Shown here: one piece after another, positions 1 to 64,000 of the stretch
How positions within the stretch are numbered: the stretch's first letter is position 1
Layout of the letters: every line of letters starts with the position of its first letter
Source of the DNA: Enoplolaimus lenunculus
Taxonomy: Eukaryota
DNA length: 64,000 nt
Assembly (NCBI GenBank): GCA_030248215.1
Contig: JASANG010001881.1
Coordinates: 434,001 to 498,000 of the forward strand
Direction: 5' to 3'
Notes under the pieces: model-generated
What the model saw: only the letters and a program-made list of their open reading frames with translations
Databases searched by the model: none
What the model was told of the DNA's origin: nothing
Made by a program: the position numbers and the translations under genes

Positions 1-3000
1 CACGCGGATGCCAGAACCTTCGGGACGCCCGCAATTAATTATTCGGTATTTTCGGTATTGAAATTTTTTCTCACTCGAAAATATAAAAAAATTGGCATAT
101 TATTCTAACTTGACAAAATTTTAAATTTGTGCCATACTCCATAATTTATCATAAATAATGTTTCCACTTAGTGCATTTGTTTCAGGATTTGGGCATTGTA
201 ACAGGTGTGTTTACAGTATTAAAAGCGATAAAATAGCATTAAAAAGGATTTTTCGGTAACAAGTATTTCTATTTTGCAGGTTCTGGCTCCGGTTCCGGTA
301 TTATATAATTCCGGTTGCACCCTGCTGAATACATATTCGAATACATTCAGGTTTCGATATTTCAAAATTCACACGTTTCTAGTGTCTGCATAAGCTTAGA
401 TCCGCTATGTCGAAATGTCACGAGAGTACAGGTTTCGTTTTATACAACAGTTTTATGGATATGAAAGAAGGAATTTTTCAAAGTCAAGATTTAAATTCGG
501 CCGCACCGCAACTGGACTCCGACTCAAGATCGGCGAATACGCGGGTTTGCCAACGTCACCCAGCTCCTACCCTCCCCCCAAACAACACACTTACCATATT
601 CGTACTCACAGCACCCGTTGGTCATTTTCGTCGTCAGTCACCCCTCGTGTTTTGATGCCGTGCGACAGACCAGCCCCACATTCGATTGTAACCAATTCGT
701 CATGAAACGATTTCGCCAAACCGGTACTGACGTTGCCCGAAATTACATACGTCACCACACTCTCGTACACACGCACTCACGCTACAGTACTAAAAAACCT
801 ACAACTATTAAATACTTAATAATTTCACATTTGCCCTGAAAAGCAATAATACTTACACTTACCCCAGGGTACAATTGGAACCAGACACCAAAACCAAAGT
901 CAACTAAGTTGGCTTTAACGGAGCCGCAGCGGATGGTGACCTCCGGTAAAATCCGTGGCCAAAATTCCACGGTCTTGATTATTTTTAAGCCGATAGCAAA
1001 AAAAAAGATGTTTTACGTTTCCCAAATACAAAATGCTTTCATACTGAAAATCACGCTTCTGCGGCATCGTTCGATGTCGACCACGCGATCCAGGTTCGGT
1101 TATTTGTTTTGAAGTTCAAAATCTATTGACATCAAACCGCATGCCGCCGTGTCCCGGCTCGCGGCGGCGTCCGTCGGCGTCCGGCTCAGTAGAGGATAGC
1201 GCAACCATTAGGGTTGCGCTATACGTACTTTACTGTGCCGGACGCCATCGGGCGCCGCATGCGCGGTGGCGTACGGCGCAGCGTAGCGAGAATTACGCCA
1301 CGTTTCGTAGCAAAAAGCTTTTATCTCCGCCTAATAACTGACTTGGCAATCCAGCTAATTTTATTCACACTATGATTGAGCAACACACGCGTAACTCGCA
1401 TTTGATTTCACAAGGAGATAATCTGGCCTAACAATTTTGTGGAAACCAGCGAGAAAATTGGTAGGGGGGTGGGGGGAGAAAATCCCACTGTCCCCCCCCC
1501 CAAGTATACATACACTCTCGATGAGCAATACACCCTGTATTTAAGACGGCAGCAAAAATACAACCCACCGCTGTGCTCAACATTACAACTTTATTAATTA
1601 TTGTTGCCAGCGACAAAATTGCCTACAAATCTCTGACCGGTATTCAACAGCCGAATACAGAGATACAGTTGCCGAAACCTGGTTTTCCCAAAGAACAACC
1701 AGGGCATTCGCCAAAATCCCAGATTTACCAACATCACGTGCCCCCAGTTGCAGATTTAAAAATTTTGTGAACGGTGGTGCACACAATATATCTTATCATA
1801 ATACGTATATTACAGCGATAAAAGCTAACAATCAAAGCGACCGCTAAGCCAACCGCAATATTATCACTTAATCTTAATACGCCATTTTGGTTTCGATCCG
1901 TGTTCGGATACAAGTTTCAATCCATGTTCGAATACAACTGCCCGAGTGAGTCCCCCTTGAAACCGCCGATGCTTGAGCTTATGCATATAATAGCTTATAC
2001 GCAAACCCCTGCACCCTGAACAACTGCGCTGCAAAAGCTACGGCCAGAATAACAGACAGGCGCAAAACCGTCAACTGACCAACCGACTGTAATAAAATGG
2101 TTTCCAGAACAATTTTCACAGCCAAACCGCGGTTGTTACACCAGGATTCCATCGTAGTTTGGGCCCAACAAACCCGATATTTATGGTTTCGTTGGCAACA
2201 TTATATATATTACGCAATAAATATTAAATGGTTCTACAAGTCAAGTTGTGTTACCACACCACATTGACACAGCATGAACCTGACCCGAATGCATGAAATG
2301 CGACCGTCTACAAAATTACACACAGTCTCAGTCGCCAAAAGCCATACAAATCAAAGACTAACAAATAAAACAGGACTCTTCCTGGTGTGGATGGGACCCT
2401 CCCCCGGTCCAGTCCACACATGTTTAAATTGCCCCCAGGATGATGCCACGGATCGACATGAATTTACCGGATACTAGAACAGGAGCCGGATCGTAAACTT
2501 TAAACCGACAACGGAACCGGATGTTAAACGGATATAGCATTTAAATTTGCAACATTGCTTGTAGTAAAGTCGAGTAAAACGATTTGACTATTGTCGATCC
2601 TTAGTTGATGCCATCGCTTTTTTAGAATGGAGGCATCCATTAATCTCTATATTTTCAATAGTACATATACAATACATCTTAAATACTTCTTAACCTGAAA
2701 CTCGCCCCTATCCCACCCTTCAAATATCTTCCGTTTTCCCCGTTTTGTAGCGCATTTTGATTGGCGTCAGCATTATTTAGTGTGCTTTGATTGGCTCGAT
2801 TTAATACGTCACGTAATAAGAAACGTTTTCAGTTTCCAACCGCTGAACCAATCAGACGCCGTTGACGCGGTGGTTAACCACCGTAACACCATTGTCATCA
2901 AAAGTCTCGGTCAATTTTTGGTCATCACCGAAAAAACATTACAATTTTCAAAATGAACTCTGTCTAATGCTTTTTCGCAACTTTTATCTTTTTTCATATT

Positions 3001-5091
3001 TTTTGTGTTATTCACAAAATCTGCTCAAAACTGTTGTGCAACTATCAAAATTAATAGACTCACAGCGAAATGTTATTCATCAGCCATCACTTACTTCAAC
3101 AATATTAACGTTTACTTTTTCCAGGTTTACCTGCATTCGCTGAATCGTCGACTTCTGGCCCCGGTTACAAACCACCGAGGCTCAAAAAACCGACACTCAT
3201 ATCCATGCCAAATAAAACTAGACTGTATCGGAATCCTTTAAAGCATTCTTATACGTACCGGAACATTTGGAATTCATTCCGGAACCGGAACTAGAAATTT
3301 TAGGACTGCCTGAAATGATAAATTGTTGTTCTTAGACACAACGAATGGGAAAAAAATCAACCACACACCGCTGATTAGTGATTCGTCTGTTTATAGCGCA
3401 GAACACAATTACGTACACTCGTTGTGTCACTGACAATTGCTTTCAATCAAAATTCCGTTTGAACCCTGACCTGCCCACAGCACTGCGAAACCCTCAGGCG
3501 GCCAAAATAACGTCCACACGAACCAAATCATTCTGACCCTATACATTACTCAAATCGCACTAAGCACAATACCCATTATACCCCCGGCAAATACAGACGG
3601 ACGCTCTGCGAATGTTTATACACCACACTACCAAAACGAACGCGGAAATACGTTTCACTACGCCACATTAATCAACCTGAATAAACTTTGACACACAACA
3701 GCAGTGGTGGTGGTGGTAGACAGAGACCACAGGCTATCGAGTCTACTCTGCCCCCCCCCCAAATGCATGCTTTTCCTCTCTGGGTAGCAACACAACCTTG
3801 AGCAACAACATCGTTAATCAACCGATACAAACGCAACTGTCTCACACCGCCTCCAGCGAACACAGTCCGTTGCGACGCGACACTGCACACCAAACAATAA
3901 TACCGGAGCTGGATATTAATTTAATATCCGGTTTCAAATGGGAGACGGAACCGCAATTTCCAGTGCCTTTTTCCGACTAAAAACACAAACTTAATCACAC
4001 TAAGGGGAGCGGTATACTTTACAGAGCCGGACGCCGCCGGGAGTATAGCGTAACCCTTTACTGAATAGAACTTAACTTGGCTTTAATGTTTGAATTAATA
4101 CTAAATGTCTATATTCTCGTGCATTTGATCCAAATAAACGTCTTGTCTTCGTTGTCTTATACTTGCCATCATTGATTCTAAATACATTTTGCACAATTTT
4201 CAACAGGCTAAAACTATACTGGGGGGGTCCGAGATCCATTGCGGTGCCGATATTACACGACCACAAAGCGTTTCATTTTAATTTGCGTCAATTTGGCACT
4301 GGTCACCCATGGACGCCAACTGACCCATACTTATAAACCGTTACTCGATCTGCCCTTAGGCTGACACAAGTTCCATTTATCTCAATTCAATATAAACACA
4401 CTTTTTCTTTTGGCTATTTTTTGTTTACTAAAAATAAACATTTCACGGTTAATAAAGCTAATAATCAAATCTTAGAAACCAAATTCAAACCTGCTTCCAC
4501 CCGAACAATATTTCATCGAAAATTACAAACAAAATATATAATGCACCAGTGTCGCCGACGCTCGCATCTGCGCCATTTGACATATTTCGCACTGATGCAC
4601 ATATTTGCGGATTGCTCTTTTCTAGTCAGTCAAAGGCGAGAGCCGAAATTTGCAAATAATTAATGAGCTTTAATAGCGATATATATATATATATGTATGT
4701 ATACATATATATATATATATGTATGTATGTATGTATACATACGTATATATATTATAAATGAACAGTTGCTCTTGCCAAACTACCCCTACCCAACAGATTC
4801 ATGATTAGATTGATGAAAAGGCTTAGGTTGCTCTATACCCACCGCAATTTTGCCGCACACCGCTGTAAACCTTTTTATTAAAAATTGCCGCACGCCACCG
4901 CGTGCCGATGTCCGGCACACGCAAAGTATAGCGTAACCCTATACTGTCCTAAGCGTAGACATCAGAGTAAACCTAAAATGTTACAAGAAGTGTACCCAAG
5001 TCGACAGGTTGAAAAATAGCAAAACCATAAAGTTATCAGATTAATTCAAGATTGCCAAAATTACTACTGGAATAATTTTGGCTGGTTAACC

Positions 5092-6620
5092 ACCTCTTGT
5101 GAAATTTTTTTATCTTATCAACGGAAACGGATCTATCCGTTGGAATCACGGATACGTAACTATACGTTTGGTTGACGCCGGAGCCGGAAATGCATGTTTT
5201 CTACTCAAAAAGTTTATTTGAGTGTTGTTTGTTAAATCCTGTTTCCGACAAAGTTAGAAACAACTGCTTCTGGGTTTGAAATTTCACTTAAAATATGCAG
5301 ACTAAATCATTTTTTCAGAAACTATTAATAGCCAGGGTATAAACGGATAATCCTAAAAAAGCATAGAAACAAACAATAGTCAAAATAACGCAATCAGAAA
5401 ACGGATATTTAAGTATACTTGACGTTGAGTGTTTAATTTTCTTATCAAAACAAATAAACTACACAAATACACATTTATATATCAGGTTTTCTAAAATTTT
5501 GAACAAAATATAACGAATGGATCCAAAATTCAAACTTTTCTGATTTTCAATAAATTTTGTTATTTTTAGTTGAAAATCAAACAATTGCAGCATACTTTTA
5601 TGTTACAAATCTGTGATTCTCAAGATATAAGAATGATTTTTAAGTTATTTTTGCTCTATTCACAACCAAAATAGCGTTCCGCCGGCCCGGTGCCTTGAAG
5701 CGCTCAGCCTAGCCGGTGCTTAAGTTCACTACAAAACAGTCAAACAAACAAGACAACCGTAAAATGACGAAACGTACAATCAATAATTAATAGGGGCGTG
5801 AAAATAAGCAATACTTCTTAAACAATATAGTAAAACATCCGAAATTTGAGCTTCAAAAACCCGCAACCGGAACCAAACCTATTCCAATTACCCGGAACCT
5901 CAAGAAACGGACACGTACGTTCCGCCCCATTCCTAACAGCGCTATCCAATATTCGTCCTTGTTGAACACATCGACAATGTCCAATGAAAGCCGACCAAAG
6001 CGTCCTCGACAGTAAAACGTAAATAAAGAACCAGTTGTAAGCGGTTTTAACCCTTTTCTGGTTTCTCATATACTGCAAATTGTACTTAAACCTTGTATTT
6101 TTCATTATTCCGCATTATTTAATGCATTATTTCATATGTGCTCCTACAGTATTTTATAACTACATTTTGCACGTAAACCTATTGTATTGTTTAACCTCTT
6201 GTGAAATTTTTTTATCTTATCAACGGAAACGAAACTATCCGTTGGAATCACGGATACGGAACTATACGTTAGATTGAGGCCGGAACCGGAAATGCATGTT
6301 TTCTACTCGAAAAGTTTATTTGAGTGTTGTTTGTTATTCAACGTTTTATTTTATGTACCCCATTCCTAACAGCGATATCCAATATTCGTCCTTGTTGAAC
6401 ACATCGACAACGTCCAATGAAAGCCGACAAATGCTTCCTTGACAGTAAAACGTATACAAAGAACCAGTTGTAAGCGGTTTTAATCCCTTTCTGGTTTCTC
6501 ATATACTGCAAATTGTACTTAAACCTTGTATTTTTTCATTACTCCTCATTAATGCTTTATTTCATATGTGCTCCAACAGTATTTTATAACTACATTTTGC
6601 ACGTAAACCTATTGTATTGT
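5092..6620 (+). repeat. Local duplication A-B-A'-B'
   Basis: 5092-5233 ~ 6194-6335 and 5925-6190 ~ 6358-6620. Confidence 0.85.
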
Positions 6621-7281
6621 ATTGTAACCTATTGTATATACATCCATACGCATTGATACGTATATCATACACATAACAAAGAAAGGCCGACAAAGCGTGC
6701 CGGTCATCCTCAAAATTACACTTATTTCTTATCAAATGGACCCCAATTCAATACTAGTGACCAATATTCACACGATTAATTTCAATCAAATCCACCGTGC
6801 AATATCCTGCTATGGACTGTGGCTGAACAACTTTTCAACAAATAAATCGTATCAAATTGGTCCAACAAACATCCCAGGATCCTGACATCTTTAAAATCAT
6901 TCATGTAATTGAACGAAACAACGGATCAAGTCCAAGCTTTGTCCCTTCAACTAAAAGATGAGAGACAGCTTAAACTTGCTTAGAACAATGAGCCCCCTGG
7001 ATACCGCTCGATTAAACTTAGTCATATTCTTCTGGAATTTGTTCTTTTAGCTTTGAATAATGATTCATACTACCAATAGTGTACGGATACAAGAGTATGC
7101 AACCCTTGGAGTTCCACATGGCGTAAAATGTATAACCAGGGGTTGCTTTCCAGACCAACCTCTTTCATTTAGAAGGCGGTTGCTAGCACATGCGATGACC
7201 ATAAATTAAACTGTAAACTTAGCATTTTTGATGCTGTATACATACAGTGTCATGGTTCACACAAGTCCTACTCCTCCTTAA

Positions 7282-7543
7282 CCCCTTCTCACATAGAGTT
7301 GCCTATGGACAACTCAGCGCAGTGTATATACGTTAAATAATATATATCGCACCGTGTTTAACAATTGCAACACGTATACATTGTACTAAATCACCACAAG
7401 ACGTGAGAGCCCCCTCGGACTCGAGCGTCAAGCTCCTATAGCTGAGTGGTGATGGTATACGCCTCCACTCCAGTCACTGGAGTTCTAATCCTAGCATAAA
7501 AGTAGGTTTCAGGGGCAATAGAAAATATTCATGTGATAAAGGG
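7282..7543 (+). mobile_element. piggyBac-like MITE
   Basis: TTAA on both sides; TIRs CCCCTTCTCACAT / ATGTGATAAAGGG; inverted copy at 20191-20454. Confidence 0.8.
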
Positions 7544-8774
7544 TTAAATAGAGGGCGTCGCCAAAAAAACGCTACGTGCGTTGAGTTTACATTCTTTTGT
7601 ACCCAAAATATACCTCGTTACAACACATTTTGTTCAAAGTGGTCATGGTCCACCTTTAGTTGTTTAGCTATTTTTTTGAACAGGGCTTAATGGCAAACTA
7701 ACCGTTCAGATGCTGTCAGCGAATATTTATTCCATGAAAAAAACACTGTTCATAACGGATTAAAGCGTTTTGAGAACAGAAAAACGATGTATTTGTTAAT
7801 TTGACAACATCAGTTCCAGAGCCGACCTTCTCATAACCAATCATGCCAAAAGTTCTGGTTAAGTTTCGTAACATTTTGCATATACTTCGTGGGTATTTTC
7901 TGGCAATTTCACTAAAAATAAGCTTGCCCCTCATAGCTTCCATTCTACAAAGTCAACGTGGTTATTAAGCGATGCGTGATCATACCCGTTCCACTCCCGC
8001 AAAGAATGGTCCATATACCCTAATGTGCCCCACGATCCCTTGAAATCGCCAGGGGGGACTTTACTCGGTCCAACCATCAATCGAACGTTGGCAACAACAC
8101 TGCAACCAAAAAGCCATACGCTATTTTCATATTCAATGCCAAATATGACATTTCAAACCAGTTTGGATGAGTAAGCGCAATATTGAACCCGGAATACCTA
8201 ACACATGACTGCTCAAATACGTAACAGACACTCCGAAAACCCCACAACATCCTTATTAAATCCAGAAAAAAACCGACTAACGGACATGGAAATTAACCAA
8301 AATATGCTTCTGAGAAATTCAGTTAACCCCCTCAAAAGAATTCTCTCATCAGACCCTTGTATCCCCTGAATTCGTCTTTCATTCAAGCTCCCAAGCCCAA
8401 TACAATTTACAACCCTGATACTCGCAATATTAATCATACCCAACTGTCCCGTTTAACACAGGATGTGTGAATATTTTCCTACAAAATCCAATTTCATTCA
8501 TAAACGGCGAGTTCAAGTATTCCAAATTCACACATTTACAAACGCCGATTTCGGCTCATTAAACACACACAATACATATTACGGCTGTGCTCAATCCATT
8601 GCTTTAATTTAAATGCGACAGATTGTGTGACACTTGGTTGTATATTTCAAATTATATACATTCAGCGGTAAAATTTCACTTTATACCTACGGCTGGACTG
8701 GCAATATCAATCGACACTGACACTTTGATATAAACCGACCCACCGCTCACAGCACATAGGTACTACCTATATAT

Positions 8775-9107
8775 CAAGGTGCGACCGAATATCCGGTTCC
8801 TGTTTAATATCCAGCTAAAAACTAATATCCATATCCGGTATAAACCTAACGAATATTTACAGTTGTTGTGGTCCCGAATATCGTAAAGCTTCGTATGACA
8901 AGTGAACATATTTAACATCTTGCTGTGATTACCTTTTCGGCTAAGTGAAGCTGATAAGTTTTTAAAAAAATTGCCCAGCTAACAATTAATTTTAACTCAG
9001 TAAGCGTATACGTAACAGCGCTTATTTTTATTGGTATATCCGTGTCCGCTAAAAAATTCAAAATTCAGTTCCGGTATCCGGTAAAATAAAGATCCGGTCG
9101 CACCCTG
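8775..9107. mobile_element. hAT-like MITE (CAGGGTG family)
   Basis: CAAGGTGCGACCGAAT / ATCCGGTCGCACCCTG inverted ends; partially matching 8-bp flanks. Confidence 0.6.
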
Positions 9108-10192
9108 AGATATATCCAACAAATGCATACTTAGTTCAAAACACCTGGTATATACATGCACCACCCTAAACATCAAAGAATACCACAGCAGGCAATCTAG
9201 CTCTGGATATACACTGATATAATGACCATTTTAAACATATACGTAAACATCGGTGTGCAACCGGATTCCCGGTTCCGGCATTTGTTCACCTTCCGGTTCC
9301 GGTAGATTTTTACCCAAATTAAAAATTCCGGTATTAAAATTTGGTCGGTGGAAATTGATATTTTATTGAAATATGACGACAAAAATTAAATACATTCCAT
9401 TAGTATAGTATGCAAACCTTGAAAATCGCCGAAAATAACCATCGAAGGTAGATTTCGCTTCCATGGATTATGAAAATCTAAAATACAGCAGATGAAGTGA
9501 ATACCTATCTCCAATTAGGGTTATTTCACCAATAATATAGCAAAAAATAAAATTAAAATGAATTTTTCGGTGGCATGTATTTTTCATTTTCCGTTTCCGG
9601 TCATTTTTTCAAATTCCGGTTCCGGTAAATTCCGGTTGCACCCTGATACGCATTCGTACATTTAATATATATACAATAGACAACATATACGACCCAAATT
9701 CAAATCTTGCAATATCTCAAATTTGAAAAATAAAATTAATCTAATTAACCCGACAATCCATGATTATTGACTACACTTAATCTTAAAACCCAAGGCGTAA
9801 ATGGTCAGCAAATGTCAGTGTAAAATGACTCCTGTTTATAAACCGTTTTAAATTTAACAAATAACTCAACTGTGCACCGTTCGAGCAAACTCATCTGGGC
9901 AACCGAAAAATATTATCAGTCGACCAATTAATGTCATTTTTCCGAAACAACAACAACAACAACACAAACAACAACAACAACAACGACAACAAATGCGAAA
10001 TAGGGCAGATTTGAATGCAAAGAAGGGTACAAAAATGAATCACGAGGGGAAAGCACTTATCAGAAGGACAACGGGGAGTTGACCAACAGATGGGTGAGTA
10101 ACGGAACAGGAGGGAACATCAAGCATCGTCGGCTAACACCTCAAAAACGAGGTGAAACATTGCAGCAGATATGAGCAGAGAAGATAAGACTA

Positions 10193-10619
10193 CTGTAGTG
10201 ACCCGAATAAGAGGGGGACTGATATTTATTTGGCCTCTCCAGAGGGAACCCCTCTGTTATTCGGTTGCGGAGTCTTATTTATTTTTAACCCACACTCCAC
10301 CGCCCTTCGTTACTGATATATATCCGGTACTGCAATTATCCGATGAATTAAACGTTTATTTGTGTTGTGTCAATAGCTTGAGCGATAATACAAGGTTATA
10401 CTTAGGAATGTACTTTCCAAATATAGGCACGCTTTAAAGTTTCGAACTCAAATGATTTGGTCCTGGAGACATTTACGAAATACAATTAGGGCTAATTGAC
10501 ATTTATGGTCTCTAATTAAGGTTTAGGGAATCTATCCGCTTACGGACTCTAATTAGGGATGCGGACTCCTATTGATTCGGACTCAAAATGGGGACCCCCT
10601 CTTATTCGGGTCAATACAG
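10193..10619. mobile_element. Tc1/mariner-like MITE
   Basis: TA flanks; TIRs CTGTAGTGACCCGAATAAGAGGGG / CCCCTCTTATTCGGGTCAATACAG; 5'-truncated copy at ~55495-55918. Confidence 0.75.
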
Positions 10620-13600
10620 TAATTTAGACGTCCATTATCCGAAGCTTCTAAGGCGTTTATTTATTGGTGAACAATCATATTATGAAGTATATCGCTTCTG
10701 TAACTCAGCGTACGAGGGCAATGTATACTTTATGGATCGAATATCCACAATTTGATAGTATACGGAACAAAATCCCAAAGTATGGAAACAGATTGTCGAA
10801 CTATCGTACGTTAATACGGATGCGTTGTATGGAACTGCCAAGTTCAACAGCAACCACAGTAAGCTAAAATTAGACTGGCTTAGGCTAAAGCTTGCCAAAC
10901 CGCTTACCAACGCCCAAGCCTGTGCGTAAATCTTCACCCTTACTTCAGCCTAACCACTGACATTAAATGCGGACGGAAAGCGTACACGAGCCGTCTTCGC
11001 GCATCGCGAAAGGCGTTGGTCCATCCGGACTTTGCAAACCAGAACCGCCAAACTTCGCCGAATCCTTAACTTTTGCTGTCATCCCGGGAATATAACCTTG
11101 ACCTCGCTACAACCATACCTGAATCATACCTGCCAAACACACAACCACCATTAAGCATCGATATTCCTTACTCCGGCTAATTACACCGATCCATTTATAC
11201 GTATCAAAAAACACTCCGTGAGGCCTGTAATCGCTGTCATTGTGCACCAGAGCGTCAAACAATACAACTCTGACTGCATGTGCAAGCGCAAACTGCAATA
11301 AACGCACTGCAGTGTATGCAAAACAAAAAGCAATAAAACAGAATAATATATATATTCTCATCGACTAAATGACACACAAACACCAATCAACTCAACAACA
11401 CAACAGATATTGCACATACGCAGCATTTTGACACTAAATGAACACATACAAGCAAGGGCGGGACCAACGGCTATTATACAGCTCAATCCTTGTTTGTGAT
11501 ATTTTCGGTTCCAAACCTGAAACCGTTTTCAATTGACACCACAACAAAACTCCCGTTCAAAATTAAACTTCATCGAACCCCTTGTAAAATGTACGCTTTA
11601 CCCTGCGTGTACAAACATACACACATAAACACTAGACACATATTGAACTCGTACTCGAGTTCAATTAATCATAATGCAATCACATCGAAAACCTTTATAA
11701 ATATACGCATTACACACTTATGGATGGGTGTAAGACGATAAAATAAAGCTACGATAAACACACTAGAAACGAATTCAAACTCTAAATTTCCAGCGGAACC
11801 GGACGTTTCACCGGAACACTACTGCCGAAATCTAAAACTCCGATTAACAGGATATCACTAAAATTACTGTCAATAATTTCGCAACAAAAACAAGCCAAAT
11901 CCATAACAAATTTTATCATTTAATTATTTTAAAATTAATAAAACTTTGACAAAGTTCGAACTTGAAAAGCGGTTGTCGGGGCTCGTACTGCGTGTGCCTT
12001 TACTCGATTCAGTCAGCGCTGATGCTGGCTTTTAGAAATGCTTATATTCGTACATAATTATAGAACCAAGTATCAAATCAAATTTTCAAAACGCAATTAT
12101 CAATGACCACTGTCTCATATGTATGAAACAGACAGACGGCGGGACAGACATGGCGTATACAAGGTATGACATAAGCGGCATATACGTATTCTCGTCCATC
12201 CCCAAAATTTCTGGACATACAACAAAAAATATTTACCAACATTTATCATAACTCGAAGAAGCATTTTGGAGATTAAACAAATTTCTCAAATTATTGTTAT
12301 AAGCATATGAGACATGCTTGTCCGTTATGTGCACATGCAATATTTAGTGCAGTGCAGTGCACTGTATGTATGCTAGCTGGCAGCATACGGTTAACGCATA
12401 GAAGCGACGAAATAATGCAGTTGGAAAAGCGGATTGCGTGGCGCACTGGTAGAGTATTCGCTTAAGGATCCGTACGTACGCTGAGAGAGTTCGATCCCCG
12501 CTCTAAAGGTCCGCCTTTCCAGCTGCTTAATTAATAGGTCCAAAGTCCCAGTTATCACCTAAACTGACAATCATTACACAGGCTGACCAAATATTTGTTA
12601 TGTGAGATTTTTATACTGTCCCGAAATCATGTATGCGCTCCAGAAGACAAGGCACTCTACATAAATATTCGTGATCAACAGATGCCAATTCTGGTAGATA
12701 TATACACCAATTGTCCATAACGAAACTGGAATATTTAACCTACAGACGAAGAATTGCTTACCGTAGCTTAACCAAAAACTGAGACAACCAGACAAGTAAT
12801 ACCGGTAATACCGGATGTTTTCCGTTGTCTTCCGCCGGCATCTGCTCAAAAATGATCCAGATTTAAATTTTTTGGCCTGTTTTCAGGGCGTGAAAATTCT
12901 ATTTGGGGACGGCACGGAATAATTTTATGCAATTCAAGATAATTTACTTTTAGACCGAGTCTATTTCGGTGGCGGAGGCACAAACCAAATTTGGGACGGG
13001 GGCGAACACTGCCCTCCAGTACCCTCCCCGTGAGTACGCCCTTGCACATTTGAACAAAACTTAAAAAATACCACATTTGCAACCACAACATGACAAAATC
13101 TTTAATGTGAAATTTTAATAATTTCTGAAATTTCCATGGATTTAAAATTAAGAATAAATGTAGCAAACAAACCAACACCGCTATAATATAATGGATACGA
13201 TCCCCGTATCCGAAAATTTAATTCCAACCCACATATAATATTGATAGTTTCAAGCGAATCTTCCACCCGTTTCATATATACTATACAACAAGCACCACTT
13301 AGATAAATAGAAGAGCAAATAGCATAATTCGCATATACGTATATGTAAAGTAAAGCGCTATATATGTTCAATGTATGCATTATATATTATAAACATAGAA
13401 GAGGGGGGTCAAGAAGCTCCCACCCCCTTTCCAAATTCATTTCTGTTAAGCTAACATACTGCTTCGCTGAAGCATCGTTTACGATTTCACCAACTTGTTT
13501 ATCTTAACAACCAATATTTTTAGCGGCTTTAACAGCGCCGGCCGATCCAATCCCTATTGATTAATGCGCCACTGACGTAAATATGTGGACATTCAGTCGA

Positions 13601-16374
13601 AATCAGACTCTTAAACAAACAAAACTTGATATGCTCAGTGAGTGGAACGGCGCTCAAAAGGACGGAGGTGGGTGGTTCGATGAAGGTATGAATGAAGTAC
13701 AAACACAAAGTTGCGTCTCTTTAATAAGGAAAGCACTACTTGTACAAATATCAACGATGCCTTTAAGGGTTTAAGCCCATCACACCAGTAAACGATCACT
13801 ATCATAGTATACTGCGTAGCAAAATCACTTATATTCGACAATACTTGTAAACAGTAACCAAATATTAATCAACTGGTGAACAAAATAACAGAACGATTTG
13901 TAAAATAACGAGCAAAGAGAAAATAATCAATTCTTTGGATCTCGTAACATATCAATATTAGGAAAGCCACAAGACTTGGAACGCATCTGCCCTGATCTGT
14001 CTGCATTTGTACCATTTTTAAAATGAGATGCATCGTACGTACATGTCCGGGTGCAAGCGGAATTCCGATTTCGATTCAAAACGAGTTCCGATTCCGATTG
14101 CACAATCGATGGGCATCGCAATTTTTACATTTTAATTTTAGGCCTATACGTACTTCTTGTGATATGTTGTATAAAAATTCTGCATCATTTATCTATCAAA
14201 CCGTTTTTAATGAGTGAACATATCAATAATTGATTATCGTTTAGGTCAATAGAACCAAAAGCGGTTGCCAATTTATTCGTACGACGTTTTTGAGTACTCT
14301 TGCCAGCCAAAAGGTACCCTAAATTAATATTACACATGTTAATACAAATTATCCATATAGTCATAACATTTGTAGTTCCGATTTTGATTACGATTCCAGT
14401 ATATATTTGCTGTTCCAATTCCGATTCCGCATAACCCAGTTCCGCTTGCTTTGCACCCCGGTACATGTCCTTTCATGTTAAGCCAACCGTAATTATGGAG
14501 GGGCTGAAAACCGAGACCACCAAACCGACACTAAAACGACTCGGTCTCGGTTATTTTCGAACCTAAACCAAGAGTGCTTTTTCGAAATTGTTGAAACCAA
14601 AATTACGTGAGGGTTTAAGCAACGTTAAATTTAGTCGCTGATTAGACAATCCGATAATTTGTGCTCTGTAATAAGCAGTTTTTCTTGGGCTCAGCCTTAG
14701 AAATGATAAATTGACAGTTTCCGTTGAAACCAAGGTAAGTATGCAACCCGAATTACAATTTACCGGAGCCGAAATTACCATAAAATCACCAGAACAGGAA
14801 AATGAATAATGCATGCTACCGAAAAATTTATTTTAATTACCTTTTTGCTGTATTAATTGGCGCAATAACCGTAGTTGAAGATAGGCATACATTCATTTGA
14901 TCTGCTGTATGTTAGATTTTCCTTATACACTGAAGCGAAATCTACCTTCGATGGTTTATTTACCGTGATTGTCAAGGTTTATACACTATACTAATTAAAT
15001 CTATTTCATTTTTATCGTTGCTAATTAAACAAGCGGTTTTACAAAAGAAATAACCAAAATTAATAATATAGGAACGTTTCATTCCGGCAAAAATTTACCA
15101 GAACCAGACGCTTAAAAATATGAAGAGGGAAAGACAATATATACATTTTCAAATTTAGTTCCTGATTTAGTTAGTTTTAAGTTTTCCCTTAGTTTGAAAC
15201 CAACTACGACTCAAAAAACGAGACCAAGACCAGCTGTATACCGAATTCGAACATCCCTTGACTCGAGCTATGATGAAAACATTTGAACAAACCAATCAAA
15301 TCCAACAACTCAGTCTCGACCACCGGAGCGAAACATCCGAAAATCTGTCAAAACACTTTCTTGAAAACACGCGAAAATACGCCTCAAAACAATATATGTG
15401 TAACATAAATACATGACGTCCAATTCAAGCACGCATATATACATATACCTACAACTATTACGTAGCTTACGAAGACATAATACATCGCACAAACAGCAAA
15501 TATTTGTCTTTATAAACTTACGTTCACAGAATGATATATAAACGAGTAAACTTTGAAAACTACACCTTGCCATAAGTATCACTAGAACAAGAACTCAAGC
15601 CAACAATATTTTGTCGACATAAATATTGCTCAATGCTCGCTAATTGACAACTTACCTACACAAATAAAGCAAAATGCACTTGAAAATAGCCGTTCTCTCA
15701 ATCCTGAAGTCGTAAAACACTATATGCAGCAGGATGGACATTAGCAGAAAAAAGCGTAAGTATATACTGAAACGAAAGGCCAAATTTGGTGCTAGGTACG
15801 TTAGTAAGTTAAAGGCAGTCAAAAAATGGCGTATTCCAGATACCTACATACGTACAGCTAAAACCAATTATATAGCTACGGAATTAATACCGTGGTTTCA
15901 ACAGTGCGACGTGTACAGCATCAAATAACGTACGTACATAGCAGCAAGGTGTAAACGGATAGCAAAAAATATACCGGAAACGGATATTGATCAATATAAC
16001 GGAAACGGAAAAGATACATAGAAGTATTTCAGGTATTTTGGAAGAACTTGATGATGAAATATGCCACTTTTTGGCTAGTTTTCTAAAAAGTAGAATGGTA
16101 AGGGTTGCGCTATACTAGCTGCGAGCCGCCGGACGCCGCCGCGCACCAACGCAGGCCAGCATGCAGGACGGTAATTATTTTGCCGCACACCGCAGCGCCG
16201 CGGCGTCTGGGTCCGGTAAAACTTAGTTCCTGTTAGAACCCTATTGCCTACGAGGGCATAAAGAGATATAGTAGATAGTTGAAAATGCAACTTGATTAAT
16301 AAAGAGTTCCTGAAGAAAACGGCCTGGTCGAAACGACATATATAGTCAATGATAAGTTCAATTCAAACATGATA

Positions 16375-18260
16375 ACACGCAGCGAACCCGGTATTTATTC
16401 GATAGTAGGTTTGACAGTCAAGGGACAACCTTATTGAAAATTGGGCATGTCAGCCATGCAACAAGAGAAATAGTTGCAGAAAACACAAAATGCACAATGA
16501 GATATTTCAGAAGAAGGTGAACCGACTGATAAGTTACAAATCGACCACCTAGTTCTGTTTAATGTGGATGAAAGAATGTAAAACATGCTTGTCCTGGTGC
16601 ATATGTAATATATGCAATGCAAATTGCGTTGTATGCTAGTCCGCAACATACGTGTCGTACAGTCGACACAAAAGCAGTTGGAGGCGGGCTGCGTGGCGTA
16701 GTGGTAGAATGTCTGCCTAAAGATCTACAGGTTGCTAGTTCGACACCACCCGTAACCCACTTTTCCTGCTGCTTTATACGTGTCGTACAGTCGACACAAA
16801 AGCAGTTGGAGGCGGGCTGCGTGGCGTAGTGGTAGAATGTCTGCCTAAAGATCTGCAGGTTGCTAGTTCGACACCACCCGTAACCCACTTTTCCTGCTGC
16901 TTTATGAACATGGTATCCAGTCCAAAATATAATGGACGGTAGGGCATGTAAGCACGTGAGACGTGCTTGTCCGTTTATGTGCACATGCAACATGGTGCAC
17001 TGCACTGTATGTATGCTAGCTGGCAGCATACGGTCGACACATATAGTCGACGATAGAAACAGTTGGATAGGCGGGCTGAGTGGCACAGTGGTAGAATATT
17101 CGTTAAAAGATCCGTAGGCTGAGAGTTCGATCCCCGCTCCGGAGGCTCGCTTTTCCAGCTGCTTAGTTTAAGGTCTGATGTGCCGGTTCCAACCTAGACT
17201 CACACGCTTGCCTCGGAATCCTAAGGCCCCGGTTACGTGGTGCAGTGGTAACAGCGTCTGTCTGACACGCAGAAGGCCACTAGTTCGAAACCACCCGCAA
17301 CCCGCTTTCCCAGCTGCTTAGTTAAAGGTCTGATGTTCCTCAGTTCCAACCTAGACTGACAGGAAAAAAGTCAAAAGGTTACTACTAAATTCTCAACATG
17401 CTTGGGTATTTTTTACTTAAGAAAGACATGTTAGGATTGTCAGTCTAGATAGGAACCAGGACTTCAGACCTTTAGCTAAGCAGCTGGAAAAGCGGGCTAG
17501 AGCGGGGATCGAACTCTCAGCCTATGGATCCTTAAGTGAGCACTCTACCACTGCGCCAAGCAGCCCGCGAGTCCAACTGCATTTTTCGTCGACTATATTT
17601 GTCGACCGTATGCTGCTAGCTAGCATACATACAGTGCACTGCACTGTATTGCATGTGCACATAACGGACAAGCATGTCCCACATGCTTACATGCCCTTAT
17701 TTTCAACAAGGTCGTCCCTTGACCGTCCATCCTATTTTCGACTGGATACCGTGTTCATAGCGCGGCAGTTTGACATTGCGCTCACGTCGTTGCCCCCATG
17801 CCAGTCAAGGTAGGAACCGGGACATCAGACCTTTTTAGTAAGCAGTTGGAAAAGCGGGCTAGAGCGGGGATCGAACTCTCAGCCTATGGATCCTTAAGCG
17901 AGCACTCTACCACTGCGCCACGCAGCCCGCCTGTCCAACTGCATTTTTCATCGATTATATTTGTCGACCGTATGCTGCTAGCTCGCATACATACAGTGCA
18001 CTGCACTGTTTTGCATGTGCACATAACGGAAAAGCATGTCTCACATGCTTACAAGGATTTCAGATGACTTACAAGCACGGCTAAAACTTTTAAAGTAAAA
18101 GTTGAAATTTTTCTATATTTGGCTAACTGACATGAAAACTACGCAATGAGCGCAATGGTAAACTGCCGTGCTATGAACACGCTACCAAGACGAAAAAAGT
18201 GGACGGTCAAGGGGCGACCTTGTTGAAAATAAAGGCATGTAAGCATGTGACATGCTTGTC
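16375..18260. repeat. Cluster of tRNA-derived repeats in direct and inverted orientation
   Basis: A-box TGGCGTAGTGG and B-box GTTCGA modules at ~16685, 16813, 17071, 17231 (+) and ~17490-17570, 17850-17930 (-); 128-bp tandem duplication 16648-16903; dispersed copies at ~12300-12570 and ~61340-61625. Confidence 0.8.
17231..17303 (+). pseudogene. tRNA-Val-like pseudogene / SINE-type head (anticodon GAC)
   Basis: Acceptor GGTTACG/CGCAACC; anticodon arm TCTGT-CTGACAC-GCAGA; the T-stem does not pair, so it is unlikely to be a functional tRNA. Confidence 0.6.
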
Positions 18261-20190
18261 TGGAAGTTTAACAACATGGAAAATAGCTTTCTATCTGCAA
18301 ATATATGGTTTTCGCCAGATTTAATTCGAAATAGCCGAAAATCAACAGCTAAATGAAATAACATCTCTGCAATCAGCCAATGTCTCCGACACTAAATTAA
18401 CTAGCTATATAATTGAAACTTAAAATAGCAAATTTTCCAATTGGCATCTGTGTATACTTCGAGACCCTCACCTCAATATATTTAAAACAATTATAGCGCG
18501 AAATCGAAACGTTTAGTAAATGGCAAAACGTCAATTTAATTTGCATGAGTAATAAACTATATGTCTTATCAACATTATTTTTAACCTGTTATACAATGAC
18601 AAACAATATAAATTTCGTATGGGTTTTAACTAAAGCCAATGCTATTACATTTTTAAATTGAAAGCTGGCTTGCTTTCATCTTTGTGTTGTACGACACATG
18701 CGCTAAAGGTGAATATTATTTGTTTGTATATTAATATGAGAAACTTAATAATAATGCCATTGCAGGTTTAACTTAAAAACCACGCTGCAAGCGCATCTTC
18801 AATAAAGTCAGGTGCATCGGATATCTGTTTTCGTGTTCGGTAAAAATCGGTGTCCGTGTTCGTTTCCTACCTCTAATACAAGTACCGCAAATTTTGCTAT
18901 TTTGTATGCTATTTGTTGAAAACACGAAAACGAATTTGTTTAGATTTCAGGCTCATGTATTAAGGATCAGGAGTGAAACGTTTTTCTGTCGGACTGGAAT
19001 AGAGTATTAAGCTTAAGCTTTAGAGTAATTTTTTTGCTTGATTTAGGCTTAGGCTTAGGCTTAGGAATATCTTAATGTTAGGCCTCTGTTCTTTACATTA
19101 TCCAGATTTCGTAACTTTTACGGAAGGCCGAAAACATTCGCCATTGAAATTTTATACCAGAATTTTCCGTAAAATATCTATGTAGTCGGAGCCGGAGGAT
19201 TATTTGCTGAAGCTTTAAACAGACTTCCGGTTATGCCCTGTTGTTTTTGTGCATGATTTCATAGTTGATTGCTGTAAAAATTCTTGTTGCCAAAAAATTT
19301 ATTTTTAACGCTATTTTATCGCTTTTTACAATGTACATATATCATTTAGGATGTAAAAGTCCTGAAACAAATGCAGCAAACTGGAAATGTATGATCAATT
19401 ATAAACTATGACACAAATTGAAAATTTTGTCAATATACGCTAAGACAATTTTAGAAAAATAAGTTAGAACAATATGTCAATTTTTCTTAAATTCTCGAAT
19501 GAGAAATATTTTCAATACCGAAAATGCCAGGAAATTCCGTTGAAAATAATCACTAAAAGTTACATTGGCCATTTTTATCCCATGACTTCAGCTTGTTTTA
19601 AAAATCGAAATTTAACTACAAAATTTGTTGCAAAACGTGGAATCATTTGAAATCTTTCTAAAAACAACAGCTTGTCAGTCGACACTCAGCTTATAATAAA
19701 ACATGGCAAAATATTTTACCCCATCTCTGGTTCCGGCGGAACATATCTTATAGATGATATGATATGTCTATACGACACAGCTTAAAGGTATAGATTGCTT
19801 GCAGTTGCACTTCGACATGAGCCTATGCTTGAAGACAAAACAACGTGCAATGTTTGTTAATCATACAGACAGCATAAGTAGTTTATTAATGATATGATAA
19901 TAAGTTTGGCAGCAAACATAATTGCACAATGCAAAATTTAAAAGCAATAATATGCACAATTGCACACTCAAAATAATATTACTTGTATTTAAGAAAAACA
20001 TTAAGTTTTCAAAAAAGTTTTGAAATAAAGTCTCAAAAAAGCGTTTTTCTGTTATTTTTAGAAAATTGCCTTAAATATCACAAAATCTTTTCAGATTTGG
20101 CACTGAAAATACTTTTCTAAATAAATTCAAAAATACTTTTTTGTGTGCACACACATCTGAATTACGCAACGCGCATCAATTAACAATTAA

Positions 20191-20454
20191 CCTTTCTCAC
20201 ATGAATATTTTCTATTTCCCCTGAGACCTATTTTTATGCTAGGATTCGAACTCCAGTGACTGGAACGGGAGGCGTATACCATCACCACTCAACTATAGGA
20301 GCTTGACACTCGAGCCCGAAGGGGCTCTCACGTCTTGTGGTGATTTAGTACAATGTATACGTGTTGCAATTGTTAAACACGGTGCGATATATATACTATT
20401 TAACGTATATACACTGCGCTGAGTTGCCTACAGGCAACTCAATGTGAGAAGGGG
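20191..20454 (-). mobile_element. piggyBac-like MITE (copy of 7282-7543); degenerate third copy at ~20500-20632
   Basis: TTAA flanks; reverse-complement similarity to 7282-7543. Confidence 0.8.
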
Positions 20455-22969
20455 TTAAAATTAACGCAGTGCAAAATCTACAAAAGACGCGAGAACCACC
20501 TCGAGCTCGAGTGTCAAACTCCTATTGCTATAGCTGACTGGTTTTGGTAAACGCCCTCCTACCGTAAGACTGCGATTCGACTCTTGACTTCAAATCTGGT
20601 TTCTGATATGAAATATTCATATGAGAAAGGTTCACTGAAAAATTTTCATTCGAATCGTAAATACTGTCTTGGTTCGAGAATTGTTTAATAAACGAATAGT
20701 ATATATTAGTTTACAGACAAGCTTGGCATTAACGGGTTTCAAGCCCATTGCATGCACAGGTACTAAATCTAGCGAATACAAGCTAAAAGTTCGTTTCTAT
20801 AACATTTTAATAGCATCAATTACTACGGCGAAACGTCTAATTCATGGTAAAGTTCTTGAAGTCAGATCACTCCAACATTTAAACCATATCCACACGTGCA
20901 AGTTTTTGCTACGCGAACTTGAAGCTGCAAATTGCACACAGAACTTGCATTTTTTCAGCAGCCAATGACAAAGCGGGCGCAGTAATTTCAGTGAACTTGC
21001 ATGGTTATTCAAACATGTGAACTAAAACTTCTAGCTATGATTTTTAATGAATTATTTGCGGCTGCAAGTTTTTCGAACGGAATTTTCGACAAAACTAGCA
21101 AGTGCAAGTTGCAGCTGCAAGTTTTCGCAGTACAAACTTTCATGTGTGAATAGAGCTTTATTGGCAAGGGTTACAACCGCATGTCAACCCTCGTTTATTT
21201 TGCGGGCTTTGACACCTGTTTGTCGGATTAATATACCGGGGCTAATTTGCCAGGATAATGGATGTATTCCATTACCTCCCACGCCAGTCCATTTTGATAG
21301 TTTCCAACCTACTTAAATGCCCGGATTTCGGTGCGACAGTCACATTTTCTTTGATCTTTACCATCAACTGGTTTATATCATAAATCCCTGTATTCGTCGC
21401 AGTCCAATTGCGAGAAGCCGAGTAAAATAAGCGAAGGTTCATGGTGATTGGTGGTTTTTTACGATACAAAGTGTCTGTTTCTGGTTTGCCATACACTACG
21501 CAATATTCCCGGAGTCCAGCTTAGACAGGGTTAAAATTGTAGTACTCCTGTAATGCTGTAACGAGTGCGCAGTGAATATATTAGCCATAGCAGAAGGTGT
21601 TGTTTGCATGTGAATAAAACTAAAAAATAAATATATTTTGTTTTTCACTGAAAAATATTAAATGTCAAAATGTCACATTGAGATTGGAAACACGGCTGTT
21701 GTATTCGCTTTATTTACTTACGCTTATAGGCTCAGAATTAGGTTTAAGCTTAGCTGTTGGAAAATTTGTCCGTAATCCTAAGTCTGAACGTTTGCTTACG
21801 ACTTTTCCTAAACCTAAGCCTGAATGTAAGTCTTGACTTGTGGGAGAAAGTGTACAAGATACACTTTAAATTTGAGTGAGTCGATTTTACCTCAGAATCA
21901 GTTGAATCCACTAAGCGGTCTGACCTCTGAATTAGGCTTTTCAGAAACCAGGATTTTGAATTGATTGAACTCATTCTGAATTAATTAAGCAACTTATCCA
22001 GAATTAAATCAACTCAGAATGTCGAAAAGCGAGATTTTTCAACATTGAGTTCAATAATTCTATATACCGAGCATTTTGCTTTATTATAGCGGTTGAATTG
22101 GTTCTCTAAACTGCTGACCGTCTTCGAAAGGTCCAACTCAACGGAACCCGATGGCGTAAACAGCGTTGAGTATCTTTACAACTCCTGATTGGTCAGATTC
22201 TAACACATATTTGGCAGGGTTCGACCGGACGTGAAAAATGCCGGTGCCGGCGCCGGAGGTCAACGAAACTTGACGGAGCCGGAGGCCGATTTTCTGATGG
22301 AGCCGGAGGCAGACCTCCAGTTGTACCGTAATATTTGGAATGAAAAGTGAAAAACGTTCGTCAACGTCGAGCCAAACGCAATTTTTAGTGCTAAATCATA
22401 ATACAAACGTTTTGGGTTTGATCCGTGGTATTGGGCGATTAGGCCTATGAATGACCGCGCGTTGGATCAGCCAATGGCTTGGCCTTGATATATAATGGAG
22501 CCACAGTTTTGAGTTTGGAATTATGAAGCTTTATTATAAGCTACATTAAGTGCCAAAACGTACATTGTCAGCAAACTGTCTTTCAATGCTATAGCCACAA
22601 ATCTACCGTAGCGAATAACCGGGGCAACAGGTCTTTGTGTTGCGGTGCCCTTCGAAACATTTTTCATTCATAAAATCGTCACCTGATCCGTTGGTTTGAG
22701 TTACAATCAATCCATAAATGACGAAATTCTACTCGAGGAATACTGACCAAAGTTCTTAATTTTTAAGCGTACCAACTCAATTCAACGAAATCCCAGTCCA
22801 CCACAGTTTGAACGCGACAATCACCTCACAAGCGTTACGTTGTGCAAGCATATGTTTGGTCCATAACCAAAGTTCAAATTTGACTAAAATTTTAAAAATT
22901 TCAAGTTTATAAATCAGGTTAATATTGCAGTGTAAACAGTTTATTTCAGCGTCACCGTTTCCGAGCAGA

Positions 22970-23728
22970 CTAATAGCGTCGACTTGCGCCGTAGTAACTG
23001 CCATAATTTCCGCTGATTCCGCTTGCCGGCGACGAATAATGACTGTATCGCGATCGCCAACCGGACAATGAGGCGCCTGGCGAGACGGTTGAGTCGCGAT
23101 GTCTGGACGTCGACGAACCAGACAGGAAATATTTTGACAAATTTCCCACGGTCATGTATCGTTTTGAATAGAGACCGATCGCGTCGTCGACACCCATCGT
23201 ACCGACGTAGTCGCGAACTGGTGCTCGTGGACGCTCGATCGCTGCCGGCGACGCGTACGGCGATCGATACAACGGGACATTGTGTCGGCTCAGCGTCGCG
23301 TCGACACGATGTCGATATGACGGCCCACTGTATCCGCGTGTCAAATACGTTTCGCCGCGATTTGAGCTATAATGCGAACGCGAATAGCCAGGAAGCGACG
23401 AAATGAATTTGACCGCGGATGAATCAGCCAAATAACCGTGGCTATGGCGGACGTGTGGGTAAGTTTCGCTAAAATACGGGGTCGATGAATAAGGGGTACG
23501 TTGATGATGAGGTCCTGGACGAGATACGCGAACACTCGAAAAAACTTGACTGGTCGAACGGCCGAGAGGGAAGATTGACGCGATCGATGACGAGCGGCTA
23601 AGACCGCCGGCACCGGACCGGCTCGAGTACCGACCGCCGCCGCCGGTTGCCGCAACCATGGCGTTGAGCGCTGATACACTTGAAGTTCGTGGGATCGAGA
23701 TTTGGCTGTAACTGCGGTACATTGCCAT
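22970..23728 (-). CDS. Ser/Arg/Tyr/Gly-rich uncharacterised protein (252 aa), single coding exon
   Basis: GC-rich open frame in AT-rich context; splice acceptor TTTTATAG ending at 23742 just before AAAATGG (ATG 23728); less repetitive C-terminal block DDAIGLYSKRYMTVGNLSKYFLS. Confidence 0.8.
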   Translation of the reverse strand: MAMYRSYSQISIPRTSSVSALNAMVAATGGGGRYSSRSGAGGLSRSSSIASIFPLGRSTSQVFSSVRVSRPGPHHQRTPYSSTPYFSETYPHVRHSHGYLADSSAVKFISSLPGYSRSHYSSNRGETYLTRGYSGPSYRHRVDATLSRHNVPLYRSPYASPAAIERPRAPVRDYVGTMGVDDAIGLYSKRYMTVGNLSKYFLSGSSTSRHRDSTVSPGASLSGWRSRYSHYSSPASGISGNYGSYYGASRRY

Positions 23729-23887
23729 TTTAATTGCTGGTCTATAAAATACAATTTTTAGCGTTGATTGATTTTCGCCAAAAACAAACATATATGTGTC
23801 ACCCCGCATTTGTCGTTTGACAACTGTAAGCCTAATCGTAAAAGCCTTAGGCTTAAGCCTAAATCAATGCTAAATGCAGATCTTGGA

Positions 23888-24087
23888 GGCCCATGTAAAG
23901 ATCAGGAGCGGAAAGTTTTTCTGTGGGACTAGAAAAGAGTATGCTTAAGCTTTAGACTAATTTTTTGTTTGGCTTAGGTTTAGGCTTAGGCTCTGGAATA
24001 TGCTCATTCTTACGCTTTGGCTTAAGCTTAGGCTTAGGCTTAGGAATACGCTTATAATACTGTTTCGCCCTGTTCTTTACATTGGCC
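23888..24087 (+). mobile_element. MITE carrying TTAGGC telomere-type repeats
   Basis: TIRs GGCCCATGTAAAGATCAGG / CCTGTTCTTTACATTGGCC. Copies at ~18950-19099, 24400-24598 (inverted), 25871-26071, 53029-54253 (interrupted) and ~56345-56529 (inverted); variant at 54392-54574. Confidence 0.8.
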
Positions 24088-26533
24088 ATCTTAAGCAACA
24101 AATTGTAAAGTCAGCGACATTCCAGAATAAAAATTATCGCTCGACGAGTTGTCAGGTGACAAATTGTCTTGACAAATATTTTCATATAACGTGGCCTGAA
24201 CGCCTATTTCTTCTATTTATCATACGTTTAACCCGTTTTGTGCAGTCAGAACAGCGGTTCAAAACGCAAACTGAATCTTATTGAAAGATGTAGAAATAAG
24301 GTTTTGCAATATTATTTATAATTTGAATGTTGTTTAGGCAAAAACAATTAATTATCGGAACAGCCCAGTTATATCGCATTGACCAAATATAGGCGTTCAG
24401 ACCAATGAAAGAACGCAGGCGGATCAGTATTAAAAGCATATTGCTAAGCCTAAGCGTAAGCCAAACCTAAGCATAAGAATGAACATATTCCTAAGTCTAA
24501 GCCTAAGCCTAAGCCAAGCAAAAAACAGTCTAAAGCTTAAGCTTACTCTTTTTTAGACCCACAGAAAAATGTTCCGCCCCTGATCTTTTACATGGGCCCC
24601 GAGCATCAGCCATTTTATACATCGCACGATTTCACTTCCTACATTCGCCACCGGCCATTCCTTTCATACTCCGAAAACTTACCGTAATCGCCTTCTAATC
24701 AGTGCTCAATGCAGTAAAGTCAAGCGGAAAACAATAATTATGTATCGTTCAAAAACGTTTAGCATAATTTTGATGCTTAATTCCACAGGCAGATAATTTT
24801 AGTTTTTTTTTTGACAAAAAATATTGCAAACTGCAAAATGGCAAAACCTAAGCCGTTACCCAGGGAAGTTGTACACCGAAAACTCTCAAGAACCAACAAC
24901 AATCGGCTGAACCGGGGTTTTTTGGCGCAGGTGAGCCCTTTGGGTAAAACTGACTATTGCTACTTGTTACTACTCCCTCAAACCTTTACGGAGATACGAA
25001 ACTCACACAAAACAGATTATTCTGTAATTCGTGAGCGAAAAGCAAAATGTTTAAAAATATTGCACTGCTGAGTGCGTTGTTCAGCTTTATTTTTTGTATT
25101 TAAAATGTAAATTTAAAATAAATATGCAAAAACAATTCTATACAATTTGAGCATATATCAACGGTAAAATATTACAAATCACAAAATATTTTTTTACTCA
25201 ACAGGCTGAGTAATAAGCGTGGTACAGAACCAAATCGCCCAAGGGGCCCCAGAAATCTATGCTAAATTGTATCTGAGTGCAAAAACTTCGCTCTATTGTA
25301 GAATGTGTACGTATAAAAGTGTTGCATTTTATTTTACAGCGGAAATTTTACAAACGGGTGCCTTAATGGTGAAATCAGGGCACCGCGAGCGTAACTCAAA
25401 GACGCAGTGGATGGCTTGAATATCACAGCATATTTTGGTTGCGTAACTTTTTGCATTTTACAGTTTATGTCGGCTTTATGCACAACTTAACAACCAGAAT
25501 AAGGCCGTATGCTACGAATGAATAAAGAGTGCATATTTCAATTGAAATTTATGAATTCAACCAAAGATTATTTTTGAAGGACTTTAGAATAAACCTGATG
25601 GATCCTTTAGTTGAAACCGTGTCCTTAAGGACTCAAACAACCTGGAGTTATACCCATTCGGATGAAATGCTAAGTTTGACTGCGTATGGTTTAAAATACA
25701 AAAGCATCAAAAATAAAAACAAAACTACAAATATTAAAGTTTCCAACTGCAAGCATTGGGCCAATGACTGGGTAAATGTGGGCTCAAAAGGTAGCGAGGT
25801 ATGTTGTGTATTAAAACTTGCTGCGTAATAACGCCGGTTTAAGGTAACAAAACACCAATGTGGGCAAATTGGACCTACGTAAAGATCAAAGGCGGAACGT
25901 TTTTCTGTGGACTGCAATAAAGTAAACTTAAGTTTTAGACTAATTTTATGCTTCTCTTATGCTTAGGCTTAGGCTTAGGTTTAGGAATATGCTCATTCTT
26001 ACGCTTAGACTTAGGCTTAGGCTTAGAAATATGCTTATAATACTGTTCCGTCCCTGTTGTTTACATTGGCCGAAAATTGAAACGTTCACAATATACACAG
26101 ACGGATTCCAGACACATAATTTGCCATAGAAATCGACTTCAAAATTGGTGACTAAAGCTCAATCAAAACTGCTATTTAACAACATCAGATACATCCGAGA
26201 CGTAAACTTAAACGCTGCTGCCCCCCTCAAGAACTTACCGATACCGTCGATTGTATTTAAACTGAACCAATCGCGGTGTTGCCTGCCAACGGCGTGATTT
26301 TGATTTGACAAAAGTCATTCTTATTTAAAACGTATCAGCTATTAAAGTTTAATTCGTTTTGTAAGCTTTTGATACGAATAAATTACATTTACGGCACTTA
26401 AAATAATAAAAATTAAAAATAATTTTAAACTGAATCTTAAACCTGGGTTATAGCGACGATCGTTCGAACGTGGCATTTGTTAAGACGCAAAAACTGACCG
26501 AGTGACAACTGCCCAAGCGAGATTGGTCCAAAT

Positions 26534-26732
26534 CAGGGTGTAACCGGATATCCGTTTTCGTTTCCGTTTCCAGTACAATTCGATGTTGAATATTTGCATG
26601 TCTCGATTGTATTGGCAGAAATATAAAAAATCCTTGAAAGTTTTATTACTTCAATATCCGTTTGGCGTTTCCGTTATTTGGGTAATTGTTTGTTTCCGTT
26701 TCCGTTATTGTTTACTATCCGTTTACACCCTG
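26534..26732. mobile_element. hAT-like MITE
   Basis: TIRs CAGGGTGTAACCGGAT / ATCCGTTTACACCCTG and an exact 8-bp TSD GTCCAAAT. Related ends at 310-324, 8775-9107, ~9250-9645 and ~55085-55158. Confidence 0.85.
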
Positions 26733-26936
26733 GTCCAAATGTGACAACTGCTCCAAAGAGGTATTTGTCAAACGAAAAATTGCCCTGCTTTTGGTAACTC
26801 GAACCTAAAATTTGTAATACAGGCAGACCTACGTTTAAGGTTTTGGCCCATGTTACGTAAAGGCCGTCCCATTGTCACGGGACAGCAACATACCAGGAGA
26901 TATGCACTCCTGTTTATATATGCACAGCCAATTATA

Positions 26937-27890
26937 TTATTGAGCGAAGCGAAACTCCGAGCGAAGCTCGGAGTTTCGCGAAGCGTTTTATGTTTTGTAC
27001 TTGGGGGTCGATAGGTGGATGTCCGTCCGTCCGTCTGTCCGAAAAGAATCTCAGGAACGGCTGAACCGATTTTGATAAACTTTTTTGTTTCAAAGCCAAT
27101 TATCCTGGGGTGTTAACCTCGCGTTGGGGTTTTAAAATTGCAAGCCGTTTAGTAGCTACAGGCTAATTTGCATAATTAATTAAGCCTAAATTAGGACTTT
27201 CCATAATATTTCACTAATTATTACAGTTAGAAGCAATCGAATTTTAGCATTAAAGGGGTTTTGGGTGCGAGGAATCTGCGTACACTGTTTACAAACCTCC
27301 AAAACCGATGATTGAGCAGTTAGCTAATAGATAATTTGCATATTATTATAGGTTATAAGCCTAAATTAGGACTTTTTACAATATTTCACTAATTATTAAG
27401 GTTAAAAGCAATAAAATTTCAGCACTAAAGGGTTTTTAGGTGCATGGAATGTGAATAAATAGTTTACAAACATCCAAAACCGATAATTGAATAGTTAGCT
27501 AATACCTAATTTGCATATTAGCTTAATTAACAAGACAAAACTGTGACTTTTTAAATTATTTCAATAATTTTTAGGGTTCACTGAAGGTTTTTGGGTGCGA
27601 GGAATCTGAATAAATTGTTTACAAACCTCCAACACCGATAATTGAATAGTTAGCTAATAGTTAATTTGCATATTAGCTTAATTGACGAGACAAAATTAGG
27701 ACTTTTTAAATTATTCCAAAAATTATAGGATGGCTGAAGGGTTTTTGGGTGGTAGGAATCTGAAGAAATTGCTTACAAACCTCCAAAACCGATAAATGAA
27801 TAGTTAGCTAATAACTGATTTGCATATTACCTTAATTGCTTACGTGTGTTCGAGCTTCGCTCAATAAATGTAGTTCCACTACGACTGGTA
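26937..27890 (+). mobile_element. Helentron-associated non-autonomous element (HINE/DINE-1-like)
   Basis: Subterminal inverted repeats TTATTGAGCGAAGC (26937) and GCTTCGCTCAATAA (27854-27867); 5' hairpin; (GTCC/GTCT)n microsatellite ~27021-27040; about four ~150-180-bp central repeats; 3' stem-loop GTAGT-TCC-ACTAC. Confidence 0.7.
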
Positions 27891-30669
27891 TGATATATTG
27901 TCAGGGACACTATCTTTCTCTATTCCATAAAAGGTTGGCTCGATTTAGCGAATCTTTAGGTGCACATGGATCTACAGTGGCATTGGCATTAGTATCATTG
28001 TATAATTGGCATGGTTGATAACATTATTGTTATTATTATTATTATTATTGTCGTGGTTATTATTATTGTTGTATATTTTGTGTGCGTTTTCCCTTCTTTT
28101 TTGATCACACATTATAAGGGCCATTTTTTGGTTCGGCGTAAGAGTACGGACAAATATTAGAAATCGCATTCAGACCCAGGAAACCCCGACTAGAAAGTGC
28201 AAGACTGGATCGCATGTAGTTGAAAACACATGGCGGAGCAGATTGTCGAATCGTAATCGGTAATAAGGGTATCATATTAACAACACTAGCGTGGCTAATG
28301 TATTTAAAGAAAAGCTGTTGGAGTACGTACACTCAGTTGTGGCACCCGGGGTGTGCAGTCTCTGATACGTAGAAATTTCACCCAGCGTGAGGCCCTCTTA
28401 AATTGATGCTGTTCTATTCTATTATATCTGTCCTTTTTGTTAAGCTTGCTGTGTTGTCATGTTCATATGTACGTATATGTATTGGCTACTTTCCTTCTTT
28501 GTTTTTGGACAGCCACATAAGGCCTAAATTTTCGTCTAAGATCGGCTTGAACTTTTGTTCTGTTTATAGAAACTTGTGACACACCCCTGAATTACTATCG
28601 TCCTTTCTCACTCCTTTTCGACGTAATTTCGCCTCGGATTGTCGGAATATTTGACTAGAACGTTTTAATTGCACGCTGCACTGACTAGAGCGTGTTACCA
28701 GAGTGCTGACTAGATCCCTAACTACAGATAGCACTTTAAAATTTGACTAGATAACGACCGGACCAACAATTAAGAATTTAACAAAAGTACTAGTCTCCTA
28801 GCACTTCCTTTCTTAGCGTTTCCTCCTCTGAAGATTAAAATTTCAAAACCTCCCAGTTGAGATTTGCAAGGAAAACCTATACTTAATAAATGCAGCCATA
28901 ACAGGGGCGCCTCCCTGACAGGGACAAGGGAGCCCCGGAGACCCGTTGTACCTGCCCATCCGGATGGCCGAGAGGAGTCTCAAATTATGTGCGAGTCGAC
29001 TTGTTCAGGGGGTTTCCGAGTTAGCCTACTAGCTCCCCTAATGTGGCCCTTGGTGTACATAAGTATTAGTATTTAAAATCGCCTTATAATATAGTGTACA
29101 CTAGATAAGGTGTGTACACAAATAGTGAAATTTATGAGTTGAAGATTGCTGGACTACCTATAGCTGGAGGTAACGGGAGCGCGGGGACCCAGGTCCAGCG
29201 CAAGATGGTATTAGCCACCCTCACTTTAATTCCGGCCTCGATATGCTGCTTAAAGGGGCCTCTGCCATCAATCCGTTGCTTGAAAATCAAGTTCCCAGTA
29301 CCCGAGCCCCTAGACGTTTCGGACCGTACATCGGTTACAAGAATTCGCAGAAACTAAGATGAAAATTGCAGTCACGTGTAAATGGTAGAACCTCAGAGGA
29401 AAATGGAGAGAGTTGACGATAGGGAGCTCATCGACTAGGGTTAGGAAAACGGGAGATCGTCCGGCGTACGGAGCTAGGAAACCCACTCATACGAAAGCCG
29501 TCCTAAACATTTCGACCGGGCCCGAGTTGATTGTAAGGGAATCCGCACCTTTATTGCATGGATTCAGGGCGCCTACCCGCACAGTATACCCCTTTCAATG
29601 AGTCTCAAAATTTTAAAACGACTAGAATTTCTATTGCACTCGCTGAAAATGATTAATGTGTTTTGCAAAGCATGCGAAGCCCCGGTTTCAAAAATTTTCC
29701 ACTGATGGGTAGTTGCTCGCGTCGAGGGGTTTTGAGATACGAGTTAGTGGTCAGAATACAAAAGGGGAATGGGTTTCCCAGTTTTCACCACTAGATTTTC
29801 CTAAGGCAATCTTTGTTCCGGCCCCGCGACGAGATCAGAGTTTTACATAGACGTAGACTTGCACGGAGGCCACCCAACGGATACGTATCTGTGTCCCCGG
29901 TGCAGTAACCGCAGCCTGTAGTATATTTAACGTTTACACACAATCTTACCGTCCAGCCAGAAACTGCGCTTTGAAGGGGGAGCCGCACGCTGTTTGCATA
30001 AGGAGCGGCGATATTTATCAGAGAGGGTAAGGGTGTGTTGTGCACCATAAGGGAAAAAGAAAGAAACTGTCTATAACGACAGTTGAGGGTTTTGAAATTT
30101 TATAAATTTTGAATTTTAAGTTAAGCAACGCCTCGCCTCAGCCTAAGGGGGGTAGTTAGTTTAGGATTGGGGGGTAGTTTTGTTTTTGTGTTCAGGGTAC
30201 GCCAAGGGGATAGGTGAAATTATGTTTTGCGCAGGCGCAACAGTATTTCTAGGAGGTAATCAAGTGGAGCGATGGCCGTCTGTCTCTTAGGACAACCGGA
30301 TTTTAGGATTCGAGGTCCGTTGTTTTATAATTTCAGGTGCGGAGCTGGCGCTCTTGGGTTCGGCACACCGGGTTGGCCGAGTAAGCCGTCCCGGCTGCCG
30401 TTTTAGGTCAGAAACCAGGATCTCGTGAAAATTTTGAATTTCTTGACACTTAAACTTTGAAATTTCTTTTCATTTTTAGGCTTCCTGGGGTTCTATATTT
30501 AGTATCTGTTGTCTTGGCCTTCTGTTTTGGCCGAGAAAGCCACTCCGAACCTGCGCAGTGAATCGTACGCTTGAAATTAGCGGGAATGTAGGTTATGAGT
30601 ATTGGTCGCGAGTTGGGTTTTTAGGAAATTTTGACTGCTATTTTACGGAATATAGCACGTAGGCTGACA

Positions 30670-31790
30670 TTAGGCAATTTCCCTGCATCGTGCCGACTAA
30701 GAAAATCACCCCAATTATAGCCCGCGATGCGGTAGTCAAAAGTTATAGACATTTTTAAACTTCGAGATTTTGCGCGTGTGCGTCCAGAGGCCCGGCTCCG
30801 AAAAATGCAATTTTCACTTTTCCGGAATCGGATGCTAAAATTAGTACCATTCGACTCAGCTCGCTGAGCTGATTAAGAAAATCACCCCGAACCTTATCCG
30901 GAAACCAATAGTTCGAAAGTTATGGGCTCCTGAAGTTTTCGGGATTCAACGTGTACACGCTTTACGGATCCCGGGTCCAAAAATGCAATTTTCACTTTTC
31001 CGGGATCGGGTGCTAAATTTGGTATCAATCGATTCAGCTCGTCGAGCTGGTTAAGAAAACCACCCCAAACCCTGTACGCAAACCAGTACTTAAGGAGTTA
31101 TGGTCAATCAAAGATTTCAAAGATTTTGTGTATGTACACTTTTACGGATCGGATCCTGAAAAACGCGATTTCCACTTTTTCACGATCCACCTTAAATATG
31201 GGTACCGTTCGATTCCGCGCATCGCGCTGAGTAAGAAAACCACCCCAAACAGGTCTCGCAAATCAAAACTTAAAAAGTTACGATCATTTGAAAATCTTTT
31301 ATAATTTACGTGTACACACAAATTACGGATCCGGTCCTGAAAACGCGATTTCAACTTTTTCGAGCTATTGGGTTAAAATAGGTATCATTCGATTCGGCTT
31401 GCTGAGTAGAGCAAGAAAACTACCCCGAAAAGGTTCGCAAACGAATATTTCAAAAGTTAGGGTCCGTTGAAAATTCTGAAAATTTGCGTGTATATGCTTT
31501 ACGGAGCGAACCTCAAGAGCGCGATTTTCACTTTTACAGGACCCAACGTTAAAAATGGCACCGTTCGATTTCTCTCGTCTTTCTGGTTCAGAAAAACCCC
31601 CCTAACAATGTCCGCAAGTGAATACTTAAGAAATTATAATCAACTGAAGGCTTGGGACTTTTGGTATTTTAGGCGTGCGATTTTCACTTTTCTGAACTAT
31701 AGCATTAAGTTGGGTGTTGTTTTGAACTAGTTCATTGTTCTGGTTAGCAGCATCACATCGAGTAGGGCTCGCTGATATATATTTAGGAGA
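30670..31790. repeat. ~180-bp diverged tandem repeat (about 6 units) inside LTR U3; copy at ~47880-49000
   Basis: Recurring ATTTTCACTTTT...TTCGATTC...AAGAAAA(C/T)CACCCC blocks near 30810, 30990, 31170, 31350, 31525 and 31680. Confidence 0.8.
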
Positions 31791-32564
31791 TTATGGCTCG
31801 TCAGGTTTTGCAAACCCGCACGTGTATACTCTGCGGAGGCATGCCAAATAAGTGAAATCACTAGTTTTCTGGGTTCCTAAATTCAAGATCGTTACCCTCC
31901 AACTGAACTAGTCTGGCTGGTCAAAAGGACCACCCGGTGGGGTCCCTTGCTGATGACTATTTAACGAGTTGCCGCTGGTCAAGACCACCATTCTCATATA
32001 CTTACGCCGTCCCAGCACTGAGTATCAACTTAAGGGTTAGAATTTGACCCGTGGGGGGGGAACGTGTGTAAGCCAGTTCATTGCGTAGGTTGTGGCTTCC
32101 ATGAAAAGGTCAATTAGAACAGTACGCTTGTGGAAATCTAGGCTTTGAGTCCTCTACAAAATCTTAGGCATACTTGTTCTCATTTTATTCTTTAATTTTG
32201 TGCATTCTCTGTTTGTGCGTATATATGATCTGTTTTTATTGTTGTTTTGTGCTTTCGGTTTTTTTTGGACATTGCACCCCTTCCATATGCTCTACCTTCC
32301 CGCAGTGCAGAGTCTACCCTTTTTCAAATGCTTGTATAGTAATTGGACTCTGTAGAGCGAGTACATAAGATAAAAAAAGGGGAAGCCCCCATAACTAAAG
32401 CTGCACGTGGTGGTCATGTTTTAAAGGGGGTATGAGTGAATCTCGTCAAAGTTTTTTTTTTTGTCCCTGTACCATGTTGCATCTCTGTGTCCTGACTCCT
32501 TCCAGGGGTGACTAGGATTAGTCCCCATAACTTCCCGTTCAGAAATTACACGTTAAATCTTCAG

Positions 32565-32742
32565 CCAATCACAGGCTTTTAAGAGTTAATTCTGTTCTCG
32601 TTTTCGTATTGGTTAGTTATATCTCGGAGAGTCTCAGCCAATGAAAGGGAAGTACAGCGTCTGTTTCTGGGGCGCGCTGATTGGTCGAAATTTGAGCTCC
32701 GCGCACATATATAAGAGCGCTGCACAGGCTGAACATTCAGTT
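32565..32742 (+). promoter_or_regulatory. LTR Pol II promoter: four CCAAT boxes, TATA box and initiator (predicted TSS ~32739)
   Basis: CCAAT/ATTGG at 32565, 32608, 32638 and 32680; TATATAAG at 32708; TCAGTT Inr with its A 31 nt downstream of the TATA start. The same layout is in the 3' LTR (TATA at 49917). Confidence 0.7.
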
Positions 32743-33946
32743 CAGTTTCATATTTTTCGGTTTTCGCTCGCGTGCTCGAGCCGCGACAGCAAACCGATCT
32801 CCCTGCACACGGAGGCGACTTAGTGTGCACGGGAGTTTCGGGGCGCTGAAGCAAGCAAGGGGGGGGTATGTGCGTTGCGCACGGGGGTCAAAATTTTAAG
32901 AGGGGGCCCAGTTAGGATTTTCAGTTTTCACAAAGGGGGTGTGGGTAAAATTTTGGGCTAAAATTTGCCTGACGTTGGCGACAACGCAGGTACGAAAGTT
33001 TTTGTATAAACCTTGGGGTGGGGGAAAACTCAAAATCAGAAAACCTGCAAGGAGGCGCCATTTGTGCGACAATTCTAAAGAAAATTAGGCACAATTTAGA
33101 TTGACAAATACGTTCGCAGGATTGATTGTCAGTGCGGTAGGGAGGCCAATTCAGCCTAATGCTAAGCATTTAGGATATGGCAACTAAAAGAGCTGAGGCC
33201 TACCGTCTAGAAAATTTCAATATACCCTGTGATTTGAGACGATTCTAGCCAGGCCCCAATGATCTAAGCTTGTGGCAAGGCCCGTCCAGTTGACAATCAA
33301 ACTGCTGAATGTACAGCCTGTGAAAATTTAAGCTTAAGGCTATGGAGCCGAGCTACACTCGGAAACAGACACGGCATAAGAGAGTAAACCTATAGAAAAC
33401 TTTTCTACAAAAACCTAATAAGTTTAAGTCTCGTGGTCTAATGTGAAACTATTTAGGCCCCGGTGCCCTTGTCTAGATCTCGCGGTTTTGACACGTGCAG
33501 CTTTTCAGAAAGGATTTAAAACAATCAGCAGTGAGCCCGACACAACAGCAAGTACAAGGGGAGCAAGGCATAAGGCGTATACTTTCGCATGTAGACTCGC
33601 CTATCGGTATACATAGGGATACATGCGGATAAGTAGCTGCGTTTCGGGCTCACTGTCCTAGGATATAACCTATTCTGCCGGGCAACACCAAAGACTCTTA
33701 AGGACATAGCTGTCGGTAAGACGAGCAATTAAGGCCTAGTTAATGCACGAGCCGTAGAGTAGAATAGTTGTGGTGAATTCTCAAATCAACAATTTTTCTT
33801 CTAGCGAATTACTATTTAACATTTTGAGTAGTCAGTAGATTGCTACCAAAATTCACTGCAATCGACGTAAATTTCATCGGTGCAATTCTATCACATAAGG
33901 TATACATTAAAAAGTGTCTGCGCTGTACATAGCTGTACAAACTCAT

Positions 33947-33952
33947 AATAAA
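33947..33952 (+). terminator. Candidate LTR polyadenylation signal (R/U5 boundary near 33970)
   Basis: AATAAA downstream of the predicted TSS, present in both LTRs; assignment is positional only. Confidence 0.35.
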
Positions 33953-34591
33953 CCAAAACTTTAACTCGAGTTCAGTCCTGAACCTTGAGCGCTCAGTTGA
34001 TTCCTGGCCTAAAGGCCATGGCTAAAATTTAGATAAAACTTAGAATTAAAAGAGGCTCAAACTTTTGCGTGAACGTGAAAAATTCCTGACCATCAGAGTC
34101 TCGACAAATGAATAACAGCCCTGGTTCGAATCAGTGGCAAGTCAAATCAATGAAAAAACCTCAAAGGCTAGGATCGATCCGCCTTTCTGTCAAAACGGTC
34201 TATGACCAGGTAAAGCAAAACCCGGTTGAACCAACCAATTTCTAGGACTAAGACTAAGGTTAAGCCATACCCATGACCGAGTATCAATAAGTTTAACCAT
34301 GAGAAAATGTTGAGGGCACACAGTTGTACTAAAATCCACGGAGAAAAAGCTAACTGTTACTGGTGCGGCCCACTTACACGCACTCGGGGTTCACTAGAGC
34401 TTAGAGCATAGGCAGGCTTAGGCGTATGACGATGTCGGGATTTTGTGACTCTCAAAACCTGATATCACGCCGGGGGACCGTCATCCTCTAGGCAAGTAGC
34501 TTACTTTGGCAGATCCACGGCCACGAACACCCGTGAGAGTATCATCTCGGATTCGTCCGCAGGGATACTCGTTGATCGTACCCGTAACACT

Positions 34592-34605
34592 TGGGGGCTA
34601 CTCCG
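34592..34605 (+). promoter_or_regulatory. Primer binding site, tRNA-Pro-like
   Basis: TGGGGGCTACTCCG lies 2 nt after the LTR end; it matches the classical tRNA-Pro PBS TGGGGGCTCGTCCG at 12 of 14 positions. Confidence 0.7.
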
Positions 34606-37359
34606 TGGAGAGAATTTTCTGTTTTCTGTTGTTCCTTAATTGAATTTCTTAAATTAACTTGCCTTACAGGCAATCTTTAAACTGTTAAATTGCTCGACCA
34701 ATTTTGACAAGTAGCCAAACCTAGACCATTTCCCCCACCTTATTGATTCAACTGTGTGCCTGCAACTATTCCTCAGAAAGTTTTGGTTTATAAGTATTAA
34801 TTTAATTAAGCTGTTTAAGTTTGGGGACCTCTCGCACAGGACTAGGCAAAACTCCGAGAGGTCTGCATTTCGCACACCTACTCTATATACTGGTGTTTTA
34901 AAATTCTGTTTTCGCAATTCTAAAACTAGCTGCTTCAGGTTTAGGCAAAATTCAAGCAGCTATGGCTTTCGCCCACCAAACTTAAGCTATATTAATCGAT
35001 TGTTGCAACTATACTAAGCAGGCTGCCCTCCTTAAATAAACTCTGGGCAGCCTATAATTACTCTGAATGGAATCGTACGTACTATTGTTTTAACCTTGCT
35101 ATGTACATATAGTGAACTTGTTGGGAGTTTGTTGAGCGTCCACTAACGAGTCCCTCCAAGGTTTTTAGCCCAAAATTCACAAATTCTGTGGCACAACGTA
35201 AAATTTCCATTGTGCTATCTAAGCTTTGTTCACCACCCTCAACCGGACGCCATTTGCTCGAATTGAGCACATGGTCCAAAGCTTGACAAGCTCCCAACAT
35301 CTTATGTAAGGCGCCTTACCCTCCCTTAGACCGGTTTCTTTTTCAATTACCGGGAAAATTTTCTTGAGCAAAACAATTACTCACACTATTTCGAAACCCG
35401 ACCTTCGATGGAAGGGATGCACAAGAACACTTACATAACCCGGGGAACAGTTGCGGTCGACTGCGGTTTCACGGCTATCTCACAATCAACTTGAGACTAA
35501 GATTACACATATTACAGCGTGCACCTTTCGACTGGGTGTATCGACAACATGCTAAAACCACACCTTTAGCCCAGAATAAAAGTAACAGCTCTAGCAAAAG
35601 TGTATAACCCCTTTGAAGCTATACCTTTTTGCCAATAACGAAAATCCTGCTTTTGGAAAACCCGCCCACATGGCACATTGTGCCTTCTCCCCAACGGATT
35701 TACGGGAAAATATGTGCACCACATTAGATAATTTTAATGCCTCCGTAGGGCTTAATACGTTTAGTCCGAAAAAGACTTCAAACTTCATCTAATAAGCGTG
35801 TTGCACATTTCCCGAATTTCCTAATTGAAATGAGTGCTCAGAGTTGGTAGCCCTTGTCAAATAGGCAACTAAAGCTGTTAAATACTGCAATTTTGCGGAG
35901 TCCCATTTAGTTCCTTTGAAATTTATGGGAAGTGGTAACTCACACCCCGCGCCAGAACCTACTGTTGTCCAACCCCAGTTACCCTAACTGGTCGGAACAG
36001 ATAGAATCAAGTCTGAGCACTCAAGCCAACGCGCAAAATGAATGCGGCGCCCATTCAATACGTACCTGAACAAAAATCTTAAAGCATATGAACATGTTTG
36101 ACGAGAGGAACTTGGAGGATTAGCTCTCTCTCCCAAATTACTTTGAATAGTCATTAAATTGAACCACTTTCGCAAGTCCAATTCACACCCCCAAGTTCCT
36201 CTCATGTTAGAGTATGCGCCACTAAAATTAAAAAAAAAAAAAAAAAGGAGATCGGATGCTGGGCCCAATTGTCCAAGCCACATCCGACACTACTAAATTT
36301 TATCCACAAACATGTACACTGCCGCCAAGGAAACTAAAATTCCCAACGAGAATTACTACCTACCCCGGAACACAAGTGTACCCATAATACAACCTGCCAG
36401 GAATTTAGCCTTAAAATCATAAAATGCAAGCGCATTAAGCTATAAATAAAAATTCAGTCCCTAGCGAATGTGCAGGTTGAACGCTCCCAATTTCAATCAA
36501 GGAGCTAAAATCAGATACTCCTGTCAGCTAATGTTAATTTAATTACAAATCCGTACCCTACGACAGGAAAGGAGTACTTGTGTAGTGCGCAGACACCGGA
36601 ACTAACATCGGTGGACGTTTACTTACCAGGTTTGCAGAACAAATCACCCCAAACTGTTATAATACTACACCTTGCCCCTACCCAACTCACCTCAGGATTC
36701 TGGTACGCGGTGAACCAAACCCTGGCAGCCCATAACGCTGTGTTCGACGCCACTTCGCAACCGGGCGGGATTTGATCACTCCCAACGGGTTTCGAGGGAA
36801 TGTACCTCCTTAAGGTCGGCCAGCCTATCGGGGGAAATTCAGGCTAAGAACCATGGTTGTGAAGGGGATGCCCGGTTTCCTGTAACCGGGTACCTTGCTA
36901 CAAATCACGTTGTGCGTTAAATTTGGAATAGTATACTCAATCATTTACCTCTGGGTACCCCACCACCCACAGTGCCCAAACCCCATTCGTAGTTGCCCAA
37001 AATTTAGGACACCGTGTATGCAAGTAAATAGTGTAGACCGCCTGCATGAAACACAACAAACATGTACCCCCTGCCTAGCAATACTCAGGAGTCCGTAAGC
37101 AAACAGAGAAAAATGGATGGAATAAAAGCCCGAGGGACGTATAGAACTTAAAACTAATATTGTTTTGCTGTCTTCAAATTACGGGTGACATATCTAATTT
37201 CTGAGCTTACGGAATCCTGGTACGTATCCCTAAAACCAGGTGAAACAAGCCCATAATTGTCGTGAGGGTGTTACCGCACTCAAACGCAAAATCTCGAGAC
37301 TTGACTTAACCGGCGACAACCAACTGAACTGAACTCACGCGGAAACCTGGAATTCTCCA

Positions 37360-40300
37360 AGAATGTTTGTATTTCCGGTGTAAAAAACGCGTAATTTACA
37401 GGCGGAGATCTGTATTGTTGGAGAGGACAGAGTGGAAACGTTTAAAATCAACAAGAGGGCGTCAGGTTTTTCAAATCCCAACTTACCACCAGTTGGACAA
37501 TCTACCCTCCATCCCCAGGGCCAAGTCGCTAGGCCCTGGATGTACAAAATCTGACCCCCTCTTTTCCACAACTCCAATTAACTGGGTGAAGGAATGTGAC
37601 CACGGGAAAGGAGCATCCACGGGTCACCGCACAGTTAATTCGGCCCCTATCGGAGATTCTAGCCAGTCTCGACTCGTGAAGTTAGGGGAATTTATCGAGC
37701 GAGAGGCAGAATTCCGAGGCCACACCACCCCATAAATTTTACGCAGCGTTTTTCAAAATCGGTGTGGTTTAGGGTAAAATTTTCTTTAATTTGAATTTGA
37801 AGTATTGAATAGTTGGACGAGTTTGATCGTTTAATTATTGACGGCACAGACGAGGAGGGGCAGGACGACCAAAATTGTCATTGACACCACTTTTCAGTAA
37901 ACGGTATGGGACACTTTTCAATGGGATACATAATTCTAAGGTGGTATTAGAATTACCCACAGGTATGTTGTTCCCTTCCCATCTGCACGCCCTTGGGCTC
38001 GAGCTAAGGGAATCACACACATGATAAGCCGAACAAATTACTTTCAAGGCAAATTCAGTCCTGTCAACCCGAGAGTGACCGTAAAAATTTTCTTGAAGAC
38101 CAAGCTCAACACGTTCAGTGGTTGCGCGCTCTGAGGGTTTCGATTACCAATCTGAAATTCCTAGCAACCACCCGGACAGATTGACACCGGTAGAGTCGTA
38201 TTATTTGTGTTGTTATGAAGTTTGAATTTGCTGTACCGGAGAACGCCGGACGTAGGAAACGTGCCGAGTTAGTAGGGGTCAGCCCAGTTGGTCCATTGGG
38301 GCACGAGATAACGCACCCTCAGTCGGTAGGGGTGGGCAGCTCCGTGTTACCCATGGGGAACTGTGATTTTATTGATTTGATGAATTGAATGAAAAATTTG
38401 ACTTTTAAATTCCCCACGGGCATAAAAACCCAAATTTAAACTCTCAATCAAAAGAGTTGAGGATAAGTGTCCGACTAAAATCAAAATTTTATAAGGCTTT
38501 CAAAATGTCGGCACAGAACCAACATTAAGCTCTACCTAGAGCTATCTCTGCGATTTCATTGACATACCATTCCCCCACTTAAACGATTCAAATTAGTCCT
38601 CGAGGACTTGAATCCAGTTGTGTGGCCTAAACCTCCCGTCAGGACTAAAATCAAAGAAGCGCCACTCGACAACCAATCTCTTACCGAATAAATTACTGAT
38701 ACAATGCGAACACATTTGTTGAATTTAGGAATACGAAAATCACTTTGGAACATCGGTTGGAATTGGATATTAATTTGAGCATTGAGACAATACCCGAAAT
38801 TTGTTGCCTGGACATGGAAGCTTTTCGACATGAATATGACTACGGATGTAACTTTTGACCAATTAGAGCACTCCAAAAATAAGGACAGTTTTAGTTGTGA
38901 ATTCAGTGAATTATATGCGCCCACCTTTACCCATTTCGGATTATAGCTAACGATACTGTACTCCCCGCCATGTTGAGATTTAGATGACTTTTACAAGTTT
39001 TTCCCCGTTGTCTCGTCGCACTGAGCATTATACCCTTTGTACAGGGTATCTTGCAAATTCTTAGTAGATTCCCCTCACACCGTTTTGTGGAATAGGTCTA
39101 ACACCCGCGCCCTGTGTAATTAAACCTAATGTAACGACCTTACGCCCTGTATACATAGACCTTACGCGATGATTATTTCGAAGTTTACCCCTGCTCTACC
39201 CTGCCAATTGTTGACAGGATTTTCCCGGCACTGTACGAAGATGCCTGGGCCCAATGTAGATAAGCCCCAACCCAGTTATGTAGAAACTTTGAAGCGAAGC
39301 GTTATTCAACTGTATCATAGCAATCCCTAATTGTACCATAGCCAATTGTACATATTGAAGAACGGCATTGGTCCTTTCCCAGCATTTTGGCATGTTAGGC
39401 CCTCTTAAAAATAGAAAATACAAAAAATATAATAATAAAATCCAATAAAAAACAAACAAAAAAGGAAATTACGCCAGTAATGATCGTTTGTAACTGCTCC
39501 CGCGGTCGAGTTCCCCGCTCACCAGAGGTGGAAAAGATCCAGAAATCTCAGCTGTATCACACTAAGTAAATAAAATTAGAACCAACGTTAGATTTTGCCT
39601 GCCATCTTTTTTGAGACGCGTGATCGTCTGTATTTTGAACAAAGAACAAAATAAAAATAAATAGAAAATTTATAAAAAAAAACAAAACAAAGAAAAATAA
39701 AAATTCTACGTGTAACTAATAATTACTTTCGAACGCCACCTTTCACAGCCCTAAAAGCACATCGTATACGCATTATAGCCCTGTCGGTCACTGACTTCCG
39801 GCCTTCCTAATATAGGCACAGCACACACTTACCAGGATTAAGACACAAATCGTGCTAACCCCTTGTAGCGAACACCGCAACTAAGGAGCTTTGAACACTA
39901 AAGCTCCTGTAACGACCACTTTAGGACACCGCACCGATCTGAACAATTTTCTCCAGTCAGTCTTAAGGCCCCTAATCGAACGATTGCCGATCTGTAGCCG
40001 GTAATAAACCGACTAATTTCAAATACCGAACTTACTAAAGTAAAATAGAATGGCAAGTAAAACTCCCAGCGCCCCCACATTTTTGGATTTCAATCCAATT
40101 TAGGATTCTGCTGAAGTGTCAGGAACCAAGCGACCCATAATGATTGAACAACCCTCTTCGTTGCCCTCGACCATAAGGATTGCCTCTTCCCCCTTCTCCC
40201 GATCAAAGTATTGGTAAATCTCTAAAAACGCCTTACAGTTCTCTGTTGCACTGTATCCGTGTTAACATGTGTACAGTGTTATTTTGGGTATAACACTTGT

Positions 40301-41450
40301 GAGACATATAATTAAGAGGACACTTAAGAGAGCTTGTGGGATTAAACTGTCGGTTCCGGCTTCGGTGAATGTATATAAAAATTGTACAGAACCGACTTTT
40401 GGGCTTTTGCCTTGCACTTTTGTGCTCAGAAGACCCTTTGCAAGCTGGATCATTAAAACCGCTTTTGAAAAGCGGCTCTCGCAGCCGCAGAATGCACTAA
40501 TTAAGCCTACCTCGCTCATAACGAAAACTAATTAAGCAACGAAAAGATAGATAATTGACTAAGCAAGGTTTCTAAGCTCAAAAATAACCGTGACACCGCT
40601 CAGCAGTCACCAAAGAATGGGGTATCACCCAAGGTAAAAGTAGCCTTACTACTCAATCACATCGATACCTAGCTCCCCTAGTGTCACCCCGCTATATTAC
40701 TAAAGGGCATAGAGTGATCAGACTCAGAACTACCCAATTAAGTGGTGTTCGTGGGACAGAATCCTCTCCCTAAATCATTCACAGGGAACTGAGAGTACAA
40801 GCATGGGTGACAATAAGAACCATAACAAGCGCAGGTAGTGGAGTTACCGAACACTTAGTGTCACTAAATTTTGCTGCTACGTATGAAAGCTCGAGAGCAA
40901 AATGGTGTGTATACAGACGTAACTCATGATCAACGGGTAACGAAAATTCTGGCTCCATCCTAAAATCGGTTGACCATGCACCACCTACTAACCTATTATT
41001 CAAAAATTTACTGCTAAGAATGATCCTATAACTCACTAATGTCCCCTCCCTTAGATTTTAGCTGCTAATTTCTTGCACTCATTACCGTTTCGCAAATTTC
41101 TAATAAGCAATTTCTCTCTGTTAACAGGCAGTGCACTCAACGTGCAGTTAACAACAACGCTTGTGAAGAAATAATTTCAAGATGCACTTAAGAAAGGGTG
41201 CTGACCAAGTCTTGTCAATCCAGCTCGCAACGGTTGTACAGAACCGATTGTGAATAAACCAGCTCGGGTTTTTCCCATGCACCCCTTTTGGTGCAAAGGA
41301 GCCCTTTTAAGAGCTGGACCAGTAAACGTTTTTTTGAATGCGACTCTCGTAGTCGCAGTATGGTAGGCATGAGAGGTCCTTTTTCTTAAATTCAATAACC
41401 CCACACGAAAAAGGAAACCCTAACCGAATAGTAAAAGCCCTGTAGTGAGA
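37360..41450 (+). pseudogene. Heavily decayed gag-pol relic (zinc knuckle, protease, RT, RNase H, integrase)
   Basis: YFRCKKR..LQAE.C knuckle ~37370; QIDTG 38177-38191; RT-like FLVD ~39058, IDL..(D)YF 39155, MP...APT 39241, VHIEE 39348; FTALK...DF 39742; KEL 39883; ILGIT...CTE and GLLP...PF 40281-40440; WGIT..SS(P)YY 40618; VGMRVL...P...SP 41363-41445. Order is correct and spacing plausible, but there are many stops and frameshifts. Confidence 0.65.
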
Positions 41451-42180
41451 AAGAGAAACATCGAGAATACCAGTGCAAGCGCCGAAACTAGGCAGAAAAG
41501 ACTGCTATGACGGTCTCCAGGCAGGGCGCAGGAACCCGAGGTGTGGAAAATCTTAAGCCAGAATATCACACTAAGGGACAGAGCATTAGGACTTAATAGG
41601 AACCGAACGTATAATTGGTAGATCTACGATTTAGGATGTAAAATCGTCTTGAAATCCCTCGGAAACTGTGCAAGCGGAGAAATCTCACGCGAGTTGGATG
41701 TCATAAGGAGATATCATTTGAATTCTAGATCCTAACTCTACTCAAGAGATTGCGGCCCAACTTAAGAATATTTACCTGCTAAGCAAACTGTTGTAGGTCA
41801 CTTGCAAATCACATTGTCCCCTCCGTTCCCCGTCCCCATGCCTTTCCCCTGGCACTTCGGCAGAACTAGGGTGCCCTGAGCTATGTGTGCTAGCACCTTT
41901 ATAAAGATATAGTCTGCTGTATAAAATTATATTCGCCACATCAGATCCTGATAAGGCTTCAGAGAGCCACCAAAATTTGAACATATAACCGGCCTACCCG
42001 TTAAGTCGCCCAAAACTCCGAAACTCCAAAAAATTAAAGTAACCGGCTCCGGGCTGTATCACCCGCCGCCGCGTTAATGGCCGGATATTTCCTCAGCTTA
42101 TTCATATCCTCATGGTAAACTTTTGTTTTCTTGAATGTCATAACTAACCTCGCCTTGAAAAATGAATTATAGCAAAAGCT

Positions 42181-42577
42181 CATAGCAACAACAACAACAA
42201 GTAGCAGCAACAACAACAACAAGTAGCAGCAACAACAACAACAAGTAGCAGCAACAACAACAACAAGTAGCAGCGACAACAACAACGACCAGCGGCAACA
42301 GCAGCAACAACGTCAACAATAGCAGTAGCAGCAGCACCACAACTGCCGCTACTACAACAACAACAACAAGAGCAACAACAGCAGGGGCAACTCCACAACA
42401 ACAACAATCGAAACTGCAGCAACGCCTGCAACAAAAACAAACAACAACAACAACAACAACTCCAACAGCAACAACCACAGCAATCACAACAACCGCAACT
42501 ACAACACCAAACCAGCCGCAACCACCACAACAACAACCACCACCACCACCACCAACATCAAACACAACAACAGGGTC
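42181..42577 (+). repeat. (CAA/CAG/ACC)n low-complexity tract directly upstream of the 534-aa ORF
   Basis: Visible trinucleotide-type repeat containing no ATG; an in-frame TAG at 42326 means the ORF frame is not open through the whole tract. Confidence 0.9.
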
Positions 42578-44182
42578 ATGGCTGATTTCCGAGGCTACAA
42601 CAACCCTGAGAACGGCGGTGAGGATGGCTTCAGTGAAGAAAGCCAATCCGGACGCCGTGCCGAGGTTTTCGGCGATGACCCCGTCCCAGAGTACTCCCTG
42701 AACCCCCGCTACGGTCCCCCAGCCCCCCGCGACACCACACGCCCCGCCCTCCGACTATCCGCCCTCCCCGGCACCGCGCAGGTCCTCAGCCTGCTATTTG
42801 TTGGCTTGGCGTTCCAAACGCCACTTGGCGCGGCCTGGTGCGTCATCCAGGTCCTTGGCGCGGCGTGGCATTATATTCGCCACGACCCGACTGCAACCGC
42901 CAGCTGGATGATGGCGACCGCGTCGGATTGCCGGGACTATGTCTGTATAGGCATCCCGCCTCCCGGCGATACGCTCCATCGTCTTGGACGTGAGACGATG
43001 TTAGAGCCGCTTGTGTACGCTCTGACGTATCACAAGTTCGCCGCTCCGGGGATGCGGGAACATCTCCGCGGGATCTCAGAGTATCAGGTCCTTTACTGCG
43101 ACCCCTGGGATCCCGTACTCGGCACCGGCGAGGACGTAGACGGAGTCCAGAACACTCTGGAACTCGTTACCCAGTACAACAACATCGCCGGCCGCGCCAT
43201 TGAGGACCTCGCGCGGCACTATGATCATGGCAGCCAGTACTATCGGCGCCACATCATAGTCGGCGACGAGTCAGCCTACCCGCTGTGGGCTGAGTACTAC
43301 GGCGACCCGGATGTCGCTGTAATCGCGTTCCCCGGCGCCGACATACCGACCCTGTGCCGGATCGCGCGTCTGGTAGCCACCCCTTTGGTATTCCGCATCA
43401 CGATCTGCGGTGGCTACCACTCCGTCTTCGCGTGGACAGGGCGTACTTCCAACCCACGGGACGACGGCGCATACTACCACGAGCAGTCGGGGTCAGTCAA
43501 CAGTCGGTACTTCGAAGAACTCATCACCGACCAACTGAACCCTGGCACCGTGGCGTACTCAGTGTATGCGCACATCTCGGAGCTCGCCTCCGAACTTCAA
43601 GACAGCCCGCGGGTCACCCTCCTGCCCCCGATGCCCCTCAGCGAGCTGTCCTGCACCGCCCGCGCCGTGCTCGAAGGTTACCTGGCAATGGTGGAGTTCT
43701 ACTCACATGGAGCTCCCTACTTCTACCATTGCAGCCTGGATTACCTCTTCCACGGCGTCCCCGACAGTGAGCTCGCTGAGCGCTACCTGCACACTGGGGG
43801 ACCGCTACCACTACCGCAGCTGGTCAAGAAGATGCGGCCAACACTCGACCTGCCCTTCAGGCGAGACCTGTGCGTGCGGCAGCTCCCCTGGGCCTCCCCG
43901 TCGTCCAACCAGCCCGCCCTTCCCAGCAACATTCCTTTGGCCCCCGGACAACTCACACAGTCCGAGCGGGTGGAAGAACATTTGCGGCGAATGGCGGAAG
44001 AAGCTGGGCCGCCGCGCGAGGGTGATCGAGAGGATCCGGTGGAAATCCCACCTGAAGACCCGGTAGTCATCACCCCCGTGCAGAGAGCAAGATGGAGGCG
44101 CGAGTTGGGGTTACGCCGATTAAGGGCGTGGAACGCTGAACTTATGGCGATGTACAATCGTTTTGGCTCCCGGGAAACTTAA
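42578..44182 (+). CDS. Intact 534-aa accessory ORF of the LTR element; putative SGNH/GDSL-fold domain with N-terminal hydrophobic segment
   Basis: Longest ORF in the window, markedly GC-richer than its flanks. Motifs IIVGDES (aa ~226-232), VIAFPGADI (~248-256), ITICGGYHS (~274-282), VTLLPPMP and RYLH (~402-405) are ordered like SGNH blocks I, II, III and V. Confidence is high for the ORF and moderate for the fold. Confidence 0.8.
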   Translation: MADFRGYNNPENGGEDGFSEESQSGRRAEVFGDDPVPEYSLNPRYGPPAPRDTTRPALRLSALPGTAQVLSLLFVGLAFQTPLGAAWCVIQVLGAAWHYIRHDPTATASWMMATASDCRDYVCIGIPPPGDTLHRLGRETMLEPLVYALTYHKFAAPGMREHLRGISEYQVLYCDPWDPVLGTGEDVDGVQNTLELVTQYNNIAGRAIEDLARHYDHGSQYYRRHIIVGDESAYPLWAEYYGDPDVAVIAFPGADIPTLCRIARLVATPLVFRITICGGYHSVFAWTGRTSNPRDDGAYYHEQSGSVNSRYFEELITDQLNPGTVAYSVYAHISELASELQDSPRVTLLPPMPLSELSCTARAVLEGYLAMVEFYSHGAPYFYHCSLDYLFHGVPDSELAERYLHTGGPLPLPQLVKKMRPTLDLPFRRDLCVRQLPWASPSSNQPALPSNIPLAPGQLTQSERVEEHLRRMAEEAGPPREGDREDPVEIPPEDPVVITPVQRARWRRELGLRRLRAWNAELMAMYNRFGSRET

Positions 44183-45112
44183 TTGTTTCCTGCCTCACGG
44201 CAACTGGAGGTATCTATGGGCCGAGATACCCCCGGTCGGGAAGCCACATGATTCGCTAAACGCGCTGACACTGTAGGACCACCCATAAACTTGCGGCCCC
44301 AGATAATTAGGTTATAGACAGCAAACCTTGCGCTTAGCATGCCGTAAAGAGTTTCAACGCTGCATCTCCCTTTCCCTTAGAGCTAGGCTCGAGTCTAGCA
44401 ACAGTGTCAGTGCCTTGGACTTGGCTCACGCAACACAGGCGCAGGGACGTACCGTTCAGGAGATAAGGGTTGACACAAATTGCCAAATCTAAAAATCTGA
44501 GAGAAGGAGAAGGACATTGCTCAGGGGAGCGTTGCTTTCGTTGCTTTTATGAGCTGCATACGCATAGCAAACAAACTAAGGCCCAGAGATGTTTCTAATG
44601 TGTCAGAAGCCCAAACCTGGACGGATCGCACCCCTGTAACCCAGCTTAAAATTGTATCAAATGTGACATTTTACAGACTGCGATAGGACGCTATTGGAAG
44701 CTGGGTGCAGCCCGTGTATGCGCAATATCTTTTTACCGGATGCGTCGCTTAGCACATTGGGGCAGATTTATAGTCGGCCGGGCCATAGAAAGCTCGCTGC
44801 CTTTGAACTAGGCAAACCCATTACATTTTCTAATATAAGGAACAACCGCCCATTGCCATCGCCGGATTATTGGCACCTATAATGAAACTCCATGTGCGCA
44901 TATAGTGTTGTTGTTGTTGCTCAATCACTCTTGTTCAATACTTGTATCGTATTTCGGGTATATATGTATATGTTTTGTGGTTGTTGGAGTCGAGTGGAAG
45001 GAAGTTGACTTGGTGTGTAGGCATAAATTTAGGACAACCAAGAAATACGCCAGCCATAAACCCACAAGGGATAAGGGTTAACACGAAATATCCAAATTAA
45101 AATTTTATGAGG

Positions 45113-48100
45113 TGTCAGGGACACTATCTTTCTCTATTCCATAAAAGGTTGGCTCGATTTAGCGAATCTTTAGGTGCACATGGATCTACAGTGGCATTGG
45201 CATTAGTATCATTGTATAATTGGCATGGTTGATAACATTATTGTTATTATTATTATTATTGTCGTGGTTATTATTATTGTTGTATATTTTGTGTGCGTTT
45301 TCCCTTCTTTTTTGATCACACATTATAAGGGCCATTTTTTGGTTCGGCGTAAGAGTACGGACAAATATTAGAAATCGCATTCAGACCCAGGAAACCCCGA
45401 CTAGAAAGTGCAAGACTGGATCGCATGTAGTTGGAAACACATGGCGGAGCAGATTGTCGAATCGTAATCGGTAATAAGGGTATCATATTAACAACACTCG
45501 CGTGGCTAATGTATTTAAAGAAAAGCTGTTGGAGTACGTACACTCAGTTGTGGCACCCGGGGTGTGCAGTCTCTGATACGTAGAAATTTCACCCAGCGTG
45601 AGGCCCTCTTAAATTGATGCTGTTCTATTCTATTATATCTGTCCTTTTTGTTAAGCTTGCTGTGTTGTCATGTTCATATGTACGTATATGTATTGGCTAC
45701 TTTCCTTCTTTGTTTTTGGACAGCCACATAAGGCCTAAATTTTCGTCTAAGATCGGCTTGAACTTTTGTTCTGTTTATAGAAACTTGTGACACACCCCTG
45801 AATTACTATCGTCCTTTCTCACTCCTTTTCGACGTAATTTCGCCTCGGATTGTCGGAATATTTGACTAGAACGTTTTAATTGCACGCTGCACTGACTAGA
45901 GCGTGTTACCAGAGTGCTGACTAGATCCCTAACTACAGATAGCACTTTAAAATTTGACTAGATAACGACCGGACCAACAATTAAGAATTTAACAAAAGTA
46001 CTAGTCTCCTAGCACTTCCTTTCTTAGCGTTTCCTCCTCTGAAGATTAAAATTTCAAAACCTCCCAGTTGAGATTTGCAAGGAAAACCTATACTTAATGG
46101 ATGCAGCCATAACAGGGGCGCCTCCCTGACAGGGACAAGGGAGCCCCGGAGACCCGTTGTACCTGCCCATCCGGATGGCCGAGAGGAGTCTCAAATTATG
46201 TGCGAGTCGACTTGTTCAGGGGGTTTCCGAGTTAGCCTACTAGCTCCCCTAATGTGGCCCTTGGTGTACATAAGTATTAGTATTTAAAATCGCCTTATAA
46301 TATAGTGTACACTAGATAAGGTGTGTACACAAATAGTGAAATTTATGAGTTGAAGATTGCTGGACTACCTATAGCTGGAGGTAACGGGAGCGCGGGGACC
46401 CAGGTCCAGCGCAAGATGGTATTAGCCACCCTCACTTTAATTCCGGCCTCGATATGCTGCTTAAAGGGGCCTCTGCCATCAATCCGTTGCTTGAAAATCA
46501 AGTTCCCAGTACCCGAGCCCCTAGACGTTTCGGACCGTACATCGGTTACAAGAATTCGCAGAAACTAAGATGAAAATTGCAGTCACGTGTAAATGGTAGA
46601 ACCTCAGAGGAAAATGGAGAGAGTTGACGATAGGGAGCTCATCGACTAGGGTTAGGAAAACGGGAGATCGTCCGGCGTACGGAGCTAGGAAACCCACTCA
46701 TACGAAAGCCGTCCTAAACATTTCGACCGGGCCCGAGTTGATTGTAAGGGAATCCGCACCTTTATTGCATGGATTCAGGGCGCCTACCCGCACAGTATAC
46801 CCCTTTCAATGAGTCTCAAAATTTTAAAACGACTAGAATTTCTATTGCACTCGCTGAAAATGATTAATGTGTTTTGCAAAGCATGCGAAGCCCCGGTTTC
46901 AAAAATTTTCCACTGATGGGTAGTTGCTCGCGTCGAGGGGTTTTGAGATACGAGTTAGTGGTCAGAATACAAAAGGGGAATGGGTTTCCCAGTTTTCACC
47001 ACTAGATTTCCCTAAGGCAATCTTTGTTCCGGCCCCGCGACGAGATCAGAGTTTTACATAGACGTAGACTTGCACGGAGGCCACCCAACGGATACGTATC
47101 TGTGTCCCCGGTGCAGTAACCGCAGCCTGTAGTATATTTAACGTTTACACACAATCTTACCGTCCAGCCAGAAACTGCGCTTTGAAGGGGGAGCCGCACG
47201 CTGTTTGCATAAGGAGCGGCGATATTTATCAGAGAGGGTAAGGGTGTGTTGTGCACCATAAGGGAAAAAGAAAGAAACTGTCTATAACGACAGTTGAGGG
47301 TTTTGAAATTTTATAAATTTTGAATTTTAAGTTAAGCAACGCCTCGCCTCAGCCTAAGGGGGGTAGTTAGTTTAGGATTGGGGGGTAGTTTTGTTTTTGT
47401 GTTCAGGGTACGCCAAGGGGATAGGTGAAATTATGTTTTGCGCAGGCGCAACAGTATTTCTAGGAGGTAATCAAGTGGAGCGATGGCCGTCTGTCTCTTA
47501 GGACAACCGGATTTTAGGATTCGAGGTCCGTTGTTTTATAATTTCAGGTGCGGAGCTGGCGCTCTTGGGTTCGGCACACCGGGTTGGCCGAGTAAGCCGT
47601 CCCGGCTGCCGTTTTAGGTCAGAAACCAGGATCTCGTGAAAATTTTGAATTTCTTGACACTTAAACTTTGAAATTTCTTTTCATTTTTAGGCTTCCTGGG
47701 GTTCTATATTTAGTATTTGTTGTCTTGGCCTTCTGTTTTGGCCGAGAAAGCCACTCCGAACCTGCGCAGTGAATCGTACGCTTGAAATTAGCGGGAATGT
47801 AGGTAATGAGTATTGGTCGCGAGTTGGGTTTTTAGGAAATTTTGACTGCTATTTTACGGAATATAGCACGTAGGCTGACATTAGGCAATTTCCCTGCATC
47901 GTGCCGACTAAGAAAATCATCCCAATTATAGCCCGCGATGCGGTAGTCAAAAGTTATAGACATTTTTAAACTTCGAGATTTTGCGCGTGTGCGTCCAGAG
48001 GCCCGGCTCCGAAAAATGCAATTTTCACTTTTCCGGAATCGGATGCTAAAATTAGTACCATTCGACTCAGCTCGCTGAGCTGATTAAGAAAATCACCCCG

Positions 48101-51100
48101 AACCTTATCCGGAAACCAATAGTTCGAAAGTTATGGGCTCCTGAAGTTTTCGGGATTCAACGTGTACACGCTTTACGGATCCCGGGTCCAAAAATGCAAT
48201 TTTCACTTTTCCGGGATCGGGTGCTAAATTTGGTATCAATCGATTCAGCTCGTCGAGCTGGTTAAGAAAACCACCCCAAACCCTGTACGCAAACCAGTAC
48301 TTAAGGAGTTATGGTCAATCAAAGATTTCAAAGATTTTGTGTATGTACACTTTTACGGATCGGATCCTGAAAAACGCGATTTCCACTTTTTCACGATCCA
48401 CCTTAAATATGGGTACCGTTCGATTCCGCGCATCGCGCTGAGTAAGAAAACCACCCCAAACAGGTCTCGCAAATCAAAACTTAAAAAGTTACGATCATTT
48501 GAAAATCTTTTATAATTTACGTGTACACACAAATTACGGATCCGGTCCTGAAAACGCGATTTCAACTTTTTCGAGCTATTGGGTTAAAATAGGTATCATT
48601 CGATTCGGCTTGCTGAGTAGAGCAAGAAAACTACCCCGAAAAGGTTCGCAAACGAATATTTCAAAAGTTAGGGTCCGTTGAAAATTCTGAAAATTTGCGT
48701 GTATATGCTTTACGGAGCGAACCTCAAGAGCGCGATTTTCACTTTTACAGGACCCAACGTTAAAAATGGCACCGTTCGATTTCTCTCGTCTTTCTGGTTC
48801 AGAAAACCCCCCCTAACAATGTCCGCAAGTGAATACTTAAGAAATTATAATCAACTGAAGGCTTGGGACTTTTGGTATTTTAGGCGTGCGATTTTCACTT
48901 TTCTGAACTATAGCATTAAGTTGGGTGTTGTTTTGAACTAGTTCATTGTTCTGGTTAGCAGCATCACATCGAGTAGGGCTCGCTGATATATATTTAGGAG
49001 ATTATGGCTCGTCAGGTTTTGCAAACCCGCACGTGTATACTCTGCGGAGGCATGCCAAATAAGTGAAATCACTAGTTTTCTGGGTTCCTAAATTCAAGAT
49101 CGTTACCCTCCAACTGAACTAGTCTGGCTGGTCAAAAGGACCACCCTGTGGGGTCCCTTGCTGATGACTATTTAACGAGTTGCCGCTGGTCAAGACCACC
49201 ATTCTCATATACTTACGCCGTCCCAGCACTGAGTATCAACTTAAGGGTTAGAATTTGACCCGTGGGGGGGAACGTGTGTAAGCCAGTTCATTGCGTAGGT
49301 TGTGGCTTCCATGAAAAGGTCAATTAGAACAGTACGCTTGTGGAAATCTAGGCTTTGAGTCCTCTACAAAATCTTAGGCATACTTGTTCTCATTTTATTC
49401 TTTAATTTTGTGCATTCTCTGTTTGTGCGTATATATGATCTGTTTTTATTGTTGTTTTGTGCTTTCGGTTTTTTTTGGACATTGCACCCCTTCCATATGC
49501 TCTACCTTCCCGCAGTGCAGAGTCTACCCTTTTTCAAATGCTTGTATAGTAATTGGACTCTGTAGAGCGAGTACATAAGATAAAAAAAGGGGAAGCCCCC
49601 ATAACTAAAGCTGCACGTGGTGGTCATGTTTTAAAGGGGGTATGAGTGAATCTCGTCAAAGTTTTTTTTTTTGTCCCTGTACCATGTTGCATCTCTGTGT
49701 CCTGACTCCTTCCAGGGGTGACTAGGATTAGTCCCCATAACTTCCCGTTCAGAAATTACACGTTAAATCTTCAGCCAATCATTGGCTTTTAAAAGTTAAT
49801 TCTGTTCTCGTTTTCGTATTGGTTAGTTATATCTCGGAGAGTCTCAGCCAATGAAAGGGAAGTACAGCGTCTGTTTCTGGGGCGCGCTGATTGGTCGAAA
49901 TTTGAGCTCCGCGCACTATATAAGAGCGGTGCACAGGCTGAACATTCAGTTCAGTTTCACATTTTTCGGTTTTCGCTCGCGTGCTCGAGCCGCGACAGCA
50001 AACCGATCTCCCTGCACACGGAGGCGACTTAGTGTGCACGGGAGTTTCGGGGCGCTGAAGCAAGCAAGGGGGGGTTATGTGCGTTGCGCACGGGGGTCAA
50101 AATTTTAAGAGGGGGCCCAGTTAGGATTTTCAGTTTTCACAAAGGGGGTGTGGGTAAAATTTTGGGCTAAAATTTGCCTGACGTTGGCGACAACGCAGGT
50201 ACGAAAATTTTTGTATAAACCTTGGGGTGGGGGAAAACTCAAAATCAGAAAACCTGCAAGGAGGCGCCATTTGTGCGACAATTCTACAGAAAATTAGGCA
50301 CAATTTAGATTGACAAATACGTTCGCAGGATTGATTGTCAGTGCGGTAGGGAGGCCAATTCAGCCTAATGCTAAGCATTTAGGGTATGGCAACTAAAAGA
50401 GCTGAGGCCTACCGTCTAGAAAATTTCAATATACCCTGTGATTTGAGACGATTCTAGCCAGGCCCCAATGATCTAAGCTTGTGGCAAGGCCCGTCCAGTT
50501 GACAATCAAACTGCTGAATGTACAGCCTGTGAAAATTTAAGCTTAAGGCTATGGAGCCGAGCTACACTCGGAAACAGACACGGCATAAGAGAGTAAACCT
50601 ATAGAAAACTTTTCTACAAAACCTAATAAGTTTAAGTCTCGTGGTCTAATGTGAAACTATTTAGGCCCCGGTGCCTTTGTCTAGATCTCGCGGTTTTGAC
50701 ACGTGCAGCTTTTCAGAAAGGATTTAAAACAATCAGCAGTGAGCCCGACACAACAGCAAGTACAAGGGGAGCAAGGCATAAGGCGTATACTTTCGCATGT
50801 AGACTCGCCTATCGGTATACATAGGGATACATGCGGATAAGTAGCTGCGTTTCGGGCTCACTGTCCTAGGATATAACCTATTCTGCCGGGCAACACCAAA
50901 GACTCTTAAGGGCATAGCTGTCGGTAAGACGAGCAATTAAGGCCTAGTTAATGCACGAGCCGTAGAGTAGAATAGTTGTGGTGAATTCTCAAATCAACAA
51001 TTTTTCTTCTAGCGAATTACTATTTAACATTTTGAGTAGTCAGTAGATTGCTACCAAAATTCACTGCAATCGACGTAAATTTCATCGGTGCAATTCTATC

Positions 51101-51797
51101 ACATAAGGTATACATTAAAAAGTGTCTGCGCTGTACATAGCTGTACAAACTCATAATAAACCAAAACTTTAACTCGAGTTCAGTCCTGAACATTGAGCGC
51201 TCAGTTGATTCCTGGCCTAAGGGCCATGGCTAAGATTTAGATAAAACTTAGAATTAAAAGAGACTCAAACTTTTGCGTGAACGTGAAAAATTCCTGACCA
51301 TCAGAGTCTCGACAAATGAATAACAGCCCTGGTTCGAATCAGTGGCAAGTAAATTCAATCAAAAACCTCAAAGGCTAGGATCGATCCGCCTTCCTATCAA
51401 AACGGCCTGTGGCCAAGTGAAGCAAAACTCGGTTGAACCAACCAATTACTAGGACTAAGGCTAATGTTAAGCCACACCCATGACAGAGTGTCATTAAGCC
51501 TAACCATGAAAAATAGTTGTGCGCACATAGTTGTACTGAACTCCACGGAGAAAAAGCTAATTGTTACTGGTGCGACCCACTTATACGCACTCGGGGGTTC
51601 ACTAGAGCTTAGAGCACAGGCAGGCTTAGGCGTACGACGATATCGGGATTTTGTGACTCTCAAAACCTGATATCACGCCGGGGGACCGTCATCCTCTAGG
51701 CAAGTAGCTTACTTTGGCAGATCCACGGCCACGAACACCCGTGAGAGTATCATCTCGGATTCGTCCGCAGGGATACTCGTTGATCGTACCCGTAACA
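45113..51797 (+). repeat. 3' LTR (6685 bp)
   Basis: Copy of 27899-34589; followed by the ATAT TSD. Confidence 0.95.
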
Positions 51798-51902
51798 ATA
51801 TTACATAACATATATAAAAAATATATATTTAGTACTGAGAATGCGGTGTATTGGGGCAGTTTTTAATTTTCTCTGGGGAGGTCTAGCTGCAGCAACCCCT
51901 TA

Positions 51903-52517
51903 TGCGGCGTTCACGTTATAACTGGGGCAGCTTGGAACACGTTTTGTCCAAGTTGATTCGACGGCAACATAAAATTTTGTGATCCGAATAGCGGATATGT
52001 AGACAAAATGTGAATGACATATGACATTGGCTTACAAATTACTTATGTCAGGCGATCATCGTATACAAATAACCATTTATCCTATGATATTTATACAGGG
52101 CAATGGAATTTGTGCACGCTAAATAAAACAGTAAAAAGTCGGATAATGCAGCATTAAATGATTTCGCAAGTTGAATTAGCTTCTAAGATTCTGTTTCTCG
52201 CTAAGTTTTTCCCAAAATATATTCCTAAGTAATAATTCAAATTTGAAATTTTAGTATCATATGACATTCTACAGGACAATCAAGCTAGTTTAACACAACT
52301 TTGCAGACATTTTCAAACATATCATATGATACTCGCAGACAATATTTGGAATATCATACGATATTGCAGTACAAACAGTAGATGTCACATCAGGATAGCA
52401 GACAATTCAAATTTTTTGAATCTCATAGCGGATAAACTGTCAGACAAAATGGTACCAGCTATAGTCATAGGGACAAAACGTGTTCTAGTCTGCCCCAGTT
52501 ATAACGTGAACCTCGCA
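51903..52517. mobile_element. PIF/Harbinger-like MITE
   Basis: ~45-bp TIRs (…GTTCACGTTATAACTGGGGCAG… / …CTGCCCCAGTTATAACGTGAAC…) and a TTA TSD. Confidence 0.75.
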
Positions 52518-53145
52518 TTACCCCCATATATACTAAGAATGTAGTGCAGTAGAGCCATTTTTTACTTTTCTCTTGTGGTAGTTGCAGCATGCCCCGACCC
52601 CCATATATACTGAAAATGTGGCGTAGCAGGGACAGTTTTTACTTTTCTCGGGTGAGGAGTTGCAGCACCCCCTGACCCCCAGTTTCAAGGGACGCGGAGG
52701 CTGAGTAGAATAAGTGGTCCAATAAGGAGTTGCTTAGCGTGAGGTGATTGGGGAGTGACAGCTCCCATCCTGCGTAGGGTTCCCTGAAGTTGCAGGGGAT
52801 CAGGGGGGCGGCAGCACCCCCAGAGAATCCAATTAAAGAAAATTTTTCTACGTGGAGTAGCTTTTCCTTGCTGCGGGGCCAACGGTCCGCTGTCCCGCAG
52901 TCCCAACTGTCGCTACTGTCCCAATAATATTTGTTGGGTGTACTCCTGGTACACTGCTGTCTTGGAAAATTGGGACGGCCTTTAGGGTAACATTGACCGA
53001 GGTTTTTGTAGACTCAAATAGATTTTCAGCCCCATGTAAAGATCAGGAGCAGAACGTTTTTCTGTGGCACTGCAATAAAGTAAGATTAAGCTTTAAACAA
53101 TTTTTTTTGCTTGGCTTAGGCTTATGCTTAGGAATATCCTTATAA

Positions 53146-54220
53146 TGTCGCTCACACGTTACCATACGTGCACTCGGCACATCCATCGTCCCCCTATACT
53201 GTTTTTAAGAAGTTAGCTATACTGTTATTGTGTAACTGTGCGCGGAAATTTTATCTCTAAATAAAAAATGTCCGCATAGAGTTTATTGCATTGACGGACA
53301 TTTTGTATACTGTTTGCGCATTATGTTAATATTAAATATAGAGTTACGTGAATTGTCGGACTTTGTCGTTACAGTCTAAAAGGTGTCGCCGGAAAGCGCT
53401 AAGTAAGGTAATTAAATTTTGTTGCTTTTTGCAAGTTCGCCAACATTTCCCGCCAAAATTTGAATTTTCCCTCCAAAATTTGAATTTTCCGCCAAAATTT
53501 TAATTTTGCCGCTAAAATTTGAATTTTGGCGCCAAAATTTGAATTTTGCCGCCAAAATTTGAATTTTGCGCTAAAATTGTAATTTTCCAGCCAAAACTTG
53601 AATTTACCACCAAAGATTGATTTTTCAGACCAAAATTTGAATTTGCCGACAAAATTTGAATTTTCCCGCCTAAATTTGAATTTGCCGCCAAAATTTGAAT
53701 TTTGCCGCCAAGTTTGAATTTCCTGCAAAAATTTGAATTTCCCGCCAAAATTTGAATTTTCCCGCCAAAATTTGAATTTCCCGCCAAAATTTGAATTCCC
53801 ACCAAAATTTGATTTTGCCGCCAAAATTTGAATTTTCCCGCCTAAATTTGAATTTGCCGCCAAAATTAGAATTTTCCCGCCAAAATTTGAATTTCCCGCC
53901 AAAATTTGAATTTCCTGCCAAAATTTGAATTTTCCCGTCAAAATTTGAATTTCCCCGCTAGGTATCCCTAATGTGTCAATTATATAAAAATATTGTCCGC
54001 TACACTGTTTTTCGAACATTTCAATGTCCTAGACAGTGTCACTGCAAAACAGTTTTGTCCGGATAGAGTTTCCGTGAAATTCTATGATGTCCGCGAATGG
54101 CGGCGATACTGTCGGAAAATGAAGGGTTTCGATAAAACATAAGCCGGACAAGCTATTGAATTTATTTTGGGAGGGGACATTTCGTGTGCCGAGTGCACGT
54201 TTGGTAACGTGTGAGTGACA
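53146..54220. mobile_element. TIR element with TAA TSD nested in a TTAGGC MITE, carrying a minisatellite
   Basis: TIRs TGTCGCTCACACGTTACCATACGTGCACTCGGCACA / TGTGCCGAGTGCACGTTTGGTAACGTGTGAGTGACA; TAA duplicated at 53143 and 54221. Confidence 0.8.
53445..53958. repeat. 19-20-bp minisatellite (CCGCCAAAATTTGAATTTT)n
   Basis: About 26 diverged units visible; explains the repetitive ORFs at 53399-54019. Confidence 0.95.
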
Positions 54221-56858
54221 TAATACTGGCCGCCGATGTTCTTTACACTCGCCGATTTTCAGAACATATTCGACAACATGAAATTCGTATGAAATGCTTT
54301 TATGAAAAACACCTTTTGACTGAGAAACATTATTTAGAATCTGTTTCTATTTGATTTGAGGTTGACTATAATATATACCATCAAACATGATGGCCCTTGT
54401 TACTTTAAGGGGCGTCCAGGTTTCTGGTGGGTCTATAAAACAGTAGGTTAAGATTCTAGATTATATCTTTTGCTTAGGCTTAGGCTTAGGAATACATTTT
54501 GCAACGCTTAGGCTTAGTCTTAGGCTTAGGAATACGCTTAATCCACTGTTACGCCCCTTAAAGTAACATTGGCCGAACAGATTATCCAACACAATTAAGT
54601 TGCCACTCGGTAACCCTTCGCCAATCAATTCTTGCACCATGCCAAACGGTGATAAGTTGCCGCAAAGGACACATTGAAGTGCTTATTTTCTCATAAAAGT
54701 TGCAGGTGCAACATCGAAGCAACCGGTAAATATTTGTTTAACTAAAAATCCTGCAGACACAAATGAGAATCGCTTGCAATGTTTTAAATTGTAAACTGAA
54801 AATAATATTTTTTGCTGCCACACTTATATTTTGTTTAAGCTGGAACTTTTCTAAGTTCTGCAAAAATTCTGCAGCTAAACTTGTCATTTGCAGGCAAGAC
54901 TGTCACTAATTTTTGTAAATCTACATTTTCTCACAGTAAAGTGAGACAACTGTTCAACTTTATTCACAGGAACTTACTACTTTTAGACAAAAAGAAAGAA
55001 AATAAACAACATTCTGTAGCTTGTTTTACGTATTTAACACACTAGACTTCAATGAGGAAAGTCTGTGTTAGGTGTTAGGATCCAGGGATAATCAAATATC
55101 CGTTTCCGCTAAAAATCTGTGTCCGTTTCCGTTAGTTTTACTATCCGTTTACACCCTGGTGCTCTCATTGTTAGGTGCTTCATATATATGTATATAACAC
55201 ATATGCACTGGAACCTATGTCTGACGTTGACAGTTTAAGCCAAGTTTGTGCCTCAAACTGAGAAAACTGCCTCAGCAAAAATGTACGCGTCAATACCGCT
55301 TTCACTCTGACTCTCGATCTCCAAGGGTCTCCAGAGCATGATTCTGTTAGGCCCACTGGAGTCATACCTGATAATTGCGGATCCCCAAAGGTCACAGAAA
55401 AATTCAATCGATGTTCGAATTCTGCCCTTTTTTGTGTTCAAATGTCAAGGCCCATAGTAGTGGCAAGGGGCAGTCACCATGATATGGACCCATGTTGATA
55501 TTTATTTGGCCTCTCGAGAGGGTACCCCCAAGTTATTCGGTCAAGGACTGTTATTTATTTTTAACCCGCACTCCGCCACCTTCGTACTGACATACATCCG
55601 CTATTGCAACTATCCGTTGAATTAATCGTTTTTCGCCTTGCAGCAAAAGCTTGAGCGATAATGCAAGGTGATCCTTTGGAATGTTATTTTCAAAATTTAA
55701 GTACGCTTTAAAGTTTCGAACTCAACTTTATTTGTTCCTGGAGTCATTTATGCGCCACAATTTGGGGTAATTGACATTTATGGACTCTAATTTGGGTTTA
55801 GAGACTCTATCTGCTTACGGACTTTTATTACTTTTATTAGAGATACGGACTCGTATTGATTGGGACTCAAAATGGGGAACCCCATTATTGCACCCCCCTC
55901 TTATTCGGGTCAATACAGTAAGGGTTTTCGTTAACTTACCAGCAAGGTTGATAATTTTCTTGGACGGGCCAAAATGTATCCAGGAGCGCTGAGCCCCCCT
56001 GGACCCCCTTGGCTACGGGCACGTTCCGCCAATGCAAAATGTGTTGCGTTTTAGCTTCGGATGTGGCTAGCGTTATTTTACCTCCAATAGCTTCATAGTT
56101 GGTGCAAGGGTATTAAGGTATGCTTATGTTTGGCCCAGAGGGAGGTAAAATTTAAGGGGGGTATTCTGGAATGTTACACTTGTACCAACGGCAAAGTTAA
56201 TTCGATTTCATTATAAAACTTTAAAACATAACATTTCTAGCTAAACAACCAATTATTAACATTAATGTATAATTTTGATCTTATTTACTGAGCTTCTATT
56301 AGCTTGGCTCTTTTAAACAGTTTCAATCAACTCCTTTTCTTATTTAACAGCGCCGGAACAGTAGTATAAGCATATTCCTAAGTCTAAGCCTAAGCGTAAA
56401 AAATGAGCATATACCTAAGCCTAAGGGTAACCTAAGTCTATGCCTAACCAAAAACATAAGTCTAAACCTTACGCTTACTCTATTACAGTCCCGCCGGAAA
56501 ACGTTCCGGCCCTGTTCTATACATGGGCCCAACTTTCGAACAACAAATGATTCGTCTAGTGGTCAACCAAAATTTTCATAACAGAATTTTTTGATCCTTT
56601 AGACAAATTCAAACAGGGGGGGTGAATATCTGTAAGGGGTTGCGGGCCTCTCGGTCCCCATTTTCTCCCGTTGTTGCATCCCTGCCGTCTTTCTGTTGAC
56701 CTTAAAATTATTTCGTTGCCCTGTTTTTGTCTTCCGTTGGCTTCAACTGCTCAATTTTTATTTTCATATTTCTGCTTTTGAAAAGTTTATGACATTGCAA
56801 CATTCAGTGAGTCTCAAAAACCGAAACCCAACACGACGAACCAGGCGAATGAAATCTG

Positions 56859-57078
56859 GGTCCGTATTCTCAAATATCTGTAGCACCAATGACCAATTGG
56901 TGATAGGTCTTGTAACTTTCGAACCAGTGAATGCTGAGGCTCAAAAATCAGTACATTTTCGCACATGATTTGCTCGACATCTGAACCAAATTTAATTTCA
57001 GCAACTGCAATAGTTAGCGAGTTTGAAAACCTATCACTAACTGATGATAGTTAGCTATACAGATTTGAGAGTACGGGC
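56859..57078. mobile_element. Harbinger-like MITE (CWG target); second copy at 61701-61919
   Basis: TIRs GGTCCGTATTCTCAAAT / ATTTGAGAGTACGGGCC; the 61.7-kb copy is flanked by CAG on both sides. Confidence 0.65.
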
Positions 57079-58670
57079 CCAGAACTCAATCTTCCTTAAA
57101 ACTCAATAGATTGTTTTAAGTCTGTTTTCGCTCAGGTTCAAATGAAATTGAATTCAAAGACAAGTCCGGTATGATTCCTGCCAAGCCGGCTATATTTCCG
57201 GCAGAGTTCGGTTGAATCTAAAAATCTCCCTGCGGTCTAATAAATAGAGCATTGGTTAGACTCAAAATACAAAATAAGATATTTCACATTATGCATATGT
57301 GTATGCAGTGAGTGAAACGCCCAACGAAACAATATCAGCTCAAAAATGGAATCGATAAAATTACGGATTACAAGTTGTCGGTCGACGAATTGTCGTATAA
57401 AGTTCTGATATCGAATCACGCTCGTATGGAAGGCACAATTAGGTATCGGTGTACTGACCCGATGGGCTGGTACGGCTTATGATATGTACGCAAATCATTG
57501 TCCAAAAGCATTCATTTTGTACTATTTCGTGTGCACAGTTTGCACTTTTAGTCACTCATACGCCATACTCGAAACGATTAAGCTTAAATTCAATTAAAAA
57601 AATTAACAAAAAATAACAAAAACTTTACGTCTCCGTGTACAAACCCGTATTCTTCAATAAAATTCAACGGCTCAAAACTGCTTATACGCATTTACAGAAG
57701 ACAATTTCAGCTTTCAAACATGGCAAAAAACTATTTGTGATCCCGTCATGATCCATCCCAAATAAGTAATATCAAATCCGTTTGTTTGTAGCTTTGATAT
57801 TTTCGACACAAACCACTGTCCACCAAACAAATCCTTGGCCCAACGCAGAGGTGCAGCTAAAGCGGACGGTACCAGATGATGATGGTCCCCTCGAACGACG
57901 TTGACAGATTTCTGCTCATATGATAAATGTTTTCTGAGCTGAGACAAATGAACATTAAATCCATATCGGCATACTTCAGTATGCGATATGACCCTCATGG
58001 CAATCCAGAAAGCTAAATACGGTCCCGGCTTAAAGGCACGAGTAATCCCCGTATTATAGACAACTCTAGCACAATGTGGCAACTATTCCTGATAAAGACC
58101 GGTGGTAAACAATTCACCGCCCCCATTTCCGGAAATACGACTACCAGTTGTATGTCCCAAAAGCCAGTCACTCGTATCACATCTCGAAATCCTGTTCCCA
58201 ATGGCTTATAGCGTTCTCTCGACATAGCGTTAGCTTAATAGTACGATTATGCTTAAGCTTTAGATTAAGGCTAGGATTAATATTAGGTTTACAATTCAAG
58301 GCTTTGCATTAAGATTAACTTTAGTTTTACAATTAAGCTTAGGATTAATCCTAGGGTCTTGAGTTTAAAATTCAACTTAACATTCGCTTTACGTCTAGCA
58401 GCATTCAGCTTTAGACTAAGATGAAATTAAAACTAAGATTATACTCAGGTTTAAAATCAGGTTTATAATTAACATTTGGATTTGGTTCAGACTTAGAATA
58501 TAGCTTAAGCTTAGAAAAAGGCTTAACCAGATTAGCACTGGACTTTGACTAACGATTAGACTTCGATTTAGCATTTGAGTTTGGATTAAGCAACGGCTTA
58601 TGCTTAGTTGTATTCATATTCAGCTTGCGATATGTCGAGTGTAACCCATAAAGCTACAATCAGGTCTTGG

Positions 58671-58905
58671 TTATCTCTTGCCAAAATGAGTCCGGTACAC
58701 ATTTGGCCAATCGTGAACGCTCCAATAACCGTTGCTAATAACGTTTTGGTGTGATTTGTACCATACAAAATCCGTCGTTTTATATGGAATGTGCCAATTT
58801 GGACCGTAGTCTGACTGTAAAAAACCCCCAAAATTACACGGAATATAAAAAAGATGACCTTTGAGATCGGCTGAACACAATTCGCCCAATCGAGGGTATG
58901 TCCAT
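58671..58905 (-). CDS. Fukutin/LicD-family gene, last coding exon
   Basis: TTTTTCAG acceptor; WTYP...LCSADLKGHLFYIPCN...DYGPNW.IP...W...HQNV..NG.W fukutin-type C-terminus; TAA stop. Confidence 0.9.
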
Positions 58906-58929
58906 CTGAAAAATATATAATATAAGATT

Positions 58930-59200
58930 TAGGGTGACGCTGTACTTGCCGTACGGTGTCGTCCGTCACTGTCCGGCGTTGTCCGTCACGGTGCGATATC
59001 GTACGTGAATTACTCACCTATGACACCGTGCAGTGACGGACGGCGCCGCGCGGCAAGTATAGCGCCACTCTAAAGCGTTGCGCCGTACTTTTCGTACGGC
59101 GCCGTCCGTCACCATACGGTACGGTACGTGAGTAATTAGCGTACAATACCGCACCGTGACGTACGGCACCGGACGTCATCAAAAGTATACCGCTACCCTA
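58930..59200. mobile_element. Two adjacent GC-rich palindromic Harbinger-like MITEs (GGGTTGCGCTATAC family)
   Basis: Inverted ends AGGGTGACGCTGTAC / GTATAGCGCCACTCT and GTATACCGCTACCCT; family ends also at ~1210, 4003-4057, 4825-4940, 16101 and 61080. Confidence 0.6.
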
Positions 59201-59606
59201 AATTGAATTTTTTGAAACGTTTGAGCACGTAGGCATTTTACCTTGTAAATTACATTTATACTCCCATATATTCACCATGCTTTATTCAAAATTCTCCCGT
59301 GAACTGGCGTTCTGACTGTATTTTTCGGTACGATTCAACTATTGCAATTTTTTCGGCACGCCACTAAGCTTACGCAAGGGCATCATATATATAACTATAA
59401 CCAGTAAGCAATATATACTAAGGGTCTAAAGTAGTATTTGCCTAATTAAAGGCCGATATTATGATGACCTGAAATACGCGTTAAATACATCATCATTCGA
59501 AGACAGATGAAATTGCTGTTGCAAAAAAAGTGCACTTGCGACTTGCATAAATTGCAGCTGCAAAAACTTGCATGTGTGAATAAACGCTCTATAAACACTT
59601 GGTTAC

Positions 59607-59734
59607 TTTAATTTTTTCCGCTGTGGAACAATCATACCACCGACCCAAGTTGTATTATCGGATTCAGTGAACAGAAAGAACAAATCAATTTTGACTCCGC
59701 TTGCGTAAACGCTCAACTCCAGCGAATCAGTTAC
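59607..59734 (-). CDS. Fukutin/LicD-family gene, exon VTDSLELSV...KIDLFF...WVGG
   Basis: TTTTCTAG acceptor, AA|GTAACC donor; DSLELS and KIDLFF are fukutin-type motifs. Confidence 0.9.
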
Positions 59735-60479
59735 CTAGAAAATTGATATTAAATTACTCTTAAAATATCTTAAATTTTGCAGAACGGCACAAATCTGGCC
59801 ACAGATTACGAACGTTGTTTAGTTTTACCGCACAAACGTACCCTATCCATAACAAACCTGAACCTAAGCATATGACACTGCAATAATATAAAAAGTCTGG
59901 TCGGAAACATACGCCTGCTATTAAATTAACACCAGTGCAGGGTGGAGATAAACAAGTAAGATTACAATTAAGCAGGGTTGAATGAATGACAAATATCAGT
60001 TTATATCCCGAAACGAGATGTAAAAGTTATATTCGAAACAAAATAAGCTTGAAACTTCAAAAATTGTCCGCTGTCTTTAAGGTCTCACAGGTCCGCGATG
60101 GCTCAGACCGGGGCGCAGCCTCGAGTTGTATGAATGATAATTTTCGTAAAATTTCTTACAATCAAAAATATATTAATAAAATTCAAAATACGTGTTCAAT
60201 TTTAAACAGTTGTTAAATGATAACTCGTCGCCAGACAACTTGTAATCCGCGAACATTCATCGGTTCGACAATCGCTAATCATTACGCTTAGGCTTACGAT
60301 TACACTTAGGATCAGGCTTAGGTTCATTCATTGGCTTTAGGACACTGTTGGGCGACAAGTTGTCAAATGACCAATTGTCGTAGGTTCGTGTTTGATTAAA
60401 TTGCATAAACAGTCATATTATCAAAGTACATCGCCTTTAAGAAGCCTCAAGTACTCGGTTCAAAGCAATATATCCCTAC

Positions 60480-60616
60480 TTTGCCTAATATCCAGTACAA
60501 CTTAAATCCGCGTTCGTTGATTAGCGCTTGTTCCATTGCAGAAGAATACTGTTCAATTGGTATCATAAGATCAATATCTGTTGTATCCGGTATAAGACCA
60601 CAGTGGCGATTCCAAC
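60480..60616 (-). CDS. Fukutin/LicD-family gene, exon with WNRHCGLIPDTTDID (DxD motif)
   Basis: TTTTTTAAG acceptor, AAA|GTAGGG donor; continues the GW.R.C..IP...DID motif. Confidence 0.9.
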
Positions 60617-60857
60617 CTTAAAAAATACGGTTAAATAAACTTAAAACGTTAAATAGTATAGCCGGAAGTCCGTATCCGGTTCCCATAGAAAATCCATCTC
60701 CGGTTACGGTATTATTCATTTCCTGTTGTAAGTACCCTTGACAATTATGATGACTAAGGGGCGCTGACCGATAATAAATTTCTAATAACAGTTTTGGGTT
60801 TAAATTGAATTCATAACAATCACTGGGTTTCAATTAAACCTTAAATGTCGGTTCGAA

Positions 60858-61078
60858 CACTGTAAAAAATGGTGAGTCAAATTGGCTCTCTCCGAAATAA
60901 GCTTTTCTTGACAACACAAACTGGAGTCAAATTCTACTCCGCCACAGTCAAATTCGACTAACTGAGCGATTCAGCGAACCGAGTTTGACTCTGGCGGAAT
61001 CGAATTTTGACTCAGTTTGTGTAGTCAGGAAAAGCCTTTTTCGAAGAGAATCAATTTGACTCGCCATTTTCTGCAGTG
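60858..61078. mobile_element. Palindromic CACTG...CAGTG MITE (CACTA/CMC-like)
   Basis: Long imperfect fold-back with AA on both sides; lies in a fukutin-like gene intron. Confidence 0.65.
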
Positions 61079-62162
61079 AAGGGTTGCGCTATACTCGCTG
61101 CGCGCCGCCGGAAGCCGCGTATATTAAAAATTGTCGCACGCCCATTAAATAGATTTCGTCCATATTTTGTTAACAACGTATAGCGGCGTGCGCAGCGGAC
61201 TCCGGCATAGTAAATTATAGCGCTGTTCAAACTTTAAACCAGTAGGTTTCCAACAAAAAGGTTCAAGTTGACAGATTTCAAGGAAAGACGCCGATGAAAT
61301 TTTTACCAGTTATTACTATCAGTACATGTAACAACCGGAACTTGAAAGCTAAGCGGCTAAAAATCGGATTACGGGCAGGTTAAACCTAGCGAGCAATGGA
61401 TTGTGAGCCAAGCACTCTACCAATGCGAATGCCATACGTAGCCCACGTCTCCAATCACTTTTATCGTCGACGATATATGTCGACTGCAAGTTGCCGGCTA
61501 GCATACATACAGTACATTGCACTAGAAATATTGCATGTGCACAAAAAGGACAATCATGTATCACATGCTAACTCATCCCAATTTTCAGCAAGGTCGCCCC
61601 TTGACAGTCCATTGTATTTTTCGAAACTTTAATAAATTTCAGAAGTTTCATAGAAGTTTAATATAACTTTATAATAAAACTACCCGCTAACACAAAGCAG
61701 GGTCCGTATTCTCAAATGTATGCAGCACCTATCACCATTTAATGATACGTCTTGCAACTTTTGAATCAGGGAATGCTGAGGCTCAAAATCATCACATTTT
61801 CGCATATGATTCGTTCTACTCTTGTACCAATTTTGAGTTCAACAATTGCAATAGTTAGTGAGTTTTACAACCTGATACTAAATGATGATAGATGCTATAC
61901 ATATTTGACAATATGGACCCAGGTATTAATGTTTTAAAACGACCGTAACCGCTGAAGAGATATGGATGGAAATGACGCCACAGTGGAATTTATTCGACGC
62001 GACAGGCGAAGTATTTTGACTTTAAAAGTATTTCATTTTAGCAAAATTTTCAAAAAATTCATTTCAGCTTGTATTTATTACTAATTTGAGAATTTTTTCA
62101 CGTATTTCAGTAAATATTCGTTTTTCGTTTCCGATATTTTCACTGCGCAGTCCGATGCTTAC

Positions 62163-62587
62163 CGAGCAGTGTTCCACCAAACAAAATCGGTGTTGCGTTG
62201 AATTGAAGTAAAAAATTACGAAAATACACCAGTCGTTCAAACTGTTCATCGTTGATGACATTTTCAACAGTCGATCCGTAGTGAGATTTCATCGCAGTAG
62301 CAAGCGATTCATTGCAGGGTATAAAATTTGAATTTTTTGATATTTTTAAAAATTGTTCAATATTTGTCGGCAAAATTAAAGGAAATGTTGTTGTTGTTGT
62401 TGTTGTTTTGGAAACAACTGTCGGAAATGAAAACTTTGTCAAAGAGGCTTCCAATAAACTACGCAGATGTTCAGTGTAGCTTGAATTTGGAGCAACTGAT
62501 GGTTGTGGTTGTTGCTGGTGGCGATCGTAGTTCGTGTACTGTAACCGTTGATCGGATATGTTGACTGAGACGACTGTGGTCCCAAAA
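62163..62587 (-). CDS. Fukutin/LicD-family gene, exon ending in PILFGGTLLG
   Basis: TATTTCAG acceptor, G|GTAAGC donor; GGTLLG is the LicD nucleotidyltransferase-fold signature. Confidence 0.88.
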
Positions 62588-63038
62588 CTGAAATAATTAA
62601 AAATTTGTCAGTCTTTTGACTTATAATTTAATAACATTTGTGAACATAAAAAAATATGGTTTAGTGTGGGGTTAAGCTTATATACTTCATGTTTACAGTT
62701 AAATTTTGAAAATTTTCGCTAAAACTTTTTGAATCCAAATGAGTAAATGTAGGCTTTGAAAATAGATTTTGTTAAATGTTGTATTTGAACGTGGAATGAT
62801 TTGAGGAGCTGTTGATGTGAACCCAGAAATGTCCCGGAGGGCACTTTCAGTTTGCATCAGCCAATGATTTGTTTTCAATTCAAATTTGATTAACAAATAT
62901 GCCTTAATTTGCAAAAATATCCAATCAAATTACAGTTTTTCCCGTTGCGATATCGAATGAAATCCGTCGAAAAATTAATTAATTCCAAAAACAGTTCACT
63001 TTTCACCGACAGAATATGGATTCAGAACTGAGACTTAC

Positions 63039-63229
63039 GGCAAAAACGCAGTTGGTCGGATTGCTATTTGCTCGTTTGGCAAATTGCAACGATGAAAGAA
63101 CCAATAATGCTGGCGTAATTCCATTTGAATAACGACCAACTGGACGTGGTTGTAAGCGCTGATTGGATGAAACACTACGCATGTTAACCCTTCCGTTGAT
63201 TGGTGCGTCCAATGTGACGGTAACAACGG
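63039..63229 (-). CDS. Fukutin/LicD-family gene, exon
   Basis: TTTTTATAG acceptor, CC|GTAAGT donor; phase matches both neighbouring exons. Confidence 0.75.
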
Positions 63230-63643
63230 CTATAAAAACAACAAAAACAAACATACCAACATAACGTCATTCACCATAATTACAAATCGACTCAATAGAC
63301 TCGTTCAGCTCATTCCTTATATTCCAAAGTTCAATTTGTCCAGTTAAGCATAGTCCTAATCTCAACGCAAACCCTGTAACCTGTACAGCAATCACTCAGA
63401 CCATCCTTTAAACTTATCATCGTAACACTCATTGAAATTCCAACTGTCGGTTTAAACCGTATGCTTAAGGTTAAACCTAAGCCTAAACGGTAATATTCAT
63501 ACTGAACCGCAAGGTTGTATCTAAAGTTGATCCTAAGCGGAGACCTCGAGCTTAAGCCTAAACTGTAAACCTAAATCTATTCTGTACTCAGGAGCCTAAC
63601 GCTAAGCTATTAACAAATTAACCGTACCAAAACGAACCTTTAC

Positions 63644-64000
63644 CACCGACACAAAACTGGTCATATTTTCGCGAGCAAATGTCAAACTTCGTAACGGCAG
63701 TTGAACTTGAGGCAGTTGAGTTTTGATTTCGGCCAGTGTTAAATTCCGTTGCCACAATTGGATCACTCGCAACACGACGGGATCAACCAATAAACCATGA
63801 AATCCGTTTGGGATTGCAGCCAAAACGCGCCACAAATCATCAGAAAATATCGTTGAAATTAGTCCTGTTGTTATCATCAATGGTTCTTTTGAAGTGTTGC
63901 CGATTTCAACGATCGGCGGCGTCTTCAATCTTTCTAATGTATTGCTTTTGTGGGTTTCATTTCTTTGAAGTCCGCCGACACCAGTTTCGTTCGTCCAATT
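63644..64000 (-). CDS. Fukutin/LicD-family gene, internal exon (runs off window)
   Basis: Open from 64000 (NWTNETG...GLLVDPVVL...SFVSV); phase-0 donor GTG|GTAAAG (alternative AAG|GTTCGT at 63638). Confidence 0.7.

Follow-up and report, generated by a model that had tools for sequence, protein, structure and literature searches.

The window, the whole 64,000-nucleotide stretch of Enoplolaimus lenunculus DNA that was analyzed, contains an LTR retrotransposon with 6.7-kb terminal repeats at positions 27899-51797. Self-BLAST returned a single direct repeat of 6,692 columns with 99.0% identity (27899-34589 versus 45113-51797). Both copies start with TGTCAGG and end with GTAACA, and 8 of the 12 terminal bases at the LTR ends form an inverted repeat. 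The LTRs account for 56% of the element length, 10.5 kb lie between them and the coding share is only 1.6 kb. The features are:

27895..27898, no strand: left target-site duplication ATAT (flank comparison)
27899-51797, + strand: LTR retrotransposon, whole unit, 23.9 kb (23,899 bp)
27899..34589, + strand: 5′ LTR, 6,691 bp, TGTCAGG...GTAACA (self-BLAST)
within 27899..34589, + strand: predicted U3 (~4.84 kb), R (~1.23 kb) and U5 (~0.62 kb), delimited by the promoter and poly(A) motifs
30791..31648 (LTR2: 48002-48859), + strand: degenerate tandem array in U3, ~180-bp units (self-comparison)
32565..32745, + strand: predicted promoter with four CCAAT/ATTGG boxes, TATA at 32708 and Inr-like TCAGTT at 32737 (motif scan)
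33947..33952 (LTR2: 51155), + strand: predicted poly(A) signal AATAAA (motif scan)
33984..34434 (LTR2: 51192-51642), + strand: U5 patch, 8.3% K2P between the LTRs
34592..34605, + strand: primer-binding site (PBS), tRNA-Pro type, TGGGGGCTACTCCG (comparison with the Cer1 PBS, PMC3315495)
34606..42185, + strand: non-coding interior without gag/pol trace (six-frame Pfam and motif scans), multi-copy in public runs
40382..40494, + strand: duplicated ~115-130-bp motif, copy 1; GCAC/GUGC hairpin common to both copies
41234..41362, + strand: the same motif, copy 2, with the common hairpin
42186..42572, + strand: CAA-rich tract directly upstream of the ATG, stop-free in the ORF frame from 42329
42578..44182, + strand: intact ORF, 534 aa, GC3 72%
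~aa 70-213 of the ORF: degenerate NADAR-like part (homology to P0001, phage NADAR profile)
from ~aa 222: SGNH-like part (homology to P0001)
within the ORF: Pro/Glu-rich linker
aa 500-529: Arg-rich C-terminal helix (low-confidence structure model)
45107..45112, + strand: polypurine-tract position, only ATGAGG, preceded by an A/T run
45113..51797, + strand: 3′ LTR, 6,685 bp (self-BLAST)
51798..51801, no strand: right target-site duplication ATAT (flank comparison)

The sequence-only reading of this locus had claimed two LTRs of about 6.69 kb, a 4-bp target-site duplication (TSD), a PBS and an intact 534-aa ORF, and all four were confirmed. The LTRs measure 6,691 and 6,685 bp, and the frame at 42578-44182 is open. 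The TSD is 4 bp and not 5, with ATAT on either flank, an AT-rich site that is weak taken alone. The PBS TGGGGGCTACTCCG begins 2 nt past LTR1 and agrees at 10 of 14 positions with the quoted Cer1 tRNA-Pro PBS (PMC3315495); only five matches this good occur on both strands of the window, the element's PBS included.

Predicted cis signals and the interior without gag/pol

Judged from its motifs, the region 32565..32745 may act as promoter. Further A[AT]TAAA hexamers lie near the predicted poly(A) signal at 33906 and 34045. The predicted promoter together with the AATAAA of LTR2 would imply a genomic RNA of ~18.4 kb, with a predicted start at ~32738 and end at ~51180. A canonical polypurine tract before LTR2 is absent, with no stretch of at least 9 purines in the nearest 100 bp; the closest long purine run is at 44499-44514. 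The two copies of the duplicated motif score 83 against each other, compared with a shuffle maximum of 43. The fold of copy 2 reached a z of −3.65 and that of copy 1 only −0.69, and an Rfam search gave no matches. The motif is a candidate cis-acting RNA element.

The interior had been described as dead gag-pol, which is not borne out as worded: its 7.6 kb are non-coding in all six frames, and gag-pol is better called absent or unrecognizable. No Pfam family was found in the six frames of 34590-42579 read through stops as X, and no RT, protease, RNase H or CCHC motif in six frames. The longest stop-free interior stretch (144 codons) was equalled in 52 of 200 Markov controls, and stop density is flat. 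Across the six interior and three plus-strand LTR frames Pfam returned just one sub-threshold DUF; the minus-strand LTR frames were covered by motif only. Four loose HHCC matches and one GPY match were rejected as pol remnants, being interrupted by stops or located in repeats or chance context.

The gag and pol (PR-RT-RH-IN) of an autonomous Ty3/Gypsy element are not found here, whereas LTRs, TSD and PBS are present, which indicates a non-autonomous element that needs enzymes in trans. Since the usual copying genes are missing, it likely borrows them from a relative. Mobilization in trans by a Gypsy partner had been proposed. Its non-autonomous part stands, and related sequence is multi-copy in public runs; the Gypsy identity is likely, being read only from the TG...CA ends, the 4-bp TSD and the Cer1-like tRNA-Pro PBS.

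The 534-aa ORF and its predicted product

No frame exceeded 364 aa in 500 shuffles, compared with 534 aa for the ORF. Among 1.84 billion proteins, phmmer found P0001 as the sole match (E 4.2e-5, 26% identical). P0001 is encoded on a 1,858-bp contig without gene context and by Pfam contains NADAR (E 3e-19) and GDSL_2 (E 7e-4, under the curated cut-off). The alignment spans the NADAR/SGNH domain junction, and against each half of P0001 the ORF outscores 3,000 of 3,000 shuffles. Within the NADAR part the C-half is significant and the N-half marginal (139 of 3,000 shuffles as good). For SGNH blocks I-III none of 3,000 shuffles reached the ORF score against the GDSL part of P0001; the SGNH C-part of the ORF showed no match to P0001 (2,730/3,000 shuffles). 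The ORF is in register with a profile of seven phage NADARs, with 16 of 2,000 shuffles as good and a score of only −1.6 bits.

No direct match was obtained in the Pfam, PHROG and NCBIfam families, no homologue by word-indexed search at near, longer and shorter lengths, and nothing in the ESM Atlas (whole ORF and aa 215-430), in a PDB sequence search or in viral and metagenome contigs queried with the ORF and with P0001. Single-sequence AlphaFold models of the ORF were unusable (pLDDT 37 and 36). With the low-confidence models Foldseek gave no match at E ≤0.001; 2hsj, which we take to be an SGNH-type chain, was ninth (E 0.36), and the best VIA Z was 6.0.

The active-NADAR motifs SNF, [ST]xEH and E-x-x-x-x-D-x-x-WG are present in P0001 and in nearly all phage rows; in the ORF, KF, D and G are kept and EH, E and W are lost. 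At the SGNH catalytic sites other residues replace the aligned Ser and Asn, and no alignment was obtained for block V. A NADAR-SGNH fusion without catalytic activity is the predicted product. Diverged pieces of the ORF contain 97 substitutions and 3 gap columns, versus 251 and 32 outside the ORF (p = 0.014), which suggests that the ORF is apparently under constraint.

Considered as a Gag, as in TR-GAG elements, the ORF showed no CCHC and no Gag family, its sole homologue being NADAR-SGNH. Reading it as env was rejected, as N-glycosylation motifs are lacking and moderate hydrophobicity is confined to a single region. Consensus motifs of the Arg-rich and NES-like kinds, with six matches in the ORF product, were too frequent to count as evidence. 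NADAR and SGNH domains both recur as retroelement accessories in the published examples (PMC12477816, PMC5408684). The ORF had been called one preserved cargo gene; it is indeed intact, but is probably not host cargo and fits better as a NADAR-SGNH accessory module of the retroelement type.

Relatives in public DNA runs and LTR divergence

The family was surveyed in contigs of three public DNA runs, in which contig depth does not equal copy number. Element-related contigs occurred in 3/3 runs, with 30/30 bins covered and many variants. The element belongs to a large, diverse family whose common parts are the 3′ end of the LTR, the leader and the ORF, and multi-copy relatives cover each bin of the non-coding interior. 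Summed contig depth across the end of LTR2 fell from 87,033, 156,390 and 24,403 to 154, 288 and 94 in the three runs. U5 depth was 2.0-2.8x leader depth, as expected from two LTRs per element plus solos. The ORF was found in near-identical and in 85%-identical subfamilies. Abundant contigs contain joints that omit ORF segments of 65 and 116 nt, and the gene may accordingly be lost in some copies. In its distal ~2 kb the LTR is low-copy, with ~2x private-contig depth versus 12-16x for the ORF; a 6.7-kb LTR with this left end may therefore hold for a small subfamily only. One contig crosses the right junction with 0 differences, its LTR side being only 23 nt and below the 31-nt rule. No empty site or second insertion flank was present among the loose ends listed in the public-run contigs, and no contig or read spanned the whole element.

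When the LTRs are compared, the first 6,085 bp contain 21 substitutions plus 4 indel events and the following 451 bp contain 35 substitutions plus 4 indels, with zero differences in the last 155 bp. The estimate of ~25 differences over the first ~6 kb was accurate and had overlooked the denser U5 stretch. By region, U3 has 14/4838 substitutions, R 7/1237 and U5 35/616. The U5 patch thus holds 35 of all 56, while the densest 451-bp window among 5,000 uniform simulations had 15, so the U5 of one LTR is likely derived from a different family member. The exchange could have occurred with co-packaged RNA during reverse transcription, or later by gene conversion. At five U5 sites compared with the family-majority letter, LTR2 agrees at three, LTR1 at one and neither at one. 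All 12 listed U3/R variant sites have the identical letter in both LTRs. A three-tier divergence model (U3/R/U5) was dropped because R and U3 did not differ significantly (p = 0.17).

Divergence is about 0.3-0.35% over the 6.07 kb of U3 and R, and 0.84% over the whole LTR. The insertion had been called recent, which holds in the evolutionary sense for the 0.3% in U3 and R; dating by the whole LTR is invalid because U5 is a mosaic. The locus is a clear example of LTR dating misled by a U5-restricted mosaic (0.84% whole versus 0.3% without U5).

Proposed mobilization, alternative explanations and known systems

We consider it likely that this is a 23.9-kb LTR retrotransposon without gag/pol that relies on enzymes from a Gypsy-type relative for copying and insertion and retains an accessory gene for a predicted dead NADAR-SGNH fusion. 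Transcription from the TATA/Inr promoter, which lies 4.84 kb inside the 5′ LTR, would yield an ~18-kb RNA that terminates at the AATAAA of the 3′ LTR. A helper Gag would package this RNA, tRNA-Pro would serve the helper RT as primer, and the helper integrase would insert the element, producing the 4-bp duplication. The NADAR-SGNH protein could bind the element's own long RNA as an adaptor in export, packaging or shielding. Such a role would explain why a parasite element keeps the ORF; it is a guess, and we offer it tentatively as less probable than not.

The modules might instead have been joined by ectopic recombination or template switching into a one-off chimera, in which the 6.7-kb LTR and the interior lacking gag-pol do not replicate as one unit and most relatives have other LTR starts, some maybe being autonomous. 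The >100-fold variation in depth along the element with its low-copy distal U3, the U5 mosaic and the weak polypurine tract agree with this. However, the whole 6.7 kb is common to both LTRs, the variant letters are identical at 12/12 listed sites and the TSD is clean, so this exact structure has completed one cycle of reverse transcription and integration; in addition, multi-copy relatives exist for each bin of the non-coding interior. We regard the chimera as improbable. An assembly artefact or segmental duplication instead of a retrotransposon is extremely improbable: although no read or contig spans the element, and distal U3 depth could fit one homozygous LTR if private-contig depth is haploid, the copies differ by 56 substitutions and have four different flanks, TG...CA ends, TSD and PBS lie at the exact boundary, and depth falls sharply at the LTR end, with the 0-difference contig over the right junction.

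The identity of the helper allows two further readings. The element carries no enzyme for classification, and the helper could be a BEL/Pao, Copia or other LTR element, but the PBS is similar to that of Cer1, a Gypsy-type family, and the TSD is 4 bp, a length more usual in animal Gypsy than in BEL/Pao or Copia elements; a non-Gypsy helper is quite unlikely. The two might also form a complementing pair, as the sequence-only reading had suggested, with a helper that lacks the NADAR-SGNH gene and depends on the element for it. In favor of this, the ORF is intact, apparently constrained and present in near-identical and 85%-identical subfamilies; the only relative, P0001, lies on a contig without context, and a non-autonomous element that keeps an accessory ORF without helper dependence is described (TelKA2n, PMC5408684). 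We hold the pair to be very unlikely. A trans-mobilized Gypsy-type element remains our reading. If it is extended to an animal family of giant satellite retrotransposons with LTRs at least as long as the longest quoted plant LTRs, which shed gag/pol and whose selected NADAR-SGNH pseudo-enzyme reads ADP-ribose marks or binds the duplicated hairpin to export and protect the 18-kb RNA, perhaps being supplied to a helper lacking it as in a split retroviral genome, the whole becomes unlikely. The fusion is a hint that host-transposon conflict could involve ADP-ribosylation.

Open papers queried by word search listed no animal element with LTRs this long and no NADAR-SGNH fusion. The element extends the animal LTR size range to that of the largest plant LTRs and brings a NADAR-SGNH fusion into the set of accessory modules common to retroelements. 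Pol-less elements this large would likely be missed by homology-based annotation and default-length LTR finders. With enzymes borrowed and one accessory gene not, the element would be a natural test of the functions needed in cis.

LARDs are not known to code for proteins, whereas the element has its intact 534-aa ORF. As characterized in the cited text, LARDs are non-autonomous, longer than 4 kb and have long LTRs (PMC13570524), all of which applies to the element. The described large non-autonomous elements further share the PBS, non-coding interior, lack of gag/pol, presumed trans mobilization and module recombination; inter-LTR material is rarely >10 kb per review, compared with 10.5 kb here (PMC6431247, PMC13570524). 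The element is LARD-like, and its animal host, 23.9-kb size and retained accessory gene set it apart. Plant Gypsy elements of the Ogre type are, as quoted, similar in total size (16-25 kb), in LTRs of 1.9-6.5 kb and in extra ORFs of unknown function, but are autonomous, and the LTRs here slightly exceed their quoted maximum (PMC6431247). The planarian Gypsy element Burro is likewise a giant animal LTR element with accessory domains; its reported size comes from the coding region (internal up to 25 kb, total >30 kb), unlike the 56% LTR and 1.6 kb coding here (PMC6431247).

The Caenorhabditis Cer1 family shares the tRNA-Pro-type PBS but carries gag-pol (PMC3315495). Its accessory protein CERV (517 aa) offers an analogy, being of similar size with an enzyme-like inactive alpha/beta domain, and is described as exporting Cer1 genomic RNA (PMC10309623). 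Rotifer Vesta LTR elements have an SGNH (GDSL) domain in an ORF directly before the 3′ LTR; as described, this ORF3 retains the catalytic residues and lacks NADAR, whereas the ORF studied here has substitutions in blocks I and III and an unrecognizable block V (PMC5408684). Retrotransposon-borne NADAR is reported for an Ectocarpus Gypsy Pol and for ORF1 of an oyster Tx1 LINE, conserved and within Pol or ORF1, whereas here it is degenerate and SGNH-fused, and its stand-alone ORF belongs to a non-autonomous element (PMC12477816). Culex cqUNK elements are animal non-autonomous LTR elements without known master copy, reaching ~14.6 kb among the rows listed; their LTRs are 200-340 bp among those rows, without an intact gene (PMC3286476).

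Structure of the element and absence of gag-pol

Self-comparison of the window revealed a single dominant direct repeat, 27899-34589 (LTR1) versus 45113-51797 (LTR2), with 99.0% identity over 6,692 columns, which bears out the two-LTR unit with LTRs of about 6.69 kb described in the sequence-only reading. Both LTRs start with TGTCAGG and end with GTAACA. The element (27899-51797) is flanked by ATAT on both sides, which agrees with the claimed 4 bp target site duplication; it does not extend to 5 bp. The reported primer-binding site was found as well: the putative site TGGGGGCTACTCCG is located two bases past the end of LTR1 and matches the Cer1 primer site, as given in the available part of PMC3315495, at 10 of 14 positions, a level reached by five sites in the window (both strands, TGGGGGCTACTCCG included). 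Cer1 is a Caenorhabditis Gypsy-type element. At the polypurine tract position before LTR2 only ATGAGG was found, preceded by an A/T run. The ORF said to be intact is indeed open over 534 codons (42578-44182, forward strand), and the longest ORF across 500 shuffles has 364 codons. It has 62% GC (GC3 72%), the rest of the element 43-46%. The giant LTR element is thus real.

A dead gag-pol had also been proposed; no sign of a dead copy in place was seen. Six-frame searches of 34590-42579 with read-through of stops as X gave no Pfam family at E up to 1, and the three plus-strand frames of the LTR gave one sub-threshold DUF only. No reverse transcriptase, protease, RNase H or CCHC pattern appeared in any of the six frames of LTR and interior. 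In the interior no stop-free stretch exceeds 144 codons, a length that 52 of 200 Markov controls also reached. Gag-pol has therefore been deleted or has decayed past recognition.

Features seen in the LTR and the interior, those of the LTR from a motif scan, are as follows.

Sequence features of the LTR and the interior
LTR1, upstream of the predicted start: four CCAAT/ATTGG boxes
32708: TATA
32737: Inr-like TCAGTT
33947: AATAAA, with the end of R predicted near 33970
40382-40494 and 41234-41362: non-coding motif in two copies 850 bp apart, with a hairpin common to both, upstream of the ORF

The CCAAT/ATTGG boxes, TATA and Inr-like motif would place the transcription start 4.84 kb into the LTR, and the motifs together suggest a division into U3 (4.84 kb), R (1.23 kb) and U5 (0.62 kb). 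With the poly(A) motif, the predicted genomic RNA is about 18.4 kb long. U3 contains a decayed 180-bp array. A further AATAAA in U3 of the 5′ LTR (28885-28890) reads AATGGA in the 3′ LTR (~46096), an adjacent double transition; the altered motif sits in the copy where AATAAA could truncate the genomic RNA. A separate message for the ORF might arise by way of three further motifs: a donor-like site in R (32989), an acceptor-like site (41127) and another TATA-like box (41920).

A retained gene probably related to a NADAR-SGNH fusion

Searches of the ORF against family libraries, word-indexed databases, the Atlas, PDB and folds were blank or uninformative. An exhaustive phmmer search of 1.84 billion representatives returned one match, the 374-aa NADAR-SGNH fusion protein P0001 (E 4.2e-5, 26%, query 144-294). 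Pfam assigns P0001 a NADAR domain (E 3e-19) and, after it, GDSL_2 (E 7e-4, under the cut-off); the sole PDB match of P0001 is YbiA. It is a singleton cluster on a 1,858-bp JGI/IMG contig, and the motifs of its two domains look intact. The alignment with the ORF spans the NADAR/SGNH junction. Four segments picked from this alignment were each tested against 3,000 shuffles. No shuffle reached the score of the NADAR C-half or that of SGNH blocks I-III; the NADAR N-half, matched by 139, was marginal, and the SGNH C-part, matched by 2,730, failed. A NADAR profile of seven phage stretches, from 25 listed among 86 records, aligned in register with ORF residues 145-193, at a score of only -1.6 bits that 16 of 2,000 shuffles equalled or exceeded.

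At the NADAR-conserved EH, E and W, and likewise at the SGNH Ser and Asn, the ORF carries other residues, and its product is therefore predicted to be a pseudo-enzyme. Coding constraint on the ORF has modest evidence: among ten listed diverged pieces with at least 20 differences (one duplicate dropped), the tally is 97 substitutions to 3 gap columns for the two inside the ORF and 251 to 32 for the eight outside (p = 0.014). Counting against constraint, abundant contigs have joints by which the ORF loses 65 and 116 nt, and the two ORF variants listed comprise one silent and one non-silent change.

Family members in public DNA runs and a probable U5 mosaic

Element sequence was found in three DNA runs (X1, X2 and X3) from two samples of one study. 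As the assembly may derive from one of these runs, they do not count as independent. Contigs from the runs are present in 30 of 30 bins spanning 26600-46500, and variant records number in the thousands. Across the LTR2 end the summed depth drops ~250- to 560-fold, from 87,033, 156,390 and 24,403 to 154, 288 and 94. A contig with no differences spans the right junction of LTR2, with only 23 nt on the LTR side (below the 31-nt rule). Relative to the private-contig median (20.8 in X1, 51.7 in X2), near-identical contigs reach 1.8-2.2x in distal U3 and 12-16x in the ORF, and one LTR-end contig reaches 45x; in X3, an 85%-identical ORF variant has 35x the distal-U3 depth. Contig depth is not copy number, so the ratios should be read as orders of magnitude. 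On that scale they point to a promoter, U5, leader and ORF common to much of the family, with the distal 2 kb of this LTR restricted to a small subfamily. The loose ends listed, beyond which there are 739 further rows, include neither a second flank nor an empty site.

LTR1 and LTR2 differ by 14 substitutions in 4,838 bp of U3, 7 in 1,237 bp of R and 35 in 616 bp of U5, an excess in U5 over the rest (p = 5e-23; R versus U3, p = 0.17). All 35 lie in one 451-bp patch beginning ~30 nt past AATAAA; uniform simulations placed at most 15 in any stretch of that length. The last 155 bp are identical, and the public-run contigs list no family variants there at 10% or more. At the variant sites within 40 of 1,824 variant-table rows, both LTRs have the same letter at 12 of 12 U3/R sites, and of five U5 sites the family-majority letter is in LTR2 at three, in LTR1 at one and in neither at one. 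The confined patch and these letters indicate that one U5 was likely derived from another family member.

Recombination of co-packaged RNAs at strand transfers is documented, and mosaics are described, in the available parts of PMC6894440 and PMC5651808; since the standard scheme there gives identical LTRs, it is we who infer that such recombination produced a U5-only difference within one element. Later gene conversion fits the U5 pattern equally well. The LTR differences are not usable as a clock; at a nematode substitution rate of 2-3e-9, the U3 and R divergence of 0.29-0.35% would equal about 0.5-0.9 million generations.

Proposed mode of action and surroundings of the insertion

The element combines an LTR structure lacking enzymes with multi-copy relatives and gene homology. 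From established LTR biology, it would be transcribed from its LTR, its RNA packaged by a helper Gag, reverse transcription primed by tRNA-Pro and integration achieved through a helper integrase, probably Gypsy. Our guess is that the ORF protein might serve the long RNA of its own element as an adaptor without catalytic function, by analogy with CERV, the 517-aa accessory protein of Cer1 with an inactive G-protein-like domain and a role in genomic RNA export (PMC10309623, available part), and with SGNH domains of retroelements, for which a membrane/RNP role has been put forward (PMC5408684, available part). A candidate target is the duplicated hairpin motif, which is absent from LTR and flanks and has no Rfam match.

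The element would work like a LARD-type non-autonomous Gypsy derivative with a putative helper; it is not a strict LARD, because it retains an intact gene. In the parts available, large non-autonomous LTR elements are known, with Ogre LTRs of 1.9-6.5 kb and Burro above 30 kb (PMC6431247, PMC13570524); animal non-coding LTR elements of Culex have short LTRs (PMC3286476), rotifer LTR elements carry SGNH ORF3s (PMC5408684), and NADAR occurs in brown-algal Gypsy Pol and oyster Tx1 ORF1 (PMC12477816). The available parts of PMC13524379, PMC11410931, PMC11118728, PMC13195028 and bioRxiv 2026.07.01.735732 contain nothing on LTR length or a NADAR-SGNH gene, and a word search of the open literature gave no animal element with such long LTRs and no NADAR-SGNH fusion. 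What sets this element apart as new is LTRs of such a size in an animal, the retention of a predicted NADAR-SGNH pseudo-enzyme, and a mosaic restricted to U5.

Immediately left of the insertion lies a very high-copy repeat (26937-27889) with 14-bp subterminal inverted repeats TTATTGAGCGAAGC, a GTCC/GTCT microsatellite, central tandem repeats of 155-175 bp and a 3′ hairpin, a layout we take to be that of a non-autonomous Helentron/DINE-1-like element; 185 and 165 contigs depart at its end, 27889. Another high-copy interspersed repeat runs from 51900 onward, some 100 bp beyond the right end of the element, and dozens of contigs with different left flanks start at 51900/51902. A host ORF of ~250 aa (22973-23740, reverse strand), Ser/Arg/Tyr-rich, intronless-looking and without a Pfam family, is 4 kb from the insertion. 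Probable exons of a host gene, presumably fukutin/LicD-like, are located at 62140-62607 and 57714-58082 (reverse strand), with a W02B3.4-like N-terminal match under the cut-off (E 0.16); if both exons join, this gene has the element on its downstream side. Several tRNA-derived repeats in both orientations (16568-18054, 12297-12578) are likely a SINE family; ARAGORN called tRNA-Val(GAC) at 17231-17303, Rfam made no call. TTAGGC is the nematode telomere unit, and dispersed ~200-bp repeats with TTAGGC-like runs occur at 23883-26071, 56346-56535 and other sites. Mainly on these repeats, together with the sub-threshold W02B3.4-like match, the host is judged to be a likely nematode. A minisatellite of 26 copies of 19-20 bp occupies 53445-53958.

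Follow-up and report, generated by a model that had tools for sequence, protein, structure and literature searches.

A predicted NADAR-SGNH fusion protein, probably catalytically degenerate, under purifying selection in a giant-LTR element without detectable gag-pol

NADAR and SGNH domains are each already known from retroelements. The Vesta LTR elements and Athena of bdelloid rotifers have been described as carrying a GDSL/SGNH ORF3 (PMC5408684), and YbiA-family NADAR domains were reported in the Pol of Ectocarpus Gypsy and in ORF1 of oyster Tx1, in an account that states the role of retroelement NADARs as unknown (PMC12477816). For esterase-bearing ORF1 proteins it has been proposed that RNA is bound via Arg-rich motifs, and the lipid-binding esterase of ZfL2-1 is given a pI of 10.8 (PMC3905857). 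NADAR domains likewise occur in nidoviruses (PMC11848433) and are used in RNA processing by the nematode protein SNA-3 (PMC9303266); the function of animal NADARs has been stated to be unclear (PMC11125620). The CERV protein of the C. elegans element Cer1 contains a dead GTPase-like domain and was reported to be required for the export of Cer1 RNA (PMC10309623). The pair of NADAR and SGNH exists in sequence clusters of the Atlas; we found no published account of it, and the subscription literature, Repbase or the supplements of PMC12477816 might contain one. Most ORFs in the env position of LTR elements are without an assigned origin, whereas the one described here appears to be traceable to an invertebrate NADAR-SGNH module.

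The window analysed in this study is a stretch of 64,000 nucleotides from Enoplolaimus lenunculus (contig JASANG010001881.1), to which all positions refer. It contains an LTR element with the following features:

27895..27898, no strand: left copy of the target-site duplication, ATAT, 4 bp, abutting the 5' LTR
27899..34589, plus strand: 5' LTR, 6.7 kb, with TG...CA ends, 99.0% identical to the 3' LTR
34592..34609, plus strand: PBS-like sequence, starting 2 nt past the 5' LTR with TGGGGGCT
34590..42160, plus strand: interior without coding capacity detectable by frame and homology searches
42184..42572, plus strand: CAA/CAG-rich repetitive leader, just 5' of the ATG of the ORF
42578..44182, plus strand: intact 534-aa ORF under purifying selection
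44499..44514, plus strand: pure purine run, ~600 nt 5' of the 3' LTR
45113..51797, plus strand: 3' LTR, 6.7 kb, paired with the 5' LTR
51798..51801, no strand: right copy of the target-site duplication, ATAT, 4 bp, abutting the 3' LTR

The paired TG...CA LTRs, the target duplication and the PBS-like site (beginning TGGGGGCT, which we take to be tRNA-Pro-like) identify the element as an LTR retrotransposon. The LTRs are direct repeats, alike over 6692 aligned columns except for 56 mismatches, the first 6 kb accounting for 21 of these and the last ~610 bp for 35, with a cluster at ~33980-34440 versus ~51190-51650. The insertion thus appears to be young, with one end that looks recombined, and the patch at the 3' end of the LTRs suggests that another copy has contributed to it by recombination or gene conversion. 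Each LTR also contains about five diverged tandem units of ~178 bp (30791-31648 and 48002-48859), possibly an enhancer array, and another tandem array, with units of 155-175 bp (27181-27838), adjoins the insertion site. No clear polypurine tract adjoins the 3' LTR at 45112; a pure purine run is found at 44499-44514. The region 44461-44530 holds a degenerate echo of the sequence preceding the 3' LTR (14/15 match to 45070-45084, E 0.06) and then this purine run, which together are possibly an older PPT/LTR boundary.

Stops in the interior number 129-142 per frame of 2523 codons, about even across the six frames, and the longest stop-free stretch is 144 aa (102 aa in the LTR; both regions have 43-44% GC). 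Searches of the 7.5-kb interior as six whole frames and as 36 chunks gave no retroelement family in Pfam, and phmmer against the PDB with three frames gave no retroelement match. The best tblastn result of four RT/pol probes had an E of 0.56; these probes were picked by one RT motif, the two that were checked being one LTR-type pol and one caulimovirus-like sequence, and Bel/Pao was covered by Pfam only. No remnant with homology to Ty3/gypsy PR-RT-RH-IN or gag was detected in the interior, and Rfam yielded 0 matches over 27000-52500. Fragments near 38500-39300 and 41200-41400 that resemble RT or integrase by eye were rejected, as neither the Pfam chunks nor the RT/pol probes gave them statistical support. 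The original prediction had pictured an ORF that was kept while gag-pol decayed; the interior holds no detectable coding remnant of such a decay. Judged from its sequence, the copy at 27899..51797 is a non-autonomous LTR element without detectable gag-pol, and from the near-identical LTRs and the non-coding interior we infer that it was moved by enzymes supplied in trans; homogenisation of the LTRs through gene conversion is the alternative. In LARD-type non-autonomous LTR elements the LTRs are very long and the long interior is non-coding, and these elements are described as coding for nothing. The element shares both characters with LARDs and differs from them by one selected ORF.

Elsewhere in the window, an inverted-repeat element at 16894-18054 surrounds a predicted tRNA-Val(GAC) (17231-17303) and has related copies near 12300-12578 and 61440-61523; it is possibly a MITE- or SINE-like family. 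A 297-codon open frame on the minus strand (22970-23863), rich in Ser, Arg and Tyr and without a Pfam match, is likely a host exon. The nematode telomere repeat, TTAGGC, is found 74 times and forms 7 tandem pairs, compared with 32 and 0 for TTAGGG, which points to a nematode as the likely host. A dispersed family of small repeats with TTAGGC arrays is found at 19029-19106, 23887-24588, 25870-26074, 53028-53157 and 54391-54577. A minisatellite with units of 19-20 bp lies at 53445-53958.

The ORF at 42578-44182 on the plus strand runs intact from ATG to stop, encodes 534 aa and occupies the 3' (env) position of the LTR element, as had been claimed. The original prediction had also noted its high GC content, which is ~0.59-0.71 across the ORF versus 0.43-0.44 elsewhere in the element and amounts to 66, 48 and 72% at the three codon positions (GC3 72%). 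The CAA/CAG leader, ~390 nt long, ends in CAG/G 5 bases 5' of the ATG, the context of which is good. Poly(CAA) sequences are known as translation enhancers; the leader recalls such an enhancer, or alternatively a splice acceptor, and might account for how an ORF lying 8 kb into the element comes to be translated. Three parts of the product are distinguished:

42791..43234, plus strand: predicted degenerate NADAR (YbiA-like) domain, aa ~72-219, from profile alignment
43247..43867, plus strand: predicted SGNH-fold domain, aa ~224-430, from alignment with P0001 and a predicted model
44084..44131, plus strand: Arg-rich C-terminal motif, aa 503-518, from sequence, a candidate RNA-binding or nuclear-localisation peptide

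An exhaustive phmmer search of 1,835,955,588 representative proteins returned a single match to the ORF product, the 374-aa protein P0001 (E 4.2e-5), in which a NADAR domain (Pfam E 3.2e-19) precedes a GDSL_2 match that stays below the curated cut-off (E 7e-4). P0001, which sits on a 1,858-bp contig, keeps the motifs SVEH, E-x-x-P-x-D-x-x-WG, GDS, GGTN and DGIH. In the Atlas, P0001 lies closest to clusters of eukaryotic NADAR proteins, one most often from nematodes (0.96) and one most often from annelids (0.91); a GDSL/NADAR cluster, 21% of whose members have zf-CCHC, is also near (0.80) and is a lead only. The pairwise match between the ORF product and P0001 covers aa 145-293 and spans the domain junction. 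When shuffled sequences were scored against P0001, 0/2000 reached the local score of SGNH blocks I-III (83), and 0/2000 that of the C-terminal half of NADAR; the N-terminal half of NADAR was marginal (97/2000), and neither the C-terminal half of SGNH (194/2000) nor the block V region (881/2000) was significant. The five SGNH-like motifs of the original prediction were all recovered in order (IIVGDES aa 226-232, VIAFPGADI 248-256, ITICGGYHS 274-282, VTLLPPMP 346-353 and RYLH 402-405), and by these tests blocks I-III are more than chance, while the C-terminal half and the equation of RYLH with block V are weaker. The second domain, NADAR, was absent from that prediction. A NADAR profile including P0001 aligns with aa 72-219 over 135 columns (HHalign 80.5%, E 1.3e-5). 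Without P0001 the profile consists of 15 phage or plasmid NADARs, themselves picked by likeness to P0001, and matches aa ~143-193 weakly (HHalign 35%, E 4e-4; HMMER E 0.003); its HMMER score was reached by none of 1000 shuffles, 300 of which were scored.

Neither the ORF nor its halves had a direct family match in Pfam or NCBIfam. Word-based searches for homologues gave 0/7998 and 0/2297 candidates, and only P0001 itself among 1212; an Atlas search with aa 200-440 returned no informative match, nor did scans for related loci in metagenome, viral and genome contigs. The best PDB phmmer match, to a ROK kinase (E 0.033, 31 aa), was taken as chance, and there was no PDB match to NADAR or SGNH. By the alignments, the ORF product is homologous to an invertebrate-type NADAR+GDSL protein and derived from the NADAR and SGNH superfamilies. 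Apparently intact NADAR+GDSL fusions occur in nematode and annelid Atlas clusters, one of them with zf-CCHC, and these clusters may represent an undescribed retroelement module.

Structure prediction had been named as a test of the SGNH fold, and its outcome is favourable at low confidence. The single-sequence model had a pLDDT of 34.5 and its Foldseek search was uninformative either way. In a two-sequence model (ORF and P0001; mean pLDDT 38) the alpha/beta core reached 50-70. SGNH hydrolases were its best Foldseek matches in the PDB (E 2.3e-4), the VIA structure comparison gave a Z of 9.7 with an rmsd of 4.5 over 182 aligned residues and SGNH proteins in all of the first 12 rows, and in BFVD most of the top matches that bear a name were hydrolases, lipases and SGNH proteins. 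This evidence is partly circular because the model used P0001. In the NADAR half pLDDT was <50, and the structure matches were taken up by the SGNH half. We thus treat aa ~224-430 as a predicted flavodoxin-like SGNH fold, on a low-confidence model, and aa ~72-219 as a NADAR domain predicted by profile alignment.

The ORF is under purifying selection across its genomic copies. These copies are many and diverged and come from three DNA runs of one study with at most two samples; the variants counted are the best supported, not random, ones, and some contig joints across the ORF are ambiguous. At 43080-43430 (351 nt), the best 40 of 59 variants comprise 30 silent and 10 replacement changes, with 30 at third positions and no stop or indel. 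The resulting pN/pS of 0.11 (0.31 if the other 19 were all replacements) bears out the selection that the original prediction had assumed. Over 42570-45100, 23 of the best 40 of 335 variants fall in the ORF, 14 of these 23 being silent (p ~0.001 with transition weighting), and all 12 indels listed (of 27) lie 3' of the ORF stop. Some autonomous element could be the source of the diverged copies, and it is possible, though rather doubtful, that only an unseen autonomous partner is under selection, the non-autonomous copy having gained its 3' ORF recently by recombination and carrying it as a passenger. Such an origin would fit the GC content of the ORF, sharply unlike that of the interior, the recombination-like LTR patch, and the rotifer TelKA2n, described as a non-autonomous family that retains an env-like ORF (PMC5408684). 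It fits less well with several silent changes (43447, 43456 and 43522) at sites where all aligned contigs differ from the window copy and which likely changed on its own line, although the changes at 43574 and 43904 are not silent, and with a contig, 82% alike, in which the ORF is joined to the same 3' flank. As it concerns where selection acts, this explanation is compatible with every molecular role proposed for the ORF.

Both the NADAR and the SGNH site have likely lost catalytic residues. The catalytic map of the P. nicotianae NADAR enzyme assigns the distal ribose to E43 and E125 and gives K50, R79, W89, R93, D130 and W133 as pyrophosphate residues (PMC11543638). These positions were transferred to the ORF through 8BAU and the profile alignment. 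By this transfer, E125 corresponds to Y173 and W133 to L181, and aa 88-102, near the E43 position, contain no acidic residue; kept are R79 (R138, in LGR), D130 (D178) and also KF. Y173, D178 and L181 are untouched by the best 40 of 59 variants at 43080-43430. In the SGNH domain, block I reads G229-D230-E231, with Glu at the position of the nucleophile Ser and S232 next to it, and in block III GGYH is aligned to GGTN of P0001, so that H281 takes the oxyanion Asn position; the altered catalytic block of the original prediction is thereby supported. The block II Gly is kept (G253, in AFPG aligned to AFSG of P0001). Block V, R402-Y-L-H405, has a His without an Asp three residues earlier; the alignment there is not significant, and H405 is likely the block V His. 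As far as sequence can tell, the ORF product is homologous to both superfamilies, yet lacks the catalytic residues expected of either.

One extra residue after GD relative to P0001 makes the register of block I ambiguous and S232 an alternative nucleophile. The SGNH pocket might therefore be a rewired enzyme, with E231, H281 and H405 as a Glu/His/His metal site or with S232 as a shifted nucleophile, a proposal that we consider unlikely. It draws on the longer spacing after GD, on the positions of the three residues in blocks I, III and V, lining the SGNH active site, and on their stability: codons 230-232 (D230, E231, S232) are unchanged among the best 40 of 59 variants of the catalytic window, though E231 may yet vary among the other 19, and even where contigs are no more than ~80% alike (loose ends at 43419), H281 continues to be read as His. 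However, block V has no sequence anchor (881/2000 shuffles), the Asp before H405 is missing, the predicted model is too poor for site geometry, and the adjoining NADAR site is degenerate too.

The pattern in the NADAR half, where the equivalents of the pyrophosphate contacts R138 and D178 are kept while the ribose-contact Glu residues are lost, could be that of a reader or decoy which covers element nucleic acid bearing ADP-ribose or a cap, thereby blunting host defence. NADARs recur in nidoviruses (PMC11848433) and, as reported, in retrotransposons (PMC12477816), and in nematode SNA-3 NADAR domains are used next to the cap-binding complex, key residues being absent from one of them (PMC9303266). 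We nevertheless judge this improbable: with Leu at the W133 equivalent and no clear match for K50 the pocket may not bind at all, and our literature search found no host ADP-ribosylation defence against retroelements. Quite unlikely is the boldest combination, in which a gag-pol-less giant-LTR element keeps a selected double pseudo-enzyme whose dead NADAR pocket both reads and shields element nucleic acid that is ADP-ribosylated or capped, and whose SGNH pocket is rewired to a Glu/His/His metal site; this would reveal in an animal a defence against retroelements, based on ADP-ribose, that has yet to be described.

Both predicted domains are acidic, and only aa 501-534 are basic (9 K/R, 3 D/E). 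Direct binding of RNA or lipid by the SGNH domain itself, as first suggested, is doubtful because of its acidity (14 K/R vs 24 D/E) compared with the basic ZfL2-1 esterase. The hydrophobic stretch at aa 68-100 is present, though only marginally so (its best Kyte-Doolittle mean over 19 aa is 1.79, at aa 72-90), and since most of it is aligned to the start of NADAR, it is probably not the membrane-targeting segment that had been envisaged. The ORF has no N-glycosylation sequon and no hydrophobic C-terminal segment, its N-terminus is acidic and not signal-like, and its one furin-like site lies inside the Arg-rich tail. Lacking a sequon and a C-terminal anchor, the product is probably not an env. 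An env substitute anchored by aa 68-100 and equipped with a lipid-binding pseudo-esterase would suit the env position of the ORF, the Kyte-Doolittle value at aa 72-90 and the report that liposome binding by the ZfL2-1 esterase withstands active-site mutation (PMC3905857). In the same report ZfL2-1 binds liposomes via basic surface charge, whereas the SGNH domain of the ORF is acidic, and together with the missing env hallmarks and the overlap with NADAR this makes such a substitute very unlikely.

With a probability of about 0.5, we propose that the ORF encodes a selected NADAR-SGNH fusion, with both activities likely lost, that acts as a non-enzymatic adaptor for element RNA. The enzymes that moved the element copy would have come in trans, the element RNA would be bound by the Arg-rich tail, the two acidic pseudo-enzyme domains would recruit host or helper proteins, and the NADAR pocket would perhaps still hold a pyrophosphate-bearing ligand via R138 and D178. 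Such an adaptor might aid the export, packaging or silencing escape of element RNA, as CERV does for Cer1, and might also act in a Rev-like manner through the Arg-rich tail. These roles are proposed by analogy with CERV, with the Arg-rich motifs of esterase-bearing ORF1 proteins and with the NADAR domains of SNA-3. In one distant copy no alignment was obtained for aa ~489-534 (joint 44043-44252), so that this tail is not necessarily conserved. That an ORF is strongly selected inside an element without detectable gag-pol suggests that non-autonomy does not prevent an element from bearing an accessory gene of use, so that it need not be a pure parasite. Because the role of NADARs in animals and retroelements has been stated as unknown, a selected, catalytically degenerate version may offer a direct handle on NADAR ligands.

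Among the described systems, Vesta and Athena share with this locus an SGNH-fold extra ORF in the env position, and the GDSL derivatives of Athena-L are, like the ORF, reported without catalytic residues. Vesta ORF3 differs, since it keeps its catalytic residues and stands beside gag-pol, and no NADAR is reported for it (PMC5408684); it was moreover reported as mostly neutral within a genome, whereas the ORF described here is strongly selected with both sites apparently degenerate. The NADARs of Ectocarpus and oyster are likewise carried by retrotransposons, but are described as highly conserved and fused to Pol or located in ORF1, while that of the ORF is degenerate, lies in a separate 3' ORF and is fused to SGNH. 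ZfL2-1 ORF1p resembles the ORF product in having an SGNH fold within a retroelement and an Arg-rich motif, and Oskar OSK is a non-catalytic SGNH (PMC3905857); the esterase of ZfL2-1, however, is active and basic and belongs to a non-LTR ORF1, in contrast to the acidic, degenerate domain of the ORF. CERV is, as far as its description goes, an LTR-element accessory protein of similar size (~520 aa), one of whose domains is predicted to be an alpha/beta dead enzyme; it has exons in common with gag and its domain is GTPase-like, not NADAR or SGNH. The likeness drawn here is a functional analogy only. Homology is found with the invertebrate NADAR+GDSL protein P0001, which has the same domain order and matches the ORF product across the domain junction, and which keeps the catalytic motifs.
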